From positions 1-51,502 of the IMG/VR virus record IMGVR_UViG_3300042991_000788: DNA of 51,502 nucleotides. The stretch is one strand, 5' to 3'. How positions within the stretch are numbered: the first letter of the stretch is position 1; each line of letters begins with the position of its first letter. The notes beneath the pieces were generated by a model. The model did not search any database. It was not told where the DNA came from and saw nothing but the letters and a program-made list of their open reading frames with translations. Positions 1 to 51,502 of the stretch are shown here, piece after piece. Both the position numbers and the translations under genes were made by a program. Source of the DNA: a virus (taxonomy: Duplodnaviria; Caudoviricetes).

Positions 1-589
1 CAACGATAGAATTATCTAGCACTTCCTCGATGCTAGAATTTTCTAGCATCCCCCTGACACTGGAATTCCCCCGCATTTTTCCAATGCTAGACTTTTCTAG
101 CATTTTCAGAACGCTGGAATGCCCTAGCATTTCCCCAACGCTAGAATTATCTAGCATTTCCCCAATGCTAGAATTTCCTAGCATTTCCTCGATGCTAGAA
201 TGTCCCAGCATTTTTCTAATGCTGGAATTTTCCTGCATTTCTCCGACACTGGAATTAAAAATTAACTTATAATTCCCAGTGAGGAATTCTATCCTTTTAT
301 TTATCAAAACGCATACATTAATTTGCTTCTTAAGTTCTGAAATCATTCGGATTTCAGATACTTTTCGATTAAACCATCCCGGGATCAGGTCTTGATCCAC
401 CTTAAGATGCCATTTTTTTATGGCATCCGTTATGATGCCATCGTCCGGCAATAATTCAACCCGGACAAAATCAGGGGTATTCGTAGTGTCATCTAACCCA
501 TTTTCTTTTATTAAACCTTCATGGGAATCATGTACCGATGACACAAGGCAATTCTCCCTTGTTATGATTCCACTTAAAAAATTACACAT
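1..589 (-). CDS. Phage protein with C-terminal 9-aa repeats (likely beta-helix); runs off the window edge
   Basis: Not in the ORF track. ATG at 589 with GGAG upstream; reads MCNFLSGIITRENCLVSSVHDSHEGLIKE...NSSVGEMQE NSSIRKMLG HSSIEEMLG... with no stop before position 1. Confidence 0.85.
   Translation of the reverse strand, partial: MCNFLSGIITRENCLVSSVHDSHEGLIKENGLDDTTNTPDFVRVELLPDDGIITDAIKKWHLKVDQDLIPGWFNRKVSEIRMISELKKQINVCVLINKRIEFLTGNYKLIFNSSVGEMQENSSIRKMLGHSSIEEMLGNSSIGEMLDNSSVGEMLGHSSVLKMLEKSSIGKMRGNSSVRGMLENSSIEEVLDNSIV
5..256. repeat. Degenerate 27-bp tandem repeat (~9 units) encoding NSS(I/V)xEMLx
   Basis: Recurring ctagaatt..ctagcat units at 27-nt period. Confidence 0.9.
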
Positions 590-620
590 TTCGTCTCCTA
601 TAAAAATAAAAATACATTGA

Positions 621-1379
621 TTATTTTAATGCTTCCAATTCAGTCTCAAGCCTGGAGATCAATATCGATTTGTTTTTTATTTCGCGCTCAAGGTCTTGCA
701 TTTTGCGATGCCTCCATTCATATACTTTTTGAGCGTCAAGCTTAATGTCGTAAGCTTCTGCAATGTTTATAATATCCTGGCTTACGGGGTATGTTTTTAC
801 GCTTTCAATAAATTTAGAGAAAGCGTCTTCATAATTGGTGAATGGGGTAAATATTTCTGTACCCCCAGAACCATCATAATACTGATGCAGTCTAAAACAT
901 AGACTTCCGTCATCTTCTCCAAAAAGAGATAATAATCTCAATTTGGATGGGTTAAAATCACTCGCCCTAAAAAATTCTTTCCATGTCAATAACATCGGAA
1001 CACTATAATGTTTAATGACTACATGGGTAAAATTCCCTGTTAAAAAATTAACGACTTTGACAAAACTTTCTGGGGAAACATTTTTTAAAGCTTTTGCAGC
1101 GTATTCAATTTTAGCCTTCAAAAGGTTATGTTTTATCAAAAGCTTATCATTTAACTTTTCGTATTCATCTCGTTTATAATCATACATTATTTTCCATTGT
1201 TCCATTTCTTTCTCACGCCATGAAACAACAGGGCTATTATATAAAGAGGTTACGATAAAGTTTTCACCTGATGGAATTTCTTTCCCCTCAGAAATAAAAA
1301 TTTCTTGGACAATGAATTGTTTATTCAGCTCGCCGATAATAACTACCTTTCTATTGTCTGATGTGTATTTTGTTTCCAT
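621..1379 (-). CDS. Hypothetical phage protein (paralog of 49418..50179)
   Basis: 252 aa ORF, AGGAG RBS, near-identical partner at right end. Confidence 0.85.
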   Translation of the reverse strand: METKYTSDNRKVVIIGELNKQFIVQEIFISEGKEIPSGENFIVTSLYNSPVVSWREKEMEQWKIMYDYKRDEYEKLNDKLLIKHNLLKAKIEYAAKALKNVSPESFVKVVNFLTGNFTHVVIKHYSVPMLLTWKEFFRASDFNPSKLRLLSLFGEDDGSLCFRLHQYYDGSGGTEIFTPFTNYEDAFSKFIESVKTYPVSQDIINIAEAYDIKLDAQKVYEWRHRKMQDLEREIKNKSILISRLETELEALK

Positions 1380-1419
1380 TCGCAGCTCCTATAAAAATAA
1401 AAATACCCAATGAATTGAA

Positions 1420-1947
1420 TTATTCTTTTACTCGCTCCTGACAAGCGTTTAATTTTTTGACATAAGATGCAATCTTTTTTTCTGCATCTTTAATTTGCCG
1501 TTTATACCAACCTACGTTCCAGGAATAAGATTTTAATTTGTCCTGCTTTATAAATTCGGCTTTTGTATAATCATTTTTTTCACGCTCTGCGATTAATATC
1601 TCGCAGTATTCTAATGCTTCAGCTTCAGTCTCATATGCGTGTTTACTTTCAATTAAATAATTAGTATCAAAAATATACTGGACATTTATTTCTGCCAAAG
1701 TCGCTTCAAACTTAACACTTTCAATCATAACCCGCTGAACCGATTTCACGTATTCATTTTCGAATACGTATCCTGTCGGGATGAAATTATTCACGCAATA
1801 AGTACATCCCGGGTAAACCTTTTCGTCATTACCCAGAATTAAGGTAATTTGTTTTTTTCCATAGCAAACCGGACAAACCTTTGTAACTATGTTTAGTTCA
1901 TATCTTGCTATCCAAACATAGTCACCAACCATTTTAATTTCTTGCAT
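1420..1947 (-). CDS. Hypothetical protein with CxxC...CxxC zinc finger (paralog of 50220..50747)
   Basis: CPVCYGKK and CTYC motifs; AGGAG RBS. Confidence 0.8.
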   Translation of the reverse strand: MQEIKMVGDYVWIARYELNIVTKVCPVCYGKKQITLILGNDEKVYPGCTYCVNNFIPTGYVFENEYVKSVQRVMIESVKFEATLAEINVQYIFDTNYLIESKHAYETEAEALEYCEILIAEREKNDYTKAEFIKQDKLKSYSWNVGWYKRQIKDAEKKIASYVKKLNACQERVKE

Positions 1948-2013
1948 ATCAGGCTCCTTTTAAAAAAATACCTGGTGAATTTCATTTGTTTACATGAATA
2001 CCTAATTTTTATA

Positions 2014-2382
2014 CTACAAGTCTGGGATATCACACCAGTACTTTACCCGCCACATAATTATTCCATTATCAGCCTCCATCCTTGTGCGCCAATTGACCCC
2101 ATCCCAAAAAGCACAACCTCCGTGAATGAAGACTGTTTTATTTAGTTCAGGTTTTATGATGTCCGCATCGTTTTTTAAACTTATAATTTTTTCTGGTGGT
2201 GCTGGGGTAAACGGTGGCATTTCTACTGCACCGCAAAGACATTTGAAGGAGTACGACGTACTTAAACCTGGCATGAAAGGATGTACTTTGCAAACCCAAT
2301 CGTTTACAGTATTCCACTGTTTTTCACCTGTGGCGTACTGTCTTAATTTGTTAAGCCATTCAAGAACTTCTGCTTGTTTCAT
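2014..2382 (-). CDS. Hypothetical protein
   Basis: 122 aa ORF with GGAG RBS in the minus-strand gene run. Confidence 0.7.
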   Translation of the reverse strand: MKQAEVLEWLNKLRQYATGEKQWNTVNDWVCKVHPFMPGLSTSYSFKCLCGAVEMPPFTPAPPEKIISLKNDADIIKPELNKTVFIHGGCAFWDGVNWRTRMEADNGIIMWRVKYWCDIPDL

Positions 2383-2406
2383 GTTTTCTCCAGATAAAAT
2401 TAAAGA

Positions 2407-2661
2407 TTAATTACTTCCTGTGGTTTTAACTACTGTAACTTTTGTTGGTTTAGATTTAGATAATACTCCAATGATCGTTCGGTAAGACCAGTAGGGTAAA
2501 TTCTTGGCCTCAACTTTTGAAGGTTCAATTAGTCCTTCCTGAAGACAGGTGTTGATGGCTGCATCTCCTGTAAGACCATCGTGACCTATTTCGGGTGGTT
2601 TCTCGTTGTTGTTATTGTTACCACTATCTCCAATATTGCCATTGTCACTAAAATTAAACAT
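2407..2661 (-). CDS. Hypothetical protein, Asn/Gly-rich N-terminus
   Basis: 84 aa, AGGAGG RBS. Confidence 0.65.
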   Translation of the reverse strand: MFNFSDNGNIGDSGNNNNNEKPPEIGHDGLTGDAAINTCLQEGLIEPSKVEAKNLPYWSYRTIIGVLSKSKPTKVTVVKTTGSN

Positions 2662-2701
2662 TGTTACCTCCTATTTATTTTATATTTGTAAGAATTACAA
2701 A

Positions 2702-3118
2702 TTATTTATGTGTATTTAGTAAAGGTAGGTTAGTCCTCCCTCTCTTTTTTATTGCAATAATATTCATTTGACATAAAAGGATAAGTAGGTTTTCTAAATC
2801 TTTCTTAACTATATCGAACATAGGATAATCTCTTTTAAGAAAAAAAAGAATTTCATCTAAATCTTTGGAGTCAATCATCCAACCATTTATAAGGTCAAAC
2901 AAATTTGCATATTTAACTTGTCTTACTTCTTCCTTTTCTTCAAAGTTGTGAGTATTTTTATTAGCATTAAAATCTTCAGATACCTGGTCTATAAGCTTAC
3001 AGTAACGCCAAAATATACGAACAAAAGGCGTCCATTTATAGCCATTCCAGTAAATTCGTTTTCTTATAAAAATTGGCCCACTTGCTGTTTGCCATATTCC
3101 AAATGAAATCCAGAGCAT
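2702..3118 (-). CDS. Hypothetical protein; C-terminal half paralogous to 3196..3567
   Basis: Shared F(N/D)ANKxTxxFEEKxEVxQxxYAxLxDLxxGWxIDxKxLDEILF...QMNII segment. Confidence 0.75.
   Translation of the reverse strand: MLWISFGIWQTASGPIFIRKRIYWNGYKWTPFVRIFWRYCKLIDQVSEDFNANKNTHNFEEKEEVRQVKYANLFDLINGWMIDSKDLDEILFFLKRDYPMFDIVKKDLENLLILLCQMNIIAIKKRGRTNLPLLNTHK
2706..2728. promoter_or_regulatory. 23-bp palindrome family, degenerate copy 1
   Basis: TTATGTGTA TTTAG TAAAGGTAG. Confidence 0.6.
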
Positions 3119-3171
3119 TTAATTTTTCTCCTATTATTTTACGTTTGTAAAGGTTAATTAATATAGATTAT

Positions 3172-3194
3172 CTGTGTGTATTTAGTACACATAG
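3172..3194. promoter_or_regulatory. 23-bp palindrome family, copy 2
   Basis: CTGTGTGTA TTTAG TACACATAG. Confidence 0.9.
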
Positions 3195-3195
3195 A

Positions 3196-3567
3196 TTAAT
3201 CCTTTCTTCTTTCTATCATAATAATATTCATTTGGGATAAGAGAAGAAGTAAGTCTTCAAGATCTTCTTTATCCAGGGTTAACATAGGAAAAATTCTATT
3301 AAGGGAGAAGAGAATTTCATCTAAATTTTTAGGGTCAATAGTCCAACCATCAAAAAGGTCAGTTAAACTTGCGTATCTAATTTGTTTTACTTCTTTCTTT
3401 TCTTCAAAGTCGTAAGTATCTTTATTAGCATCAAAACTTTCAGGTATTTGGTCTGTAACACAATCACAAAGGAGTGTTTCAATAGCCCAGGGTTCGTGTA
3501 TTTGCTGGTATTCTCCTGTACCTCCACAGAACTTACAGTTTGGTTTTGGTTTTAAATGATAGTTCAT
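3196..3567 (-). CDS. Hypothetical protein with N-terminal CxxCxGxG zinc ribbon
   Basis: CKFCGGTG...CDC; AGGAG RBS. Confidence 0.75.
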   Translation of the reverse strand: MNYHLKPKPNCKFCGGTGEYQQIHEPWAIETLLCDCVTDQIPESFDANKDTYDFEEKKEVKQIRYASLTDLFDGWTIDPKNLDEILFSLNRIFPMLTLDKEDLEDLLLLLSQMNIIMIERRKD

Positions 3568-3610
3568 TTTAACTCCTTTTTAGTATAAGGTATTATTTAA
3601 TCTTTAGTAT

Positions 3611-3643
3611 AAAAGCGCCATGCTTTTTTATGCTTGGCGCTCT
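3611..3643 (-). terminator. Possible intrinsic terminator
   Basis: AGCGCCA...TGGCGCT stem followed by a short T tract on the minus strand. Confidence 0.45.
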
Positions 3644-3665
3644 TGATTTAATTCTTTTTTTGAGG

Positions 3666-3929
3666 TTAATATATATACCCTTCATAAGTATCCTCAAAAA
3701 AGCGAGCAATCTTATACCCTACATTACCCAATGTCGGACCTGTTATGGTTGGACAATAGAGATATTTGACTCCGCCTATTTCGTGTTCGTGGTTTAATAA
3801 ATCCACTTCATCTATGATGACTGCACCTTTGAGAGAATCTTTACCGTATTCTTCTACGGTTTCTCTAATTGCTTTGCAGATAAAATCAAAATAATTAATT
3901 AGTTCTTCTGGGTATTCTGATTGAGACAT
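3666..3929 (-). CDS. Small acidic hypothetical protein
   Basis: 87 aa, AGGAGG RBS. Confidence 0.7.
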   Translation of the reverse strand: MSQSEYPEELINYFDFICKAIRETVEEYGKDSLKGAVIIDEVDLLNHEHEIGGVKYLYCPTITGPTLGNVGYKIARFFEDTYEGYIY

Positions 3930-3930
3930 T

Positions 3931-4254
3931 TTATTTTTCCTCCTTCTTTATGTACCCGTTTTGTACTGCCCACATATCTAATTCTTTCCAGCCAAACACA
4001 TTATCTACATCCAGGTACGTGGTAATATAATCTATGATATCATTATCACTGAATACATTACTTACTTCCATTGTTTTACCAACATAATCTCTAATGGTAT
4101 CATCATCAAATATTTGGTCCACAGTAAATGTATTCTCCACGTATTCTTTTATATCTTCTTGATGATAAACATCTCCTGGTGATACCTCATCACCAATCCA
4201 GTCTAAAATTCTTTGGTAAAACGCGTTACTAAAATCCTGTTCTAATCTGTTCAT
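3931..4254 (-). CDS. Acidic protein with ~19-aa internal repeats
   Basis: DQIFDDDTIRDYVGKTMEV / SNVFSDNDIIDYITTYLDV-type units; GGAGG RBS. Confidence 0.75.
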   Translation of the reverse strand: MNRLEQDFSNAFYQRILDWIGDEVSPGDVYHQEDIKEYVENTFTVDQIFDDDTIRDYVGKTMEVSNVFSDNDIIDYITTYLDVDNVFGWKELDMWAVQNGYIKKEEK

Positions 4255-4303
4255 TTTAAACCTCCAAAGTAAATTTAAATTACAATTAATTAAACAAACT
4301 TAG

Positions 4304-4376
4304 TACCCTCATTGAGATTCGAACTCAAAACCTATTGCTTAGAAGGCAATTGCTCTATCCATTGAGCTATAAGGGT
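4304..4376 (-). tRNA. tRNA-Arg(TCT)
   Basis: ACCCTTA/TGAGGGT acceptor, AGCTCAATGGATAGAGC D arm, ATTGC-CTTCTAA-GCAAT anticodon arm, TTCGAAT T loop; CCA not encoded. Confidence 0.9.
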
Positions 4377-4384
4377 AACCTTGA

Positions 4385-4558
4385 TTATTTTTTAGCTTTC
4401 CAAGATAATAATTCTCTTTTAATTATCTCAATAGACCAGTTTCTTGAAGCAAAGATGTATTTATTAAGGATACCGTTGATTGTGATTATACCTTTAGTCC
4501 TGCTAAAGCCTAAGGAAGAACTAAAAGTTATTAAATCTTCCATTTCTTGTTGTGTCAT
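4385..4558 (-). CDS. Small hypothetical protein (57 aa)
   Basis: Below ORF-track cutoff; MTQQEMEDLITF..., AGGAG RBS. Confidence 0.45.
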   Translation of the reverse strand: MTQQEMEDLITFSSSLGFSRTKGIITINGILNKYIFASRNWSIEIIKRELLSWKAKK

Positions 4559-4832
4559 TGTTTTCTCTCCTTAGAAAATTTAAAGTTTGTATGTATATTT
4601 CTGGAGAACTAAAGTCAGTTTGATAAAGGTATAATGTTCCTTTACCTGTTTTTAAGGTTATAGTATTGTTTTCAGTCCTATATGCTACCAGATAAGTTTC
4701 ATCTGAGGAAAAAAACTGATGGATTAGATTAGCTGAGATTACTATTGTTATGACTGAAATGATAATTAAAAAGAAAAAGATTAAAACATGTAGTCCTTTA
4801 GGGTATTTGTTTATTTTAATGTAAGCTTCCAT
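4521..4832 (-). CDS. Single-pass membrane protein
   Basis: Hydrophobic LHVLIFFFLIIISVITIVISANLI; AGGAGG RBS. Confidence 0.7.
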   Translation of the reverse strand: MEAYIKINKYPKGLHVLIFFFLIIISVITIVISANLIHQFFSSDETYLVAYRTENNTITLKTGKGTLYLYQTDFSSPEIYIQTLNFLRRENNDTTRNGRFNNF

Positions 4833-4858
4833 GTTATACCTCCTAGGAAAGGAAGATT

Positions 4859-5158
4859 CTACTCAGGATTAGTAGATAAGGTAGCTGGAATTTGTTTTAA
4901 TGCTGCATTACATTTTTGCACAGCAATTTTTTCTATTGTTGTCTGAATTACCCGTAAAAATGAAATTAATTCAGCAGAAGGCTCAAATTTATTTGAATCC
5001 ATTTGCCAGGATTCATTTGAAAGTCTGAACTCAGCAATTTTAATATTCCCTGAGAGGAGAGAAAGGGTAGCTGCGATAGTAACCAACCCAAGTGAGTTAA
5101 ATGAGACGTAAATGGAAAAAAGTTCAGCTTGGTTAATGTTGATATCTATATTGTCCAT
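4859..5158 (-). CDS. Hypothetical protein
   Basis: 99 aa, AGGAG RBS. Confidence 0.7.
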   Translation of the reverse strand: MDNIDININQAELFSIYVSFNSLGLVTIAATLSLLSGNIKIAEFRLSNESWQMDSNKFEPSAELISFLRVIQTTIEKIAVQKCNAALKQIPATLSTNPE

Positions 5159-5199
5159 GTTTTTACTCCTTTGTTCTTGTTAAGAAAAATTATTAAAGA

Positions 5200-5264
5200 T
5201 GAAGCAGGGGAAGCACAAATCCCCTTTGGATTTAACTATTAGTTATTTAATATCCCCTGCTTCA
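5200..5264. other. Structured intergenic element (12-bp closing stem, two inner hairpins)
   Basis: TGAAGCAGGGGA...TCCCCTGCTTCA enclosing AAATCC/GGATTT and TAACT/AGTTA. Confidence 0.55.
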
Positions 5265-5297
5265 AGGTATTATTCTTTTACTTGTATTGAATTGAGG

Positions 5298-5696
5298 TTA
5301 CTTTTTTAAAGTAATCCATTTGCTAACATCATGGCTTACCAGACCAGTTTCCTTGTTTTCTTTCTGTACTACCATTCCCCAACCAGTTAAACCTCGCCAT
5401 TCGGGGGGATTACCTGGGTCACTTGGAGTTAAACCAAAAGCTTCCAGAAAGTGCTTAAGGTTTAATTTCATAAAGTATTTAGTGTTGGGCGCATCAGTGT
5501 CCAGGGGAAGGGATAAATTCAAATATACTGGCTGCGCTCCAGGCATTTCGTTAATGTCACAAGTAACCTTCAGAATTTCTCTGGAAGAAGATTTACTTGG
5601 TACAATTTGTGCTCCTGTGATTTTTAATTCATACTCTCCAGGTTGTACCAGGGAAGGTTCTAACACTTCATCTAAATGCAAGTCTAATAAAGACAT
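5298..5696 (-). CDS. DUF669-like single-stranded DNA-binding protein
   Basis: PGEYELKITGA...LKHFLEAFG pattern; follows the AAA_24 ATPase as in Sak4 modules. Confidence 0.7.
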   Translation of the reverse strand: MSLLDLHLDEVLEPSLVQPGEYELKITGAQIVPSKSSSREILKVTCDINEMPGAQPVYLNLSLPLDTDAPNTKYFMKLNLKHFLEAFGLTPSDPGNPPEWRGLTGWGMVVQKENKETGLVSHDVSKWITLKK

Positions 5697-5727
5697 TTAA
5701 TACTCCTTTTGTTAATGTTAGTGGTAT

Positions 5728-5750
5728 CTATGTGTATTTAGTACACACAG
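5728..5750. promoter_or_regulatory. 23-bp palindrome family, copy 3
   Basis: CTATGTGTA TTTAG TACACACAG. Confidence 0.9.
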
Positions 5751-5757
5751 ATGATTG

Positions 5758-6570
5758 TTATTTTTTTACTTCTAAAACTAAAGGGGGTTTATTTTTACTT
5801 TCCAACTGGGCTTTTTCCAGTAATGATTTAATGTTAGGCTCCTCCTTTTGATTTAAGTTTTGGAGTTGTGTACTGGCTGTATACCTACCAGCACTTGATG
5901 TTAGTAATTCGTATTTAACACCTGTTGGTACTCTACTTGTTACACAATGATATTTTTCGCTGAAGAGTTTAGGGATTTTACTTTTTAATCTGTTGTAAGT
6001 ATCAAGTTCTGTAACAATTTCTTCTGTGATTTCGTCTTTTACAGTTACTGTATGAGCAATGTAGATAAAATCACAACCTTGACTACAAGAAATCTTTATG
6101 GTGTCGACTACTGTGTTATAGATTGGAGTGTAATCTTGTATTGCAAGATTTTCTACTCTCTTTTTTTGTGCCATGATGTAATTAGACATTGCTTCAAGCC
6201 AGGTTGTTCCACTATCTATGACATAGGTACCAAAGAAATTAAGAAATCCGGTTTTACAATCTTTTTCCCATTGGTCTGCCCATTTTTTGTATTCTGTAGG
6301 CTTTTTTGAATCTTCTTTTGTGTAGAGTCTTACGAAAAGATTACCCTCTGCCATCATTTGTTTATACTTAGGGTTACTGTGCATTAGGATATAACCCTTT
6401 GTGTCGAACATATCTATTAGGATAGGCGTTCGACCTGTGAGAGCAGTTGAAGTTTTTCCACTACCTGCAAGTCCCATAAGTAGGAATGCTGGTGCTACAT
6501 AAGCTCCGATGAGAGTGGAGTAAGTAGCTTGAATGTCTGAGGCGGTTTTAATAGCTTCTAATCTATCCAT
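5758..6570 (-). CDS. AAA_24 / Sak4-like ATPase (recombinase)
   Basis: Walker A GLAGSGKT, Walker B YVIDS, QDY and IYIAH motifs. Confidence 0.8.
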   Translation of the reverse strand: MDRLEAIKTASDIQATYSTLIGAYVAPAFLLMGLAGSGKTSTALTGRTPILIDMFDTKGYILMHSNPKYKQMMAEGNLFVRLYTKEDSKKPTEYKKWADQWEKDCKTGFLNFFGTYVIDSGTTWLEAMSNYIMAQKKRVENLAIQDYTPIYNTVVDTIKISCSQGCDFIYIAHTVTVKDEITEEIVTELDTYNRLKSKIPKLFSEKYHCVTSRVPTGVKYELLTSSAGRYTASTQLQNLNQKEEPNIKSLLEKAQLESKNKPPLVLEVKK

Positions 6571-6586
6571 TGTTGCTCCTTGCCCT

Positions 6587-7510
6587 TTATGGTGTTTTTA
6601 ATGTTTTAATTACAGGCTGCTTAGTAGGATCCCAGAGTTCTATTATATATCCTTGTGGGACATAGTCTTTTTTTGCTAATGGATTAGGGCGATATATGCA
6701 AAGGTCGTGAAATTCGCATAACCTGTTGTACTGAATGCAGCTTTCTGTATTCTTTCTGAAACATTTCAGATAAGGTTGGTCTAGAGTTGATTTTTCTAAC
6801 TCCTCAAAGTCGTTGTCTATTTGAAGGTAAAGAGCATTAATATCATCTAACCAGGCAAGCATGTCTAAACCTGACTTAGGGATGGATACTCTACGATGCT
6901 CAATTTCTTCCCCCTTTTTCTTTTTAAAGATAGTTCCATCTATAATGACTCCTCCGACTTTATCTGGAGAGTAAAAAGAGTATAGAGTATGAGTGTATGC
7001 AGAAATTTGAAGCTTCTGTAGCCATTGGTCATCCCAATATGACCATAATGCCTTGCTGGTTTTCGTCTCTAAGACGTATATCAAACCATTTTTTTCAATC
7101 AAAGCATCAAGACGACCGTAGAGTAGTTTGTCTTCGTTGATTAAACAAGTGAAACCAATTTCTGTTTCCATGAGGGTTAACTTGTCGTTGGCATACTCAA
7201 GGACGTATTTATAAAGGGCGAGTTCTACTTTTTGTGGTGATTTAGGATCGTAAAACTCATCTGTTTCTATACCATAGTATGGGCGGTATGCTTCAAGAAA
7301 AGCAGTATAAGCTGCTTCAATACCCTGTTGGGAGTAGCCTTTTTGAAGAAGAACTTCCTTTGCTTTGTGAAAAGCTGCTCCAAAGATTAAATCATGTGAG
7401 AGTTCTTTTTGTTTGTAGCCTAAGACGTATTTAAAGAGGTATTGTCTTGGGCATTTTAAATAGGCCTGAAGCTTACTCGAGTCCTGCTTCTTTTGAATTG
7501 TTAGTTCCAT
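6587..7510 (-). CDS. PD-(D/E)xK (RecB/Cas4-like) exonuclease
   Basis: DSSKLQAYLKCPR, FGAAFH, GRLDAL...LETKT, Q...Y, C-terminal Cys cluster. Confidence 0.85.
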   Translation of the reverse strand: MELTIQKKQDSSKLQAYLKCPRQYLFKYVLGYKQKELSHDLIFGAAFHKAKEVLLQKGYSQQGIEAAYTAFLEAYRPYYGIETDEFYDPKSPQKVELALYKYVLEYANDKLTLMETEIGFTCLINEDKLLYGRLDALIEKNGLIYVLETKTSKALWSYWDDQWLQKLQISAYTHTLYSFYSPDKVGGVIIDGTIFKKKKGEEIEHRRVSIPKSGLDMLAWLDDINALYLQIDNDFEELEKSTLDQPYLKCFRKNTESCIQYNRLCEFHDLCIYRPNPLAKKDYVPQGYIIELWDPTKQPVIKTLKTP

Positions 7511-7835
7511 TGTTGTTGTCTCCTAAGTCTGAGGGTAAAAAGTGCTTTAGAGTAAGATTGTATTTGATGTATCTGTCTTTGATATAAAGAAGGACGTTTA
7601 AATCCTGTTTTAATGTTCCAAGTAACCAACCTATGATAAGGTTAGTACTGGCTAAACCTGTGAGAAGAATGTAATCTCCTTTTTTGAAAGTGCTTAATCC
7701 TTTCCAAATTAATCTGGTTTGTAGATTAAGATTGTCCGCATCTATTAGGCCTTCAGTAAGGAAAACTAAGGTGCCGTATTTTTCTGCTTCAGAAAAGTCA
7801 TGAGCACTTTTGTTTACGATGTAGACTTTAGGCAT
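7473..7835 (-). CDS. Hypothetical protein
   Basis: 120 aa, AGGAG RBS. Confidence 0.75.
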   Translation of the reverse strand: MPKVYIVNKSAHDFSEAEKYGTLVFLTEGLIDADNLNLQTRLIWKGLSTFKKGDYILLTGLASTNLIIGWLLGTLKQDLNVLLYIKDRYIKYNLTLKHFLPSDLGDNNNGTNNSKEAGLE

Positions 7836-7837
7836 TT

Positions 7838-8029
7838 TTACTCCTTTTTAAAGGGTTCTGGGTTCATTCCAAATTGAAGCGCATATTTGTTTAATGCTTG
7901 AAGAACGACTTCTTCAATACAGATTACCTCTGGACTGTTTAGACCAGTTGGTCTAAGAAGGATGTAAGAACCGTTGTAAGAAGCATAAACACCATTGGCT
8001 AAATGAGCTTGTTGGTTTTGTTCTGACAT
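7838..8029 (-). CDS. Small hypothetical protein
   Basis: 63 aa, AAGGA RBS. Confidence 0.65.
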   Translation of the reverse strand: MSEQNQQAHLANGVYASYNGSYILLRPTGLNSPEVICIEEVVLQALNKYALQFGMNPEPFKKE

Positions 8030-8031
8030 GG

Positions 8032-8199
8032 TTATTCCTTTTCTTCTACTGGAATAATGTTAAAGGATGTGATTTTTTTACACAGTCCCCAGGTTTTGTT
8101 GATGTAAACTAACATTTCGGCTGGGGTTAGAGGATTACATTTTTGTACCCCATCAGATTTAGGTTTAAGGGCGGTTTCTTTGATTTGGTAAATGGCCAT
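8032..8199 (-). CDS. Small hypothetical protein (55 aa)
   Basis: Below ORF-track cutoff; MAIYQIKETALKPK..., AAGGAG RBS. Confidence 0.5.
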   Translation of the reverse strand: MAIYQIKETALKPKSDGVQKCNPLTPAEMLVYINKTWGLCKKITSFNIIPVEEKE

Positions 8200-8270
8200 T
8201 TTAAAGCTCCTTTGTTGTTTGTTGTTTGTTGTTTGTTGTTTGTATGTTGCCTTATTGCTTGTAGGAAAAA

Positions 8271-8341
8271 TGGGCAGTCAGACAGGATTCGAACCTGTAG
8301 GGGTTAAAGTTTTAGTGTCTACCAATTCCACCACTGACTGC
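8271..8341 (-). ncRNA. tRNA-like RNA with collapsed anticodon arm
   Basis: GCAGTCAG/CTGACTGC stem plus CCA, Leu-type D arm GTGGAATTGGTAGACAC, perfect T arm ACAGG-TTCGAAT-CCTGT, only ~16 nt between D and T arms. Confidence 0.7.
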
Positions 8342-8355
8342 TTGTTACTTGGTAT

Positions 8356-8378
8356 CTATGTGTATTTAGTACACATAG
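8356..8378. promoter_or_regulatory. 23-bp palindrome family, copy 4
   Basis: CTATGTGTA TTTAG TACACATAG. Confidence 0.9.
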
Positions 8379-8386
8379 ATTGTTTT

Positions 8387-8818
8387 TTACTCTTGCTGCA
8401 TTCGAGCAAGCAATTCTTGCATTGCTTTGATTTGTGCGGCACGCTGGGGAACGGAAAGTTTACTCAATTTGGTTTCCAATTTTTCTTCCTCACTCTTTCG
8501 AGTTCCACCGAGAGTGGGTTTCCAGTTGTGAGTATTGCTATCTACGTCGAATAAAAGTTCTTGAATTTCTTCCTCGTCCTTACCTGCAGCTAACCAGCTC
8601 CGCATCTTTCCTTGAAGGGTGAATAAAATGTGACCAATGACCATCTGGGTAACTACTTCCTCGGAAAAGATTGCTACCATCTCATCGATGGAATCGCCGA
8701 AGTTGTATTCGATAGTACAACTTTCACCTTTGTCGTTTAGGTAGGTATGTTTACCTTCTTTGTCATTGAGTTTTAATTTTGCGATTGCATCTACTGTTAA
8801 AGTTGCTGATACTTGCAT
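8387..8818 (-). CDS. Hypothetical protein
   Basis: 143 aa, AGGAGG RBS, flanked by two palindrome copies. Confidence 0.8.
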   Translation of the reverse strand: MQVSATLTVDAIAKLKLNDKEGKHTYLNDKGESCTIEYNFGDSIDEMVAIFSEEVVTQMVIGHILFTLQGKMRSWLAAGKDEEEIQELLFDVDSNTHNWKPTLGGTRKSEEEKLETKLSKLSVPQRAAQIKAMQELLARMQQE

Positions 8819-8845
8819 GTTGTGCCTCCTTGATTTGATAAGTGT

Positions 8846-8868
8846 CTATGTGTATTTAGTACACATAG
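8846..8868. promoter_or_regulatory. 23-bp palindrome family, copy 5
   Basis: CTATGTGTA TTTAG TACACATAG. Confidence 0.9.
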
Positions 8869-8953
8869 GTGATTAATAATGTTGTAGTGCTTGTTTTTCG
8901 TCTTGCGTTTATTTTTTATTACTTGTTGCTTGTTGCTTGTTGCTTACCTTTAT

Positions 8954-9400
8954 TTATTGTTGCCTACCTCCCATTCTTTGAAGTACTTTTAGCATCATTT
9001 CTGCCTGTTCTCTTGTGAGTTGTTTTTTCTTCTTGTTCGGGGTACGTGATTTGTTCCCCGCTTTATCCTTTACTTCTTGCCTACAAAATATTTTATCCCA
9101 GTTTAATTTACTCTTAGGGATGTAATTAGGATGTACTACGAACATGTTTTTATTCTGCCAATCTTGCTTTTCCTTAAGGATTTTCCAGGGGAGTGGATTT
9201 GGCAAAGGTAATTCATTCTGCTTTGCTTCACAAACTTCAAGGATGGTGCAATCTTGAATTGTGAAGTGTTTAGTTGTGAATTTTTCATATGTTTTAGTAC
9301 TTGCTACACTGTCATTTTCTGCGATGAGAATGTAAGTTGTTTTTACGACTTCTTTTGTCTTGTTGTTTCTGATGATTAGGGAGAAGGTATATTTTTTCAT
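8954..9400 (-). CDS. Basic hypothetical protein
   Basis: Start moved to ATG 9400 (MKKYTF, AAGGA upstream) because the longer ORF runs through a tRNA-like element. Confidence 0.65.
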   Translation of the reverse strand: MKKYTFSLIIRNNKTKEVVKTTYILIAENDSVASTKTYEKFTTKHFTIQDCTILEVCEAKQNELPLPNPLPWKILKEKQDWQNKNMFVVHPNYIPKSKLNWDKIFCRQEVKDKAGNKSRTPNKKKKQLTREQAEMMLKVLQRMGGRQQ

Positions 9401-9476
9401 ACTTTTTCCTTGTGTGTCTAATTCAGGTTTGTGTTGTTGATTGGGTTTGTGTTGTTGTCGGTGAAACAAAAGCTTT

Positions 9477-9549
9477 GCCTGTCTGACTGGATTTGAACCA
9501 GTATTTGCGGCTTGCCAACGCAAGTTTTTCTTATTAAACTACAGACGGG
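9477..9549 (-). pseudogene. Degenerate tRNA (possible GCA anticodon)
   Basis: CCGTCTG/CAGACAG acceptor with one mismatch, GTTT/AAAC D stem without GG, TGCG/CGCA anticodon stem, ACTGG-TTCAAAT-CCAGT T arm. Confidence 0.55.
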
Positions 9550-9574
9550 TTAGTTGACCTGCTGGTCGGGAAAG

Positions 9575-10063
9575 TCAACTGTGGAGTTCTTTTTCTTTAA
9601 AGGATTTTAGTTCTTCAACTAACATTAATTTTCGGGTAAGGAGGACTTTAAATTTCTCTTTGATGTCAATATAACCTTTTAAGTAAAGGGTTTTTGCTGG
9701 GATAAGGGCTTTGTAAAGTTTTAATTCCCAAAGACTTTCATCAGTAAAAGAGTCTTTGTCGGCATATAAACAAGGCCTTACATAGTCTACATAATCCTCT
9801 ACTTCTTTTATACTTGGGAAGGTGTGAAAGAATCCTGTGGTTATTTTGTATAGAACGAATTTGTTTCTTTTAATGTCTTGTATCATGCGAGTTATAAGAG
9901 TTAAATCTGTTTCAAGACTTTTTAATTTATTGACTTCCCAAGTGTATTGAATTTGATATAAAGAAGTTAGGGTATTTGCTTCCGGATTTTTCCACCTTAA
10001 AACGTATACAAAGGCATCATTCTTCATGGTAGTGTATTTTTTACTTATTAGAATTGTACACAT
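9575..10063 (-). CDS. Hypothetical protein (paralog of 10098..10604)
   Basis: Shared MCTxLxSKK, VYVLR, GxFHTF, KAxIPxKxxYLxG. Confidence 0.8.
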   Translation of the reverse strand: MCTILISKKYTTMKNDAFVYVLRWKNPEANTLTSLYQIQYTWEVNKLKSLETDLTLITRMIQDIKRNKFVLYKITTGFFHTFPSIKEVEDYVDYVRPCLYADKDSFTDESLWELKLYKALIPAKTLYLKGYIDIKEKFKVLLTRKLMLVEELKSFKEKELHS

Positions 10064-10097
10064 TGTTTGTTTTTTCCTTGTTTGTTTGTTTGTTTGT

Positions 10098-10604
10098 TTA
10101 AAGTTTATCGTTTAAAACTTCAATCAGTTTTAATTTTTCAGTTACTACCGCAGGACAATGAACTTTGGTTTTCTTAATAATGTTTTCTCTGGAATCGGTA
10201 AATTCAAATGTTATTTCAACAGTTCCGTGTAAGTATCGGGATTTTGGTGGAATTATCGCCTTACAAATAACATAATCACAAGGGACGTAAAAAGTTTCTT
10301 GGAGTAAGTTTAAATCAATTTGGTTAGCCTTGATGTACTTCTTAACCGATTGAAATGTTGTGAAGGTGTGAAAACACCCTTCGCCGATAACCCAACCAAT
10401 ATCTTCTTGTAAAGGAGAATTTTTCATTCTTAACCCTTCAGAGAAAGTTTCGTCTTTAAAAGATTCTTTTTGTTCTTTGTTTAGTTTCCAGTAAGTAGAG
10501 TGATATATACTGCGTAACCCGTCTTGAGTGTTAAAGCGCAGTACGTATACTACTCTTTCCTTACGGGTGGTGAGTATTTTTTTTGATTTCAGCATAGTGC
10601 ACAT
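10098..10604 (-). CDS. Hypothetical protein (paralog of 9575..10063)
   Basis: Same shared motifs. Confidence 0.8.
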   Translation of the reverse strand: MCTMLKSKKILTTRKERVVYVLRFNTQDGLRSIYHSTYWKLNKEQKESFKDETFSEGLRMKNSPLQEDIGWVIGEGCFHTFTTFQSVKKYIKANQIDLNLLQETFYVPCDYVICKAIIPPKSRYLHGTVEITFEFTDSRENIIKKTKVHCPAVVTEKLKLIEVLNDKL

Positions 10605-10658
10605 TTTGATTGACCTTTCTGGTTCGTTTGATTGATTGATTGATTGATTGATTAAGAT

Positions 10659-10937
10659 TTATTCCAAACCTTCACTTGCTTCAATTACTAAGTCTTGATA
10701 AGCATCATTGATGCGCAAGTCTTCAATCCAAACCTCAGCGGCTCCAGCTCCAGTTAAGTCTACCGAAATAATACAGAGTTGTAAAGCAACAATTTCTAAT
10801 TCTTCAGAACTCATTTCACATTCGTAATAAGGGTGAATTTCCATTTTACCCGAAAAATGACGAATGCAGATTAAAACATCAGCTTCAAGGGATAAGTTCT
10901 TAATCCCGCGTTGAATTATCTTTGAAAAGTTTTCCAT
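10659..10937 (-). CDS. Acidic hypothetical protein, first gene after the early promoter
   Basis: Start moved to ATG 10937 (MENFSK, AAGGA RBS); the track start at 11066 is the promoter -35 TTG. Confidence 0.65.
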   Translation of the reverse strand: MENFSKIIQRGIKNLSLEADVLICIRHFSGKMEIHPYYECEMSSEELEIVALQLCIISVDLTGAGAAEVWIEDLRINDAYQDLVIEASEGLE

Positions 10938-11037
10938 ATTGTTCCTTTGTGTTTGTTTGTGTTTGTTTGTGATTGGTTGGGTTCGTTCGAATTCATCCCG
11001 ATTCATCCCAATGAAAAATAAATTAATTTGATGCTCA

Positions 11038-11066
11038 AATATACTAATTATTTTAATCAATGTCAA
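11038..11066 (-). promoter_or_regulatory. Sigma70-type early promoter
   Basis: TTGACA-17 nt-TATATT with upstream A tract. Confidence 0.85.
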
Positions 11067-11223
11067 GTTTTTTTTTAATTTATTTTATGTGGAATAAAAA
11101 TATTTTCGACCAAAAAAAAGCATCAAAAACTGTGCCACAAATTTACATCCTTCCTCTTTACCTTATCTTTACCTCACCCTTACGTTTTTACGTTCATTCT
11201 CATACCTGTCTTTACCTTCTTCT

Positions 11224-11267
11224 TATATACTAATCGTATATACTACCCGTATATACTACCCGTATAT
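11224..11267. repeat. 13-bp tandem repeat CGTATATACTACC (~3 copies)
   Basis: tatatactaatcgtatatactacccgtatatactacccgtatat. Confidence 0.75.
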
Positions 11268-11293
11268 CATTCCCATTCTGAGGATAAAACTAC

Positions 11294-11316
11294 CTATGTG
11301 TACTAAATACACACAG
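11294..11316. promoter_or_regulatory. 23-bp palindrome family, copy 6 (extended arms)
   Basis: CTATGTGTA CTAAA TACACACAG inside GATAAAACTAC...GTAGTTTATC. Confidence 0.9.
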
Positions 11317-11389
11317 GTAGTTTATCATTATTCTTGTTCGTGGATATCATATTACTATCACCCCATCACCCAGCACCCCACACCACCCC

Positions 11390-12088
11390 CTAAAGTTTTT
11401 CCTCTAATACTTTCATCCCTTCATCATCAAACCAGATTTTTTCTTGCTTACTAAGACCATCATAACCCGCAAATTCAGGATTTCTTGCCCAGCTTCTTAC
11501 TTTTTTCTCCATTCGTTCAAGTTCTATTCCTTTATAATCAATTAAAGGTTCATTCAACGCATCAGGTTCACCCTTCATTCCTTCATTCCCTATAGTGGAT
11601 TGATACAATTCATCCGCCCTTGCCTGAATCATAGCAGGACTTACCCCTGCTAATGCCCTTACCCCTTCCTCTCTCCCAGGCAACTGGGCAAGAATGGAGA
11701 AATCAGTTCCTATTCCTGTTTCCCCTTCTCCAGACAATTCTAATTTCTCATATTCCCTCGTAATGTTCTTCGCAGTTGACCTATCCCCTTGAGAAATACT
11801 ACCTGCTGACATTAATCCCTTTGCGACCAGATACTGTTGGGCGAATATAATTCCACCTTCCCTTAAATTCCTATCAATCACATCATATTCCCCCTCTGCT
11901 TTATCTACCAAACTTTCCATAACTGCACGAATAGCGGCAGATGTTGATTGGACAGTAATACCAAATTTTCTTTCTACAAGATTAATAAACCTCGCCAGAT
12001 ACACAATATTAACTCTTGCGCCTATACTTAAGGTTTTTATTCGTGTTCCGTAGATGGTTTGTTGGGTGGATTTGTTGTTTTTACTCAT
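11390..12088 (-). CDS. Hypothetical protein, possible N-terminal ribbon-helix-helix
   Basis: KTLSIGARVNIVYLARFINLVERKFG...STSAAIRAVMESLV strand-helix-helix pattern; function uncertain. Confidence 0.65.
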   Translation of the reverse strand: MSKNNKSTQQTIYGTRIKTLSIGARVNIVYLARFINLVERKFGITVQSTSAAIRAVMESLVDKAEGEYDVIDRNLREGGIIFAQQYLVAKGLMSAGSISQGDRSTAKNITREYEKLELSGEGETGIGTDFSILAQLPGREEGVRALAGVSPAMIQARADELYQSTIGNEGMKGEPDALNEPLIDYKGIELERMEKKVRSWARNPEFAGYDGLSKQEKIWFDDEGMKVLEEKL

Positions 12089-12101
12089 GCTGAAATTCCT
12101 T

Positions 12102-12170
12102 TGTTGATTGGTGTTTGCATTAGTGTTGATTAGTGTTGATTCGTGTTAATTTGTGTTGATTCGTGTTGAG
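12102..12170. repeat. 10-bp tandem repeat TAGTGTTGAT-like (~6 copies)
   Basis: tagtgttgat tagtgttgat tcgtgttaat ttgtgttgat tcgtgttgag. Confidence 0.8.
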
Positions 12171-12181
12171 GGTGGTGTTTG

Positions 12182-12900
12182 TGTAATGATAATTGTAATG
12201 ATTATTGTAATACTTTTAATGGTCATTACAACAATCATTACCAAAACCATAACAAAAACCATAACACCACCCTTCACATCACTTTACCACCTCACCCCTT
12301 ACCATCCATTACCAGCAATAATTATCACTCTAACTGAGGTGAAAAGTGTTATTTTAATTTTTGGGTATTAATTATACTCATGTTCGAACGAATATTTTTA
12401 CCCTAACCATGTGTTAATTATGGGGTTAGTTCTTATGTTTACAATAATCATTACAATAATCATTACCAAAATCATTACAATAGTGTGATGACTTATTTTT
12501 CATTCACTCAAAACGTGTCATTTTACCACACCCATAACCCTATGTTAATCATGGTTTTATCCCACGTCATAACAAAACTCATAACAAAACTCATAACCGT
12601 TATCATAACCGTTATGATTAGTTCAAACGCATTTCCTTCCCCTAAAAAACTTTTTCCCCTTCCACCTTACCCCACATTTTCCACCTGGGTGAGCTGTCTC
12701 ATTCAGTACTTGGTTGTACTTCACTGATTTTTTTTTTTCTCTTTTAGTAAGGAATACTATAGGATACAGATAGATTTTTAAACCCAGCGAAAAGGGGTGA
12801 AAAATGAATTGCCCTAAGAATAAGCGTTTGACCTTTTCATAACGGTTATCATAACCGTTATAACGTTTCATTACGAAAATCATTACGTTAATTATAACAC
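12182..12900. repeat. Four clusters of TCAT(T/A)AC motifs at 12-bp period (iteron-like)
   Basis: Clusters near 12182-12266, 12446-12481, 12567-12618 and 12837-12898. Confidence 0.8.
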
Positions 12901-12983
12901 ATTAAATCATTAAAAAAAATAGTTTTTTTCAGTACATTTACCCCCTTTATCCTTACCCTTAAAAGTGCTTAATTATCCTTTGA

Positions 12984-13006
12984 CTATGTATATTTAGTAC
13001 ACATAG
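12984..13006. promoter_or_regulatory. 23-bp palindrome family, copy 7
   Basis: CTATGTATA TTTAG TACACATAG. Confidence 0.9.
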
Positions 13007-13115
13007 GGCGTTCATAATACAAAACTTAGTAAAGAATAAAAGCGGAATTATCCCTTCAAAGTCATCCCTATCCATACAAGACCCCCAAACCCCCTTTTGA
13101 TGTATAGGTATTCAG

Positions 13116-13210
13116 TTCGGGTATTGTGTTCGGGTATCAAGCATCGGGTTTTGATTCGGGTTTTAATGCCGGGTAATTGGTTTGGATAATCGGGTTTTAT
13201 GCGGGGGTTT
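13116..13210. repeat. TCGGGT(A/T) repeats at ~12-14 bp period
   Basis: ttcgggtatt, ttcgggtatc, atcgggtttt, ttcgggtttt, gccgggtaat, atcgggtttt. Confidence 0.7.
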
Positions 13211-13829
13211 AATTTTGCGTTAAAACCGTGTTTAAACCATCACCACGGCTTTAATTAATGAAATTGGTACAAATGCGCATTGTAAAAAATGAATTCCATC
13301 AAAGCGTTATAATGGGCTTTAAAATCGATTCCCTGCATACGGGTTTGCATTCGGGTTTTGCATCCATTTCCATCCATCCGCATCACCATCCCCATTCGTG
13401 TTATAATGATAAGGTTCAATTCTACGTTAAAACCCCATTTAAACCGTCACCACGCCATTAATTATTAAAATCAATCCGAATACCCAATTAAAGAAATAAC
13501 CCACACCAAACCATCATAATACCCCTTAAAATCAATATCATCCCGTATGGTTAAAAACCATCCACCGTGACCGAAATCCATCCACCCAAATGAATGAAAA
13601 CCATTCAGCCCAATTACCCCTTTACACCATCCCCATCCTTACACTCATACCACATCCCCTTTCATCATCATCCAAACAATGGCATTAGTTTTGCAGGTGG
13701 ACAAAGCGAATCAGGAAAACATCCCTTAGGTTCGGTATAAAAACGTAATGCGTGCAGCACTAAACAAAACCGTAATGCACACAACACACAAACAAACACG
13801 CACAACCAAACACAAAAAGCGAGGCCAGT

Positions 13830-14252
13830 ATGAACTTCCCACTACAAAACAAAACCGCAACTGACACTACCATCATTTTCGAAACAAAAGCCCAACGGTC
13901 AGCCGCAACAAAGGCCGAAATTGAACTGCAAACCCTAACGATTGAGTTCAATTTCGATAATGTAACCGAGGATGAAATCCTTCATTTCCTGGTTTCCAGT
14001 ACTTCCTGCATGAAAATGTTCCAAAACAACATTACAAAGAAATGGAGTAACATCGAAACCCAGGCTTACGTTCAAAAAGGGACTTATCAAGTGTCCGTTC
14101 GCGAAATGTTGGACGGTCGTGTCAAAGCATCCTTATCCCCAGAGAAGTTCGCGGAACGGACAATCAACACTATGCGAAAAAAAGGTATGACTTTAGCGCA
14201 AATCCAGAACAAACTTGCCATTATGATGCTTGATTCCAAAACCGAGGCATAA
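13830..14252 (+). CDS. Hypothetical protein
   Basis: 140 aa, GAGG RBS after an A/C-rich leader. Confidence 0.75.
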   Translation: MNFPLQNKTATDTTIIFETKAQRSAATKAEIELQTLTIEFNFDNVTEDEILHFLVSSTSCMKMFQNNITKKWSNIETQAYVQKGTYQVSVREMLDGRVKASLSPEKFAERTINTMRKKGMTLAQIQNKLAIMMLDSKTEA

Positions 14253-14311
14253 ACAGGTACAACCAAACACAACCAAACAACACAATCAAACAAACCAAAG
14301 GGAGTTTTCCA

Positions 14312-14551
14312 ATGTTACAAGACCAAGTTGAAATTATGGACAAATTAGTCTTAATGCGAACAAACATCACTAACGCGTTAAAGATGTACGCTATGGCTAT
14401 TCAATACAACCTGAACATCACCCAACAGGATGAAACTAATCAAGCCACGTTTGACTTATTAATTCCCCGTATCATCGAACAAACTGTCACTGAATACAAT
14501 GTAAAGAAGGTTGAGCAAGAAGCTCGGCGATTGATTAAACAACTAAAATGA
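14312..14551 (+). CDS. Hypothetical protein (paralog of 14612..14824)
   Basis: QxEIxxKLxLxxxNIT...AxQYNxxIxxQDxTxxAxF shared. Confidence 0.75.
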   Translation: MLQDQVEIMDKLVLMRTNITNALKMYAMAIQYNLNITQQDETNQATFDLLIPRIIEQTVTEYNVKKVEQEARRLIKQLK

Positions 14552-14611
14552 TTTACACTGAGACCAATAACCAATAACCAAACAACCAAACAATACAAGG
14601 AAAAAAGTACT

Positions 14612-14824
14612 ATGAAAAAAGCACAAATTGAAATCATCGAGAAATTAGCCTTAGTAAAAATAAACATCACCAAATTTCTCGAAATGTTTTCCACAGCTTC
14701 CCAATACAACATGGGCATTATCCATCAAGACTTAACCACGGAAGCCGACTTCACTACCGTCTTAGCCAATATTGTTGAGCAAGCATTGTATGAGCATAGT
14801 CTGGAAGAAAACCAAAAGAATTAA
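14612..14824 (+). CDS. Hypothetical protein (paralog of 14312..14551)
   Basis: Same shared pattern. Confidence 0.75.
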   Translation: MKKAQIEIIEKLALVKINITKFLEMFSTASQYNMGIIHQDLTTEADFTTVLANIVEQALYEHSLEENQKN

Positions 14825-14842
14825 ATCAACGTAGCACTACCC

Positions 14843-14880
14843 AAAAAAACCGGATTTATTCAAGTCCGGTTTTTCTTTTT
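14843..14880 (+). terminator. Intrinsic terminator (could work in both directions)
   Basis: AAAAAAACCGGATTT-ATTC-AAGTCCGGTTTTTCTTTTT. Confidence 0.85.
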
Positions 14881-15092
14881 CCTCACTATTCTACCCTCAT
14901 CATCACCTAACCCTAACCTAAACACAATTCTAAACAAACAAACACAAATCTACAAGCCAAATGAACCCCCATCTTGGGGATTTTTATCTAAAGTTCCCTA
15001 GGTACTGGCCCCTCTAACTTTTGCCTAGTTTTTAGTATGTGCACTGTTTAGTACTGTTTCGTTTGTTGGGGTGAGGGGGTTATGGTTATCCC

Positions 15093-15146
15093 TACGGTTA
15101 GGGTTATTCATACGGTTAGGGTTACCCTTACGATCAGGGTTATCCA
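15093..15146. repeat. 18-bp tandem repeat x3 upstream of the terminase region
   Basis: TACGGTTAGGGTTATTCA TACGGTTAGGGTTACCCT TACGATCAGGGTTATCCA. Confidence 0.8.
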
Positions 15147-15153
15147 TATCTAT

Positions 15154-15176
15154 CTGTGTGTACTTAGTATACATAG
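15154..15176. promoter_or_regulatory. 23-bp palindrome family, copy 8
   Basis: CTGTGTGTA CTTAG TATACATAG. Confidence 0.9.
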
Positions 15177-15236
15177 GGAGGATTGGGATTGGGCTTGAGG
15201 GAGAGAAATTGAATTAAAAAGTACTGAAAAAAATCA

Positions 15237-15265
15237 TTGACATTCACCTCAGTTTTTAGTACCTT
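15237..15265 (+). promoter_or_regulatory. Sigma70-type promoter for the structural operon
   Basis: TTGACA-17 nt-TACCTT with A-rich upstream element. Confidence 0.65.
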
Positions 15266-15314
15266 GTCGTTGTAGCGAGGAGTATAATCATTTTGTTTTT
15301 TGGGGACTGTATGT

Positions 15315-15806
15315 ATGAAAAACCTAAGTGTAGAACAAAGAGATGGTTTTGAACCTAAACGCCTTTTATCAAGGCAAAAGGAAATCCTGCGTTGGGTTTC
15401 TTCCGGTTTATACAACCATAAAGAAATTGCAGAAATATTAGGTGTTACCACAGCGACTGTGTGTAATATCATTAGAAGTGAACTTGGTCGTAAGACCTTA
15501 GCTATGTTTGAAGATTCGGCTGACTTTGATGTAGTACAAATGCAGGAAAGAATTAAAACTGCCGCTTCACTTGCTTTGACAATACAAGAAGATATGATGC
15601 TAGATGAGGAAACACCTTTACGCCTTAAGAAAGATTTAACCGATGGTTTCCTTAATCGAGCTGGGTTTAGCCCAGTGAATAAAAATATGAATTTAAATGT
15701 ATCCGCAGGCCTAACTCGTGAGGATATAGAACGAATAAAAACCCGTGCTCGAGAATTGGAAGAATCTGTTAGGGAGAATATTAATGAAAAACTTAATCAG
15801 CTTTAG
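15315..15806 (+). CDS. HTH protein, probable terminase small subunit
   Basis: YNHKEIAEILGVTTATVCNII helix-turn-helix, helical C-terminus, first gene of the late operon. Confidence 0.6.
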   Translation: MKNLSVEQRDGFEPKRLLSRQKEILRWVSSGLYNHKEIAEILGVTTATVCNIIRSELGRKTLAMFEDSADFDVVQMQERIKTAASLALTIQEDMMLDEETPLRLKKDLTDGFLNRAGFSPVNKNMNLNVSAGLTREDIERIKTRARELEESVRENINEKLNQL

Positions 15807-16149
15807 TTTAGTCTTGTTTTTAATCTTACTCTCAACTACAGTAAGTGCTCAAATACTCGGTCAGCGTTATACTCATGTAGACACGATGCAAGTGAGTCCT
15901 ACAGAGAATACAAAGACCTGGAGTACTGAATGGGAGCATGTTGTAGTTTATTCTGATACACTGGATGTATACTTAAAAATCGGTGCTCCGGACACTACAA
16001 GTTGGGATTCAAGATTATTCTTTTACCTTCCTGCAAGTTTCGTTACTTCATTTGGCCCTAGCCCAGGCTTGAAGAAAGTAACTGCAAAAACATTAGTTGG
16101 AACTTGTGTACTTTACTTTGTAGGGGAAAAGAAAGTGAGGCAGTACTAA
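15784..16149 (+). CDS. Signal-peptide-bearing small beta-rich protein
   Basis: ATG 15784 with GGGAG RBS; MKNLISFSLVLFLILLSTTVSA|Q. Confidence 0.75.
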   Translation: MKNLISFSLVLFLILLSTTVSAQILGQRYTHVDTMQVSPTENTKTWSTEWEHVVVYSDTLDVYLKIGAPDTTSWDSRLFFYLPASFVTSFGPSPGLKKVTAKTLVGTCVLYFVGEKKVRQY

Positions 16150-16619
16150 TGAAAATATTATTCTTTCTCTTAATCCCAATCCTGCTCTATGGTCAAGTAG
16201 GTTTTACTTCTGTTGCGGGTGGTGGGGATAGAATTTATAATATCGAAGGAGGACTTGCTGATAACTTAAGTATCAAAACATCTTCAGATAGAATTTACGT
16301 TGCAAGTCCTTTTACTACTCATACATCATTTTCAGCTTCAGATGCAACTCCTGATATTAGTGCGTGTGCAAGTTACATTACCGCTAATGTAAATGCAACT
16401 ACAATTACAACCTTTGATGGAGCTCCTGCAAGTGGTAATCGTATTCTTATGCTCTACATTGGGGATAATAAGACAACCATTCGGCACACTACAGGTACTC
16501 TTGACTGTTGTGCTGGGGGTTATAATCTGACGCCAAAAATAGGTGATGTTTTGACCTTAACTTGGGATGGTAGTAAGTGGTTATGCACATTTCTTTTAAC
16601 GGCAACTACAGGAAATTAG
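16149..16619 (+). CDS. Signal-peptide-bearing virion/collar-like protein
   Basis: TAATG coupling at 16147-16151; MKILFFLLIPILLYG|Q; C-terminal GDVLTLTWDGSKW. Confidence 0.75.
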   Translation: MKILFFLLIPILLYGQVGFTSVAGGGDRIYNIEGGLADNLSIKTSSDRIYVASPFTTHTSFSASDATPDISACASYITANVNATTITTFDGAPASGNRILMLYIGDNKTTIRHTTGTLDCCAGGYNLTPKIGDVLTLTWDGSKWLCTFLLTATTGN

Positions 16620-16620
16620 A

Positions 16621-18990
16621 ATGAAAATAAAGTTATTGTTACTTCTTATCTGTGTGTACTTAGTAAATACAGTCAGTCCTCAATCCTTCAGGGGACTTTC
16701 ACCAAATGATTTAATGGTGAAGAAAGGTGCTTGGTATGATGTTCGGGCTTATAATGCAGGTGTTGCTACATTCAGTAACAATGCTATCAACCAAGCTATT
16801 GATTCTTGTGTTGCTAATGGTGGAGGTACTATTTACTTCCCCCCTGGGACTTATACCCTCAATGATAGTATATTTTTACAGAATAATTTAGTTCTCAAGG
16901 GTGCTGGAGCTTCTACTATTATTTTCGGAAGTCTTTCAAATGGGCCAATATTATCCGCTACCAGTCGTATAGACATTACCATATCTGATATGACCTTTCT
17001 TGGAATTTATGGGGAGTCAGGGATAGGTCTTCGATTTTCTGGTTGCTCTAATATAAAGATACAAAATTGTCATTTTACAACTTTATTATATGGTCTCCAA
17101 TTACTCGGAGCTACTAATGAAAATATCTCTGTTAATGGATGTACCTTTGAACAGTGTACTACAGAGATTCACCATGATGATTGGTCAGCACTTTCCGTAT
17201 ATGGTTCTAATTTTACTTCATATACCCCAGGCTCTTTTCAAGTTGAATCCTTACTTCGAGTAAGGACGGGTGATGTGGAAGTATTGGCAGGAGATTTGAG
17301 CATTGCAGGTAAGGTAGTATCTGGGGATAGTTTGGTAGGGGAAAATCTTAACATAGATCAAAACATCCTTGCAGGAGGTATTGTCTCTGCAGATTCAGCA
17401 TACCTAACCAATAATCTCAGAGTACAGGGAGCTGTTATTGTTCAGGATTCTATAACACTTGATACTAAACATGTCTTAACTACGGATAATATAGTTGAGA
17501 TTAAGCATCCTTTTTGGTTTGGCCCAGACCAATTCCCTCTAACTCAGTGTGTATTTAAAGATACTGCATATAATAATTTAACCAGTACTAGTCGTATTTA
17601 TGTTACTGCCGTCTCTGTTTTTAGTGGAACTAATGATAAAGCGAGATTAACATTAAATTGGTTACCGTATAAAACATCCTTATTTGATCCTCCAGATGCA
17701 ACCCAAAAATGGGCTGCAGTTTGTACAAGTACCTGGGGAGGAGGATTTGGGCCAAATAGAACAGGAGATGCTTCAGTTATAGTTAGAATAGATAGTGCTG
17801 ATTATAGCAATAAGTACATTTATTGTACTTTTCCAAATCAAAATGTAGGGACTTTTCCTTTAGCTGTAAATGATACTTTAGTTATTTATAACCCATTTGA
17901 GGCTGGTTGGGAGTGGAGTGAAGAACCTCTCTTATCTCCAAATTCTTATGTACAATGGAGATATTCTTATTTAAGTGCTGGGCCTACTTTTCTACACAGT
18001 AATGGTTATTTATACATGTTGGTAAATGGGGCAAAAACAATTTCAGGAGAGTCTGCTTTACAATCTATAGGTGTAGCTAGAGTGCATCCAGATTCTATCT
18101 TTACTGCTTCAGCTTGGGAATATTTAAATAGTGATACAGCTCTCATGGATACTTGTACCGCTAAGGGTAGAGGAAGAGGTATCCTAGCAACTTCAATGAT
18201 TAAGTTACGAGATATAGATGCTTATATAGTTTATACTATGCAACATGACGCTACAACAGCTTGGGAAGTATCCTATTTTGTAATGACAGAAGATTTGGAA
18301 ATCTTAGAAGATTTTGGTACAGATATAATTACACCTAAACCTGCTTCTTATGATGCTGGAGCAAATATAGGTACCCTTAGTAGGGGGTTGGGTGCTCCTT
18401 CTGTGATAGAGTATGGTGGAAAATATTTAATGTTATTCTGCAATAGGCATTGTGCAACTACTACTTATGCTGCTCTTGACCATTGGTCCATCTGGGAAGC
18501 AACTTCTACCTATGCAAGAGGGCCTTTTGCTGCAGGAAGTGATAGCATTCTTGCTTCCCATAATAATGAAAGTTTAAGTTATCGCTCTGCTTACCCTGAT
18601 ATGGCTATAATGTTTCTTTTCAAGGGGCGTATTTATGCTCTAATGAGTGGGACTAGCCAATATAGACCTTCAGGATCTAAAGCAAATAGACAGTTTGGTC
18701 TCATCTATAAAGATGAAAGAACTGCATCTTCTCCCTGGGTAGAGGATACAAGAAGTCCTTTATGGATTAATGTTATGCAAAAGTACGATAGTTATGACGC
18801 GTATCCAGGTATTTTTGGTACAGGTACAGGAACAGGAAATAATTATTGGTTTGCTTCTGATCATAGTGGAGGGTATCCTACTTTTTTTAGTAATGTCAAT
18901 GATGGTTTTGCTTATATCTTTTTTGCCTGTAATTCTGGTGCTGATGATTATCGAGTTTGGGGTATGCGACTTAATTCTGAAGATTGGTAA
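16621..18990 (+). CDS. Tailspike-like protein: signal peptide, pectate-lyase-like beta-helix, possible C-terminal glycoside-hydrolase beta-propeller
   Basis: YDVRAYNA...AINQAIDSCVANGGGTIYFPPGTY; PSVIEYGGKYLMLF; MKIKLLLLLICVYLVNTVSP|Q. Confidence 0.75.
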   Translation: MKIKLLLLLICVYLVNTVSPQSFRGLSPNDLMVKKGAWYDVRAYNAGVATFSNNAINQAIDSCVANGGGTIYFPPGTYTLNDSIFLQNNLVLKGAGASTIIFGSLSNGPILSATSRIDITISDMTFLGIYGESGIGLRFSGCSNIKIQNCHFTTLLYGLQLLGATNENISVNGCTFEQCTTEIHHDDWSALSVYGSNFTSYTPGSFQVESLLRVRTGDVEVLAGDLSIAGKVVSGDSLVGENLNIDQNILAGGIVSADSAYLTNNLRVQGAVIVQDSITLDTKHVLTTDNIVEIKHPFWFGPDQFPLTQCVFKDTAYNNLTSTSRIYVTAVSVFSGTNDKARLTLNWLPYKTSLFDPPDATQKWAAVCTSTWGGGFGPNRTGDASVIVRIDSADYSNKYIYCTFPNQNVGTFPLAVNDTLVIYNPFEAGWEWSEEPLLSPNSYVQWRYSYLSAGPTFLHSNGYLYMLVNGAKTISGESALQSIGVARVHPDSIFTASAWEYLNSDTALMDTCTAKGRGRGILATSMIKLRDIDAYIVYTMQHDATTAWEVSYFVMTEDLEILEDFGTDIITPKPASYDAGANIGTLSRGLGAPSVIEYGGKYLMLFCNRHCATTTYAALDHWSIWEATSTYARGPFAAGSDSILASHNNESLSYRSAYPDMAIMFLFKGRIYALMSGTSQYRPSGSKANRQFGLIYKDERTASSPWVEDTRSPLWINVMQKYDSYDAYPGIFGTGTGTGNNYWFASDHSGGYPTFFSNVNDGFAYIFFACNSGADDYRVWGMRLNSEDW
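16650..16672. promoter_or_regulatory. 23-bp palindrome family, copy 9 (inside CDS)
   Basis: CTGTGTGTA CTTAG TAAATACAG. Confidence 0.75.
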
Positions 18991-18993
18991 TAC

Positions 18994-19016
18994 CTGTGTA
19001 TACTAAATACACACAG
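18994..19016. promoter_or_regulatory. 23-bp palindrome family, copy 10
   Basis: CTGTGTATA CTAAA TACACACAG. Confidence 0.9.
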
Positions 19017-19031
19017 GTCTTTTAATAAACC

Positions 19032-19054
19032 CTATGTTTACTAAATATACACAG
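19032..19054. promoter_or_regulatory. 23-bp palindrome family, copy 11
   Basis: CTATGTTTA CTAAA TATACACAG. Confidence 0.85.
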
Positions 19055-19062
19055 GTGGTTAT

Positions 19063-21177
19063 ATGAAAAAATTTTTTGTTCTCATCCTTTGTTTATTTCT
19101 TTCTGGACAAGTTTTATCCCAATATCGGGGTTCTGGTGGTACTGCTTCTTTTAAAGTAGTAACTGATACCACTAGCAATAACACTGGTGAGGGTAAGACA
19201 TTTTGGTTTGGTTCACAACCTTGGATACATGATGGGACTTATTATAAGCTTTTAAATTACTCTACCCCTAATGGAGTACAGGAAGGATATAGATACAGAT
19301 TAGGTAGAGCGACAGGTACGACGGGGCAGGTAATGGCGCTACGGACTGAGAGTACGCCAGATACAACTTACTTTACTACTTACAATGCAGATAACACTGC
19401 ATTACTTACTCGAAACGTAGGCGGACCATATACCTACATGACCAATACTGGAGATAATTTTGGTATTGGTACTACCTCACCTACGACCAAACTCCATGTC
19501 GATGGCAATATTACAGTCACTGACAATGATTGGATTGGATTAGGCGCTGCTGCTGGTAGGATTGAGTTTGATGACCAAACAACAGATGAATTAAATATTC
19601 TAAATGCTCATATAGGAATAGGCACAAGTACTCCAGCACAAATGCTCCATTTAGCAAATGGAGGTAGTATTACTTGGGGTAATAGTTTTAGTACTTCCGC
19701 CCTGAATCAAATGGTGAGGTTGTACGATGATAATGTTTCCCTATATGCTAATACATTAACCTATTCTGGGTCTCGTGTAAAATTGGCAAGTATAATGCCC
19801 ACCCTAGCAGATTTTGCAGTAAGTACTTATTCATCCTATCCAACAAGTCAAAGTAGTTTCAGAGAGATTTTTAGAATTTCTGGCACAAATGGTTTTTTCT
19901 ATGTAGGAGATACCACAAGTGGGGATAAAGATTGGCGACTTCAAATTGGCGATGATGCTGATTGGACGCGATATATTGGTTGGGATGATGGTAATGATAA
20001 TTTTGTATTTGAGGGGGGTAGTTATTGCTTTAATGATGGAGGTGCAGATTACAATTGGCGCATTGAATCTGATGCCGACGCCAATTGCTTTGTCGTAGAC
20101 GGAGGATTAAATGCGGTGGGTATTGGTGTTCTAGCCCCCGCAGCGAAGTTAGATATAACTTCCACTACCGCACAGTTACAGTTGAGTTATAACATGACTA
20201 CTAAGACTGTACTTCAAACTAATAATTATGGAGATTTAACGATTACCCCTTCGGGTGGGGATTTAACTTTAGCTGGAAGATTAGGAATTGGTGGAACTTC
20301 TACTACATCATACTTGAATATACTGGCAACATCAGATTTTTCGACTACTCCAATATTAGCCAGAAGCACAGGATCCAGTGCAAGTGCTGCATGGGCAACT
20401 ACTCAAGTGGTGGCTGTTTCGACTGGAAATGCAGTTGATGGGTTTGGTTCTGTGTTATCATTTGGGTTTACAGACACAGATGTAACAAATTCAATATTAG
20501 GATTTGTTGGAGCTGTTAGAGAAGATGCAGATAATTCTGGAGCAATTATTTGTAGGCCTTATAGAGCAGGAGTAGATCGAGAGGTATTACGAATAAGTGG
20601 TAAAGGCTCGGTCGGTATTAATGATGCTAGCCTGGCTGGAACCTACGATTTAGAAGTCGGGGACTCGACTCAAATTGGAGGTAATTTATTACTTGGTGCT
20701 TATACTGGAGTGTATTCTTATATACATCCAGGGAGCGCCGGATTTACGGTATCAAGTACGGAAGGGATTAAAAAAATTGGGCCAGAAAAGAATGTTTTAA
20801 ATATCTTAGATTTAGCTAAACAGGTTCAAGTGAGGGAGTGGAGTTTCGATAGCAGCAAAGTATATGAGAAGTTTATTCAACCAGTTGGATTTGACACCCT
20901 TACAAAGGTCATGCAAGACAGTATCCGAGATATCTATGAGAAACCTGCAAAGGTAAGAGCAGGTGAATTATCGAGAAAGAAACACTATACACCAATAGCT
21001 GAAGATTGGTATTCAGTCAGTCAGCATTTTGGTGGAAGCCCAAAGGAAATAAACTCAGAACAAGTAATGTGGGCACAATTTCTAATGATTCAAAAGTTAA
21101 TTAAAAGAGTTGAAGCTTTAGAGACTGAAAGTGAAGTAGTAAAAACTCGACTTAATAAATTAGAAAAAGCAAAGTAG
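19063..21177 (+). CDS. Tail-fibre-like protein with signal peptide and C-terminal intramolecular chaperone (peptidase S74-like)
   Basis: Repeated GIGTTSPTTKLHVDG-type units; SSTEGIKK...VREWSF...IAED...IQKLIKRVEALE; MKKFFVLILCLFLSGQVLS|Q. Confidence 0.75.
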   Translation: MKKFFVLILCLFLSGQVLSQYRGSGGTASFKVVTDTTSNNTGEGKTFWFGSQPWIHDGTYYKLLNYSTPNGVQEGYRYRLGRATGTTGQVMALRTESTPDTTYFTTYNADNTALLTRNVGGPYTYMTNTGDNFGIGTTSPTTKLHVDGNITVTDNDWIGLGAAAGRIEFDDQTTDELNILNAHIGIGTSTPAQMLHLANGGSITWGNSFSTSALNQMVRLYDDNVSLYANTLTYSGSRVKLASIMPTLADFAVSTYSSYPTSQSSFREIFRISGTNGFFYVGDTTSGDKDWRLQIGDDADWTRYIGWDDGNDNFVFEGGSYCFNDGGADYNWRIESDADANCFVVDGGLNAVGIGVLAPAAKLDITSTTAQLQLSYNMTTKTVLQTNNYGDLTITPSGGDLTLAGRLGIGGTSTTSYLNILATSDFSTTPILARSTGSSASAAWATTQVVAVSTGNAVDGFGSVLSFGFTDTDVTNSILGFVGAVREDADNSGAIICRPYRAGVDREVLRISGKGSVGINDASLAGTYDLEVGDSTQIGGNLLLGAYTGVYSYIHPGSAGFTVSSTEGIKKIGPEKNVLNILDLAKQVQVREWSFDSSKVYEKFIQPVGFDTLTKVMQDSIRDIYEKPAKVRAGELSRKKHYTPIAEDWYSVSQHFGGSPKEINSEQVMWAQFLMIQKLIKRVEALETESEVVKTRLNKLEKAK

Positions 21178-21188
21178 AGGTAAAGTAA

Positions 21189-21584
21189 ATGCTTAAAATA
21201 TTATCTTTTCTTTTATTATTCATAAGTATTTCAAATGCCCAAACCCAATACTTTGTAAATACTAATCCAGCCTGTCATTGGGATAGTAATAAAGAAGTTG
21301 ATCTTGCAGGTTATGTAGTACATTTAGATATATTTAAGTATAATGAAGGTACTCAGGATACTATCATTTTTGCTCTATCCCAGGATACTACCTTTATGGT
21401 ACCTAATGAATTATTATTTGAAGCAGATTATCGTTTCGGGATACAAGCAGTTGATCTGGCTGGGAATAAAAGTGATATAACTTGGTCTAACAAACAGTGT
21501 TTTAGTTCTACTACAGTTTGTTGGTATGCTCGTTATGATATAACATCTCCAGGAAGTGTAAGAAGTATAAAACCTAGTTTTTAG
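21189..21584 (+). CDS. Signal-peptide-bearing fibronectin type III-like protein
   Basis: WDSNKEVDLAGYVVH...YRFGIQAVDLAGNKSD; MLKILSFLLLFISISNA|Q. Confidence 0.75.
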   Translation: MLKILSFLLLFISISNAQTQYFVNTNPACHWDSNKEVDLAGYVVHLDIFKYNEGTQDTIIFALSQDTTFMVPNELLFEADYRFGIQAVDLAGNKSDITWSNKQCFSSTTVCWYARYDITSPGSVRSIKPSF

Positions 21585-21589
21585 ACAAT

Positions 21590-21612
21590 CTGTGTATATT
21601 TAGTACACATAG
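21590..21612. promoter_or_regulatory. 23-bp palindrome family, copy 12
   Basis: CTGTGTATA TTTAG TACACATAG. Confidence 0.9.
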
Positions 21613-21624
21613 TTAGGAGGATTA

Positions 21625-21909
21625 ATGAAGTATTTTACAAATGGTTGGAATTGGGTTCATTTATGTTATGGTTTTTGGTTACCTGTTATGGGAGCAGCTA
21701 TGTTTAAAAACACTCCTTCCTATTTCTTTTTGCTACTTGCTTTACTAACAGATATTTTAAAAGAGATTTTAGATCAAGTAGCATCATTTCGAGGATCTAC
21801 TTTTATGTTTAAGTTAGGTTTTGATCCTGCGGGTGCTGATCCTAAAGATGTTGGTATGTGTTCTGTTGGTATCTTAATGGCTTTATACGCATTGAGTAGG
21901 TTATGTTAA
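21625..21909 (+). CDS. Small multi-pass membrane protein
   Basis: Two to three hydrophobic segments; AGGAGG RBS. Confidence 0.7.
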   Translation: MKYFTNGWNWVHLCYGFWLPVMGAAMFKNTPSYFFLLLALLTDILKEILDQVASFRGSTFMFKLGFDPAGADPKDVGMCSVGILMALYALSRLC

Positions 21910-22280
21910 ACTCTAGAGTATTAGTATCCATTATCATTCCTACCTACAATGGAGTGGCTACTTTAAAAAGAGCTGTTGATTCTATCAGAAATCAGAAGGC
22001 TAAATGGACCTATGAAATTTTAGTCTGTGATGATAATTCAGTAGATAATACCAGAGAATTAGCAATGAAATTAGGGTGCCAAGTTTTTATTAATGAAACC
22101 CATACTGGTGGTCCAAACCCAGGAAAGAATCTTGGCCTTAAAAAAGCTAGAGGTAAGTTTATTTGTTTCCTAGATCAGGATGATGAATGGTTACCTAATA
22201 AAATAGAAGCTCAGTTATCTGAAATGGAGAAGGGAGCAGACCTTGTTGCCTCAGCAGCAATTATCCGAATGGAGAATTAA
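21903..22280 (+). CDS. Glycosyltransferase family 2, N-terminal part
   Basis: VSIIIPTYN, CDDNSVD, FLDQDDEWLPNK. Confidence 0.85.
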   Translation: MLNSRVLVSIIIPTYNGVATLKRAVDSIRNQKAKWTYEILVCDDNSVDNTRELAMKLGCQVFINETHTGGPNPGKNLGLKKARGKFICFLDQDDEWLPNKIEAQLSEMEKGADLVASAAIIRMEN

Positions 22281-22698
22281 AGAGGGAAATATTTATTACA
22301 TGAGTAGTATAATGCTCAGAAATGAAAATATTCCTGATTTTGAAACTATCTATAATCAAGTAGATTATGATTGGCTTCTTAAAGTTACTGAGGGAAAGAA
22401 ATGTGTTAATATCCCAGCTTGTGTTCTTCGTTATGTTAATGGGAAGAATCTTAGTTTAAATGAAGAATATAGGGTAAGAGCCTTAGGTATAACCTTGAGT
22501 ACTTGTGGTAAGGATTTAAGTACGGTTCAAAGAGTTTTTGGTACTCATGCTAGGTATTATTATAAAGTATTAAATGGAGAAAAAGCAAGATTCTGGTTTA
22601 AGAAAACTAAATGGAACTTCAAGATAGTTACATACTATTTGACAAGTTACTCTATTACTTGCATGAAATTTATTAATAAACACTGGCAGGTTTTTTAA
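22243..22698 (+). CDS. Glycosyltransferase family 2, C-terminal part (different frame; start uncertain)
   Basis: SSIMLR...DYDWLLKV continues the GT2 pattern. Confidence 0.65.
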   Translation: MLPQQQLSEWRIKEGNIYYMSSIMLRNENIPDFETIYNQVDYDWLLKVTEGKKCVNIPACVLRYVNGKNLSLNEEYRVRALGITLSTCGKDLSTVQRVFGTHARYYYKVLNGEKARFWFKKTKWNFKIVTYYLTSYSITCMKFINKHWQVF

Positions 22699-23087
22699 TG
22701 AACAGATATAAGGTAAAGGAAAAGATTGCTTTAATTAACTTTCATTTTGAGTTTGGTACTAGGATTATAAATAATTTTAGATCATTAATGATGGTAGTTA
22801 TAGTAGCAAAACTATTTGAGGTACCACTTTATTTTTATCCTTTTATTATTTTTAGCTATGGAAGTGCTTGCTGGTTCCTTGGATATATTTCTGATAAGTT
22901 TAATTTGCCACCTCTTTTTCAATCTGTGTACTACACTAAATCAGGTAATCAGGTATTGATTATGCAACAAATATTACAGGGGATACGGAGTGGATATAAT
23001 GATAGAGAATACCCTATTATTGAAACTGATAATAATAGTACTACCTCTATTAGCAACAATAATCGGGGGATTCATAAAGGTAATTAA
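22698..23087 (+). CDS. Membrane protein (two predicted helices)
   Basis: LMMVVIVAKLF and LYFYPFIIFSYGSACWFLGYI. Confidence 0.65.
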   Translation: MNRYKVKEKIALINFHFEFGTRIINNFRSLMMVVIVAKLFEVPLYFYPFIIFSYGSACWFLGYISDKFNLPPLFQSVYYTKSGNQVLIMQQILQGIRSGYNDREYPIIETDNNSTTSISNNNRGIHKGN

Positions 23088-23217
23088 AGATGTTGAGATT
23101 ATAAGAGTTCAACAAGTATTGTTTTTTCAAACTTTAACTTCACTAGGAGAACGTGTTCATGAATGTGAAACCTGGTCGCGTACTCATATAGAAAGTAAAC
23201 ATAATGGATCTAAATAA
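22999..23217 (+). CDS. Small single-pass membrane protein (holin-like)
   Basis: ATG 22999 with GGAG RBS; LLLKLIIIVLPLLATIIGGFI then a charged helix. Confidence 0.55.
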   Translation: MIENTLLLKLIIIVLPLLATIIGGFIKVIKDVEIIRVQQVLFFQTLTSLGERVHECETWSRTHIESKHNGSK

Positions 23218-23241
23218 ATATTTTTACCTCTGGAGGTGGAG

Positions 23242-23745
23242 ATGAAAAAGGTTTTCTTTTTATTATTTATCTTAACAGGTGTAACTTTTGGACAAAATTT
23301 TTATGATAGTCCAAGTCGAGCAGTTATGGATACATTAGGTACTGTATCCTACATCACAAGAGATTTTTATTTCAATCCTGCAAATACTAATACTGGAGTT
23401 ATTTGGAATAATGGTACTTCAGAATTAAAAGTAGTTTCTACTACATACAGTGTTATCCAAACAGTAGATACTTTAACAGTAGATGCTTGGGGAATTACTT
23501 TAATTAAGCATAAAAAACCCTTTTGGGCTAAGAATGAAACTGTATCTTACTATACAGATAGTACTCGTATAGGTACTGTCCCAGTAACAGCAGATACTTC
23601 CCTTAAGAATTTTGCTTTTGACCAGATTTTTTCTACCTTTTACACCTATGATGGTGTTCGGGTAAAGTATAAGTTAGGCGGTAGTGATGCTGATTCAGTA
23701 AAGATTTGGTCAGTAGTAAGGTTATATATTCCAAGTAAGGATTGA
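23242..23745 (+). CDS. Signal-peptide-bearing beta-rich protein
   Basis: GGAGG RBS; MKKVFFLLFILTGVTFG|Q. Confidence 0.75.
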   Translation: MKKVFFLLFILTGVTFGQNFYDSPSRAVMDTLGTVSYITRDFYFNPANTNTGVIWNNGTSELKVVSTTYSVIQTVDTLTVDAWGITLIKHKKPFWAKNETVSYYTDSTRIGTVPVTADTSLKNFAFDQIFSTFYTYDGVRVKYKLGGSDADSVKIWSVVRLYIPSKD

Positions 23746-25307
23746 TAATGGAACTGAATCTTAATACAATTTCTGCAGATGAGAAAGATTTGCTGGGTGA
23801 GATGCTTGCTCGGGGTTATAAGGATAGTGCTTTCTTAGCAAGATTACTTTTTCCTACTGCTTTTAGATCTGAAATAAGTGTATTGCATAAAAGATATTTT
23901 GATTTTATAGATAACTGTGAATGTCCTAAAAAAGCTATTGTTGCACCTAGAGGATTTGGTAAGACAACTATCAATGAGTTTACAGCAAAGAAAAGAATTC
24001 TTTACCAAGATAAGAAATTCATAGGTTATCTTACAGCAAGTGGTGATGTTGCAGTAACTATTTCAGATAGTATTAAGACTGACCTTATTAGTAATTCTTT
24101 AGTAAAGAAAATCTTTGGGGATGTCAGTACTAGTAAAGTAGAAGGTATTGATGAGAAATGGGCGGAGAAATCTTGGATAGCTAATGGTTATACTATGATC
24201 CTCCCTAGGGGGTATGGTCAGCAGGTTAATGGTTTGAAATGGCTTTCTTATAGGCCTGACCTTTGGTTAGTTGATGATCTTGAGGATAGAGTTGAAGTAA
24301 GGAGTGAAGAACAAAGGACTAAATTACGTAAGTGGTTTTATGGGGTTTTGTTATACACTTTCTCTCAGTATGCAAGTGAAAGTAGTTCTCTTGAAATTAT
24401 TTATACTGATACTATAAAACATCCAGATGCTTTTATCTGTCATTTGATGGATGATCCAGATTGGGAAGTACTTAACCTTCCTGTATGTGATGATAAATAT
24501 CATACTTTAGCACCTAGTTTTAAGACTCAAGAAACACTTGATAAAGAAATTATAAGTCATAGGCGTAATGGTACTATGGATGTGTTTGCTATGGAGATGA
24601 TGGGGCGAGCACAGAGTGAAGAAACAAAGGATTTTAAATCAAGTTGGATTAAATACTATAGTGAAAATGATGAAGATTTCATTAAGAAAGTAAAGCCAAG
24701 ATTAATAAATATCTTATTATGGGATCCAGCTAAGACGAAAAGAGTTACGTCTGCAGATACAGGTTTAGTTGTCTGGGGAATAGACCTCGAGTACAATGCG
24801 TTTTATGCCAGATTAGCAGTAGGGGAAAAACTTACTGTTGGGGAACAACATGATAGAGTAATGTCTCTTGCAGAATGGTATAAGATTCAGGTTCTTGGAA
24901 TAGAAGTTAATAGTCTTGAAGATCATATTCTCTACCCTTTTATAAATGAATGTAATAGAAGAAAGAAGTTCTGGCTTCCTCCACTTATACAAGAGTTAAA
25001 ACCACGGGCTGGTAAGGGAGAATTAAGAGGTGAGGAAGGAGGTAAAGAAGGAAGAATATCTTTACTTTATCCTTACTACGAAAAAGGTCTTGTTTACCAT
25101 GAGTTAATAGGTGCTAATGCACTTGAAGCTCAGTTACTTGGATCAAGATTACGTGATATTGCAGATGCAGCAGCATACCTTCCACAGGTTTTAATGAGTG
25201 GATTGAAGTTTATGTCTCCTCAATCTGTTGAGGAGGATCTTTTTATGATTGAAGATGAATATAAACAATTAACGAATGAGCCTATTTTTACTCGGGCTTT
25301 AATTTAA
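23742..25307 (+). CDS. terL: Terminase large subunit
   Basis: Walker A APRGFGKT, Walker B LWLVDDLE, nuclease WDPA...D...DIADAAAY. Confidence 0.92.
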   Translation: MIMELNLNTISADEKDLLGEMLARGYKDSAFLARLLFPTAFRSEISVLHKRYFDFIDNCECPKKAIVAPRGFGKTTINEFTAKKRILYQDKKFIGYLTASGDVAVTISDSIKTDLISNSLVKKIFGDVSTSKVEGIDEKWAEKSWIANGYTMILPRGYGQQVNGLKWLSYRPDLWLVDDLEDRVEVRSEEQRTKLRKWFYGVLLYTFSQYASESSSLEIIYTDTIKHPDAFICHLMDDPDWEVLNLPVCDDKYHTLAPSFKTQETLDKEIISHRRNGTMDVFAMEMMGRAQSEETKDFKSSWIKYYSENDEDFIKKVKPRLINILLWDPAKTKRVTSADTGLVVWGIDLEYNAFYARLAVGEKLTVGEQHDRVMSLAEWYKIQVLGIEVNSLEDHILYPFINECNRRKKFWLPPLIQELKPRAGKGELRGEEGGKEGRISLLYPYYEKGLVYHELIGANALEAQLLGSRLRDIADAAAYLPQVLMSGLKFMSPQSVEEDLFMIEDEYKQLTNEPIFTRALI

Positions 25308-25308
25308 T

Positions 25309-25331
25309 CTATGTTTACTAAATACACACAG
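25309..25331. promoter_or_regulatory. 23-bp palindrome family, copy 13
   Basis: CTATGTTTA CTAAA TACACACAG. Confidence 0.9.
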
Positions 25332-25338
25332 GTATATT

Positions 25339-25980
25339 ATGGCAATTCCTGGACAAGTAACGGGTGTAGTTGTTTCGAAAAATGGTAGTAGAAGATTCTA
25401 CCTTTCTTATAATAAGGTAGTAGGGTCTGGATATTACATTTACCTTTCTATTGATGGAGGGTTAAATTACATTATCATAAAGCATGTAGATGATGATGAT
25501 GAAATAAATACTCAAGTAGGTCGTGTCGATGCTGCTACAGAGTATTATATTAAAGTAGCTGCTTTTAATGCTGAAGGAGTCGGAGCAGCGTCTGTACCTA
25601 TTAGTTCTACTACACTTGTAGAAAATATACAGGGTGCTTGGGTTGGAGGAGGAAAAAAGAATTATGATGCAAATTCTATGTACCCTGAAGAAGCACAAAA
25701 TCTTGATAGTCTGCGAGGAGAAGGGACTACAGATATAGAAATTACAATGGTGCCTGGGGGGGATAATGGTCAGTTCCAATACAACAATTCAGGTCATTTG
25801 TATGGGACTGATGATTTAAAAATAAATATAAATACATGTATAGTTACAGCTTATCTTCTTGCTATAAGTAACATAAAAAGTGGATCTAGTCAATCTGCTG
25901 CAGGTGCTGTAGCAGGAGAAATTTGGAAGACAGCAGCTCATGTTCTTCTTCCAAATAATGTACTAATGATAGGAGTTTAA
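25339..25980 (+). CDS. Virion protein with N-terminal fibronectin type III domain
   Basis: TEYYIKVAAFNAEGVGAAS; GGDNGQFQYNNSG fibre-type motif. Confidence 0.7.
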   Translation: MAIPGQVTGVVVSKNGSRRFYLSYNKVVGSGYYIYLSIDGGLNYIIIKHVDDDDEINTQVGRVDAATEYYIKVAAFNAEGVGAASVPISSTTLVENIQGAWVGGGKKNYDANSMYPEEAQNLDSLRGEGTTDIEITMVPGGDNGQFQYNNSGHLYGTDDLKININTCIVTAYLLAISNIKSGSSQSAAGAVAGEIWKTAAHVLLPNNVLMIGV

Positions 25981-25981
25981 T

Positions 25982-26170
25982 ATGGCAGATTTAATTGGTA
26001 TCTGTCCTGTATGTGGAGGACAGGTTTCTAAGCGTGTGATAACAAGTGGGACTTCTTCAGCTTACAGGAAAGATTATACCTGCAAATGTGGTAAAGCAGA
26101 ATTAATTCAAAAAAAGTATCCAAACCAGCAGCAGGAAAAATACAGTCATGCTAATCGGAACAGAAGATAA
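25982..26170 (+). CDS. Small zinc-ribbon protein
   Basis: CPVCGG...CKCG; AGGAG RBS. Confidence 0.6.
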   Translation: MADLIGICPVCGGQVSKRVITSGTSSAYRKDYTCKCGKAELIQKKYPNQQQEKYSHANRNRR

Positions 26171-28082
26171 AACGAACATGAGTTTCAGTCAAATGAAACT
26201 TGATTATAATTATCCTGAGGGTCTTGATTTACATCCAGATTCTGCATTACATCAGCGTTTGTTACAAAGGATTCTTGAAGACGTAAAAGGATCCTATGAA
26301 GAAATTAGTAAGAGATTTCCTATCTGGCGAGAACTTGATGAAAAGTTAACTGTTTATATAGACTTAGAAGCTGAAGAGCAACAAGTACAATCACAAGATA
26401 AATCTAAACCTAGCGGGATAGTTATTCCAATTACTTATGCTACTAGAGAAAGTTTACTTACTTATTGGTCAGCTGCTTTTTTGCAGCATCCTTTATTTAG
26501 GTATAAACCAAGTAATGATCCAGCAGATTTATTAGGTACAATTTTACTCGAGGGGGTTATTAATCAAGACTGTATTAATAGCAAAGCAGGTTTAGTTCTC
26601 TATACTATGTGGAGTGATGCTTTTACTTACGGTTTCGGTGCAGTAAGTCCTTCCTGGAAAACTAGAAAAGGTTATCGTACAAGATACCTTGAAGAAGATG
26701 AGTTAACTCTTGGTTTTCCTACAGGTAAAAGAGTAATTAAAAGTAGGGAAGAAGTCATTACTTATGACGGTTCTTCCTTGATAAGTCTTGATCCTTATAA
26801 TTGTTTACCAGATATGAATCAACCTATACAGAATGTCCAAGACATGGATTTCTTTGGGTGGTCAGAAAGGCTTACATACAATTCTTTATTAAGTGATGAA
26901 AGAGTAATGGAGGGTGAGATTTTTAATGTTAAATACCTTCAAGCTATATCATCAAAGCATAGTAAATACTTCAGTGCTACTGAAGTGGATACTGGTAGAT
27001 ATACTAAATCAGGAATAAATGTTAATGCCAGAGATACTAGGTATGTTGATCTTATAAACATTTACCGATGGATTATACCTAAAGATTTAGAATTAGGTTC
27101 AAGTGAATATCCGGAACTTTGGAGATTTGTTCTTGCTGCAGATAGAGTTATTATTGAAGCTCGTCCTTTGAACTTAGATCATAATGAAATTCCTGTTGCT
27201 ACTATGGCACCAGGAAGTGATGGGCATACAGTTTTGCCTGTATCAATACTTGAAAGAGAGTATCCTATTCAGCATGGGCTTGATTGGTTATGGAAATCCA
27301 GAATCATTAATGTTCGTAAGTCAATGAATAATCTTTTTGTAGTTGATCCAAGTTTAATCAACATGAATGATCTTACAGATACTCGTTATGGTATGGTTGC
27401 TAGACTACGTGCAGCAGCTTGGGGACGAGGTACTCAGGGGGCATTAGAAGCTATTAATGTTCCAGATGTAACTCAAAGTCATATCCAAGATATGGGTTTT
27501 TTGATGAATATAGATAACCTTGTTTTCACTAGTACGCAAGCAAAAGGAGCTCAAGAGCGTAAAGGAGAAAGAGTATCTGCAACCGAAGCAAGAGATACTA
27601 GAACATCTTTTTTAAGCAAGATGGAGAAAGATGCTAAGTTAGGAAGTATGCAGGCACACTTTACTATAGCTAAACAGTTAGCATATAATACAGTACAGTT
27701 AATGACACAGACAAAGTATGTTGAGATGACAGGAGAGTATGCACAGATTTTACAAGAAGAATATGGTATACAACCTGATATGGTGAAAGTAGATCCAAGA
27801 GCTCTTGATATTAGATTTGATGTAGTCTCTCAGGATGGTAGTCTTCCTGGAGGTGAGTTTGGGGATGTCTGGGAAAGACTTATGACTAACGCTGCTTCTC
27901 ATAAAGAGTTGTATGAAAGGATAGATTTTACTAGAGTTTGGTTACATATTGCACGATTACTTGGGGCTAAGAATGCAAGTGAGTTCTTAAAGAAACAACC
28001 TGTAGTAGCAGGGCAGGGACAAATCGATAAGCAAGTCCAAGCTGGTAATATGATTCCTGCACAGGGATTTGGAGGAGTTTAA
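26148..28082 (+). CDS. Portal protein
   Basis: 644 aa downstream of terL; SATEA motif; helical character. Confidence 0.8.
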   Translation: MLIGTEDKTNMSFSQMKLDYNYPEGLDLHPDSALHQRLLQRILEDVKGSYEEISKRFPIWRELDEKLTVYIDLEAEEQQVQSQDKSKPSGIVIPITYATRESLLTYWSAAFLQHPLFRYKPSNDPADLLGTILLEGVINQDCINSKAGLVLYTMWSDAFTYGFGAVSPSWKTRKGYRTRYLEEDELTLGFPTGKRVIKSREEVITYDGSSLISLDPYNCLPDMNQPIQNVQDMDFFGWSERLTYNSLLSDERVMEGEIFNVKYLQAISSKHSKYFSATEVDTGRYTKSGINVNARDTRYVDLINIYRWIIPKDLELGSSEYPELWRFVLAADRVIIEARPLNLDHNEIPVATMAPGSDGHTVLPVSILEREYPIQHGLDWLWKSRIINVRKSMNNLFVVDPSLINMNDLTDTRYGMVARLRAAAWGRGTQGALEAINVPDVTQSHIQDMGFLMNIDNLVFTSTQAKGAQERKGERVSATEARDTRTSFLSKMEKDAKLGSMQAHFTIAKQLAYNTVQLMTQTKYVEMTGEYAQILQEEYGIQPDMVKVDPRALDIRFDVVSQDGSLPGGEFGDVWERLMTNAASHKELYERIDFTRVWLHIARLLGAKNASEFLKKQPVVAGQGQIDKQVQAGNMIPAQGFGGV

Positions 28083-28357
28083 TGGATATTAAAGATGTTG
28101 ATATAAAAGAGATTGAAGAATTTGAAACAGTTAATTTAGTATGGCAAGTTGTTAAAACTATCATTTTTCAGAGGCTTGAATTAGTTAGGGATGAATTAGA
28201 ACTTGGCCATTTGATGGGAAAGGCTGAAGGGTTTTCTCTAGAGGAAATTATAGGGAGACAAAAAGAGTGTGTAACTATGAGGTGGTTATTACAATTACCT
28301 CAAATATTAATTGAACTGAAGAAAGAGGAGTTAAAGGAAGATGGGAGACTTAACTAA
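28082..28357 (+). CDS. Small protein between portal and scaffold
   Basis: Translationally coupled, typical position. Confidence 0.7.
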   Translation: MDIKDVDIKEIEEFETVNLVWQVVKTIIFQRLELVRDELELGHLMGKAEGFSLEEIIGRQKECVTMRWLLQLPQILIELKKEELKEDGRLN

Positions 28358-29198
28358 AGAACAAAGAGTAACTGCTGATATTGCATCTTTATTAAATATT
28401 GTTCCTGAGCAAGAACCTATTAAAAAAGAAGAAAAACCAGTAGGGATTCAAGCAATTACACCAGATAAATTGAAGGAGGAAGAGAGCCCTGTAGCAACTG
28501 AAGTTGTTGAATCAACTGAGGAAGAGAAAGAAGTTATCCCAACTTCTAATCTACTTTCCGAGTTAGCTCGGCTCTCTTCCTTACTTACCCCAAAAAGTTC
28601 GGAGCCTAACAAGGAAGTAGAAGTACCAGAAGAAAAAAAGACTGAGGAGAAGGTTAAACCTGAGGTTAAACCTGAGCTTAAACCTACTTCAGAAACTCTG
28701 GAATTTTTTGATCCAAAAGCCTTTTCTGATTTATTAGAAGAAAAGGATGTTAATACTTTGAAAGGAGCTTTTACTAAAGTATTGGAAACAGCAGTGTTAC
28801 AATCAAGAAAAGCTGCTCTTCAAGATGTAATGGGAGTTATTCCACAGATGATTCAGTATACTGTACAAGGAGCTTTGGCAGCACAAGCTTTTTGGGGAGA
28901 GAATCCTCAATTAAAAAAGCTTGTATCAGAACAGCCTGGGCTTAAACAGTATGTTGAGTATAGGGCAAGTGAGATTGAAAAGCAAGAACCTGGGTTAAAT
29001 TTAGGTCAAGTTTATGGAAAACTGAGAACAGAATTACAGGGTTTACTTAAACCTTATCTTACTGAATCAGAAGGAAGTAAATTAAAAGCACCAGCTCTTG
29101 CAAGAGCACCCGGAGCTAAAAGAGCTACTGCAGATGTAGGGGGTAATCTTTCAGCTACCCAAAAACAAATTTTAGAGTTAATGAATTTATCAAAATAG
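28341..29198 (+). CDS. Capsid scaffolding protein
   Basis: Glu/Pro/Lys-rich disordered N-half, helical C-half, between portal and capsid. Confidence 0.7.
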   Translation: MGDLTKEQRVTADIASLLNIVPEQEPIKKEEKPVGIQAITPDKLKEEESPVATEVVESTEEEKEVIPTSNLLSELARLSSLLTPKSSEPNKEVEVPEEKKTEEKVKPEVKPELKPTSETLEFFDPKAFSDLLEEKDVNTLKGAFTKVLETAVLQSRKAALQDVMGVIPQMIQYTVQGALAAQAFWGENPQLKKLVSEQPGLKQYVEYRASEIEKQEPGLNLGQVYGKLRTELQGLLKPYLTESEGSKLKAPALARAPGAKRATADVGGNLSATQKQILELMNLSK

Positions 29199-29207
29199 GA
29201 GAGTAAA

Positions 29208-29567
29208 ATGGTTCGTCCAGATATTGAAATGTTAAGAAGAGTTGGCACTCCTAACAGTCGGAAGTTTGTAACATTGGATTCAACTGAAACTGCGAGTTTA
29301 ACAGTTATTCTTAAGGTCTATGAAACAGAAGTTTATGTTGATAATGATAATGCAACTTATGATGTTACTATCCAACTTCCGAGTGTTGCTGATGCGCGAG
29401 GTCTAACTTATACTATTCGTGCTGTTGATACTGGCCATGGAGTTATTATTGTTAATCAAGATGATTCTATTGGTGATTGGACTGACTTAACTACAAATGC
29501 AGATGGTGAATATGCCATCCTGTATTCTGATGGTAGACAGTGGTTTGTTCTTGTAACTGATATTTAG
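29208..29567 (+). CDS. Small virion (decoration/collar-type) protein
   Basis: VTIQLPSVADARG...ILYSDGRQW pattern. Confidence 0.6.
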   Translation: MVRPDIEMLRRVGTPNSRKFVTLDSTETASLTVILKVYETEVYVDNDNATYDVTIQLPSVADARGLTYTIRAVDTGHGVIIVNQDDSIGDWTDLTTNADGEYAILYSDGRQWFVLVTDI

Positions 29568-29577
29568 GGAGAAGATA

Positions 29578-30549
29578 ATGAGTATTAATGCTCAAATGCA
29601 AAAATTAGGTCTAACACCAGATGGGAATTATGGTATTACTATCCAGGGGGATCTGAAAGTAGATGGGACTTTAACTAACTTAGTTGGTAAAGGAAAAATC
29701 TTTTATGTCAGTTCAGTTTCTGGTAGTGCCAATTATGCTGGTATAACACCAGCTACACCCCTGGCTACTATAGATGCAGCAATTGGTAAATGTATTGCAA
29801 GTCGTGGAGATGTAATTGTTATCCTTCCTTCTCACGCAGAAGACATTGCTTCTGCTGTTTCTTTAGTTTGTGATATTGCTGGTGTTACTATTATCGGTTT
29901 GGGTAAGGGAACGATGAGACCTAAACTGACTTTTACTGCTGCAGCTGGTAGTATTGTAGTTAGCGCTGCTAATGTTACATTTCAGAATATTATTTTTGAA
30001 GCTGCTTTTGCAGATGTAGCTGATGCCTTTACTCCATCAGCAGTTAATTTAACCCTTAAAGATTGTGATTTTCAGGATAGTGCGGCTGATAAAAACTTTA
30101 TTGAATTAGTTGATACTGGTACGACAGATAACCAGTGTGATGGTTTAACCTTTACTGGTTGTAGTTGGATTTCCCCAGATTTACTTACTACCTCAATGAT
30201 TAATCTTGATGCAGATTGTAATAAGATTACCATTGAAAATTGTTATGTTAATCTGGGTGTTAATACTAGTGATTTACCTATTTGTATAGATGTTGCTACT
30301 GGTAAGGATGTTACTAATCTGAAGATCTTGAATAATTATTTCATCAGATTAAATGATGCTAATCCTTTATTAGTAACTGCAAATACAACTACAGCTAACA
30401 CTGGAATTATTAAAAGTAACTGTATCGTGCATCGTGATACTGCTAGTGAGTTACTCGTGACTGCAGCAACATTAATTGGCTTTTTTGAGAACAAAGCTAC
30501 TGCTGTCGCTGATTTCTCTGGTTATACGTTACCTGCGTCTGATAGTTAA
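29578..30549 (+). CDS. Beta-helix virion protein (head fibre/decoration candidate)
   Basis: PLATIDAAIG...GDVIVILP...GVTIIGLG pectin-lyase-fold pattern; no signal peptide. Confidence 0.7.
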   Translation: MSINAQMQKLGLTPDGNYGITIQGDLKVDGTLTNLVGKGKIFYVSSVSGSANYAGITPATPLATIDAAIGKCIASRGDVIVILPSHAEDIASAVSLVCDIAGVTIIGLGKGTMRPKLTFTAAAGSIVVSAANVTFQNIIFEAAFADVADAFTPSAVNLTLKDCDFQDSAADKNFIELVDTGTTDNQCDGLTFTGCSWISPDLLTTSMINLDADCNKITIENCYVNLGVNTSDLPICIDVATGKDVTNLKILNNYFIRLNDANPLLVTANTTTANTGIIKSNCIVHRDTASELLVTAATLIGFFENKATAVADFSGYTLPASDS

Positions 30550-30561
30550 TAGGAGGATAGT

Positions 30562-30705
30562 ATGTCAGCAGTACAAAATAATAAGGATATTAGAATTTTG
30601 TTTGAAGAATTTGAAAAATTAAAAAAAGATATAAAAGAACTCAAGACTACACTTCAAACAGAGAAAGTAAAAAAACTTACTGATAATAAAAAGGAAGGTA
30701 ATTAA
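30562..30705 (+). CDS. Small coiled-coil protein (47 aa)
   Basis: Below track cutoff; AGGAGG RBS; stop overlaps the capsid ATG. Confidence 0.55.
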   Translation: MSAVQNNKDIRILFEEFEKLKKDIKELKTTLQTEKVKKLTDNKKEGN

Positions 30706-32042
30706 TGACAGCATTTCTCGGAATGAGAGGTCCAGGTAGTTGGGAACCTAATCAGGTTCCTGAATCTTGGGCTCAGTTTATCTTGCACGAAAATCCTAAC
30801 GGTAGTGCACCTATGTTTGCACTACAGAGTATGTTTAAAGAAGAAGCAGTAGATAGTCATACCTATCATTGGTGGACTAAAACTACTCCAGTACAAGCTT
30901 TAACTATTACAGCAGGTTCTGTTTATATTGATGCAGGTTTAGCTACTGCATATGTATATACAACTCATCAAGCTACCAAAGGTATTGCAGAAGCTACTGT
31001 TTATGTAAAAGTAACAGAAGCATTTGCTAAAGAGGTTAAACCTGGCCATATCCTGTTAATGAGAGATATCTCAGATACAGTTGACGTAGTTGGTCGTGTA
31101 ATTGATATTGTGTATAATGGAGCTTCTTCTTATTTGGCAGTTAAATTGTTAGAAGCAGATGATAATGGTAGTACTCCTGCTTCATATAACCTGTCAACAG
31201 TGGATAGAATTTTGATTAGTTCTAATGCCTATCCTGATGGTTCAGTTGCACCGGAAGCTATTACTTACAACCCAGTAGAGTATAGCAATTATGTACAGAA
31301 CTTCAGAACTACCCTTGACCTGACTCGTGAAGCAATGGCTGTTGCTTTACGCACTGGAGACGCATACAAAGAAGCAAAAAGAGAAATCGCTTTTTTGCAT
31401 AGTAAAGAGATTGAACTTGCTGGATTCTTTGGAATTAAATATTCAGGTACTGGTGAGAATGGACAACCCTTGAGAACTTCTCAAGGTATTATTCCTTTCT
31501 TAAGAGAAAATAATCCTTCCAATATTATGGATTTTAGATCAGTTACTGACTCTGCTTACGCTGGTAAAACCTGGCTTCAGGTTGGCAAGCGTTGGTTGGA
31601 TGAAGTCTTAACTGATTATGCTACTTATTTACCTACTTCTGAAGTAATGTGTTTAATGGGTAATAAAGCAAGTCTGGGCATTAATGATTTGGCAGATGCT
31701 GGTAGTATGATTCAATTAACACCCGGCCCAGGTAAATCCTATGGATTTGATGTAACTACCTGGTTAACTGGAAGCTTGAAAGTTCATATGAAAATGCACC
31801 CTTTGTTTTCTCATGAGTTGTCTAATCAAAACATGATGGTTTTGATGCTTCCAGAAAACTGTAAATTCTGTCCTCTGGTTGGTGGAGGTCAAAACTTTAA
31901 TACTGAATGGGAAGAGAATATGCAAATTCCTGGGCAACATGCAAAGGTAGATGGATATTCTACTAAAGGTGGCTGGAAGTTTTATCATCCTAATCAATTC
32001 CTGGTTTTGAGAGGTATTGGTGAGGATAACACTGTAGCATAA
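30705..32042 (+). CDS. Major capsid protein
   Basis: 445 aa; NYVQNFRTTLDLT, HSKEIELAGFFG, TSQGIIPF, HPLF motifs like SU10-type capsids; hairpin follows. Confidence 0.82.
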   Translation: MTAFLGMRGPGSWEPNQVPESWAQFILHENPNGSAPMFALQSMFKEEAVDSHTYHWWTKTTPVQALTITAGSVYIDAGLATAYVYTTHQATKGIAEATVYVKVTEAFAKEVKPGHILLMRDISDTVDVVGRVIDIVYNGASSYLAVKLLEADDNGSTPASYNLSTVDRILISSNAYPDGSVAPEAITYNPVEYSNYVQNFRTTLDLTREAMAVALRTGDAYKEAKREIAFLHSKEIELAGFFGIKYSGTGENGQPLRTSQGIIPFLRENNPSNIMDFRSVTDSAYAGKTWLQVGKRWLDEVLTDYATYLPTSEVMCLMGNKASLGINDLADAGSMIQLTPGPGKSYGFDVTTWLTGSLKVHMKMHPLFSHELSNQNMMVLMLPENCKFCPLVGGGQNFNTEWEENMQIPGQHAKVDGYSTKGGWKFYHPNQFLVLRGIGEDNTVA

Positions 32043-32054
32043 TATTAAGTGATT

Positions 32055-32082
32055 CACAGAGAGGTTTAATCGCCTCTCTGTG
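32055..32082 (+). terminator. Hairpin after capsid gene (terminator or mRNA stabiliser)
   Basis: CACAGAGAGG-TTTAATCG-CCTCTCTGTG, weak U tract. Confidence 0.6.
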
Positions 32083-32100
32083 TATATTTAGTACACACAG
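32078..32100. promoter_or_regulatory. 23-bp palindrome family, copy 14
   Basis: CTGTGTATA TTTAG TACACACAG. Confidence 0.9.
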
Positions 32101-32113
32101 GTAGGGGTAAGAA

Positions 32114-32860
32114 ATGAGTACCTTAATAGAAATAAGGACTGCTTTTGTAAATAAAAGTGGAAGAACTGATTTAGTTATAGACACTACAAACTATCAGGAT
32201 AATGGAGCAAACTTTTACATCCAAGCAGGACAGCGACTTCTTGATACTATGATACCTAGTCCTAAAAGTGTGGGACGTTATATTAAGGATATTAATGCTG
32301 GTGATTATAAACTTATGATGAGTTATGTGAGAAGTGTTGAATCTGTATGGATTAAATCAAGTTCTTCTCTAAGAGAAGAATTAGAAATGAAGCCGTTGTC
32401 TTGGTTAATGGAAGAGTATGGGGATAGTATTACAGATAACTCTCAAGGAACTCCAAAGTATTGGTCTCCATTAATATCTGTACTTTCTCCAGAGCAAAAG
32501 GATCTTACAGAAGTTACATATACTACACAGTTTACTCGGGATTATGAAGAGATTGTATTTGGATCCACTCGGTATCAGAAAGAAGGAATTACTTTTCGCC
32601 CAGTGTCTAATGAAGCATATACACTAACAGTTTTTGCTCATTTCTTTTCCCTTTTATCTGTGGATGCAGATGTTAGTTGGCATTCGGAAAATTACCCAGA
32701 ACTATTAATTATGGCAGCTAATTTATGCCTTGAGACTTTTTATAGAAACTCTGCAGGTGTACAAGATTGGTTACAAGCTATGCAGTTATTTTTAAAGGGT
32801 ATAGATCATGATATAGTGCGTACGGAGATGGTGGCTGCTGGAAATCAATTAAGGGGTTAG
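32114..32860 (+). CDS. Head-tail adaptor protein
   Basis: Follows capsid; GTPKYW and WHSENYPELLIMAA patterns. Confidence 0.7.
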   Translation: MSTLIEIRTAFVNKSGRTDLVIDTTNYQDNGANFYIQAGQRLLDTMIPSPKSVGRYIKDINAGDYKLMMSYVRSVESVWIKSSSSLREELEMKPLSWLMEEYGDSITDNSQGTPKYWSPLISVLSPEQKDLTEVTYTTQFTRDYEEIVFGSTRYQKEGITFRPVSNEAYTLTVFAHFFSLLSVDADVSWHSENYPELLIMAANLCLETFYRNSAGVQDWLQAMQLFLKGIDHDIVRTEMVAAGNQLRG

Positions 32861-32862
32861 AT

Positions 32863-33060
32863 ATGACTAAGGTAATTAAAGCTGCAAGTATTGATAGATT
32901 GGCACAGTCTAACTTTGGAGATAGACTTACCGCTATTGAAAAAGAAATAATAAAAATAAATTTAATCTTAATACGACTTCAGAGTGGTATTGCAGAAGCT
33001 GGGAGTAAAGTACCCTTACAAGCTGTATTTACTTTTGAAGATGTAGAAGGGATAGAGTAA
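32863..33060 (+). CDS. Small hypothetical virion-module protein
   Basis: 65 aa, coupled to neighbours. Confidence 0.55.
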   Translation: MTKVIKAASIDRLAQSNFGDRLTAIEKEIIKINLILIRLQSGIAEAGSKVPLQAVFTFEDVEGIE

Positions 33061-34700
33061 TGAAAGAGTTTTCTTTTAAGATAGAAGAAGAGCTAACCAA
33101 AGGTTTAAGTCCTTACCCTTATACAAAAAAGAATAGTTTTTTCTTAAAAGAACTTATTAATCTTCAATCTTCTCAAGAAGGATTAGTTCCTTATGAACCA
33201 GTAGTGCTCCCTTTATCAGAGACAATTATTTCTAGTTATGGTTTACAAGATGAAGTCTTTCCTTTTCCTCAGCTCTTTATAGGAAAGAAGAATACTTTCT
33301 TACTCTGTAGTAATAGAATCTTTTTTGTAGCTAAGGATTGGTCTCATTTATATCAACTAATTACCTATGATGCAGATAATGTAGATACAGAGAAAGTTAT
33401 TCCTACAGGAGGTTCTTGGGAATGTGTTGATTTTTGGGATACTTTGTTATTCCTTAACGGAGTTTGTACTATTATTATCTGTAACAAAGATGTAATGTTC
33501 ACGGATGATCTTAAAGTATATATCTCAGATAGAACACCTATAAGCTGTGGTACAGCTCATAAGGGGAGAGCCTTACTTGGTGGTTTTAATCCTGCTTCTT
33601 TTTGGGGTAGTACCTGGACTACCTTTATAAATACCTGGAAAGAAAAAGAGTTTGCTACAGGTATAAGCTATGATGAATTAATAGAAGGAACTAGTCAGTT
33701 AGCAGCTTTAAAAGAAAATTGGGTCTGGTGGAGTAGTATAGGTGGGGGTGATTTATTAATGCTCTTCTTTCCTAATATAGTAGGGAATAATGGTTTTACT
33801 GATACAGCTTATAGTTCTACTACTCCCTTCATTTTTGATTTATTAATGAAAAATGAACAGGGTTCAGCACCTATGTTTCATCAAGGAAAGGTGCAAGCCA
33901 TTCGTCCTTTAGGTGATTGGGTGCTGGTGTATAGTGAAGAAGGTGTACAAGCTATGAGACCTGTTAGCTCACCAACACCTACCTTTCAACAAATAGATCT
34001 TCAGGTAGGAGGTATTGCAGGAAGAGGTGCTGTTAGTGGGAATGATAAAGCACATCTTTATGTGGATAGGTCAGGATATTTAACTCTTATAACTGAAAAG
34101 TTAGAAGTTAATCCTTTAGGCTACAGGAGTCAGTTTTACCCTCTTTTAAATACTGATATCATAGTATCTCATTCAGCAGAACCTTTTGCACTTAGTCCTA
34201 TAGGAAGATTCTTTATCTCTAATGGAGATAAGACTTATGTTTATACTTCAAAAGGTTTGAGTGAAACAACTCAATGGGTTACAAGTGCAGGTTATTTACA
34301 AGGAACTACTGTAGGGATAAGTAAACAGATCTTAAGTCCAACTGAGATTATGAGTTTTTTTTGTACTGATGAAATAGATTTTGGCCAGGCTGGATTAAAG
34401 ACTTTAGAGTGGGTAAGGCTTGGGGGTAATGAAACTGTATGGGTAGCAGAGGATGGAGTACAATTAGAAGTTGCTTTAGAGTATAAGTATAAAATAAGTA
34501 ATGATTTAAATTGGGCGATAACAAGTTATAAGAAAGTCAATAGTGAAGGAGTAGTATTTTTTCCTATCTCAGCTTTAGTTTTTAGGGTAAAAGTGAGAAT
34601 AGGTAACTACCTAAAATTAGGAATAAATTATGTCGAACTCGGATATAAAACAACAGATAGAAGATTCACAAGAGGTGTCCAAGTTACTTCGCTTGGATAG
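33060..34700 (+). CDS. Tail nozzle/stabilisation protein (P22 gp10 / T7 gp12 position)
   Basis: 546 aa beta-rich, position after adaptor. Confidence 0.65.
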   Translation: MKEFSFKIEEELTKGLSPYPYTKKNSFFLKELINLQSSQEGLVPYEPVVLPLSETIISSYGLQDEVFPFPQLFIGKKNTFLLCSNRIFFVAKDWSHLYQLITYDADNVDTEKVIPTGGSWECVDFWDTLLFLNGVCTIIICNKDVMFTDDLKVYISDRTPISCGTAHKGRALLGGFNPASFWGSTWTTFINTWKEKEFATGISYDELIEGTSQLAALKENWVWWSSIGGGDLLMLFFPNIVGNNGFTDTAYSSTTPFIFDLLMKNEQGSAPMFHQGKVQAIRPLGDWVLVYSEEGVQAMRPVSSPTPTFQQIDLQVGGIAGRGAVSGNDKAHLYVDRSGYLTLITEKLEVNPLGYRSQFYPLLNTDIIVSHSAEPFALSPIGRFFISNGDKTYVYTSKGLSETTQWVTSAGYLQGTTVGISKQILSPTEIMSFFCTDEIDFGQAGLKTLEWVRLGGNETVWVAEDGVQLEVALEYKYKISNDLNWAITSYKKVNSEGVVFFPISALVFRVKVRIGNYLKLGINYVELGYKTTDRRFTRGVQVTSLG

Positions 34701-35109
34701 CCAACAAGTTGTAAGTAAATGGACTGAAGTTGAGCCTATCCTTTTAGATGCTTTGAGTCACAGGAAGATTAAGTGGACAGAGCAGGAGAAGCTAAACTTA
34801 ATGCAAGCTATAGCTACTGGTAAGTTACAGTGCTGGGGAATCTTTCGTGGAAAGGAAATTATTGCTTTTGCTACTACTTTAATAACAACCGAGTTATGGG
34901 GAGAAAGAAACCTGTTAATTTATAGCTTAACAGGGTTTGATAACATAACACTTCCTATTTGGCATAAGATGTTATCTTCAGTAGTTGAATTGGCTAAGAA
35001 AGAAAACTTAGGTAAAATTGTTGCTTATAGTGATAATGCAAGAGTAATACAAATCATTACCTCTTATGGAGGTAAGGATGTTATTCACTTGTTAGAATTG
35101 GAGGTATAA
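34630..35109 (+). CDS. Acetyltransferase-like virion assembly protein (T7 gp13 position)
   Basis: GNAT-like pattern, sits between nozzle and ejection proteins. Confidence 0.55.
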   Translation: MSNSDIKQQIEDSQEVSKLLRLDSQQVVSKWTEVEPILLDALSHRKIKWTEQEKLNLMQAIATGKLQCWGIFRGKEIIAFATTLITTELWGERNLLIYSLTGFDNITLPIWHKMLSSVVELAKKENLGKIVAYSDNARVIQIITSYGGKDVIHLLELEV

Positions 35110-35110
35110 C

Positions 35111-36187
35111 ATGGCTGGTTCTAGTGGAGAGATTTCTTATCCTCAATATCTTACAGATATGCACAAACATATTATGGTTAGATCTTCTGTAGCAGGTTTA
35201 AATCCCTGGACATCAGGAGGTAATGCTTTAGAATATTCTCTCTTTCATTTTATTAATACAGCTACATTAGAAGCAAATTCTCCTTATTATAACGAAACTG
35301 CATTTGATCCAACAGCAGCTCAAGCAGCCTTTAGTACAACTTCCCCTCTCGGTAGGATTAAAACAAGTTTTGATGAAACTAAAACTCTTATTGATGCTGT
35401 ATCTGCAACTAATAATTGGGATAGTTATATTACCAAAGCAGCTACCAAAACAGGAGTTTTTGCTGATATAAACTTTTTAGATGGTATGGCAACAGCTATT
35501 GAAGGTCTTTTGACTGCAATAGAAAATGCTATGGCATCATCAGTTATAGATGATATGGTACTCGCTTTTGAGAATAAAAAGAAAGCGAGAGTTAAGAGAG
35601 AGATTAGTCAGTGGTCTGCAGGTATGGCTGATATTAATGCAGTACATACTAGTTCTTTTGTTTGGGGACAGATGATGCTGGAAAAAGATTTTGCAGATTC
35701 AATTGATGCTTATGAAGCAGAACTGAAGAATAACTTGTTTAATACTATTCTGCATAGTTCTATTGATAGCTACCTGAAAGCTAATGTGCTTAGGGTTAGC
35801 AGTCAGGATGATATTATTAAACAAGGGACTGCTATGATGGGGGAGTTAGGGAATTATAAACTACAATTACAAACACAACTCACTCAGATAAAAACAGGAA
35901 TTGAGCAATTAACTATTGTAGCTGGTAAAGAACAGACTGATGAGAATTTACATATTGATGTACAAGATGCTTTATGGGACTTAGAAGCTACAATGTATGG
36001 TGCTAATATGTTAGCAGCAATTGCTGGAGCTCCTGCAGGAAGAAAAGAACATATGAGTAAAGGAAGAAGCGCATTGTCTGGAGCTATGACAGGGGCTAGT
36101 GTAGGTGCTATGATACCTGGGCCTCCAGGAGTAGCCCCAGCTATAGGTGCAATAACTGGTGGTTTAGCTGGTTATTTCTTAGAATAA
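35111..36187 (+). CDS. Ejection (internal virion) protein with Gly/Ala-rich hydrophobic C-terminus
   Basis: SALSGAMTGASVGAMIPGPPGVAPAIGAITGGLAGYF. Confidence 0.65.
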   Translation: MAGSSGEISYPQYLTDMHKHIMVRSSVAGLNPWTSGGNALEYSLFHFINTATLEANSPYYNETAFDPTAAQAAFSTTSPLGRIKTSFDETKTLIDAVSATNNWDSYITKAATKTGVFADINFLDGMATAIEGLLTAIENAMASSVIDDMVLAFENKKKARVKREISQWSAGMADINAVHTSSFVWGQMMLEKDFADSIDAYEAELKNNLFNTILHSSIDSYLKANVLRVSSQDDIIKQGTAMMGELGNYKLQLQTQLTQIKTGIEQLTIVAGKEQTDENLHIDVQDALWDLEATMYGANMLAAIAGAPAGRKEHMSKGRSALSGAMTGASVGAMIPGPPGVAPAIGAITGGLAGYFLE

Positions 36188-36199
36188 AAGGAGATTAGA

Positions 36200-37678
36200 A
36201 TGGAAAGATTAGGTTTTCTTTGGGAAGATAAACTTAAAAAAAATGGTTTAAGTGCACCTGTAATACCTAACTATTCTTTAGAAGGGTTTCAAGATTTAAC
36301 TTCTCGACCACCTGCTGCACAAGCACCTGTTGGGATAGGGCAGACTATTGAAGCTCCTTTACTCCCCGGTGCTGTAGGAATGTCAAGGAATAGACCTCCT
36401 GTAAATGTACAAACTGGATTACTTAAAGGTCTTATAAAGCCAGATAGAGTTTCATCTTTAATGGATGCTGTTGTTAACAGTAACAATGTCCTGAGGAAAC
36501 TTTCTATAGGTGCTGATGGTTCTTTTGCTATGGAGAGTGATCCTGGTTTCTTACCCCAATCTCCTATGCAAGGAGAACTACAGGGTATTGATAAACCTGT
36601 AGGAGAGCCAAGACCTATGGGTAATTTAGCTCCTGATACTTTTCAACAAGAAACAAAAACTGAAAAACCCTGGTGGCAAAAAGCTGGGGATTTTCTTACC
36701 TCTCCAGAAGCAGGTTATTTATATGGTAAGGTAGGGGCTGCTATTGCTACACCCGGAAGTCCTCAGGCTCAGATAGGAGAGCTTGGTGCTCAAATGAATA
36801 TGAATACTATTTATCAAAGTTACTTGAATGATCTTCGAGCTGGAAAAAAACCAGAAGAATTAAATGATAGAAAGTATGGATTCTTACCTGCAGAAATGAA
36901 ATCAAAAGCACTTGAAGAAATCTATACTACAGGTCAAAGAAGTAGAGAAGAAGAAAAATTTCAGGTGGAAAAACAAGCTTTTGAGCTAGAAAAAATTGCT
37001 CAAGAATATAAGAACTTAGATATACAAGCAACTACTGCTTATACAAAAAAGTTAGCCGCTGGAACACTTACAGCAGAGGAGAAAAAGCAACAGGCAGATA
37101 TGGATAGAGCTATTCAATTAGGCATTGCTGAATATAATCCTAAAGAGGATTGGATAGGTTTAGGGAGTGGTTTTGCTTTTAATCCTAAGTCACGTGAATA
37201 TATTATGGCTGTTGAAACTGGGGATGGAACTCATGGTATGCCTGGAGGTAAGATACCTGCTGCAGATTTAGTACAAATTGAATCTCAGGTCAGTGATCTC
37301 TTTATTGCTGAAGCTGTTGAAGCTCGTAGGGCAGAATTAATAAGTAAAGCTCCTGATAAAGAAACAGCAAAAGAAATTCAAGAGTCAGCAGATATTATTG
37401 AATTCTTTAAGGATGCTGATTCAGGTATAATGCGTGTTAGAACTATTAAGAGTTATCTTCCTCCAGAAAGTGCAACACAGTTTGATAAGTATTATGCTCA
37501 GTATTTAGATAATTATGCTCGAGGTCAGCATTATGGAACTACTCAAGTAGCTCAATCTGAGGACTTACTTAAGAGAGAGATTAATGGAGAGGTCTGGTTA
37601 GTTCGAGAAATACAGAAACCAGATGGGTCTGTTAAATATAAACCAATTAAACCTTTTCCTAAGGCTGGGAAAAAATAA
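36200..37678 (+). CDS. Ejection (internal virion) protein
   Basis: 492 aa, middle of three, helical and low complexity. Confidence 0.6.
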   Translation: MERLGFLWEDKLKKNGLSAPVIPNYSLEGFQDLTSRPPAAQAPVGIGQTIEAPLLPGAVGMSRNRPPVNVQTGLLKGLIKPDRVSSLMDAVVNSNNVLRKLSIGADGSFAMESDPGFLPQSPMQGELQGIDKPVGEPRPMGNLAPDTFQQETKTEKPWWQKAGDFLTSPEAGYLYGKVGAAIATPGSPQAQIGELGAQMNMNTIYQSYLNDLRAGKKPEELNDRKYGFLPAEMKSKALEEIYTTGQRSREEEKFQVEKQAFELEKIAQEYKNLDIQATTAYTKKLAAGTLTAEEKKQQADMDRAIQLGIAEYNPKEDWIGLGSGFAFNPKSREYIMAVETGDGTHGMPGGKIPAADLVQIESQVSDLFIAEAVEARRAELISKAPDKETAKEIQESADIIEFFKDADSGIMRVRTIKSYLPPESATQFDKYYAQYLDNYARGQHYGTTQVAQSEDLLKREINGEVWLVREIQKPDGSVKYKPIKPFPKAGKK

Positions 37679-37684
37679 TTTAAT

Positions 37685-37707
37685 CTATGTTTACTAAATA
37701 CACACAG
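37685..37707. promoter_or_regulatory. 23-bp palindrome family, copy 15
   Basis: CTATGTTTA CTAAA TACACACAG. Confidence 0.9.
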
Positions 37708-37722
37708 ATAGTATTAGACTGT

Positions 37723-37745
37723 CTGTGTTTACTAAATACACACAG
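37723..37745. promoter_or_regulatory. 23-bp palindrome family, copy 16
   Basis: CTGTGTTTA CTAAA TACACACAG. Confidence 0.9.
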
Positions 37746-37752
37746 GTGAAAA

Positions 37753-40700
37753 ATGAGTGAAGATATTATAAAACTCCGTCCAGAAGATATTGAAGACGAT
37801 GTTAGTTTGAAATTAGACTCTGCTGATGAGGGTATTATTAAATTAAAACCTGAAGATATTGAAGAAGATATACCACAATTTACTGAGAGTCCAACCCAGG
37901 ATAAACAGTCTCTAACTCCTCCTATTCCTGGGGAGGACTCTTATTTAGCTAGACTGGATAAAGGAGTATATAGTGCTTATAATTTATTAGCAGATGCTTT
38001 TCACTTTAATCAGTTCTTATCTCAAACTGTGGGTAAGTATGGTACTCCTGAACTTATGGTAACTGCAGTAAGTCAGGTTATGCCTGAAGATGTAAAGAAA
38101 GATATGCAGAATAGGTATCAACTTATTGCTGATTACTTTACACGTAAGGCAGAAGCTAAGCTTGAAGAAAATGGCCCTTTTCCTGTTGATATAGAGATAA
38201 ATAGTGTAGGTGATTTTATTACTCAACTACCTGAAGTCTTTTTAGAAAACCTTCCTATGTTAGGAGTATTTGCAGCCTCTATGTTAGGTGGTCCTGGGTT
38301 AAGTATTACAACTGGGACTTCTATTGCAGGGGGGAGCTCTCTTAGAGCTACGGAGGAATATGAAAAAAATACTGGCACTGTAGTTCCTGTTTGGCAGAAA
38401 GCTGCTACATCAATAACTGTGGGTGTTATAGATGCTGCTCTTGAGTATGTTGGTCTTAAGAGTATGGGAGCAGTTGGTAGACAAGCTGAGGGTGCTCTTG
38501 CTAATATAGCTAATAAATATTTACAAAAATTAGCACAGGGTGGAGTTGCTGTAGTAACTGAAGCTATGACTGAAGGTGTACAGGAAATTAATCAAATCCT
38601 TGCAGAATGGATTACTACAGGACAGTTGCCTCCGAATATAGGAAAAAGATTACTTAATGTTATACATGGTGGTGTAGCTATAGGTGTTGGCGGAAGTACT
38701 CTTAGCGGAACTTTTGGTTATATTGGGGAGAGTGTTAAGCCAAAACCTGGATTAATTGGTCAATATGCTCAAGCTATGCAGAGTAAAAATGTTGAAGAAG
38801 CTGGACGTATTCAGCAACAGATTATGGAAAAAGATCTGATTAATATTTCAGTTGATGAAGAAGGTAAGTTGAAATTTTCTCCTCTTTCTGTAGAGCAAAT
38901 GGAAGAGATGATTCTGAAAATGAAACAAACTTCTGTTGAGCTTACTGGAGAAATAGGTAAAACTGTAGAACCTGAAGTAGGGCAACTTGAAACTACTCCT
39001 CCAATGCAACCAGCACAACCTGAAGTTATTCAGCCTGAGTTGGAAGTTGTACAACCGGAAGCGCTTGTAGGGGAGGTACAAAAAGGAACTACAGTAAAAG
39101 AACCTGAGCAAATGGAATTAATTGAGGCTTCTATAAGTGAAACATTAAAGCCTGAAAAAGTATTGGAATCTGAGAAAGTAGAATCAGAAATAGTAACTGA
39201 AAGACAAGAAGTAAAAAATAAAATTACTACTGGTTTTTATATTAATCCTACGCCTAATGGAAGTCTTCTTCCTGGACTAAGGGTAAATAAAGATGATAAT
39301 ATTGAACCTCATTCTGTTGAAGTTACAGGGGAGCATAATTTAAAACAAACGTTATTAGAACAAAAAGCAAGTATTAAGAATAAACTAACCCGAACTATAA
39401 TTGAAAGATTAATTCCTTTTATCCCAGATGATGCTTTATGGCATACTTATGCAGATTCAGATTCTAATATTGGTGGTAGCTATGATCCTAAATCAGGAGT
39501 TATTCTTATAAATACTAAAGAGGGTAAGTTAGATATTTTAACAAATCCTCTTTATTTATTCCATGAAACAGTACATGCTTTAACTCTGAATACCTTTTTT
39601 AAAGATAAAAATACTCTTACAGAAAATGAAGCTACCTTTGCTAAGGAAATAAAATCTTTACAGGGTCAAGTGGCTATAGCTTTAGAACAATATTTTAAAC
39701 TTAAACCAAAAGCAACTAAGTATAAAGGGATACCTAAAGACTTTGTACTTAATATGATGCTTAGGAATGAAATTGAGTTTATTAGTTATGCTTTAAGTGA
39801 TATACAGTTTCAAACTGCTTTAAAATCTTTAGAGTTTGTAGGAGAAAATAAACCTAAAACTTATTGGTCTCTCTTTTTAGAAAAGGTTCGCAAGTTACTT
39901 AATTTAACTGAACAACCTGGGTTTATTAATGCACTTGATAAAGTCTTAAGTGTTACTGATCAATACTTTTACAGTCAGGTAGAGAAGAAACAAGTATTAA
40001 AAGAAGAAAAAATTAAGGATCTTCCTACCACTGATAGTAAGTCTGATAAAAATTATTCTCAACAAACAATACCCGTTAAGGTTAAGACTACAAAGGAAAA
40101 GTTATTCCTTGAATGGGCTCGTACTCAGATAGATCAGCAAAAATTACTTAAAGATTTTCTTGAGCAGAACAGAGTAAAACCTGAAAAACTTCCGGCAATA
40201 AATTCTGGGAAGAAGATAAATGAGGATGTTCATGGAAAAGCAAGTGATAATAGTAAAGAAGTTCCTTATGTAAAAAGTAAACTGGTTAAGTTTTTTACTG
40301 AGTATATCTGGTTTCCTTCCTTTATCTATATGAGAAAAGATCTAGGGATATTAAAAGATCAAGCTAATGAATTAGGATTAAAGGGAAAAGAGAGAAGAGC
40401 CTTTATACAAAAAGGACTTCCTATGAATACAGGTACTATGGGAGAGCCCTGGAAACTTGGGCATCAGATAGTATCTGCTGGAATGATGTTGGATCATACT
40501 ATTAGAGAGTATACTCAATGGTTGAATAAGTTATCCTATGGAGCTAAAAAAGAAGAACTTGTACATTCAAGAGAGGCTATTGAATATGCTTATCTTGCGA
40601 AGGATAAAAGTTTAACTGAGCAAGAAAGACAAACAGCTGAGGAACATCTTACTCAATTACTTATGAAATATCCTGGACTCAAAAATTCTGTTCTTGGTAC

Positions 40701-42954
40701 TGAGGGTTATGGGGGTATTATAGAATTGTTTGAGTATGTAAAAAAAAGATATCAGGACAGCCAACGTAATCATTTAAAGATGAAGTTTAATCCTGAGATT
40801 AATCTTATCATAGATAAAGTAGTACAGTCTGCAAGAGGTAAGCAAAGTAATAGTGTTAATCTTGAAGAGATTAAAACACTTTTGACTAAGCTAAACATTG
40901 AGGATATGGTTAGAGAAACTTATAAGAAAAGTAAAAAGGCTGATTGGGACGAACTTAAGGAAAAACAAAAGAAATTAAAAAGAGCATCTTTTAAATCTCA
41001 CTTAGCTACTAAAATTTTTAAAGCAAGTAATGAAATTCTTACTATAGATAAATGGGGGTTAAAGAACTACATTACTAATATTGAACTTGGTTCTTATAGA
41101 ATCATTGATAGTGATGGGCATACTGTAGGGTTTGGAAAGAATGTAAAAGAAGCTAGAAGAAAAGCTTTTGATCTAAGAGCTGAAGCTGCTAGAGCTGGAT
41201 TGCCCGAACCAAAATATGAAATAACTCAAAACTTTTCCCCTATCAAACCTACTACTGCAAGAGAAAAAGAGGGGTTAAAAGGATATAGTAATTTATTTGA
41301 AGTCCTTCCTCGATATGTCTATGCTATGGAGAAACGTATTCAATATGAACCTCTCATGGATGATTTTAAGAGAGCACAAAAGAAACATCCTGATGTGTTT
41401 ACTGAAGATGTGAAAAGAATAATGCAGGCTCAATTTGACGCTGTACTTGGTAATAAGTATTCTTTTTCTGATCAAATTTTTGATGAGTATATCGCCATTC
41501 CTATGGGATGGGAAACAGGAATGTTTAGTACTGGACTTACTAAAGTGAGGAAAGTTACTGCTAATCTTTTACTTGGTTATAGACAGGTTGCTTCTTTAAT
41601 TAATATAACGTCTGGCTTTGGTCAAACTTGGTCAGTAGTAGGTAATACTTATTATGCGAAAGCAAGTGAAGCTGTAAGAACAGGGAAGTATACTAATTCA
41701 TTTGGGCGTATAGTGGATATTAGTAAAGTATTAAATAGAATTGAAGAGAAAGGTTTACTAGGTATTGATTTTGCAGTTAATTCTGATGGAAGTATTAGTA
41801 CAAGAACTCCACTCTGGAAGCCTTTAGGAACTTTTGCTCTTGCTGAAAAGTTTATTCGTCCGCATGCTTTTGCAGCAAACTATATCTATCAATTAGAAGT
41901 GTTAGGTAAGACTGATTTCGAAGCTGAAACTGCTGCTTTAGAGAATATGTATTTTCAACAGGGTATCTATAACATCGCAGCCTTACCCCATATGCTAAGA
42001 AGTCCTATGGGTAGAACTATTGGGATGTTTCGATCTTATATGATTAACCAGATTCAGTTCATGTCTACTTTAAGAGGAAAGCAAATAGCAAGGTTTGTAG
42101 GAGTTCAACTTGCTTTAGCTGGCCCGAGGGGAGTATTGTATACACTAAAGAGTATTCCTTTATTTGGAGCTTTAGGTTTACTTGATGATCTTGAAGAGTG
42201 GTTTGTTAAGGAAGAAACGAATCCTATTACAGGTATGGCTAAACGAGGTATCGGTGGTCTTGTAGGTACTGATATTACAGGAGCTGCAACTATGCAATTT
42301 CCTGATAGGCCAGAAGACTGGGGTGGTCCGATACTTGGAAAGATGGTACAGTTGTTTAAAGATGTAGTATTTCCTGGCTTAGCTGTGGGTGTAGGTGCAA
42401 TTACTGGTAAGCCTGCTCCTGCGTATGTTTCAGATGCAGGGATTAATTGGTTACAATCTCTTTCTCCTATGTCTTATTATTTGAATGATTTACTTGAAGG
42501 TACTCTTTTCTGGGAAAGTGATATTGAAGTTAATGATTTAAATGATGGTTATGCTTTACTTAGAGATAAACTTCAAAGACCTAATATCTGGATACGAGAT
42601 AGTAATGGTAATAAAGCGTATCAAATAGGAGGACTTCAGGATAGAGTATTACTTGGGCTAGGTGCAGCTCCGATTAAGAAGAGTGAGTATAAAGTACTGA
42701 AAAATATTTGGCAAAGAAATGCTAAAATTATGCAGGAGAATAGAAATAAGTGGTATAGTAAAGTTGTAAAGTCTCTTCTTGATGGAAGAGGTTTAACTAA
42801 GGATTTAGTCCAGGATGGTATTCTATACGGAGTTGATATGAAACTAATTCCTGATGCCTATAAATTTAGGCAAATGTCACCCCAAGTAAGGGAGGTTCTA
42901 AAAGCTAAGTTATTAGAAAAGGCTGATGCTTTAGACCACTTTAATATAAAATAA
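37753..42954 (+). CDS. Large ejection/polyvalent protein with zincin metallopeptidase motif
   Basis: 1733 aa; EAMTEGVQE motif; GGSYDPKSGVILIN...LFHETVHALT (HExxH)...NEIEFISY. Confidence 0.75.
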   Translation: MSEDIIKLRPEDIEDDVSLKLDSADEGIIKLKPEDIEEDIPQFTESPTQDKQSLTPPIPGEDSYLARLDKGVYSAYNLLADAFHFNQFLSQTVGKYGTPELMVTAVSQVMPEDVKKDMQNRYQLIADYFTRKAEAKLEENGPFPVDIEINSVGDFITQLPEVFLENLPMLGVFAASMLGGPGLSITTGTSIAGGSSLRATEEYEKNTGTVVPVWQKAATSITVGVIDAALEYVGLKSMGAVGRQAEGALANIANKYLQKLAQGGVAVVTEAMTEGVQEINQILAEWITTGQLPPNIGKRLLNVIHGGVAIGVGGSTLSGTFGYIGESVKPKPGLIGQYAQAMQSKNVEEAGRIQQQIMEKDLINISVDEEGKLKFSPLSVEQMEEMILKMKQTSVELTGEIGKTVEPEVGQLETTPPMQPAQPEVIQPELEVVQPEALVGEVQKGTTVKEPEQMELIEASISETLKPEKVLESEKVESEIVTERQEVKNKITTGFYINPTPNGSLLPGLRVNKDDNIEPHSVEVTGEHNLKQTLLEQKASIKNKLTRTIIERLIPFIPDDALWHTYADSDSNIGGSYDPKSGVILINTKEGKLDILTNPLYLFHETVHALTLNTFFKDKNTLTENEATFAKEIKSLQGQVAIALEQYFKLKPKATKYKGIPKDFVLNMMLRNEIEFISYALSDIQFQTALKSLEFVGENKPKTYWSLFLEKVRKLLNLTEQPGFINALDKVLSVTDQYFYSQVEKKQVLKEEKIKDLPTTDSKSDKNYSQQTIPVKVKTTKEKLFLEWARTQIDQQKLLKDFLEQNRVKPEKLPAINSGKKINEDVHGKASDNSKEVPYVKSKLVKFFTEYIWFPSFIYMRKDLGILKDQANELGLKGKERRAFIQKGLPMNTGTMGEPWKLGHQIVSAGMMLDHTIREYTQWLNKLSYGAKKEELVHSREAIEYAYLAKDKSLTEQERQTAEEHLTQLLMKYPGLKNSVLGTEGYGGIIELFEYVKKRYQDSQRNHLKMKFNPEINLIIDKVVQSARGKQSNSVNLEEIKTLLTKLNIEDMVRETYKKSKKADWDELKEKQKKLKRASFKSHLATKIFKASNEILTIDKWGLKNYITNIELGSYRIIDSDGHTVGFGKNVKEARRKAFDLRAEAARAGLPEPKYEITQNFSPIKPTTAREKEGLKGYSNLFEVLPRYVYAMEKRIQYEPLMDDFKRAQKKHPDVFTEDVKRIMQAQFDAVLGNKYSFSDQIFDEYIAIPMGWETGMFSTGLTKVRKVTANLLLGYRQVASLINITSGFGQTWSVVGNTYYAKASEAVRTGKYTNSFGRIVDISKVLNRIEEKGLLGIDFAVNSDGSISTRTPLWKPLGTFALAEKFIRPHAFAANYIYQLEVLGKTDFEAETAALENMYFQQGIYNIAALPHMLRSPMGRTIGMFRSYMINQIQFMSTLRGKQIARFVGVQLALAGPRGVLYTLKSIPLFGALGLLDDLEEWFVKEETNPITGMAKRGIGGLVGTDITGAATMQFPDRPEDWGGPILGKMVQLFKDVVFPGLAVGVGAITGKPAPAYVSDAGINWLQSLSPMSYYLNDLLEGTLFWESDIEVNDLNDGYALLRDKLQRPNIWIRDSNGNKAYQIGGLQDRVLLGLGAAPIKKSEYKVLKNIWQRNAKIMQENRNKWYSKVVKSLLDGRGLTKDLVQDGILYGVDMKLIPDAYKFRQMSPQVREVLKAKLLEKADALDHFNIK

Positions 42955-42955
42955 C

Positions 42956-42978
42956 CTGTGTGTATTTAGTACACATAG
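42956..42978. promoter_or_regulatory. 23-bp palindrome family, copy 17
   Basis: CTGTGTGTA TTTAG TACACATAG. Confidence 0.9.
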
Positions 42979-43003
42979 ATAGACTAAAACCAAAGGAGGT
43001 ATT

Positions 43004-43303
43004 ATGTTAGTAAGAATGTTTGGTAAGGTAATTTCTCTTGTAATGCCCTGGGAAATTATTTTAGGTTATGTTATTCAATTAGCTTCTAGTTTGCTGAAAG
43101 AATGGCTGAAGACTATGACTTACACTAAGAAAGGGAAGTACTTTACTATGACAGTTTATGTCTTATGTGAAGCTCTTGGTGAAGAATTAGTTGCTGATAC
43201 TCGAACAAATGTTGATGATACTCTGTTACAGGGGGTCATTAATCTTTGTGAGGAAATGGCTGAACGGGGAGAATTTAAACTTCCAGTAGTACCAGAGGTA
43301 TAA
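43004..43303 (+). CDS. Small amphipathic protein, last late gene (possible lysis role)
   Basis: AGGAGG RBS; hydrophobic N-terminus; LVADTRTNVDD. Confidence 0.6.
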   Translation: MLVRMFGKVISLVMPWEIILGYVIQLASSLLKEWLKTMTYTKKGKYFTMTVYVLCEALGEELVADTRTNVDDTLLQGVINLCEEMAERGEFKLPVVPEV

Positions 43304-43306
43304 GAA

Positions 43307-43340
43307 TAAAAGGGTAGTCTGTAATAGGCTACCCTTTTTT
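43307..43340. terminator. Bidirectional intrinsic terminator between convergent operons
   Basis: AAAAGGGTAGTCT-GTAAT-AGGCTACCCTTTTTT. Confidence 0.88.
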
Positions 43341-43341
43341 G

Positions 43342-44559
43342 TTACTCCTTACCTGTATATTTGATGTAAAAATAAGGTTTCCCTTCTCGTTCAATTCTAT
43401 ATGTTTGTACATATTTTGAATATTCGAGACTGCTTATGATAGCAGATAGATCTCGTGGCATTACATCATAACTGAATTGAGCGGATAGGTCACTATATAC
43501 AACCTCTTGATGTGACCTGATGTAATTAAGTATTTTAGCAGTGAGACTTGCAAAAGAACTCTGACCAATCCCTTCAAAGGTTTTGGCCATCTTTATTTCT
43601 GTTATTTGTAAAAGTCTGATAGCCCTATCAAAATCTATATCACGTAATACTAACTCATTACTTCTTGATAGGCTATAAAGCATAGCTACTTTGTGTAAGT
43701 GAGTTGGTCTTCGTTCCATATAACCTGTCATTTTTTCTGATTTAGCTACAGGACTTCTTTCACAGCCCACATCCACTCCATACTCTGCCCAGGAAGGATA
43801 CCAGGCTCCCCACCTGTTTAGGTATGATTGATCTTTTCGAAATTCACCAGATAGGACGTGTATCATACTCAGGTCTTTTATTAATTTTTCTTTTAACTCT
43901 TCATTTTTGGTATTAGAGAATGGAAAGACTACTATTTTCCTATCACCTTTCTCTGCAAAAACATAGATGAAACGTGAGTTTAGACCTGACCCAAAACTTA
44001 GTGTAGGTAAAGCTTCTTGTAATAAGTCTGGAGTTGTTGCACCGAGTAAGTTTACCCACAGTTTTTTAATAGTATCCTTACCCTGAGTTTTAGTATCATA
44101 CTCCCAGAACTGATCACAGTCATACCAGTCTGCAAGGTTTGACATAAAGTCAAGGTTTTTGTAGCCAAGAAAAACTGTTAACTCTTTTGAGAATATGGTA
44201 AGAGAAGCATTTGCTTGTATTCTTCCATCTGATACAGTAAAGTTTTCTCCTGCTTTCTTCAAAGCTCTGATAAGTGCTTCTTGTGTAGTTTTATTTGCTG
44301 CAATATGTAAACCAAGATCTCTGAGGATAGGTTCTGCTGGTCCCATAGCAGTTCCTTTACGCCCTCCAGGGAGGGCAACAAATGCAAGGAAGAGGTTGCA
44401 AAAAACATCCTTCTCCCATTTTAAGAAGACTTTTCTTTCAACAGCACTGGCTATCATAAAGAGAGAAGTCCAATGATTGAACAATTTTGGAGTCTCCTGA
44501 TGCTCCATGTATTCCACCCAGGACTTACTCCAATCTTCAAGTCCTCTGATTAACTCCAT
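43342..44559 (-). CDS. DUF3987/YfjI-like P-loop ATPase (probable replicative helicase)
   Basis: FVALPGGRKGTA, LADWYDC, NLLGATTP, GLNSRFIYV. Confidence 0.75.
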   Translation of the reverse strand: MELIRGLEDWSKSWVEYMEHQETPKLFNHWTSLFMIASAVERKVFLKWEKDVFCNLFLAFVALPGGRKGTAMGPAEPILRDLGLHIAANKTTQEALIRALKKAGENFTVSDGRIQANASLTIFSKELTVFLGYKNLDFMSNLADWYDCDQFWEYDTKTQGKDTIKKLWVNLLGATTPDLLQEALPTLSFGSGLNSRFIYVFAEKGDRKIVVFPFSNTKNEELKEKLIKDLSMIHVLSGEFRKDQSYLNRWGAWYPSWAEYGVDVGCERSPVAKSEKMTGYMERRPTHLHKVAMLYSLSRSNELVLRDIDFDRAIRLLQITEIKMAKTFEGIGQSSFASLTAKILNYIRSHQEVVYSDLSAQFSYDVMPRDLSAIISSLEYSKYVQTYRIEREGKPYFYIKYTGKE

Positions 44560-46978
44560 TATACTCTCCTGTAAAGAACTCTTGCAATTGTTCCTTTAAT
44601 TGACTATCAGAAATGAATTTTAATTTCTTCATTCTACCGAGGTTTGTTCCTACTGTTAATTCAAACGGGATAGAAAATTCTTTAAACTTCCATGTTATAG
44701 GTTGCTCTATGTTGTTTTTTATTTGAGAGATAAGACTTATATGTTTATCTATTCCTAAGGATAGGGGAAGTTCAAAGTCTATACTATCATGTACTTGCCG
44801 AAGTAAGATTACATCCTTGTAGGTAGAGTCATAATATAAAGGAATCAAACCTCGTCTGTTAATACAGTCACTAGTGTTTGATTGTGCAGGGAAAGCATAG
44901 GCTTTGTTAAATAAAGCAGGTCCCCAAGCATCTTTAAAAAGATATTTTCTACCAAAAGGGTTGGTTAAGATACGGGATTTTCTTAATTCTGTTTGAACCC
45001 ATTTATGATATTTGTTAATAACTCCAGGGTAAGTGTAATGATATTTGTCATAGATTAATTTACCCTGACTTTCAGGGATTTCTAAATTGAAAGAAAATAG
45101 TTTATAACCCATACCGAAGTTTAAAGAGTGATTAGCTTTTTTACCCCAATACCTATGGGTCTGGTCACCATAACCGAGACTACACTTTACTTTTTCTTTA
45201 TCCATCTGAGTTATCTCAATTGCAGGAATGTTGAAAATAAAACTTGCTGTTAGACTATGTACGTCTATACCTTCTTCAAAAGCTAAAATCATTCTTTCTT
45301 CTGGTGCAAGGTAAGCTACGGCTCTATTATCAGCTTGACTTAAATCTCCTGAGTAAAGGAGATAACCATCATCAGGGATGAAAATAGTATTCATTTCTTT
45401 AGGGATATTCTGGTGATTAGTACCGAAGCCAAATATATCCTCAGAAGAGGATAAGCGACCCATTGCTGTTATGGGATTGTAACTACAAACTAAACGATTA
45501 TTTTTGAGTTGAACAGCTAGATAATTAGACAATAGCTTTCTGTTATGCCTGATGTTTAGAATGATCCTTGCTTCTAAGTAACCTCTTCTAGCTATACGGG
45601 ATAAAGCAGATTCATCTGTAGTAACTGAGGCTGCACCTCTTTTTTTATAAGGAGCAATACCAAGTTTATCATAGAAATAAGCTGCTACTTGTTTACTACT
45701 GTTTACATTTAATTCAAAACCTACCTTTTTATTTAATTCTTCTTGAAGAGCAGAGTTTGTTTCCTCGGTTCTGGTACGAATCTTATCCATTTCAGTAACA
45801 TCTACTTTAATTCCATTAGTAGACATAAAAATACAAGGGTCAATTAAAGACAAGTGCATGTCGTAAGTTTCTTTGTTATTTAATCTTTCTAAGTCAGACA
45901 AAAGACCAGGTAAAACTTCAAGACAAACAAGAGAATCTTTTGCATTATACTTACCAAAGTCTTCTTCATTACCTCCAATTTTCCAGTACTCTTTTCCAAT
46001 ATCTTTGTAATACTGATGACGTGTTCTTGTACTTGTGATGAAACCTAAGTCTGCTTTATAATCAGGAAGGACTAACTTATGAGCTATTAAAGTATCCTCT
46101 TTGTTCTGCATAACAAAGCCAAATTTTTGGAACAAAAAGCCACAGTCAAAGACTAAATTTTGACCTACTTTTTTAATAGCAGGATCTTCTAAGATATTAC
46201 CTATGAGTTTCCAGATAACTAACTCTTGAGGAGGTGAGAAGTAATTGCTATTGTTTAAGTAAAAAGGTATTGACATACAGTTGTGTAAATCATAAACTAA
46301 AGCGATACGAGATATCTCTCGTCGACTAACTTCAATATCTATAGCTACTAAGTATTGTTTTTCTTGGATCTCTATGAGAGAAGAAATAACTTCTGAATAA
46401 GAAGGGAAGACATTGTAATTTACCTGAGGAAGAATTAATTCCTGAGTTCCCATCTCTTCTTTAGCCTTGATTAAATCAAGTAAGATCAAATGCCTGTATA
46501 AATAATTGTGGAGTGTAGCTATGGGATGAATAGAAGGGATAACTTTTTTCTTTAATTCATCCTGCCAATAGATACTTCCTCGGTATCTGGTGATTCCTGT
46601 TTTGTTTAGTAAAGCACACATAGCAAGATCACCTAGAGTGAAAATAACATTAGCTTTGATTTGTTTCAGTTCTTCTAATAACTCTTGTATGTGTGATTTA
46701 CCTGCTGATAGGATACCTTTTTTTTCTGAATAGACTTCTTCTTTATCTATAAGAAAGATAGTGTCTAAGCCACGTTTACTCTTTGTTATTTTATATTTAA
46801 GGGCATAGGTGAAGTAAATATTGTCCTTTGGAATCCTGGCATTTAATAACAAGTTTAAAAGTAACTCTCCTGAAGAGCCAGCAAAAGGCTGGCCCTGTTG
46901 AATTTCGATATCTCCAGGAGTATCTCCTAGGATTATTAAAGGAGAATCTTGGCTACCTATAGATGGAACTTGTATCAT
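44537..46978 (-). CDS. polA: Family A DNA polymerase with N-terminal uracil-DNA-glycosylase-like domain and 3'-5' exonuclease
   Basis: GDTPGDIE...PFAGSSG...HP; IDIE, QNLVFD, YNAKD; GRLSSS, DLSQAD, RYWGKKANHSLNFG, QVHDS. Confidence 0.92.
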   Translation of the reverse strand: MIQVPSIGSQDSPLIILGDTPGDIEIQQGQPFAGSSGELLLNLLLNARIPKDNIYFTYALKYKITKSKRGLDTIFLIDKEEVYSEKKGILSAGKSHIQELLEELKQIKANVIFTLGDLAMCALLNKTGITRYRGSIYWQDELKKKVIPSIHPIATLHNYLYRHLILLDLIKAKEEMGTQELILPQVNYNVFPSYSEVISSLIEIQEKQYLVAIDIEVSRREISRIALVYDLHNCMSIPFYLNNSNYFSPPQELVIWKLIGNILEDPAIKKVGQNLVFDCGFLFQKFGFVMQNKEDTLIAHKLVLPDYKADLGFITSTRTRHQYYKDIGKEYWKIGGNEEDFGKYNAKDSLVCLEVLPGLLSDLERLNNKETYDMHLSLIDPCIFMSTNGIKVDVTEMDKIRTRTEETNSALQEELNKKVGFELNVNSSKQVAAYFYDKLGIAPYKKRGAASVTTDESALSRIARRGYLEARIILNIRHNRKLLSNYLAVQLKNNRLVCSYNPITAMGRLSSSEDIFGFGTNHQNIPKEMNTIFIPDDGYLLYSGDLSQADNRAVAYLAPEERMILAFEEGIDVHSLTASFIFNIPAIEITQMDKEKVKCSLGYGDQTHRYWGKKANHSLNFGMGYKLFSFNLEIPESQGKLIYDKYHYTYPGVINKYHKWVQTELRKSRILTNPFGRKYLFKDAWGPALFNKAYAFPAQSNTSDCINRRGLIPLYYDSTYKDVILLRQVHDSIDFELPLSLGIDKHISLISQIKNNIEQPITWKFKEFSIPFELTVGTNLGRMKKLKFISDSQLKEQLQEFFTGEYNGVNQRT

Positions 46979-46995
46979 CTTTCCTCCTTTTATAT

Positions 46996-47018
46996 CTGTG
47001 TTTACTTAGTAAACATAG
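46996..47018. promoter_or_regulatory. 23-bp palindrome family, copy 18 (overlaps stop of ParB-MTase gene)
   Basis: CTGTGTTTA CTTAG TAAACATAG. Confidence 0.88.
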
Positions 47019-48339
47019 ACCGACAAGTTTGGGTGTACTGGTTGTAGTAATATTCAGATAACTCAAATCCGATAGGGTACATCTCTAACAACTGTGCAGC
47101 AATTAAAGTCATACCACTACCTGCAAAGGGAACTAATACTCTTGACTTTGGAAGTGCAAATGTACTTAAGATTCTACTCATGAGTGTAAGTGGTTTTTCA
47201 TAGGGATGAATCTTTCTTTCCCGTGAAAGTGGAGCATGGGTAAAGATATCATCTTGTGGTTTGGTTAATTTAGGACTTCCTTTCTTAAAGTAAAAGAAGG
47301 GTTCTTTAGTATGATTTAGAGTGACATCTGGATTATTAGTATGCCCTCTCTTTTCTCCTTTGTACCAAAGTCCGTGGTAATAAGATGTACGAAATCCTGC
47401 TTGCTTACTCCAATCTTGAAGAGCTTGAAAGTATTCATAACCGAACCAGATTATAATCCAACTGTCTGCTGCAGCAACTCTATAACATTCAGCTAAGGTC
47501 TTTTGCATGAAGAGAGGGAAATCTGTTTTACTGATAGAGGTATAGTTATTAATTTTTTTGTCTAAATTAGCTCGCTTTGCTTGGTCTGTTTCCTCTATAG
47601 GATAATCAATATCTAAGTCTATGAGATTAATAGATCCATCAGGAATATCTTTGACAAGGGTGAAGAAGTCTCCTAAGAGATAATTGTTTAAAAGACTTTC
47701 ACAGGTTTTACTTTTCTCTCCAGGGGAAGTTTGATACTGTTCTGCTGCAATATCAAGTTTTGCAGTTCTCTTTGCAAGGGATATAGCTCTATGAATCTCA
47801 GCGCGAGTTTTTAATTGAGCAAGGTCTGGTAGTTCTTCTAACCAACCGGCTATCTCCAGATCCTGACTTACTTTACTTGTACTTATACCCAGCATACGTG
47901 CAGTATCTGCAGCACTATGTCCGACTGCCTTTGGACTTGTGGATGTTTTTTCTCCAAACTCAGCAATCCATAGGTCATGTAAAGTTTTTTGTGCTCTTAA
48001 TCTTTCTACGTCAGCCATGTCTTTACGTTTAAGGTTTTCTTCAAGTTCAATTGATCTGAACTCAAAAGGAGTAAGGTCACTTTTATAAATACGAACAGAG
48101 ATAACTGTTTTTTCAAGGGTAATCATAGCAGCTAAACGTCTACTACCGGCTATTAATTTGTACTTACCTTCCTCTTCAGTCTTCATTACTGCGATAGGGT
48201 GGATTAAACCTTTTTCCTTAATGGAAAGAGCTAATTCTGCAATATTACCTTTCTCAGTACGTGCAAGATTGGGGTCTAAAAAGATAGAGTCTATAGGTAT
48301 TTCTTTAAGTTCAATTTTTTGTTCTATTAAGTTACGCAT
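47002..48339 (-). CDS. ParB/Spo0J-like domain + HTH + N4/N6 DNA methyltransferase fusion
   Basis: LALSIKEKGLIHPI, LIAGSRRLAA, ENLKRKD; HTH SAADTARMLGISTSKVSQDL; HPYEKP, VPFAGSG, GFEL; catalytic motif reads DIDY. Confidence 0.88.
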   Translation of the reverse strand: MRNLIEQKIELKEIPIDSIFLDPNLARTEKGNIAELALSIKEKGLIHPIAVMKTEEEGKYKLIAGSRRLAAMITLEKTVISVRIYKSDLTPFEFRSIELEENLKRKDMADVERLRAQKTLHDLWIAEFGEKTSTSPKAVGHSAADTARMLGISTSKVSQDLEIAGWLEELPDLAQLKTRAEIHRAISLAKRTAKLDIAAEQYQTSPGEKSKTCESLLNNYLLGDFFTLVKDIPDGSINLIDLDIDYPIEETDQAKRANLDKKINNYTSISKTDFPLFMQKTLAECYRVAAADSWIIIWFGYEYFQALQDWSKQAGFRTSYYHGLWYKGEKRGHTNNPDVTLNHTKEPFFYFKKGSPKLTKPQDDIFTHAPLSRERKIHPYEKPLTLMSRILSTFALPKSRVLVPFAGSGMTLIAAQLLEMYPIGFELSEYYYNQYTQTCRSMFTK

Positions 48340-48583
48340 TATTCTGTTCCTTTAATAATTTTTCTAGTGTTCTTTTTAGTAGTTTTGGATTAGCTTTAAA
48401 CAACTCTTCTTGTTTCTTACTTAGGGTATAGCTTGTACCTACTCGTTTCTCTTTTGCAGTTCTTATAACATTCGCTCTGTATTTAACAGGAATAGCCCTG
48501 TTCTGTCGGATAACAGATAATAGGGCTATTCCTTGTAAGTTAGAGAGACTGGTTAATGTTTTCTTTAGGCTCTGAAGTTTCAT
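48332..48583 (-). CDS. Small basic hypothetical protein
   Basis: 83 aa, overlaps neighbours. Confidence 0.65.
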   Translation of the reverse strand: MKLQSLKKTLTSLSNLQGIALLSVIRQNRAIPVKYRANVIRTAKEKRVGTSYTLSKKQEELFKANPKLLKRTLEKLLKEQNNA

Positions 48584-48824
48584 CTTTGTCCTTTACTTCT
48601 TTAATCCAGTCCAATAAAGTAACATCACCAGCAATGATACTGGCGATGAAGATACGTCGATCCATAGGCTGAAGATTATCCATTACTTTGATTAGTTGTT
48701 TAGTAAGTGCTTGATATAAAGGAACTTTCACTCTCATAGCTCCGATATACTTATTCAACCTGTCAAATGTTTCCATCTCAAGAGTAACAGCAAATCTACG
48801 CATTGGAATGTCTTGCTTTAACAT
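48540..48824 (-). CDS. Small protein, possible ribbon-helix-helix regulator
   Basis: MRRFAVTLEMETFDRLNKYIG pattern; AGGAG RBS. Confidence 0.6.
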   Translation of the reverse strand: MLKQDIPMRRFAVTLEMETFDRLNKYIGAMRVKVPLYQALTKQLIKVMDNLQPMDRRIFIASIIAGDVTLLDWIKEVKDKDETSEPKENINQSL

Positions 48825-49399
48825 TATTTTTTCTCCTTTGATTGGTTAATCTTTTCATAGATTTTTTTAGTTATTTCAATATCATACATTGCAGTATGGA
48901 GTAAAGATGGGTCTATATTAACTCCTAAATAAGCTGCAACTGTAGGGAGTTTAAAGTCGGGCAAATTAGCCCGTTCATGCTGGAGGTAGTTCATAGCTAA
49001 ATTCATTACATCTACTGGAGGAAACCAGATGTAACTCCCAAAGTACTTATCTCCATTTTTTTCCCACCAAGCCCGTAAAAAATCATAATCAAAACGTGCA
49101 TTGTAAGCGTACATGACAAATTTACTTTTAGAATTATACTTGTCTATGTATTTTTCAAAGGTTTGTTTAATCTTTTTATATGTTTCAGTAGGGCTTGCGA
49201 ATTTAGTTAAATCTATTTCATGGATTCCTCCTATTTGTAAAGCTTTAGGGTCTATTTTATCTGAGGGAAAGATATTTAAATTGTACTTAACTCTTTCTAA
49301 TTCTATGTCTTCTTTATAGATGAGAAATGCAATCTCCCATATTCCATGCTGAGTTGAGGATAGGCCAGTTGTTTCTGTGTCAATAAAAATCTTATACAT
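48824..49399 (-). CDS. DEDDh (DnaQ-like) 3'-5' exonuclease
   Basis: IDTETTG, YNARFD, HTAMYD. Confidence 0.9.
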   Translation of the reverse strand: MYKIFIDTETTGLSSTQHGIWEIAFLIYKEDIELERVKYNLNIFPSDKIDPKALQIGGIHEIDLTKFASPTETYKKIKQTFEKYIDKYNSKSKFVMYAYNARFDYDFLRAWWEKNGDKYFGSYIWFPPVDVMNLAMNYLQHERANLPDFKLPTVAAYLGVNIDPSLLHTAMYDIEITKKIYEKINQSKEKK

Positions 49400-49417
49400 A
49401 GTTTTTCCTTTATATGA

Positions 49418-50179
49418 TTATTTTAATGCCTCCAATTCAGTCTCGAGCTTGGAGATCAATATCGATTTGCTTGATATTTCTTTCTTAAGATTTTGTGTTT
49501 TGCTATCTCGCCATTCGGATACTTTTTGAACATCAAGTTCAATGCCATAAGTCTTTGAGAGGCTTATAATTTCCTGACTTATAGGGTAAGTCTTTACGCT
49601 CTCAATAAATTTAAAAAGGGCATCTTCATAATTAGTAAATGGGGTAAATATTTCTGCATTTCCAGAACCATCATAATACTGATGCAGTCTAAAACATAGA
49701 CTTCCGTCATCTTCTCCAAAAAGAGATAATAATCTCAATTTGGAGGGGTTAAAATCACTCGCCCTAAAAAATTCTTCCCATGTCAATAACATCGGAACAC
49801 TATAATGTTTAATGACTACATGAGTAAAATTTCCTGATAAAAAATTAACGACTTTGACAAAACTTTCTGGGGAAACATTTTTTAAAGCTTTTGCAGCGTA
49901 TTCAATTTTAGCCTTCAAAAGGTTATGTTTTATCAAAAGCTTATCATTTAACTTTTCGTATTCATCGCGTTTATAATCATACATTATTTTCCATTGTTCC
50001 ATTTCTTTCTCACGCCATGAAACAACAGGGCTGTTATGCAAAGAGGTTACAATAAAGTTTTCACCTGATGGAATTTCTTCCCCATCAGAAATTAAAATTT
50101 CTTGGACAATGAATTGTTGGTTATTCAGCTTATCGATAATAGCTACCTTTCTATTGTCCGTTGTGTATTTTGTTTCCAT
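49418..50179 (-). CDS. Hypothetical phage protein (paralog of 621..1379)
   Basis: 253 aa, near-identical core. Confidence 0.85.
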   Translation of the reverse strand: METKYTTDNRKVAIIDKLNNQQFIVQEILISDGEEIPSGENFIVTSLHNSPVVSWREKEMEQWKIMYDYKRDEYEKLNDKLLIKHNLLKAKIEYAAKALKNVSPESFVKVVNFLSGNFTHVVIKHYSVPMLLTWEEFFRASDFNPSKLRLLSLFGEDDGSLCFRLHQYYDGSGNAEIFTPFTNYEDALFKFIESVKTYPISQEIISLSKTYGIELDVQKVSEWRDSKTQNLKKEISSKSILISKLETELEALK

Positions 50180-50219
50180 TCGTAGCTCCTATAAAAATAA
50201 AAATACCCGGTGAATTGAA

Positions 50220-50747
50220 TTATTCTTTTACTCGCTCCTGGCAGGCGTTTAATTTTCTGACATAAGATGCAATCTTTTTTTCCGCATCTTTGATTTGTCG
50301 TTTATACCAACCCACGTTCCACGAATAAGACTTTAATTTATCCTGCTTTATGAATTCGGCTCTTGTATAATCATCTTTTTCGCGTTCTGCGATTAATATC
50401 TCGCAATATCCCATCGCTTCGGCTTCAGTCTCATATGCGTGTTTACCCTCAATTAAATAATTGTTATTAAAAACATATTGAACACTTGTTTCTGTCAAAG
50501 TCGCTTCAAACCTAACACTTTCAATCATAACCCGCTGAACCGATTTCACGTATTCATTCTTGGTAACGTACCCCGTCGGGATGAAATCATTCACGCAATA
50601 AGTACATTCCGGATAAACCTTTTCGTCATTACCCAGAATTACTGTGATTTGTCTTTTCCCATGGCAAACCGGACAAACCTTTGTAACTATGCTTGGTTCA
50701 TATCTTGCTATCCAAACATAGTCGCCAACCATTTTAATCTCTTGCAT
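50220..50747 (-). CDS. Zinc-finger hypothetical protein (paralog of 1420..1947)
   Basis: CPVCHGKR, CTYC. Confidence 0.8.
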   Translation of the reverse strand: MQEIKMVGDYVWIARYEPSIVTKVCPVCHGKRQITVILGNDEKVYPECTYCVNDFIPTGYVTKNEYVKSVQRVMIESVRFEATLTETSVQYVFNNNYLIEGKHAYETEAEAMGYCEILIAEREKDDYTRAEFIKQDKLKSYSWNVGWYKRQIKDAEKKIASYVRKLNACQERVKE

Positions 50748-50882
50748 ATCAGGCTCCTTTTAAAAAAAATACCCGGTGAATTCCACTTGCCTACGTAACC
50801 ACTTGAAACGTACCCGTCAAAACGGGATGGAATCCACCGGGCATTTAACCGGCTTATGATTTTATGGTTATTTTGGCTCCCT

Positions 50883-50911
50883 AATATACAAAATAATCAT
50901 AAAAAAGTCAA
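50883..50911 (-). promoter_or_regulatory. Sigma70-type promoter
   Basis: TTGACT-17 nt-TATATT. Confidence 0.75.
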
Positions 50912-50941
50912 TAAAAATATTCATTTTTTAAAAAGTTTTTT

Positions 50942-51127
50942 TTATTTTAGTTTTTTTACGATTAAATCCATGTCCGGGGTTTTCCCCAATTCGGTTGCAG
51001 CATCGAAAATTACAGCCGCATTTAGCGCCGGATTAAACCCGTTTTTTAAACATAACTTTTTCAACTCTGGCCAGTCAAAACCTTTTGTTTTTAACAGACT
51101 ACTTATTCGTGAATTAAATTCAATCAT
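50942..51127 (-). CDS. Small hypothetical protein (right flank)
   Basis: 61 aa, GGAG RBS, ATGA overlap. Confidence 0.6.
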   Translation of the reverse strand: MIEFNSRISSLLKTKGFDWPELKKLCLKNGFNPALNAAVIFDAATELGKTPDMDLIVKKLK

Positions 51128-51462
51128 TTTGCACTCCCTGCCGCCTCGCGCATAAGGCTTTCAAAGCTATTTTTTTCCGGCAAAACAGAAGCGCCTAAAA
51201 TATCTTTTTTTGTTTTTTCTGGTATTTTTGCCGCAAGATATTCCTGCTTTAAAAATTCCATATCGGGACTTGCTTTTTTTAGTTCCTCTTTGGCAAGGTT
51301 CAAAAATCTAAAATAACTCTGAATGAAGTCCAGCTTTCCCCAGTCGATTCCATCATCGCCGCAGCCGTCACCCCGGTTATCTCGAATAACCCGGTAAACA
51401 TAACTTTTAGAAACGTTTTGTTTCCCAGGTAGAACGGAATTAACCAACTTTGTCAGGTTCAA
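51124..51462 (-). CDS. Hypothetical protein (right flank; start uncertain)
   Basis: 112 aa ORF near window edge. Confidence 0.5.
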   Translation of the reverse strand: MNLTKLVNSVLPGKQNVSKSYVYRVIRDNRGDGCGDDGIDWGKLDFIQSYFRFLNLAKEELKKASPDMEFLKQEYLAAKIPEKTKKDILGASVLPEKNSFESLMREAAGSAK

Positions 51463-51502
51463 ATAGCTGATTTTTTTTCCGCCTGAAACGTTTTTCCAAT
51501 TA

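What the first reader, a model, noticed from the sequence alone, without database searches (positions are those of the whole stretch)
2706..47018. Eighteen copies of a 23-bp quasi-palindrome spread over the whole phage genome
Seen: CTRTGT(G/T/A)TA-YTWAR-TA(C/T/A)ACAYAG starts at 2706, 3172, 5728, 8356, 8846, 11294, 12984, 15154, 16650, 18994, 19032, 21590, 25309, 32078, 37685, 37723, 42956 and 46996. Most sit in short gaps between a stop codon and the next RBS, in early, late and replication operons alike, and in both orientations regardless of transcription direction. I found none in the outer flanks. The symmetric ideal is CTATGTGTACT-W-AGTACACATAG, and mismatches between arms (e.g. TGTTTA vs TACACA) are usually not compensated. 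Inference: a dsDNA site for a dimeric protein rather than an RNA hairpin. Mid-operon placement fits a genome-wide loading, organising or roadblock site better than a classical promoter operator.
Basis: partly seen in the sequence, partly recalled or inferred. Interest (0 to 1): 0.88.

Follow-up and report, generated by a model that had tools for sequence, protein, structure and literature searches.

The report
Phage-wide palindromic protein-binding sites
A 23-base near-palindrome sits between genes all over this uncultured phage genome, relatives carry their own versions of it at the same gene junctions, and it is most likely the docking site of the phage's ParB-like DNA-binding/methyltransferase fusion protein, a common phage protein type with no known function.

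Summary
The pattern occurs 16 times exactly (0 expected), plus one copy with 1 mismatch (16650) and one with 3 (2706). All 16 exact copies lie between ORFs.

The window is a whole 51.5-kb virus record, so the "outer flanks" are phage DNA too.

The RNA-hairpin reading fails. There is no covariation (77.4% paired against 80.2% in shuffles), no sense/antisense difference in wobble pairs or fold energy, and no terminator tails.

The element is conserved. An 83%-identical contig keeps it at the same junction. More distant relatives, including Desulfofustis phage MD01, carry 23-bp palindromes of the same build but with lineage-specific half-sites, partly at the same gene junctions.

Candidate reader: of 13 proteins shared with MD01, only the ParB/Noc/KorB-like HTH fused to a beta-class methyltransferase (47002-48339, minus strand) has a recognisable sequence-specific DNA-binding domain. 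It models as a homodimer. Residues at the start of its recognition helix co-vary with half-site bases across 18 genomes. This is suggestive, not significant.

Best reading (about 0.5): parS/KorB-operator-like docking or loading sites for this fusion protein. What binding achieves is inferred, not shown.

The scan had already noted this protein as a candidate reader on this same genome.

The parts
2706..2728 (.). Degenerate copy; overlaps the last codons of ORF 2702-3118(-), 44 nt upstream of the start of ORF 2407-2661(-)
   Evidence: 2 mismatches in the 17-mer core
3172..3194 (.). Exact copy, 1 nt after the stop of ORF 3196-3567(-) and 53 nt before the start of ORF 2702-3118(-)
5728..5750 (.). 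Exact copy between the AAA_24 ATPase gene (5758-6570, -) and ORF 5298-5696(-). The same junction holds the lineage's own palindrome in G001, G003 and phage MD01
8356..8378 (.). Exact copy, 8 nt after the stop of ORF 8387-8818(-). The only copy that a terminator scan flags
8846..8868 (.). Exact copy, 27 nt before the start of ORF 8387-8818(-)
11294..11316 (.). Exact copy in the gap between ORFs 11390-12088(-) and 10659-11066(-); centre inverted relative to its neighbours
12984..13006 (.). Exact copy in the divergent non-coding control region 12884-13257
15154..15176 (.). Exact copy with a symmetric centre, 123 nt upstream of the small-terminase gene (15300-15806, +) and downstream of the bidirectional terminator at 14845-14874. 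MD01 also has a copy upstream of its small-terminase gene
16650..16672 (.). Copy with 1 mismatch, inside the first codons of the 789-aa tail-spike ORF (16621-18990)
18994..19016 (.). Exact copy, 3 nt after the tail-spike stop; first of a tandem pair spaced 38 bp
19032..19054 (.). Exact copy, 8 nt before the start of the 704-aa tail-fibre ORF; second of the tandem pair
21590..21612 (.). Exact copy between ORFs 21189-21584 and 21625-21909
25309..25331 (.). Exact copy, 1 nt after the large-terminase stop and 7 nt before the next start. The post-terminase junction also holds a copy in G002/L005, G003 and G001
32078..32100 (.). Exact copy after the major-capsid gene and a terminator-like hairpin (32055-32082), 13 nt before the next start. 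The same junction is occupied in L012, G001 and G003
37685..37707 (.). Exact copy, 6 nt after the stop of ORF 36200-37678; first of the second tandem pair (38 bp)
37723..37745 (.). Exact copy, 7 nt before the start of the 1733-aa ORF
42956..42978 (.). Exact copy, 1 nt after the stop of the 1733-aa ORF and 25 nt before ORF 43004-43303
46996..47018 (.). Exact copy with a symmetric centre; overlaps the stop of the ParB-methylase ORF, 17 nt before the DNA polymerase start
47002..48339 (-). Candidate reader: a 445-aa fusion. It combines a ParB/Noc/KorB-like NTPase fold (box II GSRR, box III ENxxR), an HTH (helices 143-150 and 154-169) and a beta-class N6/N4 methyltransferase domain with the non-canonical motif IV 'DIDY'

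Best explanation
The 23-bp quasi-palindromes are double-stranded DNA recognition sites for a phage-encoded homodimeric protein. The most likely reader is the ParB/Noc/KorB-like HTH-methyltransferase fusion encoded at 47002-48339 (minus strand). Each half-site (CTRTGTGTAY) would be read by one HTH of the dimer. The two subunits would be held together through the methyltransferase domains, which take the place of ParB's C-terminal dimerisation domain.

The sites would work like parS sites or KorB operators: sequence-specific docking points, one every 2.5-7 kb, placed in the only sequence free of coding constraint. Docking would put the protein on the phage's own DNA across the whole genome. From there the NTP-binding ParB fold may let it close and spread.

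Shown by calls:
- the sites are real, intergenic and sequence-constrained rather than pairing-constrained;
- the same 23-bp build with lineage-specific half-sites recurs through the phage clade that carries this fusion protein, partly at the same gene junctions;
- the protein has a Noc/ParB-type HTH and models as a dimer.

Inferred:
- that this protein, and not another one, reads the sites;
- that it spreads;
- what the consequence is (self-directed methylation or protection of phage DNA, or KorB-like long-range control of transcription).
For: (1) The sites are real and intergenic. There are 16 exact copies against 0 in 100 shuffles. All 16 lie in ORF-free gaps that cover 8.9% of the genome.

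(2) The constraint is on sequence, not on pairing.
- 77.4% of cells are paired against 80.2 +/- 1.1 in 500 shuffles, and 500/500 shuffles are at least as high.
- Only 2 pairs show a double change.
- Sense and antisense strands have equal Watson-Crick pairs (154), G-U 18 against 27, and mismatches 49 against 40.
- Mean fold energy is -7.9 against -8.4 kcal/mol, Wilcoxon p 0.58. Three late sites fold at only -1.7 to -3.1 in the mRNA sense.

(3) The element is conserved.
- L012 (83% nt identity) keeps the site at the post-capsid junction and differs only at the pattern's degenerate positions.
- L018 (71% identity) has 2 sites.
- G002/L005 (large terminase about 35-40% identical) has 2 sites with an ATA/TAT core, one directly after its large-terminase gene.
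- G003 (large terminase 58% identical) has 7 exact cores TGTTCA-N5-TGAACA.
- Phage MD01 (OP947158.1) has 9 copies with a CCC/GGG core inside the same CTATGT...ACATAG frame.
- The junctions AAA_24|next gene, post-terminase, post-capsid and upstream of the small terminase are occupied in several genomes.

(4) The link holds across the clade.
- Among 80 viral loci found with the fusion protein's profile, an exact 6+6 palindrome repeated at least 3 times occurs in 11 of 30 loci with the full-length ParB-methylase. It occurs in 1 of 50 loci with a methylase-only match (Fisher p 4.7e-5).
- A script-derived family of at least 3 copies exists in 21 genomes, at 0.18-0.38 sites per kb.
- 66 of 102 sites in the 20 other genomes lie in gaps that average 7.8% of sequence.

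- Of 13 window proteins with a tblastn match in MD01, only the ParB-methylase has a recognisable sequence-specific DNA-binding domain.
- Residues 8-157 align to Noc and ParB chains.
- The AlphaFold model (pLDDT 86.9) shows an HTH at 143-150 and 154-169.
- Foldseek finds Noc (one hit is a Noc chain complexed to its binding site), ParB and KorB for the N-terminal half, and CcrM and M.BceJIV for the C-terminal half.
- Box II and box III residues are invariant in 30 homologs.
- The homodimer model scores ipSAE 0.58 against a best control of 0.00. That mark was reached by 20 of 30 proteins solved as pairs and 1 of 23 solved as single chains. Runs agree in at least 59% of contacts and partner pLDDT is 76. 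The interface is residues 300-367 in the methylase domain. The pass may come from likeness to solved beta-class methylase dimers.

(6) Covariation across 18 genomes and 358 protein columns.
- The best-associated column for half-site position 4 is residue 138 (z 7.0).
- For position 6 it is residue 154, the first residue of the recognition helix (z 4.65).
- For position 8 it is residue 153 (z 4.5).
- All three lie in the HTH region, which holds 39 of the 358 columns.
- All 6 genomes with His or Arg at residue 154 have G at position 6, and none of the other 15 does (21 genomes; table).
- Supported sisters L049 (His...TGG) and L068 (Pro...TGT) differ in both.
Against: No call shows binding.

- The 30 'full-length' loci were found through the protein itself and probably form one phage clade. 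Co-occurrence of protein and palindromes may therefore be co-inheritance.
- The covariation test does not correct for relatedness. With all 21 genomes the top columns were outside the HTH and driven by one subclade; residue 138 ranked 2nd and residue 154 ranked 4th of 354.
- A methylase-domain column (360) associates with position 6 almost as strongly (z 4.6).
- Only 6 of the 45 top-5 columns lie in the HTH.
- The independent-pairs test has 3 pairs, all concordant, p 0.25. The tree was built with the HTH columns left in.
- A lenient palindrome finder gave families of at least 3 copies in 19 of 30 full-length loci but also in 15 of 50 control loci, mostly low-complexity sequence. Family calls with few copies are therefore uncertain.
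- 5 of 32 genomes or loci gave no family of 2 or more.
- Gordonia phage Phishy, which has a distant ParB-domain protein, has no dispersed palindrome.
- In this phage's subfamily, 9 of 30 aligned homologs have methylase motif IV as DIDY instead of DPPY. This weakens any mechanism that needs methylation here.
- The centre is systematically asymmetric: 15 of 18 sites have C in one half and T in the other. A simple symmetric dimer does not explain this.
Confidence: 0.5

Rival explanations
1. The sites are operators or roadblock sites for a different, so far unrecognised phage regulator. This would be a small dimeric DNA-binding protein from the unannotated early region. It would bind all sites and modulate transcription through the operons, in the manner of a stoperator or a phiC31 CIR.
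For: The same DNA-level evidence applies. Most early ORFs have no family match, so a hidden HTH or ribbon-helix-helix protein is possible. Sites sit directly in front of many genes. Early-block sites are closer to the consensus than late-block sites, as graded operators would be.
Against: The outer frame of the site (CTATGT...ACATAG) is shared with MD01. None of the small early proteins has a tblastn match there; only 13 proteins do. No integrase or repressor was recognised. The sites are palindromic and not oriented with transcription, unlike stoperators (passages read in PMC4351075). Several sites lie 7-8 nt from a start codon, too close to be activator sites for that gene.
Confidence: 0.22
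2. The sites are phage-specific promoter elements, possibly hairpin-type promoters extruded from the template strand as in phage N4, or pause or termination signals for a dedicated polymerase or sigma-like factor.
For: This fits a 23-bp conserved element in front of genes that changes between lineages. After the capsid gene the order is terminator-like hairpin, then site, then 12-13 nt, then start codon, in the window, G001 and G003. In 10 of 14 oriented asymmetric sites the better hairpin (T-G closing pair, 3-nt loop) is on the template strand. The 1733-aa virion-module protein has no family match.
Against: No RNA polymerase or sigma factor was found. The only sigma-region-4 hit is the small terminase, which is adjacent to the large terminase in G003. 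Orientation does not follow gene direction (4 of 14 inverted, 3 symmetric). The post-capsid site has the inverted orientation in the window, L012 and G003. No conserved flanking promoter elements appear. Sigma-70-like hits are not above the shuffle expectation.
Confidence: 0.1
3. The sites are RNA-level hairpins in the polycistronic mRNAs. They would act as 3' stabilisers, processing sites, or translational operators that overlap the ribosome-binding site.
For: The sites lie right after stop codons. In three cases the right arm overlaps an AGGT Shine-Dalgarno-like sequence 7-8 nt before ATG. Some copies fold well, down to -16 kcal/mol.
Against: There is no covariation, and pairing is below the shuffle level. 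There is no sense-strand advantage in wobble pairs or fold energy. Both orientations occur within one transcription unit. No Rfam family matches apart from two tRNAs.
Confidence: 0.03
4. The sites are selfish or neutral mobile palindromes (REP- or MITE-like) that spread into intergenic gaps, or repeated packaging (pac-like) sites read by the small terminase.
For: The gaps consist of little more than the site. 2706 and 3172 share extended flanks, as duplicated cassettes would. A copy lies upstream of the small-terminase gene in the window and in MD01.
Against: Orthologous junctions are occupied in genomes whose proteins are only about 35% identical, while all copies within one genome share one half-site. 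No HUH/Y1 or other transposase was found among the scanned ORFs. Single matches in 596 Gb of prokaryote genomes (5 stretches) are near the chance expectation I estimated by hand, about 2-3.
Confidence: 0.06

Closest known systems
KorB and its OB operators on plasmid RK2 (ParB-family CTP clamp acting as a global regulator)
   Same: The system has about a dozen copies of a short palindrome dispersed over a replicon, read by a ParB-family HTH protein that needs no ParA for this role. Foldseek lists a KorB chain (8qa9) among matches to the N-terminal half. KorB's use of CTP for long-range regulation is stated in PMC12704722 (passages read). The number and sequence of OB sites are recalled, not from a call.
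   Different: Here the C-terminal dimerisation domain is replaced by a beta-class methyltransferase domain. The site is 23 bp. The replicon is a lytic-looking phage. No KorA-like partner or promoter relation is known. NTP binding and sliding are untested.
17-bp dyad repeats of Cluster O mycobacteriophages (Corndog: TGTTCGGNNNCCGAACA, 34 copies)
   Same: The repeat has 7+3+7 dyad symmetry, more than 30 copies over the genome, many of them intergenic, and no orientation with transcription. It is absent from the host. The authors predict a dimeric DNA-binding protein, and its function is unknown. These phages encode a ParB-like domain protein, gp90 (PMC4351075; abstract and passages read). The cores of the window's relatives G003 and G001 (TGTTCA-N5-TGAACA) look alike.
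   Different: The phages are unrelated (siphoviruses of Mycobacterium). No Mycobacterium phage appears among the 39 tblastn hits of the window protein's first 200 residues. About one third of Corndog sites are inside genes. No link to a reader has been made there.
parS/ParB and NBS/Noc
   Same: These are palindromic sites read by the HTH of a dimeric ParB-fold protein. Residues 8-157 of the window protein align to Noc and ParB chains (E 5e-14 to 1e-9). Box II and box III residues are invariant.
   Different: No ParA was found among the scanned ORFs. There are 16-18 sites spread over the genome instead of a cluster near an origin. The site is longer, with a 5-bp AT-rich centre. A methyltransferase is fused to the protein. 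The parS and NBS sequences are recalled, not from a call.
Stoperators of Cluster A mycobacteriophages (L5 gp71)
   Same: These are tens of repressor sites in short intergenic gaps throughout the genome, acting on elongation rather than initiation (abstract of PMC9283540; passages in PMC4351075).
   Different: Stoperators are asymmetric 13-bp sites read by a monomer and are oriented with transcription. They belong to temperate phages with an integrase and an immunity repressor. None of these features is met here.
ParB-CTPase fold fused to N6_N4 methyltransferase (phage-enriched architecture)
   Same: The domain architecture is the same, PF02195 + PF01555. The paper reports this fusion as frequent in phages and prophages and suggests anti-defence roles (PMC12704722, passages read).
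   Different: In the passages I read, the paper names no cognate DNA sites and no HTH for these fusions. Its supplements were not opened. The dispersed palindromes would supply the missing DNA partner.

Membership tests
ParB/parS-type system (ParB-CTPase clamp with cognate palindrome) | Protein with the ParB N-terminal NTPase fold and conserved box II (GxRR) and box III (ENxxR) | tested here: met
   PF02195 scores 38.4 bits against a cut-off of 26.3. The protein aligns to Noc and ParB chains. G65, R67, R68, E101, N102 and R105 are invariant in 30 homologs. Box II reads GSRR in the window and GGRR in 28 of 30.
ParB/parS-type system (ParB-CTPase clamp with cognate palindrome) | HTH domain that specifically reads the palindromic site | tested here: inconclusive
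   The HTH is modelled at 143-150 and 154-169. Columns 138, 153 and 154 are the best-associated of 358 columns for half-site positions 4, 8 and 6. Three of 3 independent pairs are concordant, p 0.25. There is no binding assay.
ParB/parS-type system (ParB-CTPase clamp with cognate palindrome) | Dimer, so that two HTHs meet a dyad-symmetric site | tested here: met
   The homodimer model scores ipSAE 0.58 against a best control of 0.00. That mark was reached by 20 of 30 solved pairs and 1 of 23 single chains. The interface lies in the methylase domain. The pass may come from likeness to solved methylase dimers. This is a model, not a measurement.
ParB/parS-type system (ParB-CTPase clamp with cognate palindrome) | CTP (or other NTP) binding, clamp closure and sliding from the site | not testable with these tools
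   This needs nucleotide-binding and crosslinking assays.
ParB/parS-type system (ParB-CTPase clamp with cognate palindrome) | ParA partner for segregation | tested here: not met
   No ParA/MinD family hit appeared among the 48 ORFs scanned against Pfam. Ten further ORFs were scanned against PHROGs only, and a few not at all. The only P-loop hit is AAA_24.
Cluster A stoperators | Asymmetric site oriented with the direction of transcription | tested here: not met
   The site is a quasi-palindrome. The centre orientation follows transcription in only 10 of 14 oriented sites, and 3 sites are symmetric.
Cluster A stoperators | Temperate phage with an immunity repressor and an integrase | tested here: not met
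   No integrase or repressor family hit in any scan. Many ORFs remain without any hit.
Intrinsic terminators / RNA stem-loops | Stem kept by compensatory changes; G+C-rich stem followed by a U tract on the transcribed strand | tested here: not met
   Covariation score is 0.105 against 0.141 in shuffles (491/500 at least as high), and pairing is below shuffles. One of 18 sites is flagged as terminator-like. There is no strand bias.
REP elements with RAYT / MITEs | Cognate Y1/HUH transposase or terminal repeats with target-site duplication; variable occupancy | tested here: not met
   No transposase family appears among the scanned ORFs. Orthologous junctions are occupied across distant genomes.
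N4-type hairpin promoters | Virion or phage RNA polymerase, and hairpin orientation fixed relative to the transcribed genes | tested here: inconclusive
   No RNA polymerase hit was found, and the 1733-aa protein has no family. Orientation is only 10 of 14. No transcript data are available (one search lists no RNA run).
Active beta-class N6/N4 DNA methyltransferase | Catalytic motif IV (D/N/S)PP(Y/F/W) and SAM motif I FxGxG | tested here: not met
   Motif I (FAGSG) is present. Motif IV reads DIDY in the window protein and in 9 of 30 aligned homologs; 19 of 30 have DPPY. The fold matches CcrM, M.BceJIV and N4CMT. Activity is untested.

The most novel reading that the evidence does not exclude
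The palindromes are phage-private 'parS' sites. They load an NTP-gated ParB-type clamp whose cargo is its own fused methyltransferase domain. The enzyme would be recruited to, and spread along, the phage's own DNA rather than the much larger host chromosome. One loading site every 3-5 kb would cover the genome. Site and recognition helix co-evolve, so that each lineage keeps a private address. In the window's subfamily the catalytic motif has changed to DIDY. This suggests the clamp has been kept while the enzyme was turned into something else, such as a non-methylating DNA coat, a shield or a regulator.
Probability: 0.2. Interest if true: 0.9.

Novelty: new variant of a known kind. Interest (0 to 1): 0.72.

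Why it matters
ParB-fold/methyltransferase fusions are among the commonest ParB-fold architectures in phages, yet they have no known function and no known DNA partner (PMC12704722, passages read). Dispersed dyad repeats in phage genomes, such as those of Cluster O mycobacteriophages, have stayed unexplained since 2015 (PMC4351075, passages read).

This window and its relatives put the two together in one widespread, uncultured phage clade. The profile search found 182 homologs of the protein at E <= 1e-20 and 380 viral stretches. The data give a concrete, cheap test: does the fusion protein bind its lineage's 23-mer, and does changing residue 154 change the preferred base at half-site position 6?

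If the link holds, it would extend the ParB/parS principle from segregation and plasmid regulation to genome-wide self-marking of viral DNA. It would also give a sequence signature for recognising members of this clade and their specificity groups in metagenomes.

If it fails, the sites remain a well-defined, conserved, genome-wide operator family in need of a reader.

Tried and rejected
RNA-hairpin reading: rejected.

Intrinsic terminators: only 8354-8380 was flagged. The hairpin at 32055-32082 is a separate G+C-rich stem next to site 32078.

Sigma-70-type promoters: hits were at or below the shuffle expectation in all three scans (52 against 60.2, 50 against 65.1, 52 against 56.0). Nothing usable came of it.

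Host-factor site: the pattern gave 5 single-match stretches in genome contigs. It gave 18 stretches in metagenome contigs, of which 2 (L012, L018) are relatives of the window. The rest I take as chance, on a hand estimate of about 2-3 expected per 600 Gb.

The HTH protein at 15300-15806 as reader: set aside. It is the small terminase; its homolog is adjacent to the large terminase in G003. It was not formally tested as a reader.

DNA polymerase as a handle for relatives: no locus found.

Megablast of 24 kb of the window against 50,697 phage records: no match.

First k-mer neighbourhood script: dominated by A/T-rich low-complexity words, useless.

Lenient palindrome-family finder: unspecific (19 of 30 against 15 of 50). 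It was used only for families of at least 3 copies in the ParB-methylase loci.

Aphanizomenon phage Yong-DA: a ParA/ParB replicon full of polysaccharide genes, not comparable.

Gordonia phage Phishy: no dispersed palindrome.

Ochrobactrum phage POA1180: only the gene neighbourhood was looked at.

Sequencing runs: no RNA holder listed.

The MD01 paper (PMC10370329; passages found for my terms): the word stem 'palindrom' occurs only for CRISPR and 'ParB' does not occur, so the repeats appear undescribed there.

Print searches for a link between ParB-methylase fusions and dispersed palindromes: none found. Subscription journals and supplements were not searchable.

Supplements of PMC12704722 (its Dataset S4 lists the tested fusions) were not opened and may bear on nucleotide binding by N6_N4 fusions.

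Full report
OBSERVATION. It matches 0 times in 100 dinucleotide-preserving shuffles. Allowing one mismatch adds 16650, and the pattern read backwards gives nothing. 2706 is clearly degenerate. The window is the complete record of an uncultured virus (CheckV 100%), so the 'outer flanks' without copies are phage genes, not host DNA.

GENOME CONTEXT. ORFs form three blocks: minus strand 1-12883, plus strand 13258-43303, and minus strand 43342-51502. Recognisable genes:
- two tail-spike or tail-fibre genes;
- large terminase (23742-25307);
- portal, and major capsid protein (30705-32042);
- a 1733-aa protein with no family match;
- primase;
- family-A DNA polymerase with an N-terminal UDG domain;
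- a ParB-N6/N4-methyltransferase fusion (47002-48339, minus strand);
- a PD-(D/E)XK nuclease, an AAA_24 ATPase and an RNase T-like exonuclease.

Most small ORFs have no match. The sigma-region-4-like HTH protein at 15300-15806 is the small terminase, because its homolog lies directly before the large terminase in relative G003. All 16 exact sites lie in ORF-free gaps, which make up 8.9% of the sequence. They are typically 1-8 nt after a stop codon and 7-31 nt before the next start. Two tandem pairs (18994/19032 and 37685/37723) both have 38-bp spacing with unrelated spacers.

RNA OR DNA. I turned the 18 copies to the sense strand and aligned them. I then counted a 13-pair stem with a 3-nt loop.
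- 77.4% of cells pair, against 80.2 +/- 1.1 in 500 shuffles. All 500 shuffles are at least as high.
- Two pairs have any double change.
- The covariation score is 0.105 against 0.141 in shuffles.

Arms therefore mismatch slightly more than chance combination of the same columns would give. The position-3/21 pair shows all four combinations at similar frequency (my count: A-T 3, G-C 3, G-T 5, A-C 5).

Sense and antisense strands have the same number of Watson-Crick pairs. G-U pairs are 18 against 27. Mean fold energies are -7.9 against -8.4 kcal/mol (p 0.58). Three late sites barely fold in the mRNA sense. Only one site looks like a terminator. Rfam finds only two tRNAs.

The centre is asymmetric in 15 of 18 sites, with one half ending TAC and the other TAT. 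Its orientation follows transcription in only 10 of 14 cases where a direction can be assigned. The conserved property is therefore the sequence of each half-site on duplex DNA.

RELATIVES. Exact-pattern scans found one other viral contig, 18 metagenome stretches and 5 single matches in 596 Gb of prokaryote genomes.
- L012 is 83% identical to 32073-33196. It has the site at the same post-capsid junction and differs only at the pattern's degenerate positions.
- L018 (71% identity to 13809-14116) has two sites.
- G002/L005 (large terminase about 35-40% identical) has two copies with an ATA/TAT core. One lies directly after its large-terminase stop and 9 nt before the next start, as in the window.
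- G003 (large terminase 58% identical) lacks the window's motif. It has seven exact TGTTCA-N5-TGAACA cores inside CTWTGT...ACAWAG.
- G001 (large terminase 67% identical) has a weaker TGTTCAA-WWW-TTGAACA set.
- Desulfofustis phage LS06-2018-MD01 (OP947158.1) has the same gene order and proteins 25-39% identical. It has nine copies of GCTATGT-CCC-AANTT-GGG-ACATAGC.

The build is constant: 23 bp, an outer hexamer, three lineage-specific bases, a 5-bp centre, then the mirror image. Mismatches between arms are again uncompensated in MD01. Several junctions are occupied in more than one genome: AAA_24|next gene in the window, G001, G003 and MD01; post-terminase; post-capsid; and upstream of the small terminase. 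The MD01 paper does not mention the repeats in the passages found for my search terms.

THE CANDIDATE READER. Only 13 window proteins have a tblastn match in MD01. Among them only the ParB-methylase has a recognisable sequence-specific DNA-binding domain.
- Its residues 8-157 align to Noc and ParB chains.
- The AlphaFold model (mean pLDDT 86.9) has HTH helices at 143-150 and 154-169.
- Foldseek matches the C-terminal half to CcrM, M.BceJIV and N4CMT. It matches the N-terminal half to Noc (one hit is a Noc chain complexed to its binding site), ParB and KorB.
- Box II and box III residues are invariant in 30 homologs.
- Two copies model as a dimer through the methylase domain. The ipSAE is 0.58 against a best control of 0.00. 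That mark was reached by 20 of 30 solved pairs and 1 of 23 single chains. Runs agree in at least 59% of contacts and partner pLDDT is 76. The pass may reflect solved methylase dimers.

The protein family is large, with 182 proteins at E <= 1e-20, many on 43-51-kb contigs.

Thirty carry the full-length fusion and 50 match only the methylase domain.
- An exact 6+6 palindrome (gap 0-11, not low-complexity) repeated at least three times is present in 11 of 30 full-length loci and 1 of 50 methylase-only loci (Fisher p 4.7e-5).
- A more lenient finder is unspecific: 19 of 30 against 15 of 50, with the control hits mostly A/T- or G/C-rich runs.
- Script-derived families of at least three copies exist in 21 genomes. 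Half-sites include CTATGGTAAA, CTTTGTTCAG, CTGTATGCAT, GATCGTTTAA and CTATGTCCCA. Density is 0.18-0.38 sites per kb.
- 66 of 102 sites in the 20 genomes other than the window lie in gaps that average 7.8% of sequence.
- Five of 32 genomes or loci gave no family.

These loci were chosen through the protein and probably form one clade. The co-occurrence therefore shows that the palindromes are a clade trait. It does not show who reads them.

COVARIATION OF PROTEIN AND SITE. With all 21 genomes, one subclade dominated the association and the top columns were outside the HTH; residue 138 ranked 2nd and residue 154 ranked 4th of 354. After collapsing that subclade (18 genomes, 358 columns):
- the best column for half-site position 4 is residue 138 (z 7.0);
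- for position 6 it is residue 154, the first residue of the recognition helix (z 4.65);
- for position 8 it is residue 153 (z 4.5).

All three lie in the HTH region, which holds 39 of the 358 columns. For the other six variable positions the best columns lie elsewhere. Column 360 in the methylase domain scores 4.6 for position 6. Only 6 of the 45 top-5 columns are in the HTH.

All six genomes with His or Arg at 154 have G at position 6, and none of the other 15 does (21 genomes; table). On an IQ-TREE tree both traits change six times. The three independent pairs on supported branches all agree, which cannot reach significance (p 0.25). The HTH columns were not removed from that tree. From memory, the aligned position in Bacillus Spo0J is an arginine needed for parS binding; no call checked this. 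I read the whole test as suggestive support.

MECHANISM. I commit to docking or loading sites for the dimeric ParB-methylase. These sites would place it on phage DNA genome-wide. Their intergenic position follows because a strict 23-bp sequence cannot easily be written into codons.

What follows binding is open. Possibilities are spreading of a methylase along its own genome, a KorB-like long-range influence on transcription, or a protective coat. One complication is that motif IV of the methylase is DIDY in the window protein and in its whole subfamily (9 of 30). More distant members have DPPY (19 of 30). Methylation may therefore not be the function in this phage. The conserved central asymmetry also has no explanation under a purely symmetric dimer.

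COMPARISON AND NOVELTY. The closest described cases are listed here.
- KorB with its dispersed operators (mentioned in PMC12704722, passages read).
- The 17-bp dyad repeats of Cluster O mycobacteriophages, whose function is unknown and whose genomes also encode a ParB-like domain protein (PMC4351075, passages read).
- parS/ParB and NBS/Noc.
- By distribution only, stoperators (abstract of PMC9283540).

ParB-fold/N6_N4-methylase fusions are reported as common in phages with unknown role (PMC12704722). My four print searches found no paper that links such fusions to dispersed palindromes. I therefore rate this a new variant of a known kind. The sites as a protein-binding family are well supported. 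The spreading-methylase idea is the bold reading, at about one in five.

LIMITS. There are no transcript data (no RNA run listed) and no binding data. ORF calls are crude. Many relatives are fragments. Supplements of the cited papers were not opened.

Noticed in passing
window 28-240: There is a tandem array of about 27-bp units, each holding a second, unrelated palindrome (AATGCTAGAATTTTCTAGCATT and variants). It lies at the left end, inside or beside the open-ended ORF 2-589(-). It could be iterons or an origin, or a coding repeat.
   Followed up: no
window 12592-12620 and 12838-12862: A third palindrome (ATAACGGTTATCATAACCGTTAT) flanks the 86-aa ORF 12623-12883(-) next to the divergent control region. 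It looks like a classical local operator pair. It is distinct from the dispersed motif.
   Followed up: no
window 47002-48339 (protein residues 243-246): Methyltransferase motif IV reads DIDY instead of DPPY in this protein and in all 9 of 30 aligned homologs that are at least 42% identical to it. Nineteen more distant homologs have DPPY. The SAM motif FAGSG is kept. The enzyme may be altered or inactive in this subfamily.
   Followed up: partly
window 1420-1947 and 50220-50747; also 621-1379 and 49418-50179: Paralogous ORF pairs of equal length (175 aa each, with the same weak Pfam hit at the same residues) lie near both ends of the record. This is a diverged direct repeat bracketing the genome. 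It may be diverged terminal repeats or an assembly effect.
   Followed up: no
window 15300-25307: The small and large terminase genes are about 8 kb apart. Tail-spike, tail-fibre, depolymerase-like and glycosyltransferase genes lie between them. In relative G003 the two terminase genes are adjacent.
   Followed up: partly
window 4303-4376(-) and 9477-9548(-): The early block carries tRNA-Arg(TCT) and tRNA-Cys(GCA) genes (ARAGORN and Rfam agree).
   Followed up: partly
window 14845-14874 and 43308-43338: Two strong bidirectional terminator-like hairpins (13-14 pairs, with A/T runs on both sides) mark the ends of transcription blocks.
   Followed up: no
window 11224-11258: There are three direct copies of GTATATACTA-like units spaced 13 nt apart, about 40 nt from site 11294.
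   Followed up: no
window 44537-46978(-): The family-A DNA polymerase carries an N-terminal uracil-DNA-glycosylase-superfamily domain (residues 6-159) ahead of the 3'-5' exonuclease and polymerase domains.
   Followed up: no
L086 (IMG/VR locus with a methylase-only match): This is the single control locus with a repeated exact palindrome (TTGACG-N4-CGTCAA, 4 copies). It may be an unrelated case of dispersed sites.
   Followed up: no

Follow-up and report, generated by a model that had tools for sequence, protein, structure and literature searches.

Gene content of the block between terS and terL

The window considered here, that is, the whole 51.5 kb stretch of viral DNA that was analysed, carries on its plus strand a block of genes bordered by a terS-like gene (15300-15806) on the left and by terL (23742-25307; phrog_38, 7.1e-54) on the right, which is where the preliminary description had placed it. 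The terS-like gene, composed of an HTH (Sigma70_r4/GerE) and a C-terminal part, matches the terminase small subunit family phrog_2538 (8.9e-5) and is 46% identical to an ORF of the related phage record L004 (9531-10007) that directly abuts terL; the same terS-like ORF abuts terL in L005. The assignment of 15300-15806 as terS is credible on these matches.

Six genes of the block, SP1 to SP6, begin with a predicted leader followed by Gln (a hyphen marks the predicted cut in what follows). SP1 (15784-16149, 121 aa from ATG) is the conserved first gene of the cassette and joins a VSA-Q leader to a beta-sandwich of ~99 aa, for which an AF2 model built from a 14-sequence alignment (pLDDT 86.9) gives jelly-roll and cupin matches. 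SP2 (16149-16619, 156 aa, LYG-Q) contains a Phage_depo_C beta-sandwich domain at residues 66-144 (PF25692, 1.6e-8, 35.3 bits against a cut-off of 25). SP3 (16621-18990, 789 aa, VSP-Q) consists of a pectate-lyase-type beta-helix (PF12708, 1.2e-10; PF13229, 4.5e-7) and a C-terminal region of ~500 aa, with a weak GH43 match (0.0022) that falls under the cut-off. SP4 (19063-21177, 704 aa, VLS-Q) is conserved at both ends, in an N-domain (about residues 20-125) and a C-terminal part of ~180 aa, on either side of a variable middle that carries fibre collar motifs. SP5 (21189-21584, 131 aa, SNA-Q) carries a small Ig-like or beta-rich domain (Big_3_2, 8.9e-4, below cut-off), and SP6 (23242-23745, 167 aa, TFG-Q) is a beta-rich protein of ~150 aa after its leader, whose stop codon overlaps the start of terL.

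The three small hydrophobic proteins and the glycosyltransferase that had been reported in the same block are present, the latter split in two frames. The first hydrophobic protein (21625-21909, 94 aa) is a holin-like candidate and the second (22698-23087) has 129 aa; both are without family match in Pfam, PHROGs and NCBIfam. The third (22990-23217, 75 aa) has one N-terminal transmembrane segment and overlaps the 22698 ORF in another frame. The GT2 glycosyltransferase (21903-22698) occupies two overlapping frames, 21903-22280 and 22243-22698, of which the first alone matches PF00535 (1.3e-28); contigs of two other sequencing runs cover the split region (22059-22289) gap-free. A 23-nt intergenic palindrome, recognised by sequence match, is present in two copies between SP3 and SP4 (18994-19054), and further copies at 15154-15176 and 21590-21612 divide the cassette into units; there are 17 matches in the window against 0 expected. 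The GC content of the block is that of the genome.

Leaders of the six proteins

Leaders were called by a rule of our own, not by SignalP, and the calls rest on this rule together with conservation. The rule requires Lys or Arg and the absence of Asp and Glu in the n-region before the core, a 10-residue core with a mean Kyte-Doolittle value of at least 2.2, and small residues at -3 and -1 of the cut site, Pro being tolerated at -1. Applied to the 67 window ORFs of at least 60 aa, it flagged nine. Six of these are SP1 to SP6; the remainder, an antisense ORF at 14667 and two internal starts (one of 39 aa at 4455, one at 21688 within the membrane protein ORF), all lack Gln behind the predicted cut. 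The six Gln(+1) leaders of the window are confined to 7.96 kb. The six N-termini noted in the preliminary description are in the ORF listing (starts at 15784, 16149, 16621, 19063, 21189 and 23242), and its reading of a basic n-region, a hydrophobic core and a Gln after the cut agrees with the rule in all six cases. Each of them also has the full layout of a type I signal peptide, with a basic n-region, a core of 7-15 residues and a polar c-region. Five (VSA, LYG, VLS, SNA and TFG) obey the -3/-1 rule; the sixth, SP3, has the Pro at -1 that had been remarked on, which is atypical, as Pro in this position is normally disfavoured by signal peptidase I.

In the Bacteroidetes Q-rule, substrates of signal peptidase I show Gln after the cut (PMC5837995). 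Because Gln at +1 fits this rule, Sec/signal-peptidase-I export of the six proteins in a Bacteroidota host is very likely, and the host itself is very probably a Bacteroidota bacterium; export and cleavage are what we infer from the predicted leaders. An NCBIfam scan (E<=0.1) found no T9SS C-terminal sorting domain of the TIGR04183/TIGR04131 type in any of the six proteins, and none of them has a lipobox with Cys at +1. The Bacteroidetes O-glycosylation sequon D[ST][AILVMT] occurs 25 times in the six proteins against 9.9 expected, a count reached by none of 2000 shuffles; since the reversed control motif is likewise enriched (15 against 7.4), this enrichment is not counted as support.

It could be argued that these hydrophobic N-termini are not export signals at all, either because translation starts downstream or because they play another role, and that the proteins stay in the cytoplasm and join virions as usual. 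A public gene call for SP1 (P0051, 87 aa) does start at an internal Met, and SP3 combines its Pro at -1 with a degenerate copy of the palindrome inside its coding sequence (16650-16672). However, conservation in the SP1 family runs upstream of that Met as far as the predicted cut, which speaks against a downstream start, and the conserved mature N-terminus (Q-x-L-G-x-R-Y) begins exactly there. The start codons of the cassette genes either are translationally coupled to the upstream gene, overlapping it or lying 2-12 nt from it, or lie 8-9 nt past an intergenic palindrome, and Gln at +1 in six of six proteins makes sense only if the cut occurs. Together with the conservation of leaders in diverged homologues, these points make a lack of export very improbable.

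That conservation was examined in homologues of four of the proteins. The closest full-length homologues of SP3 and SP4 both keep their leaders: P0036 and P0040, 39% identical to SP3, have LFS-Q in place of its VSP-Q, and P0004, 44% identical to SP4, has VSA-Q. All 12 full-length relatives of SP1 carry a leader, which in seven of them is followed by Gln; L008 has an SP6 homologue that retains VWG-Q. In each of these families the leader sequence has diverged and the leader has been kept; because leaders persist in SP1, SP3, SP4 and SP6 homologues while their sequence drifts, the pattern is that of a functional signal peptide, and the predicted leaders are under selection. As the leaders appear genuine, lie at true initiation codons and are kept in homologues, export, which had been proposed for all six proteins, is the natural reading of the sequences.

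A conserved position in related phages

Leader-bearing genes adjoin terS or terL in six related phage records (L002, L004, L008, L010, L020 and G004). In L010, G004 and L020, whose terL is 52%, 42% and 32% identical to that of the window, terS is followed by three to four leader-bearing ORFs and then by terL; L004 has three such ORFs ahead of terS-terL, and the contigs of L002 and L008 end with a leader-bearing ORF that adjoins terL. This ORF of L008 is 40% identical to SP6 (2.6e-26), and in L002 and L010 the position of SP6 is taken by leader-bearing ORFs of 167 and 188 aa. Gln occupies +1 in every leader of the window (6/6), L010 (3/3), L020 (4/4), L008 (1/1) and L002 (1/1) and is less frequent in L004 (1/3) and G004 (1/4). 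On the coding strand downstream of terL, the six mapped loci yielded one flagged ORF, weakly hydrophobic, in L020. A lipobox with Cys at +1 is found in one ORF of L010, where it belongs to the company of the cassette, and in one ORF of L020. The leader-bearing cassette amounts to 15-20% of the genome. In G004 the slot measures 11 kb, compared with 8 kb in the window, and contains three beta-helix proteins (821, about 1215 and 1106 aa; PF13229, 1e-6 to 1e-14), all with leaders, as well as a CHAP endolysin and two membrane proteins just upstream of terL.

Outside this group the cassette was not found in any cultured relative. The capsid protein is distantly related to that of PaMx41/119X (about 25% identity), and PaMx41 has just a 48-aa ORF between terS and terL; in a Desulfofustis phage terS abuts terL and the large proteins are leaderless. 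A terL scan of the genomes of 185,579 species found no prophage relative.

These observations bear on whether the block could be a host-derived "moron" or conversion cassette, a set of secreted bacterial glycanases, adhesin-like fibres and a glycosyltransferase taken from Bacteroidota genomes to alter the surface of the infected or lysogenised cell, with no lytic role. The GT2 and membrane proteins of the block would suit such an origin, and leaders are common among distant relatives of the SP4 collar region (10 of 32 pass the leader rule and four more have hydrophobic N-termini), some of them labelled as proteins of bacterial MAGs. Q-rule proteins of Porphyromonas gingivalis phages are also read as surface modifiers (PMC10367356). 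Yet, unlike a moron, the cassette and the SP1 and SP6 genes keep their position in phages whose terL identity is as low as 32%; the SP1 relatives lie on contigs of phage size (30-48 kb), no integrase was found in the ORFs scanned, and the GT2 is seen in the window and not in the relatives. With the lack of a prophage relative and the unremarkable GC content of the block, this makes a moron origin improbable. Nor is a Gtr-type cluster recognisable, as neither small membrane protein matches GtrA or another family and the GT2 is split.

The neighbourhood of terL in G004 raises a different possibility, that of an enlarged lysis cassette in which exported proteins stand in for endolysin and spanins in the Bacteroidota envelope, with SP6 exported by Sec to act as a wall hydrolase and the small membrane proteins serving as holin or pinholin. 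No endolysin was found among the window ORFs scanned against Pfam, PHROGs and NCBIfam, and the CHAP endolysin of G004 gave no tblastn match in the window; in G004 this endolysin and the two membrane proteins hold the place that SP6 and the membrane proteins hold here. T7 has spanins between terS and terL, and Sec-exported endolysins exist, an example being Lys44 of phage fOg44 (PMC6116005). On the other side, neither SP6 nor SP1 has a match among hydrolase families or solved structures, SP1 is modelled as a plain beta-sandwich, and an ordinary endolysin may sit unrecognised among about 20 small ORFs outside the scan. Beta-helix and fibre-like proteins as large as 700-1200 aa are not known to serve in lysis. 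A replacement of the lysis machinery by the six proteins is, on balance, unlikely.

Spike-like and fibre-like members

The description of SP3 as tailspike-like holds in part: the beta-helix is there, but its matches begin at residues 37-49, directly past a 20-residue leader, and leave no room for a virion-binding domain; a Pfam scan found no N-terminal particle-binding domain ahead of the helix. A match to tail-spike PHROGs (3.4e-9) covers residues 38-90 only. SP4 had been likened by eye to a chaperone-cleaved trimeric fibre. An S74 intramolecular chaperone is not supported: PF13884 was not matched at E<=0.1 in Pfam, an HMM built from eight PF13884-bearing C-termini matched neither SP4 nor P0004, and a PDB profile search gave no match. 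The fibre likeness of SP4 rests on a short collar motif (phrog_9942, 2.6e-5); a search of 1.84 billion representatives gave P0004 as the one true relative of its N-domain, and contigs of other samples have a different sequence in place of its middle part.

The remark that an obvious long tail fibre gene is otherwise missing from the tail module is literally correct, and no such gene follows the 1733-aa protein in the place of gene 17 in T7. It missed, however, a leaderless right-handed beta-helix protein encoded between the scaffold-like and capsid genes (29578-30549, plus strand) and recognised by structure model match. The ESM Atlas model of the exact sequence (pTM 0.81) reaches a TM of 0.87 to a viral "pectate lyase family" cluster (feature score 0.98), and five relatives share a conserved N-terminal motif of ~20 residues ahead of a variable body. 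On this model the protein is a candidate for the conventional virion spike; as the gene adjoins the capsid gene in this phage and likewise in an unrelated podovirus, the protein may decorate the head instead of forming the tail spike. The leaderless and leader-bearing beta-helix proteins show two classes that, by prediction, have different addresses.

Proteins of the SP3 and SP4 type could still be true receptor-binding proteins that are exported by Sec, mature in the periplasm in the manner of host surface proteins (through pyroglutamate and possibly disulfides or O-glycans) and dock onto tail-complete, spike-less particles built in the cytoplasm, either after lysis or once the holin has opened the inner membrane. 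The large leader-bearing proteins are multiple, mosaic and highly variable between phages whose tail proteins (248-546 aa) are conserved over their full length, and their domain repertoire of beta-helix, Phage_depo_C and fibre collar motifs fits such a role. There are several per genome, as the three beta-helix proteins of G004 illustrate; SP4 pairs its conserved N-domain with a variable middle that is swapped in other samples; the place of gene 17 lacks a long fibre gene; and the leader-bearing genes of L004 lie just upstream of terS, like gene 17 in T7. Against this, tailed-phage particles are assembled in the cytoplasm and no description of a Sec-exported tail fibre or tailspike was found in the papers retrieved. 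SP3 has no anchor domain before its beta-helix, the N-domain of SP4 is related to P0004 alone and resembles no recognised virion-binding module, there is a leaderless beta-helix protein whose N-terminal motif is conserved, and the same interval holds lysis-type and membrane proteins. Docking outside the cytoplasm is doubtful on this balance, though it deserves more weight than a lysis or moron origin.

Comparison with known systems

The slot between terS and terL is also used for envelope-addressed proteins in T7, where genes 18.5 and 18.7 (Rz-like spanins) lie between terS (gene 18) and terL (gene 19) and the genes for the holin and the tail fibre come immediately before terS. The T7 slot holds two small lysis proteins, whereas here 8 kb (11 kb in G004) contain leader-bearing proteins of the 700-1200-aa class; no sequence similarity of the cassette proteins to spanins was found. 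Sec export is shared with the small lipoproteins Llp of T5 and Cor, which mask the receptor on the producing cell, and with pIII of filamentous phages, a receptor-binding protein whose particle is assembled at the membrane and extruded through the envelope; none of these is a tailed-phage fibre or spike.

Virion tailspike depolymerases of the P22 gp9 and K1F endosialidase type resemble the cassette in beta-helix, Phage_depo_C, multiplicity and mosaic turnover. Classical tailspikes are leaderless and bind the particle through an N-terminal domain; in SP3 the leader is followed directly by the helix. Free, non-virion phage depolymerases are closer in another respect, being diffusible enzymes released on lysis that strip capsule or EPS. 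The forms that are known are cytoplasmic proteins let out by lysis, and no Sec leader on a free depolymerase was found in the papers retrieved. Plaque halos have been attributed to virions and/or free enzymes, and late phage proteins of the type of Lys44 (Oenococcus phage fOg44) and P1 Lyz are taken by host Sec to the wall compartment before lysis (PMC6116005). Such Sec-exported or SAR endolysins are peptidoglycan hydrolases, and none of the six cassette proteins matches a wall-hydrolase family.

A precedent for the Gln itself is found in Porphyromonas gingivalis prophages (Matrishin et al. 2023), in which predicted cleavage by signal peptidase I exposes Gln in phage proteins that are read as an adaptation to the host secretion system and as possible surface modifiers; that case concerns five genes of unknown function in temperate, siphovirus-like prophages (PMC10367356). 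By comparison, the present proteins are of depolymerase and fibre type and belong to a positionally conserved cassette of a podovirus clade for which no prophage relative was found.

A proposed late module directed at the envelope

The explanation we favour, and to which we give about an even chance of being right, is that of a late podovirus module directed at the envelope, exporting glycan-binding and glycan-cutting factors that are free or cell-bound rather than parts of the virion. Sec would carry the six leader-bearing products across the inner membrane, where signal peptidase I would cut the leaders; the Gln so exposed at the N-terminus would be cyclised to pyroglutamate by the host, and the six would mature outside the cytoplasm. 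They would comprise large, fast-changing members, a glycanase-like beta-helix protein and a fibre-like protein, and small proteins (SP1, SP2, SP5 and SP6) taken to be beta-sandwiches. Because none has a T9SS C-terminal domain or a lipobox, they would stay in the periplasm until lysis. Pre-positioned there during the late phase, they would act on host surface polysaccharides at or before lysis and then be freed, which would ease egress, keep progeny from sticking to debris, hold off superinfecting phages and strip the cells nearby. Within the same module, lysis would fall to the interleaved small membrane proteins and perhaps also to SP6.

What the sequences show directly are the leaders and their conservation, the conserved place of the cassette and the domains it encodes. 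The periplasmic location and the role outside the virion are what we infer, and several observations argue for them: the company of the cassette is envelope-directed (three membrane proteins and the GT2 in the window), SP3 is without a virion-anchor domain, and the leaderless beta-helix protein of the head operon provides another candidate for the spike. Several points speak against this envelope-directed module: an obvious periplasmic substrate for a glycanase is wanting; the large members, being multiple, mosaic and variable, behave like receptor-binding proteins; the tail proteins are conserved throughout and the 1733-aa protein is followed by no fibre gene; the leaderless beta-helix protein may belong to the head; and SP3 has its disfavoured Pro at -1.

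Implications

The phage proteins known to use Sec are lysis proteins, small receptor blockers or unknowns. Here, host-style leaders are carried across a clade by depolymerase-type and fibre-type proteins, a class that normally decides host range and is built on the particle in the cytoplasm. Whichever reading holds, Gln at +1 of such leaders gives a cheap host-phylum marker for uncultured phages. If the proteins are on virions, they would be an exception to the rule of cytoplasmic completion, and the assembly of these tailed phages would have a final step outside the cytoplasm. As free exported enzymes they would form a class of secreted phage glycanases adapted to the way in which Bacteroidota mature their proteins and shaping the ecology of biofilms and capsules, and such genes should then not be counted as tailspikes in host-range prediction.

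Genome Organization and Relatives

The virus record IMGVR_UViG_3300042991_000788 (51,502 bases) is of linear class, with a completeness estimate of 100% in IMG/VR. Replication genes (primase, DNA polymerase, ParB-methyltransferase, exonuclease and a Sak4-like protein) occupy the minus strand at both genome ends, and a single long plus-strand late operon, running from about 15.3 to 43.3 kb, carries a terS-like gene, terL, an SU10-type portal, a capsid protein, and tail and internal proteins of up to 1733 aa. Among cultured phages, the capsid protein is closest to those of a Desulfofustis phage (39% identity) and of the PaMx41/119X group of Pseudomonas podoviruses (about 25%); PaMx41 has the same general gene architecture as the window. 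No RNA datasets are present among the sequencing runs listed for the phage.

The window contains 17 copies of a 23-nt palindrome with 9-nt arms and a 5-nt loop, against none expected, for example at 3172, 5728, 8356, 11294, 15154, 18994, 19032, 21590, 25309, 32078, 37685, 37723 and 42956. Nearly all of them lie between genes, and those on the late strand are often 8–14 nt upstream of a start codon; they are also the points where assembly contigs of sequencing run X1 break or are cross-joined. The element could be a processing site, terminator or operator of the phage. One copy lies between the divergent early and late arms, in a 1.7-kb region (12100–13800) that has no credible ORFs, also holds short ATTACAA/CATTAC-type repeats (12175–12492) and may serve as an origin or for control. 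The record opens with a 27-nt unit repeated seven times in tandem (1–282). Direct 1.3-kb copies at 618–1947 and 49415–50747, 48.8 kb apart and 83–90% identical, each encode ORFs of 252/253 and 175 aa; they are either diverged paralogues located at both ends of the genome or the result of a record in which two strain variants of a circularly permuted genome of roughly 48.8 kb have been joined. Two adjacent early ORFs with similar N-termini, 9575–10063 (162 aa) and 10098–10604 (168 aa), may also be paralogues; the sole family match of the pair is a weak one of the second ORF to an unnamed PHROG (0.002).

Six Leader-Bearing Genes Precede terL

The preliminary description had placed six signal-peptide proteins, including tailspike- and fibre-like ones, between terS and terL. 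All six ORFs and their N-termini are found in the ORF listing of the window, at 15784 (SP1), 16149 (SP2), 16621 (SP3, 789 aa), 19063 (SP4, 704 aa), 21189 (SP5) and 23242 (SP6) on the plus strand, head to tail and tightly packed with their neighbours, and the block does contain the three small hydrophobic ORFs and the GT2 glycosyltransferase attributed to it. The gene upstream of SP1, which gives a weak PHROG match, has an HTH and is 46% identical to the terL-abutting gene of a related contig, is with fair confidence assigned as terS. A rule-based test for leaders (signal peptides) in ORFs of at least 60 aa was positive for nine of the 67 window ORFs, SP1–SP6 among them; the remaining three, all doubtful and all lacking Gln after the cut, are a 39-aa internal start, an ORF in antisense orientation and a start inside a membrane protein. 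The −3/−1 rule is obeyed by five of the six leaders. SP3, the lone member with an atypical Pro at −1, has a degenerate copy of the 23-nt palindrome within its leader coding sequence (16650–16672, codons 10–17), and the leader sequence of its homologues is unrelated.

Diverged homologues of SP1, SP3, SP4 and SP6 keep their leaders. The sole close homologue of SP4, P0004 (44% identity over the full length), has a leader of different sequence and equal hydrophobicity that ends VSA↓Q (arrow, predicted cut), and conservation between the two starts directly past the cut. SP3 has a single homologous cluster, whose full-length members P0036 and P0040 (805 aa, 39% identity) carry a leader ending LFS↓Q; a 176-aa ORF in the related contig L008, whose leader ends VWG↓Q, shares 40% identity with SP6. 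The SP1 family comprises 14 database proteins; a hydrophobic leader is present in all 12 full-length relatives (a count that excludes one fragment and the truncated call made for the window itself), Gln follows the cut in seven of the 12, and the conserved mature N-terminus, Q-x-L-G-x-R-Y, has its first residue exactly at the predicted cut. The public SP1 gene call, which starts at an internal Met, is thus wrong, because the family leader and the conservation from the predicted cut lie upstream of it. In Bacteroidetes signal-peptidase-I substrates, Gln after the cut is the rule and is cyclised to pyroglutamate, according to PMC5837995 and PMC10653852. Since the conserved leaders and their Gln fit this rule, the cassette leaders very likely direct export in a Bacteroidota host; that they are unused seems highly improbable.

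The Cassette Across Related Phages

Related records were recruited by portal, terL and SP1 profiles and their loci mapped with one script; portal and SP1 profiles outperformed terL or SP4 alone, which gave one locus or none among viral contigs. In contig L010 (terL 52% identical), terS is followed by ORFs of 659, 403, 124 and 188 aa, with three Gln(+1) leaders and one lipobox, and then by terL. The complete genome G004 (terL 42%; 123-bp terminal repeats) has, between terS and terL, an SP1 homologue, three beta-helix proteins with leaders (821, about 1215 and 1106 aa), a leaderless CHAP endolysin on the terL side of the cassette and two membrane proteins. In L020 (terL 32%), the interval encodes a 189-aa leader protein, a 98-aa ORF, an SP1 homologue and leader proteins of 495 and 461 aa, all four leader proteins having Gln at +1. 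Leader-bearing ORFs of 121, 835 and 437 aa lie upstream of an adjacent terS–terL pair in L004, and L002 and L008 each show a leader-bearing ORF abutting terL, with the contig end beyond; L003, L005, L007 and L013 end too near terL to be informative. Downstream of terL, the coding strand of the six script-mapped loci yielded a single flagged ORF, weakly hydrophobic, in L020. The cassette is absent from PaMx41 and from the Desulfofustis phage, whose large proteins have no leaders; it is a feature of the clade. SP6 has no detectable similarity to the L002 leader-bearing ORF of equal size and place. In G004 (also L017/L018), the beta-helix gene of roughly 1215 aa starts in or just before the 123-bp terminal repeat, so that its leader coding region spans the physical genome end.

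Predicted Architecture of the Cassette Proteins

SP3 had been described as tailspike-like: a pectate-lyase-type beta-helix does begin at about residue 37–49, but no anchor domain was found, and about 500 residues without a family follow. Its GH43 match is below threshold and its single-sequence AlphaFold2 model has a mean pLDDT of 34.2. The further proposal that SP4 is a chaperone-cleaved fibre is unsupported, because its C-terminal 180 residues, although well conserved with P0004, match neither PF13884, our own S74 model nor solved chains. A short collar motif is the only part of SP4 common to many proteins; a HMMER search of its N-domain against 1.84 billion representatives returned one true relative, P0004, and six further matches to repeat proteins were judged spurious. 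Against phage databases, SP3 and SP4 give short motif matches only, and PDB sequence and profile searches with SP3, SP4, SP6 and the tail proteins 33060, 35111 and 36200 gave nothing usable. SP2 contains a Phage_depo_C beta-sandwich scoring above the Pfam cut-off. SP1 is confidently modelled (pLDDT 86.9) as a small beta-sandwich with only generic Foldseek neighbours (Ena pilins, plant-virus capsids, cupins and small unnamed phage proteins), from which no function was drawn; for SP6, an ESM Atlas lookup gave scores of only 0.81 and a poor model. An O-glycosylation sequon is enriched in the six proteins, and was discarded as evidence because its reversed control motif is likewise enriched.

Two further observations concern the block itself. 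The SP4 gene shows a mosaic exchange in its variable part: contigs of runs X2 and X3 carry 197 other letters in place of its middle (19497–19896), between flanks that match at about 85–90%. The GT2 gene (21903–22698) is read in two overlapping frames split near 22243–22280. The split is not a one-off assembly error, since 22059–22289 is crossed without a gap by contigs of two further runs, at about 97% identity; it may reflect a pseudogene, a pair of genes or a programmed shift.

Leaderless Beta-Helix and Other Virion Candidates

The preliminary description saw no other obvious long fibre gene. Past the 1733-aa gene this holds, as nothing but a 99-aa membrane protein follows; it had, however, overlooked a 323-aa leaderless ORF (29578–30549) between the scaffold-like and capsid genes, which is predicted to be a right-handed beta-helix (Atlas model of the exact sequence: pTM 0.81, TM 0.87 to a viral cluster of the pectate-lyase family, feature score 0.98). 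Five relatives have ORFs of 248–327 aa in this position, sharing a roughly 20-residue N-terminal motif and otherwise diverged, some pairs beyond BLAST detection. This conserved motif with a variable body is the pattern of a particle-bound spike, and makes the protein a candidate for a spike of the virion, on its head or its tail. Because a homologue directly follows the capsid gene in an unrelated podovirus, the spike may belong to the head and not to the tail. No similarity was found between the leaderless and the leader-bearing beta-helix proteins. The tail proteins proper are conserved from end to end. The gene after terL (25339–25980) has positional homologues in L004, L005, L008 and L010. 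Its product, which may be a head fibre or decoration, is conserved in an Fn3-like domain at the N-terminus, and the length of its C-terminal part ranges from about 100 to 340 aa between relatives.

Possible Roles of the Cassette

The products of the terS–terL interval in these phages appear to be all envelope-addressed: they include type-I leaders, lipoboxes and membrane proteins, with an endolysin in G004 and a glycosyltransferase in the window. T7 has two spanins in the terS–terL slot that the leader cassette occupies in the window. Scans of roughly 45 window ORFs with Pfam, PHROGs or NCBIfam, a set without about 20 small ones, brought up no recognisable endolysin, spanin or integrase. A pure lysis role for the cassette is improbable. 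A genome scan found no prophage relatives, and a host-derived conversion cassette is more improbable still; both readings, like that of unused leaders, are less likely than an envelope-directed module acting outside the virion. Such a module is the best-supported reading, at about even probability, given the envelope-addressed interval, the T7 spanin slot, SP3 without an anchor domain and the leaderless helix elsewhere. As none of the six proteins has a T9SS sorting domain or lipobox, they should remain periplasmic in a Bacteroidota cell until lysis. The large leader proteins might instead be exported receptor-binding proteins that are added to particles at lysis, a distinctly less probable reading that stays alive because the large members evolve and multiply in the manner of such proteins, take up as much as a fifth of the genome and have no evident periplasmic substrate as free enzymes.

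Phage proteins with Q-rule leaders are reported as genes of unknown function in Porphyromonas gingivalis prophages (PMC10367356), and Sec-exported endolysins are textbook matter (PMC6116005). The cassette proteins would belong with such Sec-exported phage accessory proteins, which are already known as a kind. Full-text literature searches returned no paper on tailed-phage proteins of tailspike or fibre type that carry leaders, nor on a conserved cassette of such proteins.

Follow-up and report, generated by a model that had tools for sequence, protein, structure and literature searches.

The analysed window is the complete record of a phage, 51.5 kb in length, and its features of interest are collected in Table 1. 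On the minus strand it encodes a 445-residue protein that joins a ParB/Noc-type nucleotide-binding domain and a helix-turn-helix (HTH) to a β-class DNA methylase, directly preceded by two small conserved genes, and a 23-bp near-palindrome recurs in 18 copies scattered over the genome. No ParA is visible, as had been noted from the sequence alone: the Pfam AAA_31 model, the one ParA model used, finds no match across the whole record and matches all 14 control genomes. The cognate ParA ATPase that marks a ParABS system is accordingly missing from this complete record by the AAA_31 search. Neither an integrase nor a repressor is seen among the phage proteins scanned.

Table 1. Coordinates of the fusion gene, its domains, the adjacent small genes and the palindrome sites in the window.
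Feature	Position	Strand	Description
ParB-HTH-methylase fusion gene	47002..48339	-	ORF, 445 aa; Pfam, TIGR00180, AF2 model, Foldseek
ParB/Noc-type N-terminal NTP-binding domain	48094..48312	-	residues 10-82; GxRR box at 65-68
Helix-turn-helix	47833..47911	-	residues 143-169; recognition helix from 154; AF2 model, covariation
β-class N6/N4 DNA methylase domain	47035..47526	-	residues 272-435 by Pfam
Basic 83-aa protein	48332..48583	-	cluster c10; conserved, directly upstream of fusion
94-aa protein	48540..48824	-	cluster c15; conserved, two genes upstream of fusion
Palindrome site	2706..2728		decayed, 4 mismatches; in tandem duplication of gene-plus-site unit
Palindrome site	3172..3194
Palindrome site	5728..5750
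Palindrome site	8356..8378		arms perfectly paired
Palindrome site	8846..8868		arms perfectly paired
Palindrome site	11294..11316
Palindrome site	12984..13006
Palindrome site	15154..15176
Palindrome site	16650..16672		degenerate; within first codons of ORF 16621..18990
Palindrome site	18994..19016		first of 38-bp-spaced pair
Palindrome site	19032..19054		second of 38-bp-spaced pair
Palindrome site	21590..21612
Palindrome site	25309..25331
Palindrome site	32078..32100
Palindrome site	37685..37707		first of 38-bp-spaced pair
Palindrome site	37723..37745		second of 38-bp-spaced pair
Palindrome site	42956..42978
Palindrome site	46996..47018		over fusion stop and last codons; 17 nt upstream of DNA polymerase start

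The fusion protein has the Pfam architecture PF02195 + PF01555. ParB_N matches with an E-value of 1.3e-9 (38.4 bits against a cut-off of 26.3), the NCBIfam model TIGR00180 (parB_part) extends over residues 10–150 (64.6 bits against a cut-off of 58.45), and N6_N4_Mtase covers the C-terminal half with an E-value of 4.5e-18 (66.5 bits against a cut-off of 26.7). The GxRR box reads GSRR and lies inside the string LIAGSRR, which the sequence-only reading had called intact; among the 120 listed homologues the box is GGRR in 114, GERR in four, and GSRR and GCRR in one each. A third nucleotide-binding box, ENxxR, is found at residues 101–105 and aligns by phmmer to the corresponding box of Noc and Spo0J. 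Across the same 120 homologues no variation is seen at G65, R67, R68, E98, N102, R105 or E112, and hardly any at E101; the ParB NTP-binding motifs hold 8 of the 16 invariant columns.

Modelled with AlphaFold2 at high confidence (pLDDT 93.2, pTM 0.80), the protein places its HTH directly after the N-terminal domain as a helix pair formed by residues 143–150 and 154–169. Foldseek aligns the N-terminal half with Noc, ParB and KorB, covering about 200 columns of Noc 7nfu and KorB 8qa9 and matching the KorB structure 8qa8 as well, while the best sequence match among solved structures is Noc 7ol9 (E 1.4e-14). The C-terminal half matches CcrM, M.BceJIV, MboIIA, RsrI and the PvuII methylase (E 1e-10 to 4e-14), and its motif IV (residues 243–246) precedes motif I (residues 405–409), which is the β-class order. 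The architecture proposed earlier, a ParB GxRR box followed by an HTH and a methylase of β-class order, is thereby upheld by Pfam, TIGR00180, the AlphaFold2 model and Foldseek. By its N-terminal fold and its modelled HTH the protein is a member of the ParB/Noc/KorB family in which a predicted N6_N4 methylase stands where the ParB-type C-terminal dimerisation domain, absent here, would be.

Motif I of the methylase has the SAM-binding form FxGxG, appearing as FAGSG in 93 of the 120 listed homologues. Motif IV of β-class enzymes has the catalytic consensus (D/N/S)PP(Y/F/W), from which the protein of the window and its 25 nearest homologues depart with DIDY in place of DPPY; among the 120 listed homologues motif IV is DPPY in 88, DIDY in 26, DPDY in four and DPPF in two. 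Because of this non-canonical DIDY, the methylation part of the model set out below may fail in this phage. The palindrome centre was considered as the methylase target and was not adopted: conserved though it is in the window, it varies within other genomes, G013, G010 and L102 among them.

Prediction of a complex of two fusion copies gives a score of 0.58 against 0.00 for the best control. Of 30 proteins whose solved structure is a pair of one chain, 20 attain this mark, as does 1 of 23 whose solved structure is a single chain. At least 94% of the contacts recur between runs, the partner pLDDT is at least 76, and the predicted interface lies in the methylase domain, formed by residues 300–367 and 393. 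Since dimers of β-class methylases have already been solved, this prediction is to be taken as a likeness to them and not as proof of a dimer.

The 18 sites were defined with a repeat finder and a degenerate pattern; the family is degenerate, so that an exact search with the palindrome core from the end of the fusion gene matched only itself. With at most one mismatch the degenerate 23-mer matches 16 of the 18 sites, and the reversed pattern used as a control matches none, in line with the roughly 18 dispersed palindromes counted previously. Counting ORFs of at least 60 aa, the 17-bp core lies wholly outside ORFs in 15 of the sites, where about 10% would be expected at random (binomial tail 6e-13). 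The three sites that touch ORFs are those at 2706 (at a gene end), 16650 and 46996; the last overlies the final five codons of the fusion gene together with its stop, an overlap that the first inspection had already pointed out. Typically a site begins 1–10 nt past one stop codon and ends 7–25 nt ahead of the next start, and its 3′ flank often runs on into a Shine-Dalgarno-like stretch. Convergent or terminal genes also have sites at their 3′ ends, and some sites occur as tandem pairs.

Within the sites the two arms vary independently, G–U pairs on the sense strand are not preferred, and most copies carry A–C or pyrimidine–pyrimidine mismatches on the transcribed strand. Both orientations of the asymmetric centre are found within one transcription block. 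The independent variation of the arms, together with the two orientations of the centre, fits a protein site on DNA.

An exact search of the viral contig collection with the degenerate 23-mer of the window finds nothing, and relatives were consequently sought through their proteins; single-sequence locus searches returned one relative or none, and alignment queries were used instead. The fusion has 182 homologues, with the same architecture in all 120 listed, and is carried by 13 of the 13 relatives searched. A de novo search to which no sequence was supplied recovers a private palindrome family in G000–G008, G010–G014, L102, MD01 and G020, and a family of at least three sites is present in 65 of 83 non-redundant sources; the 18 sources that lack one are mostly loci under about 15 kb, and the 15-kb fragment G023 likewise yields no family. 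Almost all related genomes or loci of sufficient length thus have a dispersed family of their own. A common plan runs through the clade, in which 9-bp arms flank a 5-bp A/T-rich centre and the inner arm bases differ from phage to phage; of the 57 best-defined families, 46 open the arm with the same two outer bases. The only named relative is the Desulfofustis phage MD01, whose paper, in the part available, does not refer to ParB and uses palindromes in the CRISPR sense only.

The fusion and a private palindrome family thus go together throughout a large phage clade, which is the co-occurrence that had been put forward as a check. Because the fusion is universal in this clade, co-occurrence by itself cannot tell it from any other clade-wide gene. 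Relatives that have the motif without the gene, proposed earlier as a counter-example, are not found within the clade; outside it, distant phages without ParB do carry other dispersed palindromes. Specifically, when loci of distant polymerase relatives that lack ParB are taken as a negative control, 35 of 42 have no family larger than three. Other dense palindromes do occur in five such ParB-less relatives, which means that a ParB is not needed for dispersed palindromes in general. Conversely, Mel-JY34, a distant fusion-bearing phage (27% identity), yields no palindrome family by the same method, and the picture for MW202489 is equivocal.

Covariation between protein and palindrome locates the association more narrowly. 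A first scan over 16 genomes compares 1,328 nine-residue windows from seven conserved families (PolA, the PD-(D/E)XK nuclease, the primase, the ParB-methylase fusion, a DUF669-like protein, an AAA_24 protein and cluster c10) with polymerase distance controlled, and the HTH of the fusion takes ranks 1–4 and 12 of the top 22 windows. An unrestricted scan of all clusters is dominated by those with 9–11 genomes, in which high r arises by chance; the comparison was therefore restricted to clusters with at least 14 genomes and later extended to a 57-genome set. In that set 283 windows along the fusion protein were scanned with whole-protein distance controlled, and the top nine windows for arm positions 1–9 and the top five for positions 4–9 all fall within residues 150–166, residues 152–160 reaching a partial Mantel r of 0.289 (permutation p 2e-4, 57 genomes). 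The recognition helix is hence the segment of the fusion that best tracks the palindrome across 57 non-redundant genomes, as the proposed test of HTH–motif covariation had anticipated.

Individual residues and bases can be paired in the same data. Of the 22 genomes with G at half-site position 6, 21 have His or Arg as residue 154, and of the 35 other genomes 4 do (Fisher p 1.2e-10); each of the two traits changes at least 12–13 times on the tree; His or Arg 154 facing guanine 6 would be a chemically sensible pairing. The top mutual-information pairs link residues 153–158 with arm positions 6–8. Moreover, among protein pairs less than 45% identical, the same hexamer is shared by 26 of 636 that have 0–1 of six helix residues in common, by 47 of 184 that have three, and by 7 of 33 that have four.

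Several results bear on how far these statistics reach. Mantel-type statistics are inflated by shared ancestry, and one window of the AAA_24 recombinase-like protein, for which no sequence specificity is expected, attains an equal partial r of 0.318 (p 2e-4, n = 52); one window of a 143-aa protein (8387..8818) reaches 0.25. Phylogenetically independent pairs are underpowered, with 6 supported, of which 3–4 are concordant and 0 (rarely 1) opposed, at a median p of 0.125. In addition, the half-site of 9–11 bp exceeds the usual reach of a single HTH, and its outer positions covary with methylase-domain residues instead, which the model leaves without explanation.

Taken as a whole, this evidence suggests that the ParB-methylase fusion probably reads the dispersed palindromes. 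The proposal itself dates from the sequence-only reading and now gains comparative support from the clade-wide co-occurrence, the helix covariation and the pairing of residue 154 with base 6, the physical binding of the protein to its sites being what we infer from these. As a site-specific DNA-binder of the ParB/Noc/KorB type, the fusion would sit as a dimer on the near-palindromes of its own genome, joined through its methylase domains, with each recognition helix (from residue 154) reading the inner bases of one 9-bp arm. Helix and palindrome would be re-tuned together in each phage of the clade, keeping the sites private to that phage. The conserved NTP pocket, comprising GxRR and ENxxR, may gate a clamp-like state in which the protein leaves its site and slides, as ParB, Noc and KorB do, and the outcome could be KorB-like control of neighbouring genes, cis methylation of the phage DNA, or both. 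Gene regulation of the KorB kind is proposed because the sites sit between one stop codon and the next ribosome-binding site.

A more elaborate version of this mechanism is conceivable, and we advance it only tentatively. Here the fusion would be an NTP-gated clamp whose gate is the methylase dimer, loading at the private palindromes and travelling from them to methylate in cis or to silence or coordinate genes, so that the whole would act as a self-identity system closed to the host chromosome and to rival phages. A few helix residues would reprogram its specificity by a readable code, of which His or Arg 154 for guanine at arm position 6 would be one entry, making the family a natural source of portable, mutually orthogonal DNA-loading modules, and the two conserved small upstream proteins might serve as clamp-locking or loading partners.

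Another DNA-binding protein of the phage could be the reader instead, most plausibly the product of 15300..15806, a HTH protein of the LuxR/sigma-70-region-4 type, and otherwise that of 48540..48824 or 48332..48583, in which case the covariation of the ParB HTH would be a by-product of shared descent or co-binding; we regard this as unlikely. That the AAA_24 window, a control taken not to bind DNA, equals the ParB helix in its Mantel score does indicate that such scores can arise without reading, and 15300..15806 both matches the Sigma70_r4 and GerE HTH models (E about 1e-5) and is widely conserved: clustering places it in 9 of 16 genomes, and a direct search recovers it in 4 of 5 relatives, one of which the ORF calls had missed. 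Its family, however, has near-identical recognition helices where the palindromes differ completely (G005 versus G011, G007 versus G014), its best covariation window lies outside its HTH (rank 19 of 1,265, n = 9 genomes), and no copy is detected in G002, a genome with 8 sites at 92% completeness. The small upstream proteins are syntenic with the fusion, 48540..48824 in 53 of 57 loci and 48332..48583 in all 57, and they match the families upstream of the fusion in relatives (profile E 1.9e-5 and 2.3e-7, respectively). Searches of Pfam, NCBIfam and Atlas leave both unexplained: the 94-aa protein has no Pfam match, and its weak MetJ or ribbon-helix-helix likeness (0.89–0.90, Atlas) is only a lead. 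Against a role as readers, their best windows reach r of 0.10 for the 94-aa protein and 0.15 for the other, compared with 0.29–0.30 for the ParB helix in the same genomes, their best ranks in the 16-genome scan are 150 of 1,137 and 246 of 1,122, and the 94-aa family is undetected in G001, G005, G006, G010 and G012, all of which have sites. The alternatives named at the outset, 11390..12088, 48540..48824 and the HTH at 15315..15806, therefore fare worse than the fusion, the first having no homologue in any of the 16 relatives, the second no covariation, and the third near-identical helices alongside differing palindromes. A host factor that binds the palindromes has a low probability, since it would leave the link to a phage-encoded helix without explanation, though differences in host range may play a part.

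Two further readings are more improbable still. As RNA hairpins, the palindromes would, for example, govern the processing or stability of transcripts, terminate transcription or occlude ribosome-binding sites, and would require no sequence-specific protein reader; they do lie in transcribed intergenic gaps, typically between a stop and the next start, a hairpin would cover the Shine-Dalgarno-like run that many 3′ flanks lead into, and one site (8354–8380) scores as a terminator-like hairpin. Yet the mismatches in most sites mean that RNA pairing is not kept, G002 has an identical arm asymmetry in 7 of its 8 sites, and in G004 and G007 arm positions 3–5 are wholly asymmetric with the outermost two bases kept. 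A plain hairpin would not require near-identical copies within a genome and rapid change between genomes, nor would a pure RNA role explain covariation with a protein helix, and we hold this account to be very improbable. Much the same standing, perhaps a shade lower, is given to phage-specific promoters, or promoter-plus-operator cassettes, for an RNA polymerase or a polymerase-directing factor. T7-like phages have 23-bp promoter sets, which about 18 intergenic 23-bp sites ahead of genes and private to each phage resemble, and large unannotated proteins remain, such as 37753..42954 (1,733 aa, no Pfam or PHROG match). The sites are nevertheless two-fold symmetric with centres that point both ways in one transcription block, tandem pairs stand 38 bp apart, and some sites lie at convergent or terminal 3′ ends. 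Additionally, no RNA polymerase is matched for ten large proteins searched against PHROGs and four against Pfam, sigma-70-like promoters show no enrichment (57 matches, where shuffled sequence gives 70 ± 10.5), and a promoter and terminator scan shows no systematic link with the palindromes. A T7-type promoter set, with its own polymerase and sites of one direction, is therefore not what the scanned large proteins and the centres describe.

The reading of the fusion as the palindrome reader accounts for a striking genome feature, identical intergenic palindromes that recur in many uncultivated phage genomes. Although common, phage ParB-fold methylase fusions have no assigned function or DNA site in the literature searched, nor did that literature yield a cognate dispersed site for any of them, although N6_N4 fusions that have been tested may appear in the datasets of PMC12704722. 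The present analysis offers a concrete candidate cognate site for one large fusion family, about 57 natural pairs of helix and site, and an initial rule relating residue to base. Should binding be borne out, the family would connect phage epigenetics or gene control with the CTP-switch ParB field (ParB, Noc, KorB, VirB, BisD), provide a way into how ParB-type HTHs change specificity, and perhaps yield orthogonal DNA-binding or DNA-loading modules.

Among known systems, mycobacteriophages L5 and Bxb1 have stoperators, a short sequence private to the phage that recurs dozens of times in small gaps between both early and late genes. Stoperators are asymmetric, 13–14 bp long, set in one orientation to transcription, and read by the HTH immunity repressor of a temperate phage. 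The likeness lies in the many copies between genes and in a single phage HTH reader, here a candidate; the sites of the window differ in being 23 bp long, two-fold symmetric and present in both orientations, rather than asymmetric and of a single orientation, and the proposed reader is a ParB-methylase. KorB also serves partition together with a ParA-type partner, whereas the phage record has no AAA_31 match. KorB of RK2 works as a sliding clamp that depends on CTP and controls distant genes, according to the available parts of PMC11790492 and PMC13584720. It shares with the fusion a ParB-family NTP-binding N-terminus and HTH, and it binds a short palindrome at many mostly intergenic sites of its replicon; many intergenic copies of one candidate operator are what the window contains. 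KorB differs in having its own C-terminal dimerisation domain and no enzyme, where the fusion ends in a methylase; its clamp-locking partners KorA and TrbA have no identified counterpart here, for which the conserved small upstream proteins are candidates.

Noc has sites outside intergenic gaps as well. It is a paralogue of ParB that lacks ParA, nucleates on 16-bp palindromes (NBS) and undergoes a CTP switch, as described in the part of PMC8429893 available. It is the closest solved structure to the fusion by sequence and likewise has no ParA partner, differing in being chromosomal, membrane-binding and devoid of a methylase. The ParB-CTPase fold joined to an N6_N4 methylase is itself among the fusions for which the accessible part of PMC12704722 reports enrichment in phages and prophages, which agrees with the earlier statement that such fusions are known in phages; N6_N4 fusions are absent from the NTP binders listed in that part. 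A further relation is suggested by the ParB-like activator of phage thymine dioxygenases (5mYOX), which act in post-replicative base modification (PMC13229309, as far as its available text goes). In both cases a phage ParB-family protein is coupled to a DNA base-modifying enzyme, the activator being, in that text, a separate ParB without an obvious DNA-binding domain, and the protein of the window being fused to its enzyme and equipped with an HTH.

The window holds 18 palindrome sites, identified by a repeat finder and pattern scans; 16 match the pattern with at most one mismatch, and a reversed control pattern returns none. Each 23-bp site consists of two 9-bp arms on either side of a 5-bp A/T-rich centre, with symmetry often running on into the two flanking bases at each side. 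The cores of 15 of the 18 sites lie wholly outside ORFs of at least 60 aa, against an expectation of about 10%, and a typical site starts 1–10 nt past a stop codon and ends 7–25 nt before the next start. At two loci, sites form tandem pairs 38 bp apart. The sequence-only reading had placed one palindrome across the end of the ParB-HTH-methylase fusion gene, and this is borne out by a site that overlaps the fusion stop codon, with the polymerase start 17 nt downstream of it. Arms vary independently within a site, A–C or pyrimidine–pyrimidine mismatches are frequent on the transcribed strand, and the asymmetric centre faces either direction inside a single transcription block, a pattern that fits two half-sites read on the DNA by a dimer. 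It fits neither a conserved RNA hairpin nor a directional promoter.

The record (51,502 bp, completeness rating 100%, 35.7% G+C) is organized into minus-strand blocks of replication and early genes, encoding the AAA_24 ATPase, a PD-(D/E)XK nuclease, primase, family-A DNA polymerase and 3'-5' exonuclease, and a plus-strand block of structural genes for tail spikes, large terminase, portal or adaptor and major head protein. The two record ends hold diverged copies of one gene pair, which could be a real terminal duplication; alternatively, a circularly permuted assembly could have joined two strain variants at its ends, and the actual genome would then measure about 48.8 kb. Iteron-like arrays in the gap between the divergent blocks may mark a replication origin or a switch region, and a head-to-tail repeat near the left end indicates a 9-residue protein repeat. 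Additionally, a gene-plus-palindrome unit is duplicated in tandem with a palindrome adjoining each copy, illustrating a route by which sites can multiply.

Positions of genes, sites and repeats in the window
Feature	Position	Strand	Detail
Replication and early gene blocks	1-13,000; 43,342-51,502	-	
Structural gene block	13,800-43,303	+	
Fusion gene	47002..48339	-	445 aa
Fusion motif IV	47602-47613		residues 243-246
Palindrome at fusion stop	46996-47018		
c15 family member	48540..48824		94 aa
c10 family member	48332..48583		83 aa
AAA_24 protein	5758-6570		recombinase-like ATPase
RHH-like ORF	11390..12088		
LuxR/sigma-r4-type HTH protein	15300..15806		
Duplicated record ends	618-1947; 49415-50747		83-90% DNA identity (repeat finder); families D3, D4, D14, D17
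End-copy pair, first gene	621..1379; 49418..50179		
End-copy pair, second gene	1420..1947; 50220..50747		
Iteron-like arrays	12175-12898		12-bp direct repeats (D8, D9, D18)
Head-to-tail repeat	1-282		27-nt unit x7 (D1), within open-ended ORF 2..589
Tandem gene-plus-palindrome unit	2689-3458		2741-2994 vs 3205-3458, 77% identity (D7, D11); palindrome copy at 2706 decayed

Pfam places ParB_N at residues 10–82 and N6_N4_Mtase at residues 272–435 of the fusion, both over cut-off, and the canonical ParB model TIGR00180 of NCBIfam is above cut-off on residues 10–150. Against solved structures, residues 1–222 match Noc best (7ol9, E 1.4e-14), followed by ParB/Spo0J of Helicobacter, Thermus, Myxococcus, Caulobacter and Bacillus and, more weakly, KorB, with alignments spanning both the GxRR and the ENxxR box. 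The AlphaFold2 model, for which 120 homologues were used, is confident (pLDDT 93.2, pTM 0.80) and shows an HTH at residues 143–150 and 154–169, then a long helix and a methylase fold; in Foldseek, Noc, ParB and KorB match its N-terminal half, and the beta-class methylases CcrM, M.BceJIV, MboIIA, RsrI and PvuII methylase match its C-terminal half. Together, the profile, solved-structure and model matches identify a canonical-type ParB N-terminal domain with a DNA-binding domain and not a remote ParB/sulfiredoxin-like nuclease fold. Pfam, TIGR00180, AlphaFold2 and Foldseek thus uphold the earlier claim that a ParB GxRR motif, an HTH and a beta-class methylase share one gene, and its companion claim holds as well, since the AAA_31 model for ParA finds none encoded in the whole record.

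Where canonical ParB carries a C-terminal dimerisation domain, the fusion has the methylase. In two-copy prediction, it pairs via this methylase domain through residues 300–367 and 393, with a score of 0.58 against 0.00 for the best control, at least 94% contact agreement between runs and partner pLDDT of at least 76. Of 30 proteins solved as one-chain pairs, 20 attain this mark, compared with one of 23 solved as single chains; because dimers of related methylases are already solved, the predicted dimer indicates likeness to those dimers and is not proof of pairing. Motif IV departs from that of canonical beta-class methylases, reading DIDY instead of DPPY. The same DIDY occurs in all 25 nearest homologues (42–52% identity), and the 120 listed homologues divide into DPPY (88), DIDY (26), DPDY (4) and DPPF (2). 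From this conserved non-canonical catalytic motif, methyl transfer may be altered or lost in the subfamily.

Homologues of the fusion number 182 at E ≤1e-20, and all 120 listed among them contain both Pfam domains, measure 421–497 aa and often lie on contigs of 43–51 kb. Gene order is kept in 16 related genomes or loci: AAA_24 ATPase, DUF669-like protein, c15 (~85 aa), c10 (basic, ~78 aa) and the fusion, followed by a few small genes, DNA polymerase and primase; the 94-aa and 83-aa proteins of the window belong to the c15 and c10 families. The fusion is present in 13 of 13 relatives searched. A sequence-blind search, in which near-palindromes of fixed layout (9-bp arms, 5-bp spacer) are collected and clustered by similarity, reveals a private palindrome family in virtually all relatives that offer sufficient sequence. 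These comprise 7–8 sites in G001, 8 in G002, 13 in G005, 16 in G007, 12 in G011, 13 in G013, 9 in Desulfofustis phage MD01 and 10 in the distant G020; the same search gives no such family in the distant fusion-bearing cyanophage Mel-JY34 and an ambiguous result in MW202489. After two further collection scans (104 sources, 83 non-redundant), 65 of the 83 have a family of at least three sites and 57 a well-defined one. The first two arm bases are the same as in the window in 46 of these 57, and arm positions 6–9 vary between phages. A palindrome lies just upstream of the c15-c10-fusion operon in G002, G003 and G009; in G004, G007 and G008 one adjoins the 3' end of the fusion gene, which is also the arrangement in the window. 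Sites so placed would fit autoregulation.

In a control set of 42 loci from more distant, ParB-less polymerase relatives, 35 are without a family above three members. Five such relatives (L044, L045, L065, L070 and L095; genomes G015–G019), with ParB_N in none of the five, carry 8–16 short palindromes per 16–22 kb, with a sequence of their own in each phage and shorter than the fusion-clade sites. Dispersed palindromes as such therefore do not require ParB. Most copies fall inside ORFs (3/8, 10/14, 12/16, 13/15 and 6/11 in the five phages), some within the polymerase gene, and these palindromes are treated as a different class.

The fusion occurs throughout the clade, so co-occurrence cannot decide which protein reads the sites, and the question becomes which protein segment changes along with the palindrome. 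Across 16 genomes, 1,328 nine-residue windows from seven families (PolA, PD-(D/E)XK nuclease, primase, the fusion, DUF669-like, AAA_24 and c10) were scanned with polymerase distance controlled, and the fusion HTH takes ranks 1–4 and 12 of the top 22. Across 57 genomes and 283 windows along the fusion, with whole-protein distance controlled, the nine highest-ranked windows for arm positions 1–9, like the five highest-ranked for positions 4–9, all fall within residues 150–166, the recognition helix. Residue-by-base mutual information pairs residues 153–158 with arm positions 6–8. At residue 154, which opens the recognition helix, His or Arg occurs in 21 of 22 genomes with G at arm position 6, as against 4 of 35 without it (Fisher p 1.2e-10); on a tree from which the HTH columns were left out, each trait changes no fewer than 12 times. 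His and Arg are classical guanine-contacting side chains. Moreover, all three genomes sharing one particular arm core have an identical seven-residue helix start, and protein pairs below 45% identity have the same arm hexamer in 26 of 636 cases when zero or one helix residue is shared and in 47 of 184 when three are. The outermost arm positions 1–3 covary with methylase segments 242–256, 280–290 and 382, motif IV included, and not with the HTH, which may be a lineage effect or may reflect the methylase domain touching the outer flank.

Several findings weigh against the fusion as reader, among them the missing family in Mel-JY34 and the palindromes of the five ParB-less relatives. The Mantel statistics also retain shared ancestry, and one AAA_24 window equals the ParB helix (partial r 0.318, p 2e-4, n=52); a window of the protein at 8387..8818 reaches r 0.25 against the palindrome, and an independent-pairs test has six supported pairs only (median p 0.125). 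The AAA_24 window begins near alignment residue 88 and ranked 13th in the 16-genome scan. The sequence-only reading had offered an RHH-like ORF or the c15 member as alternative readers, and both do worse than the fusion: the former is unique to this phage in a comparison with 16 relatives, and the latter, like the c10 member, shows no link to palindrome sequence, the best windows of the two small upstream proteins giving r = 0.10 and 0.15 against 0.29–0.30 for the ParB helix in the same genomes. The LuxR/sigma-r4-type HTH protein is conserved among relatives, but its recognition helix is near-identical in genomes with quite different palindromes; its covariation scan covered nine genomes. The fusion is the likely reader of the palindromes.

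The analysis shows the architecture, the sites and a co-evolution localized to the reading helix; on the proposed mechanism, two copies of the fusion, held together through their methylase domains, would bind at each palindrome. Eight of 16 residues invariant across the 120 homologues sit in ParB nucleotide-binding motifs, which makes retained nucleotide binding by the N-terminal domains probable. These domains could close into a clamp that moves off the site and slides, as in ParB, Noc and KorB (PMC7053999, PMC8429893, PMC11790492). In early and late modules alike, sites fall in the gap from a stop codon to the next ribosome-binding site, so a KorB-like regulatory role is as plausible as cis-targeted methylation; given DIDY, this particular member may or may not act as an enzyme. 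The full scheme of a clamp that marks DNA in cis is a tentative and rather doubtful one.

The fusion of a ParB fold to an N6_N4 methylase is a known, phage-enriched architecture, for which no assigned function or site was found (PMC12704722). The ParB-like activator of phage thymine dioxygenases is a separate protein that is reported to lack an obvious DNA-binding domain (PMC13229309). In the literature searched, the phage MD01 paper included, no account of dispersed cognate sites for a ParB-methylase was found. The reading of dispersed palindromic sites by a ParA-less or regulatory ParB is itself already known from Noc and KorB.
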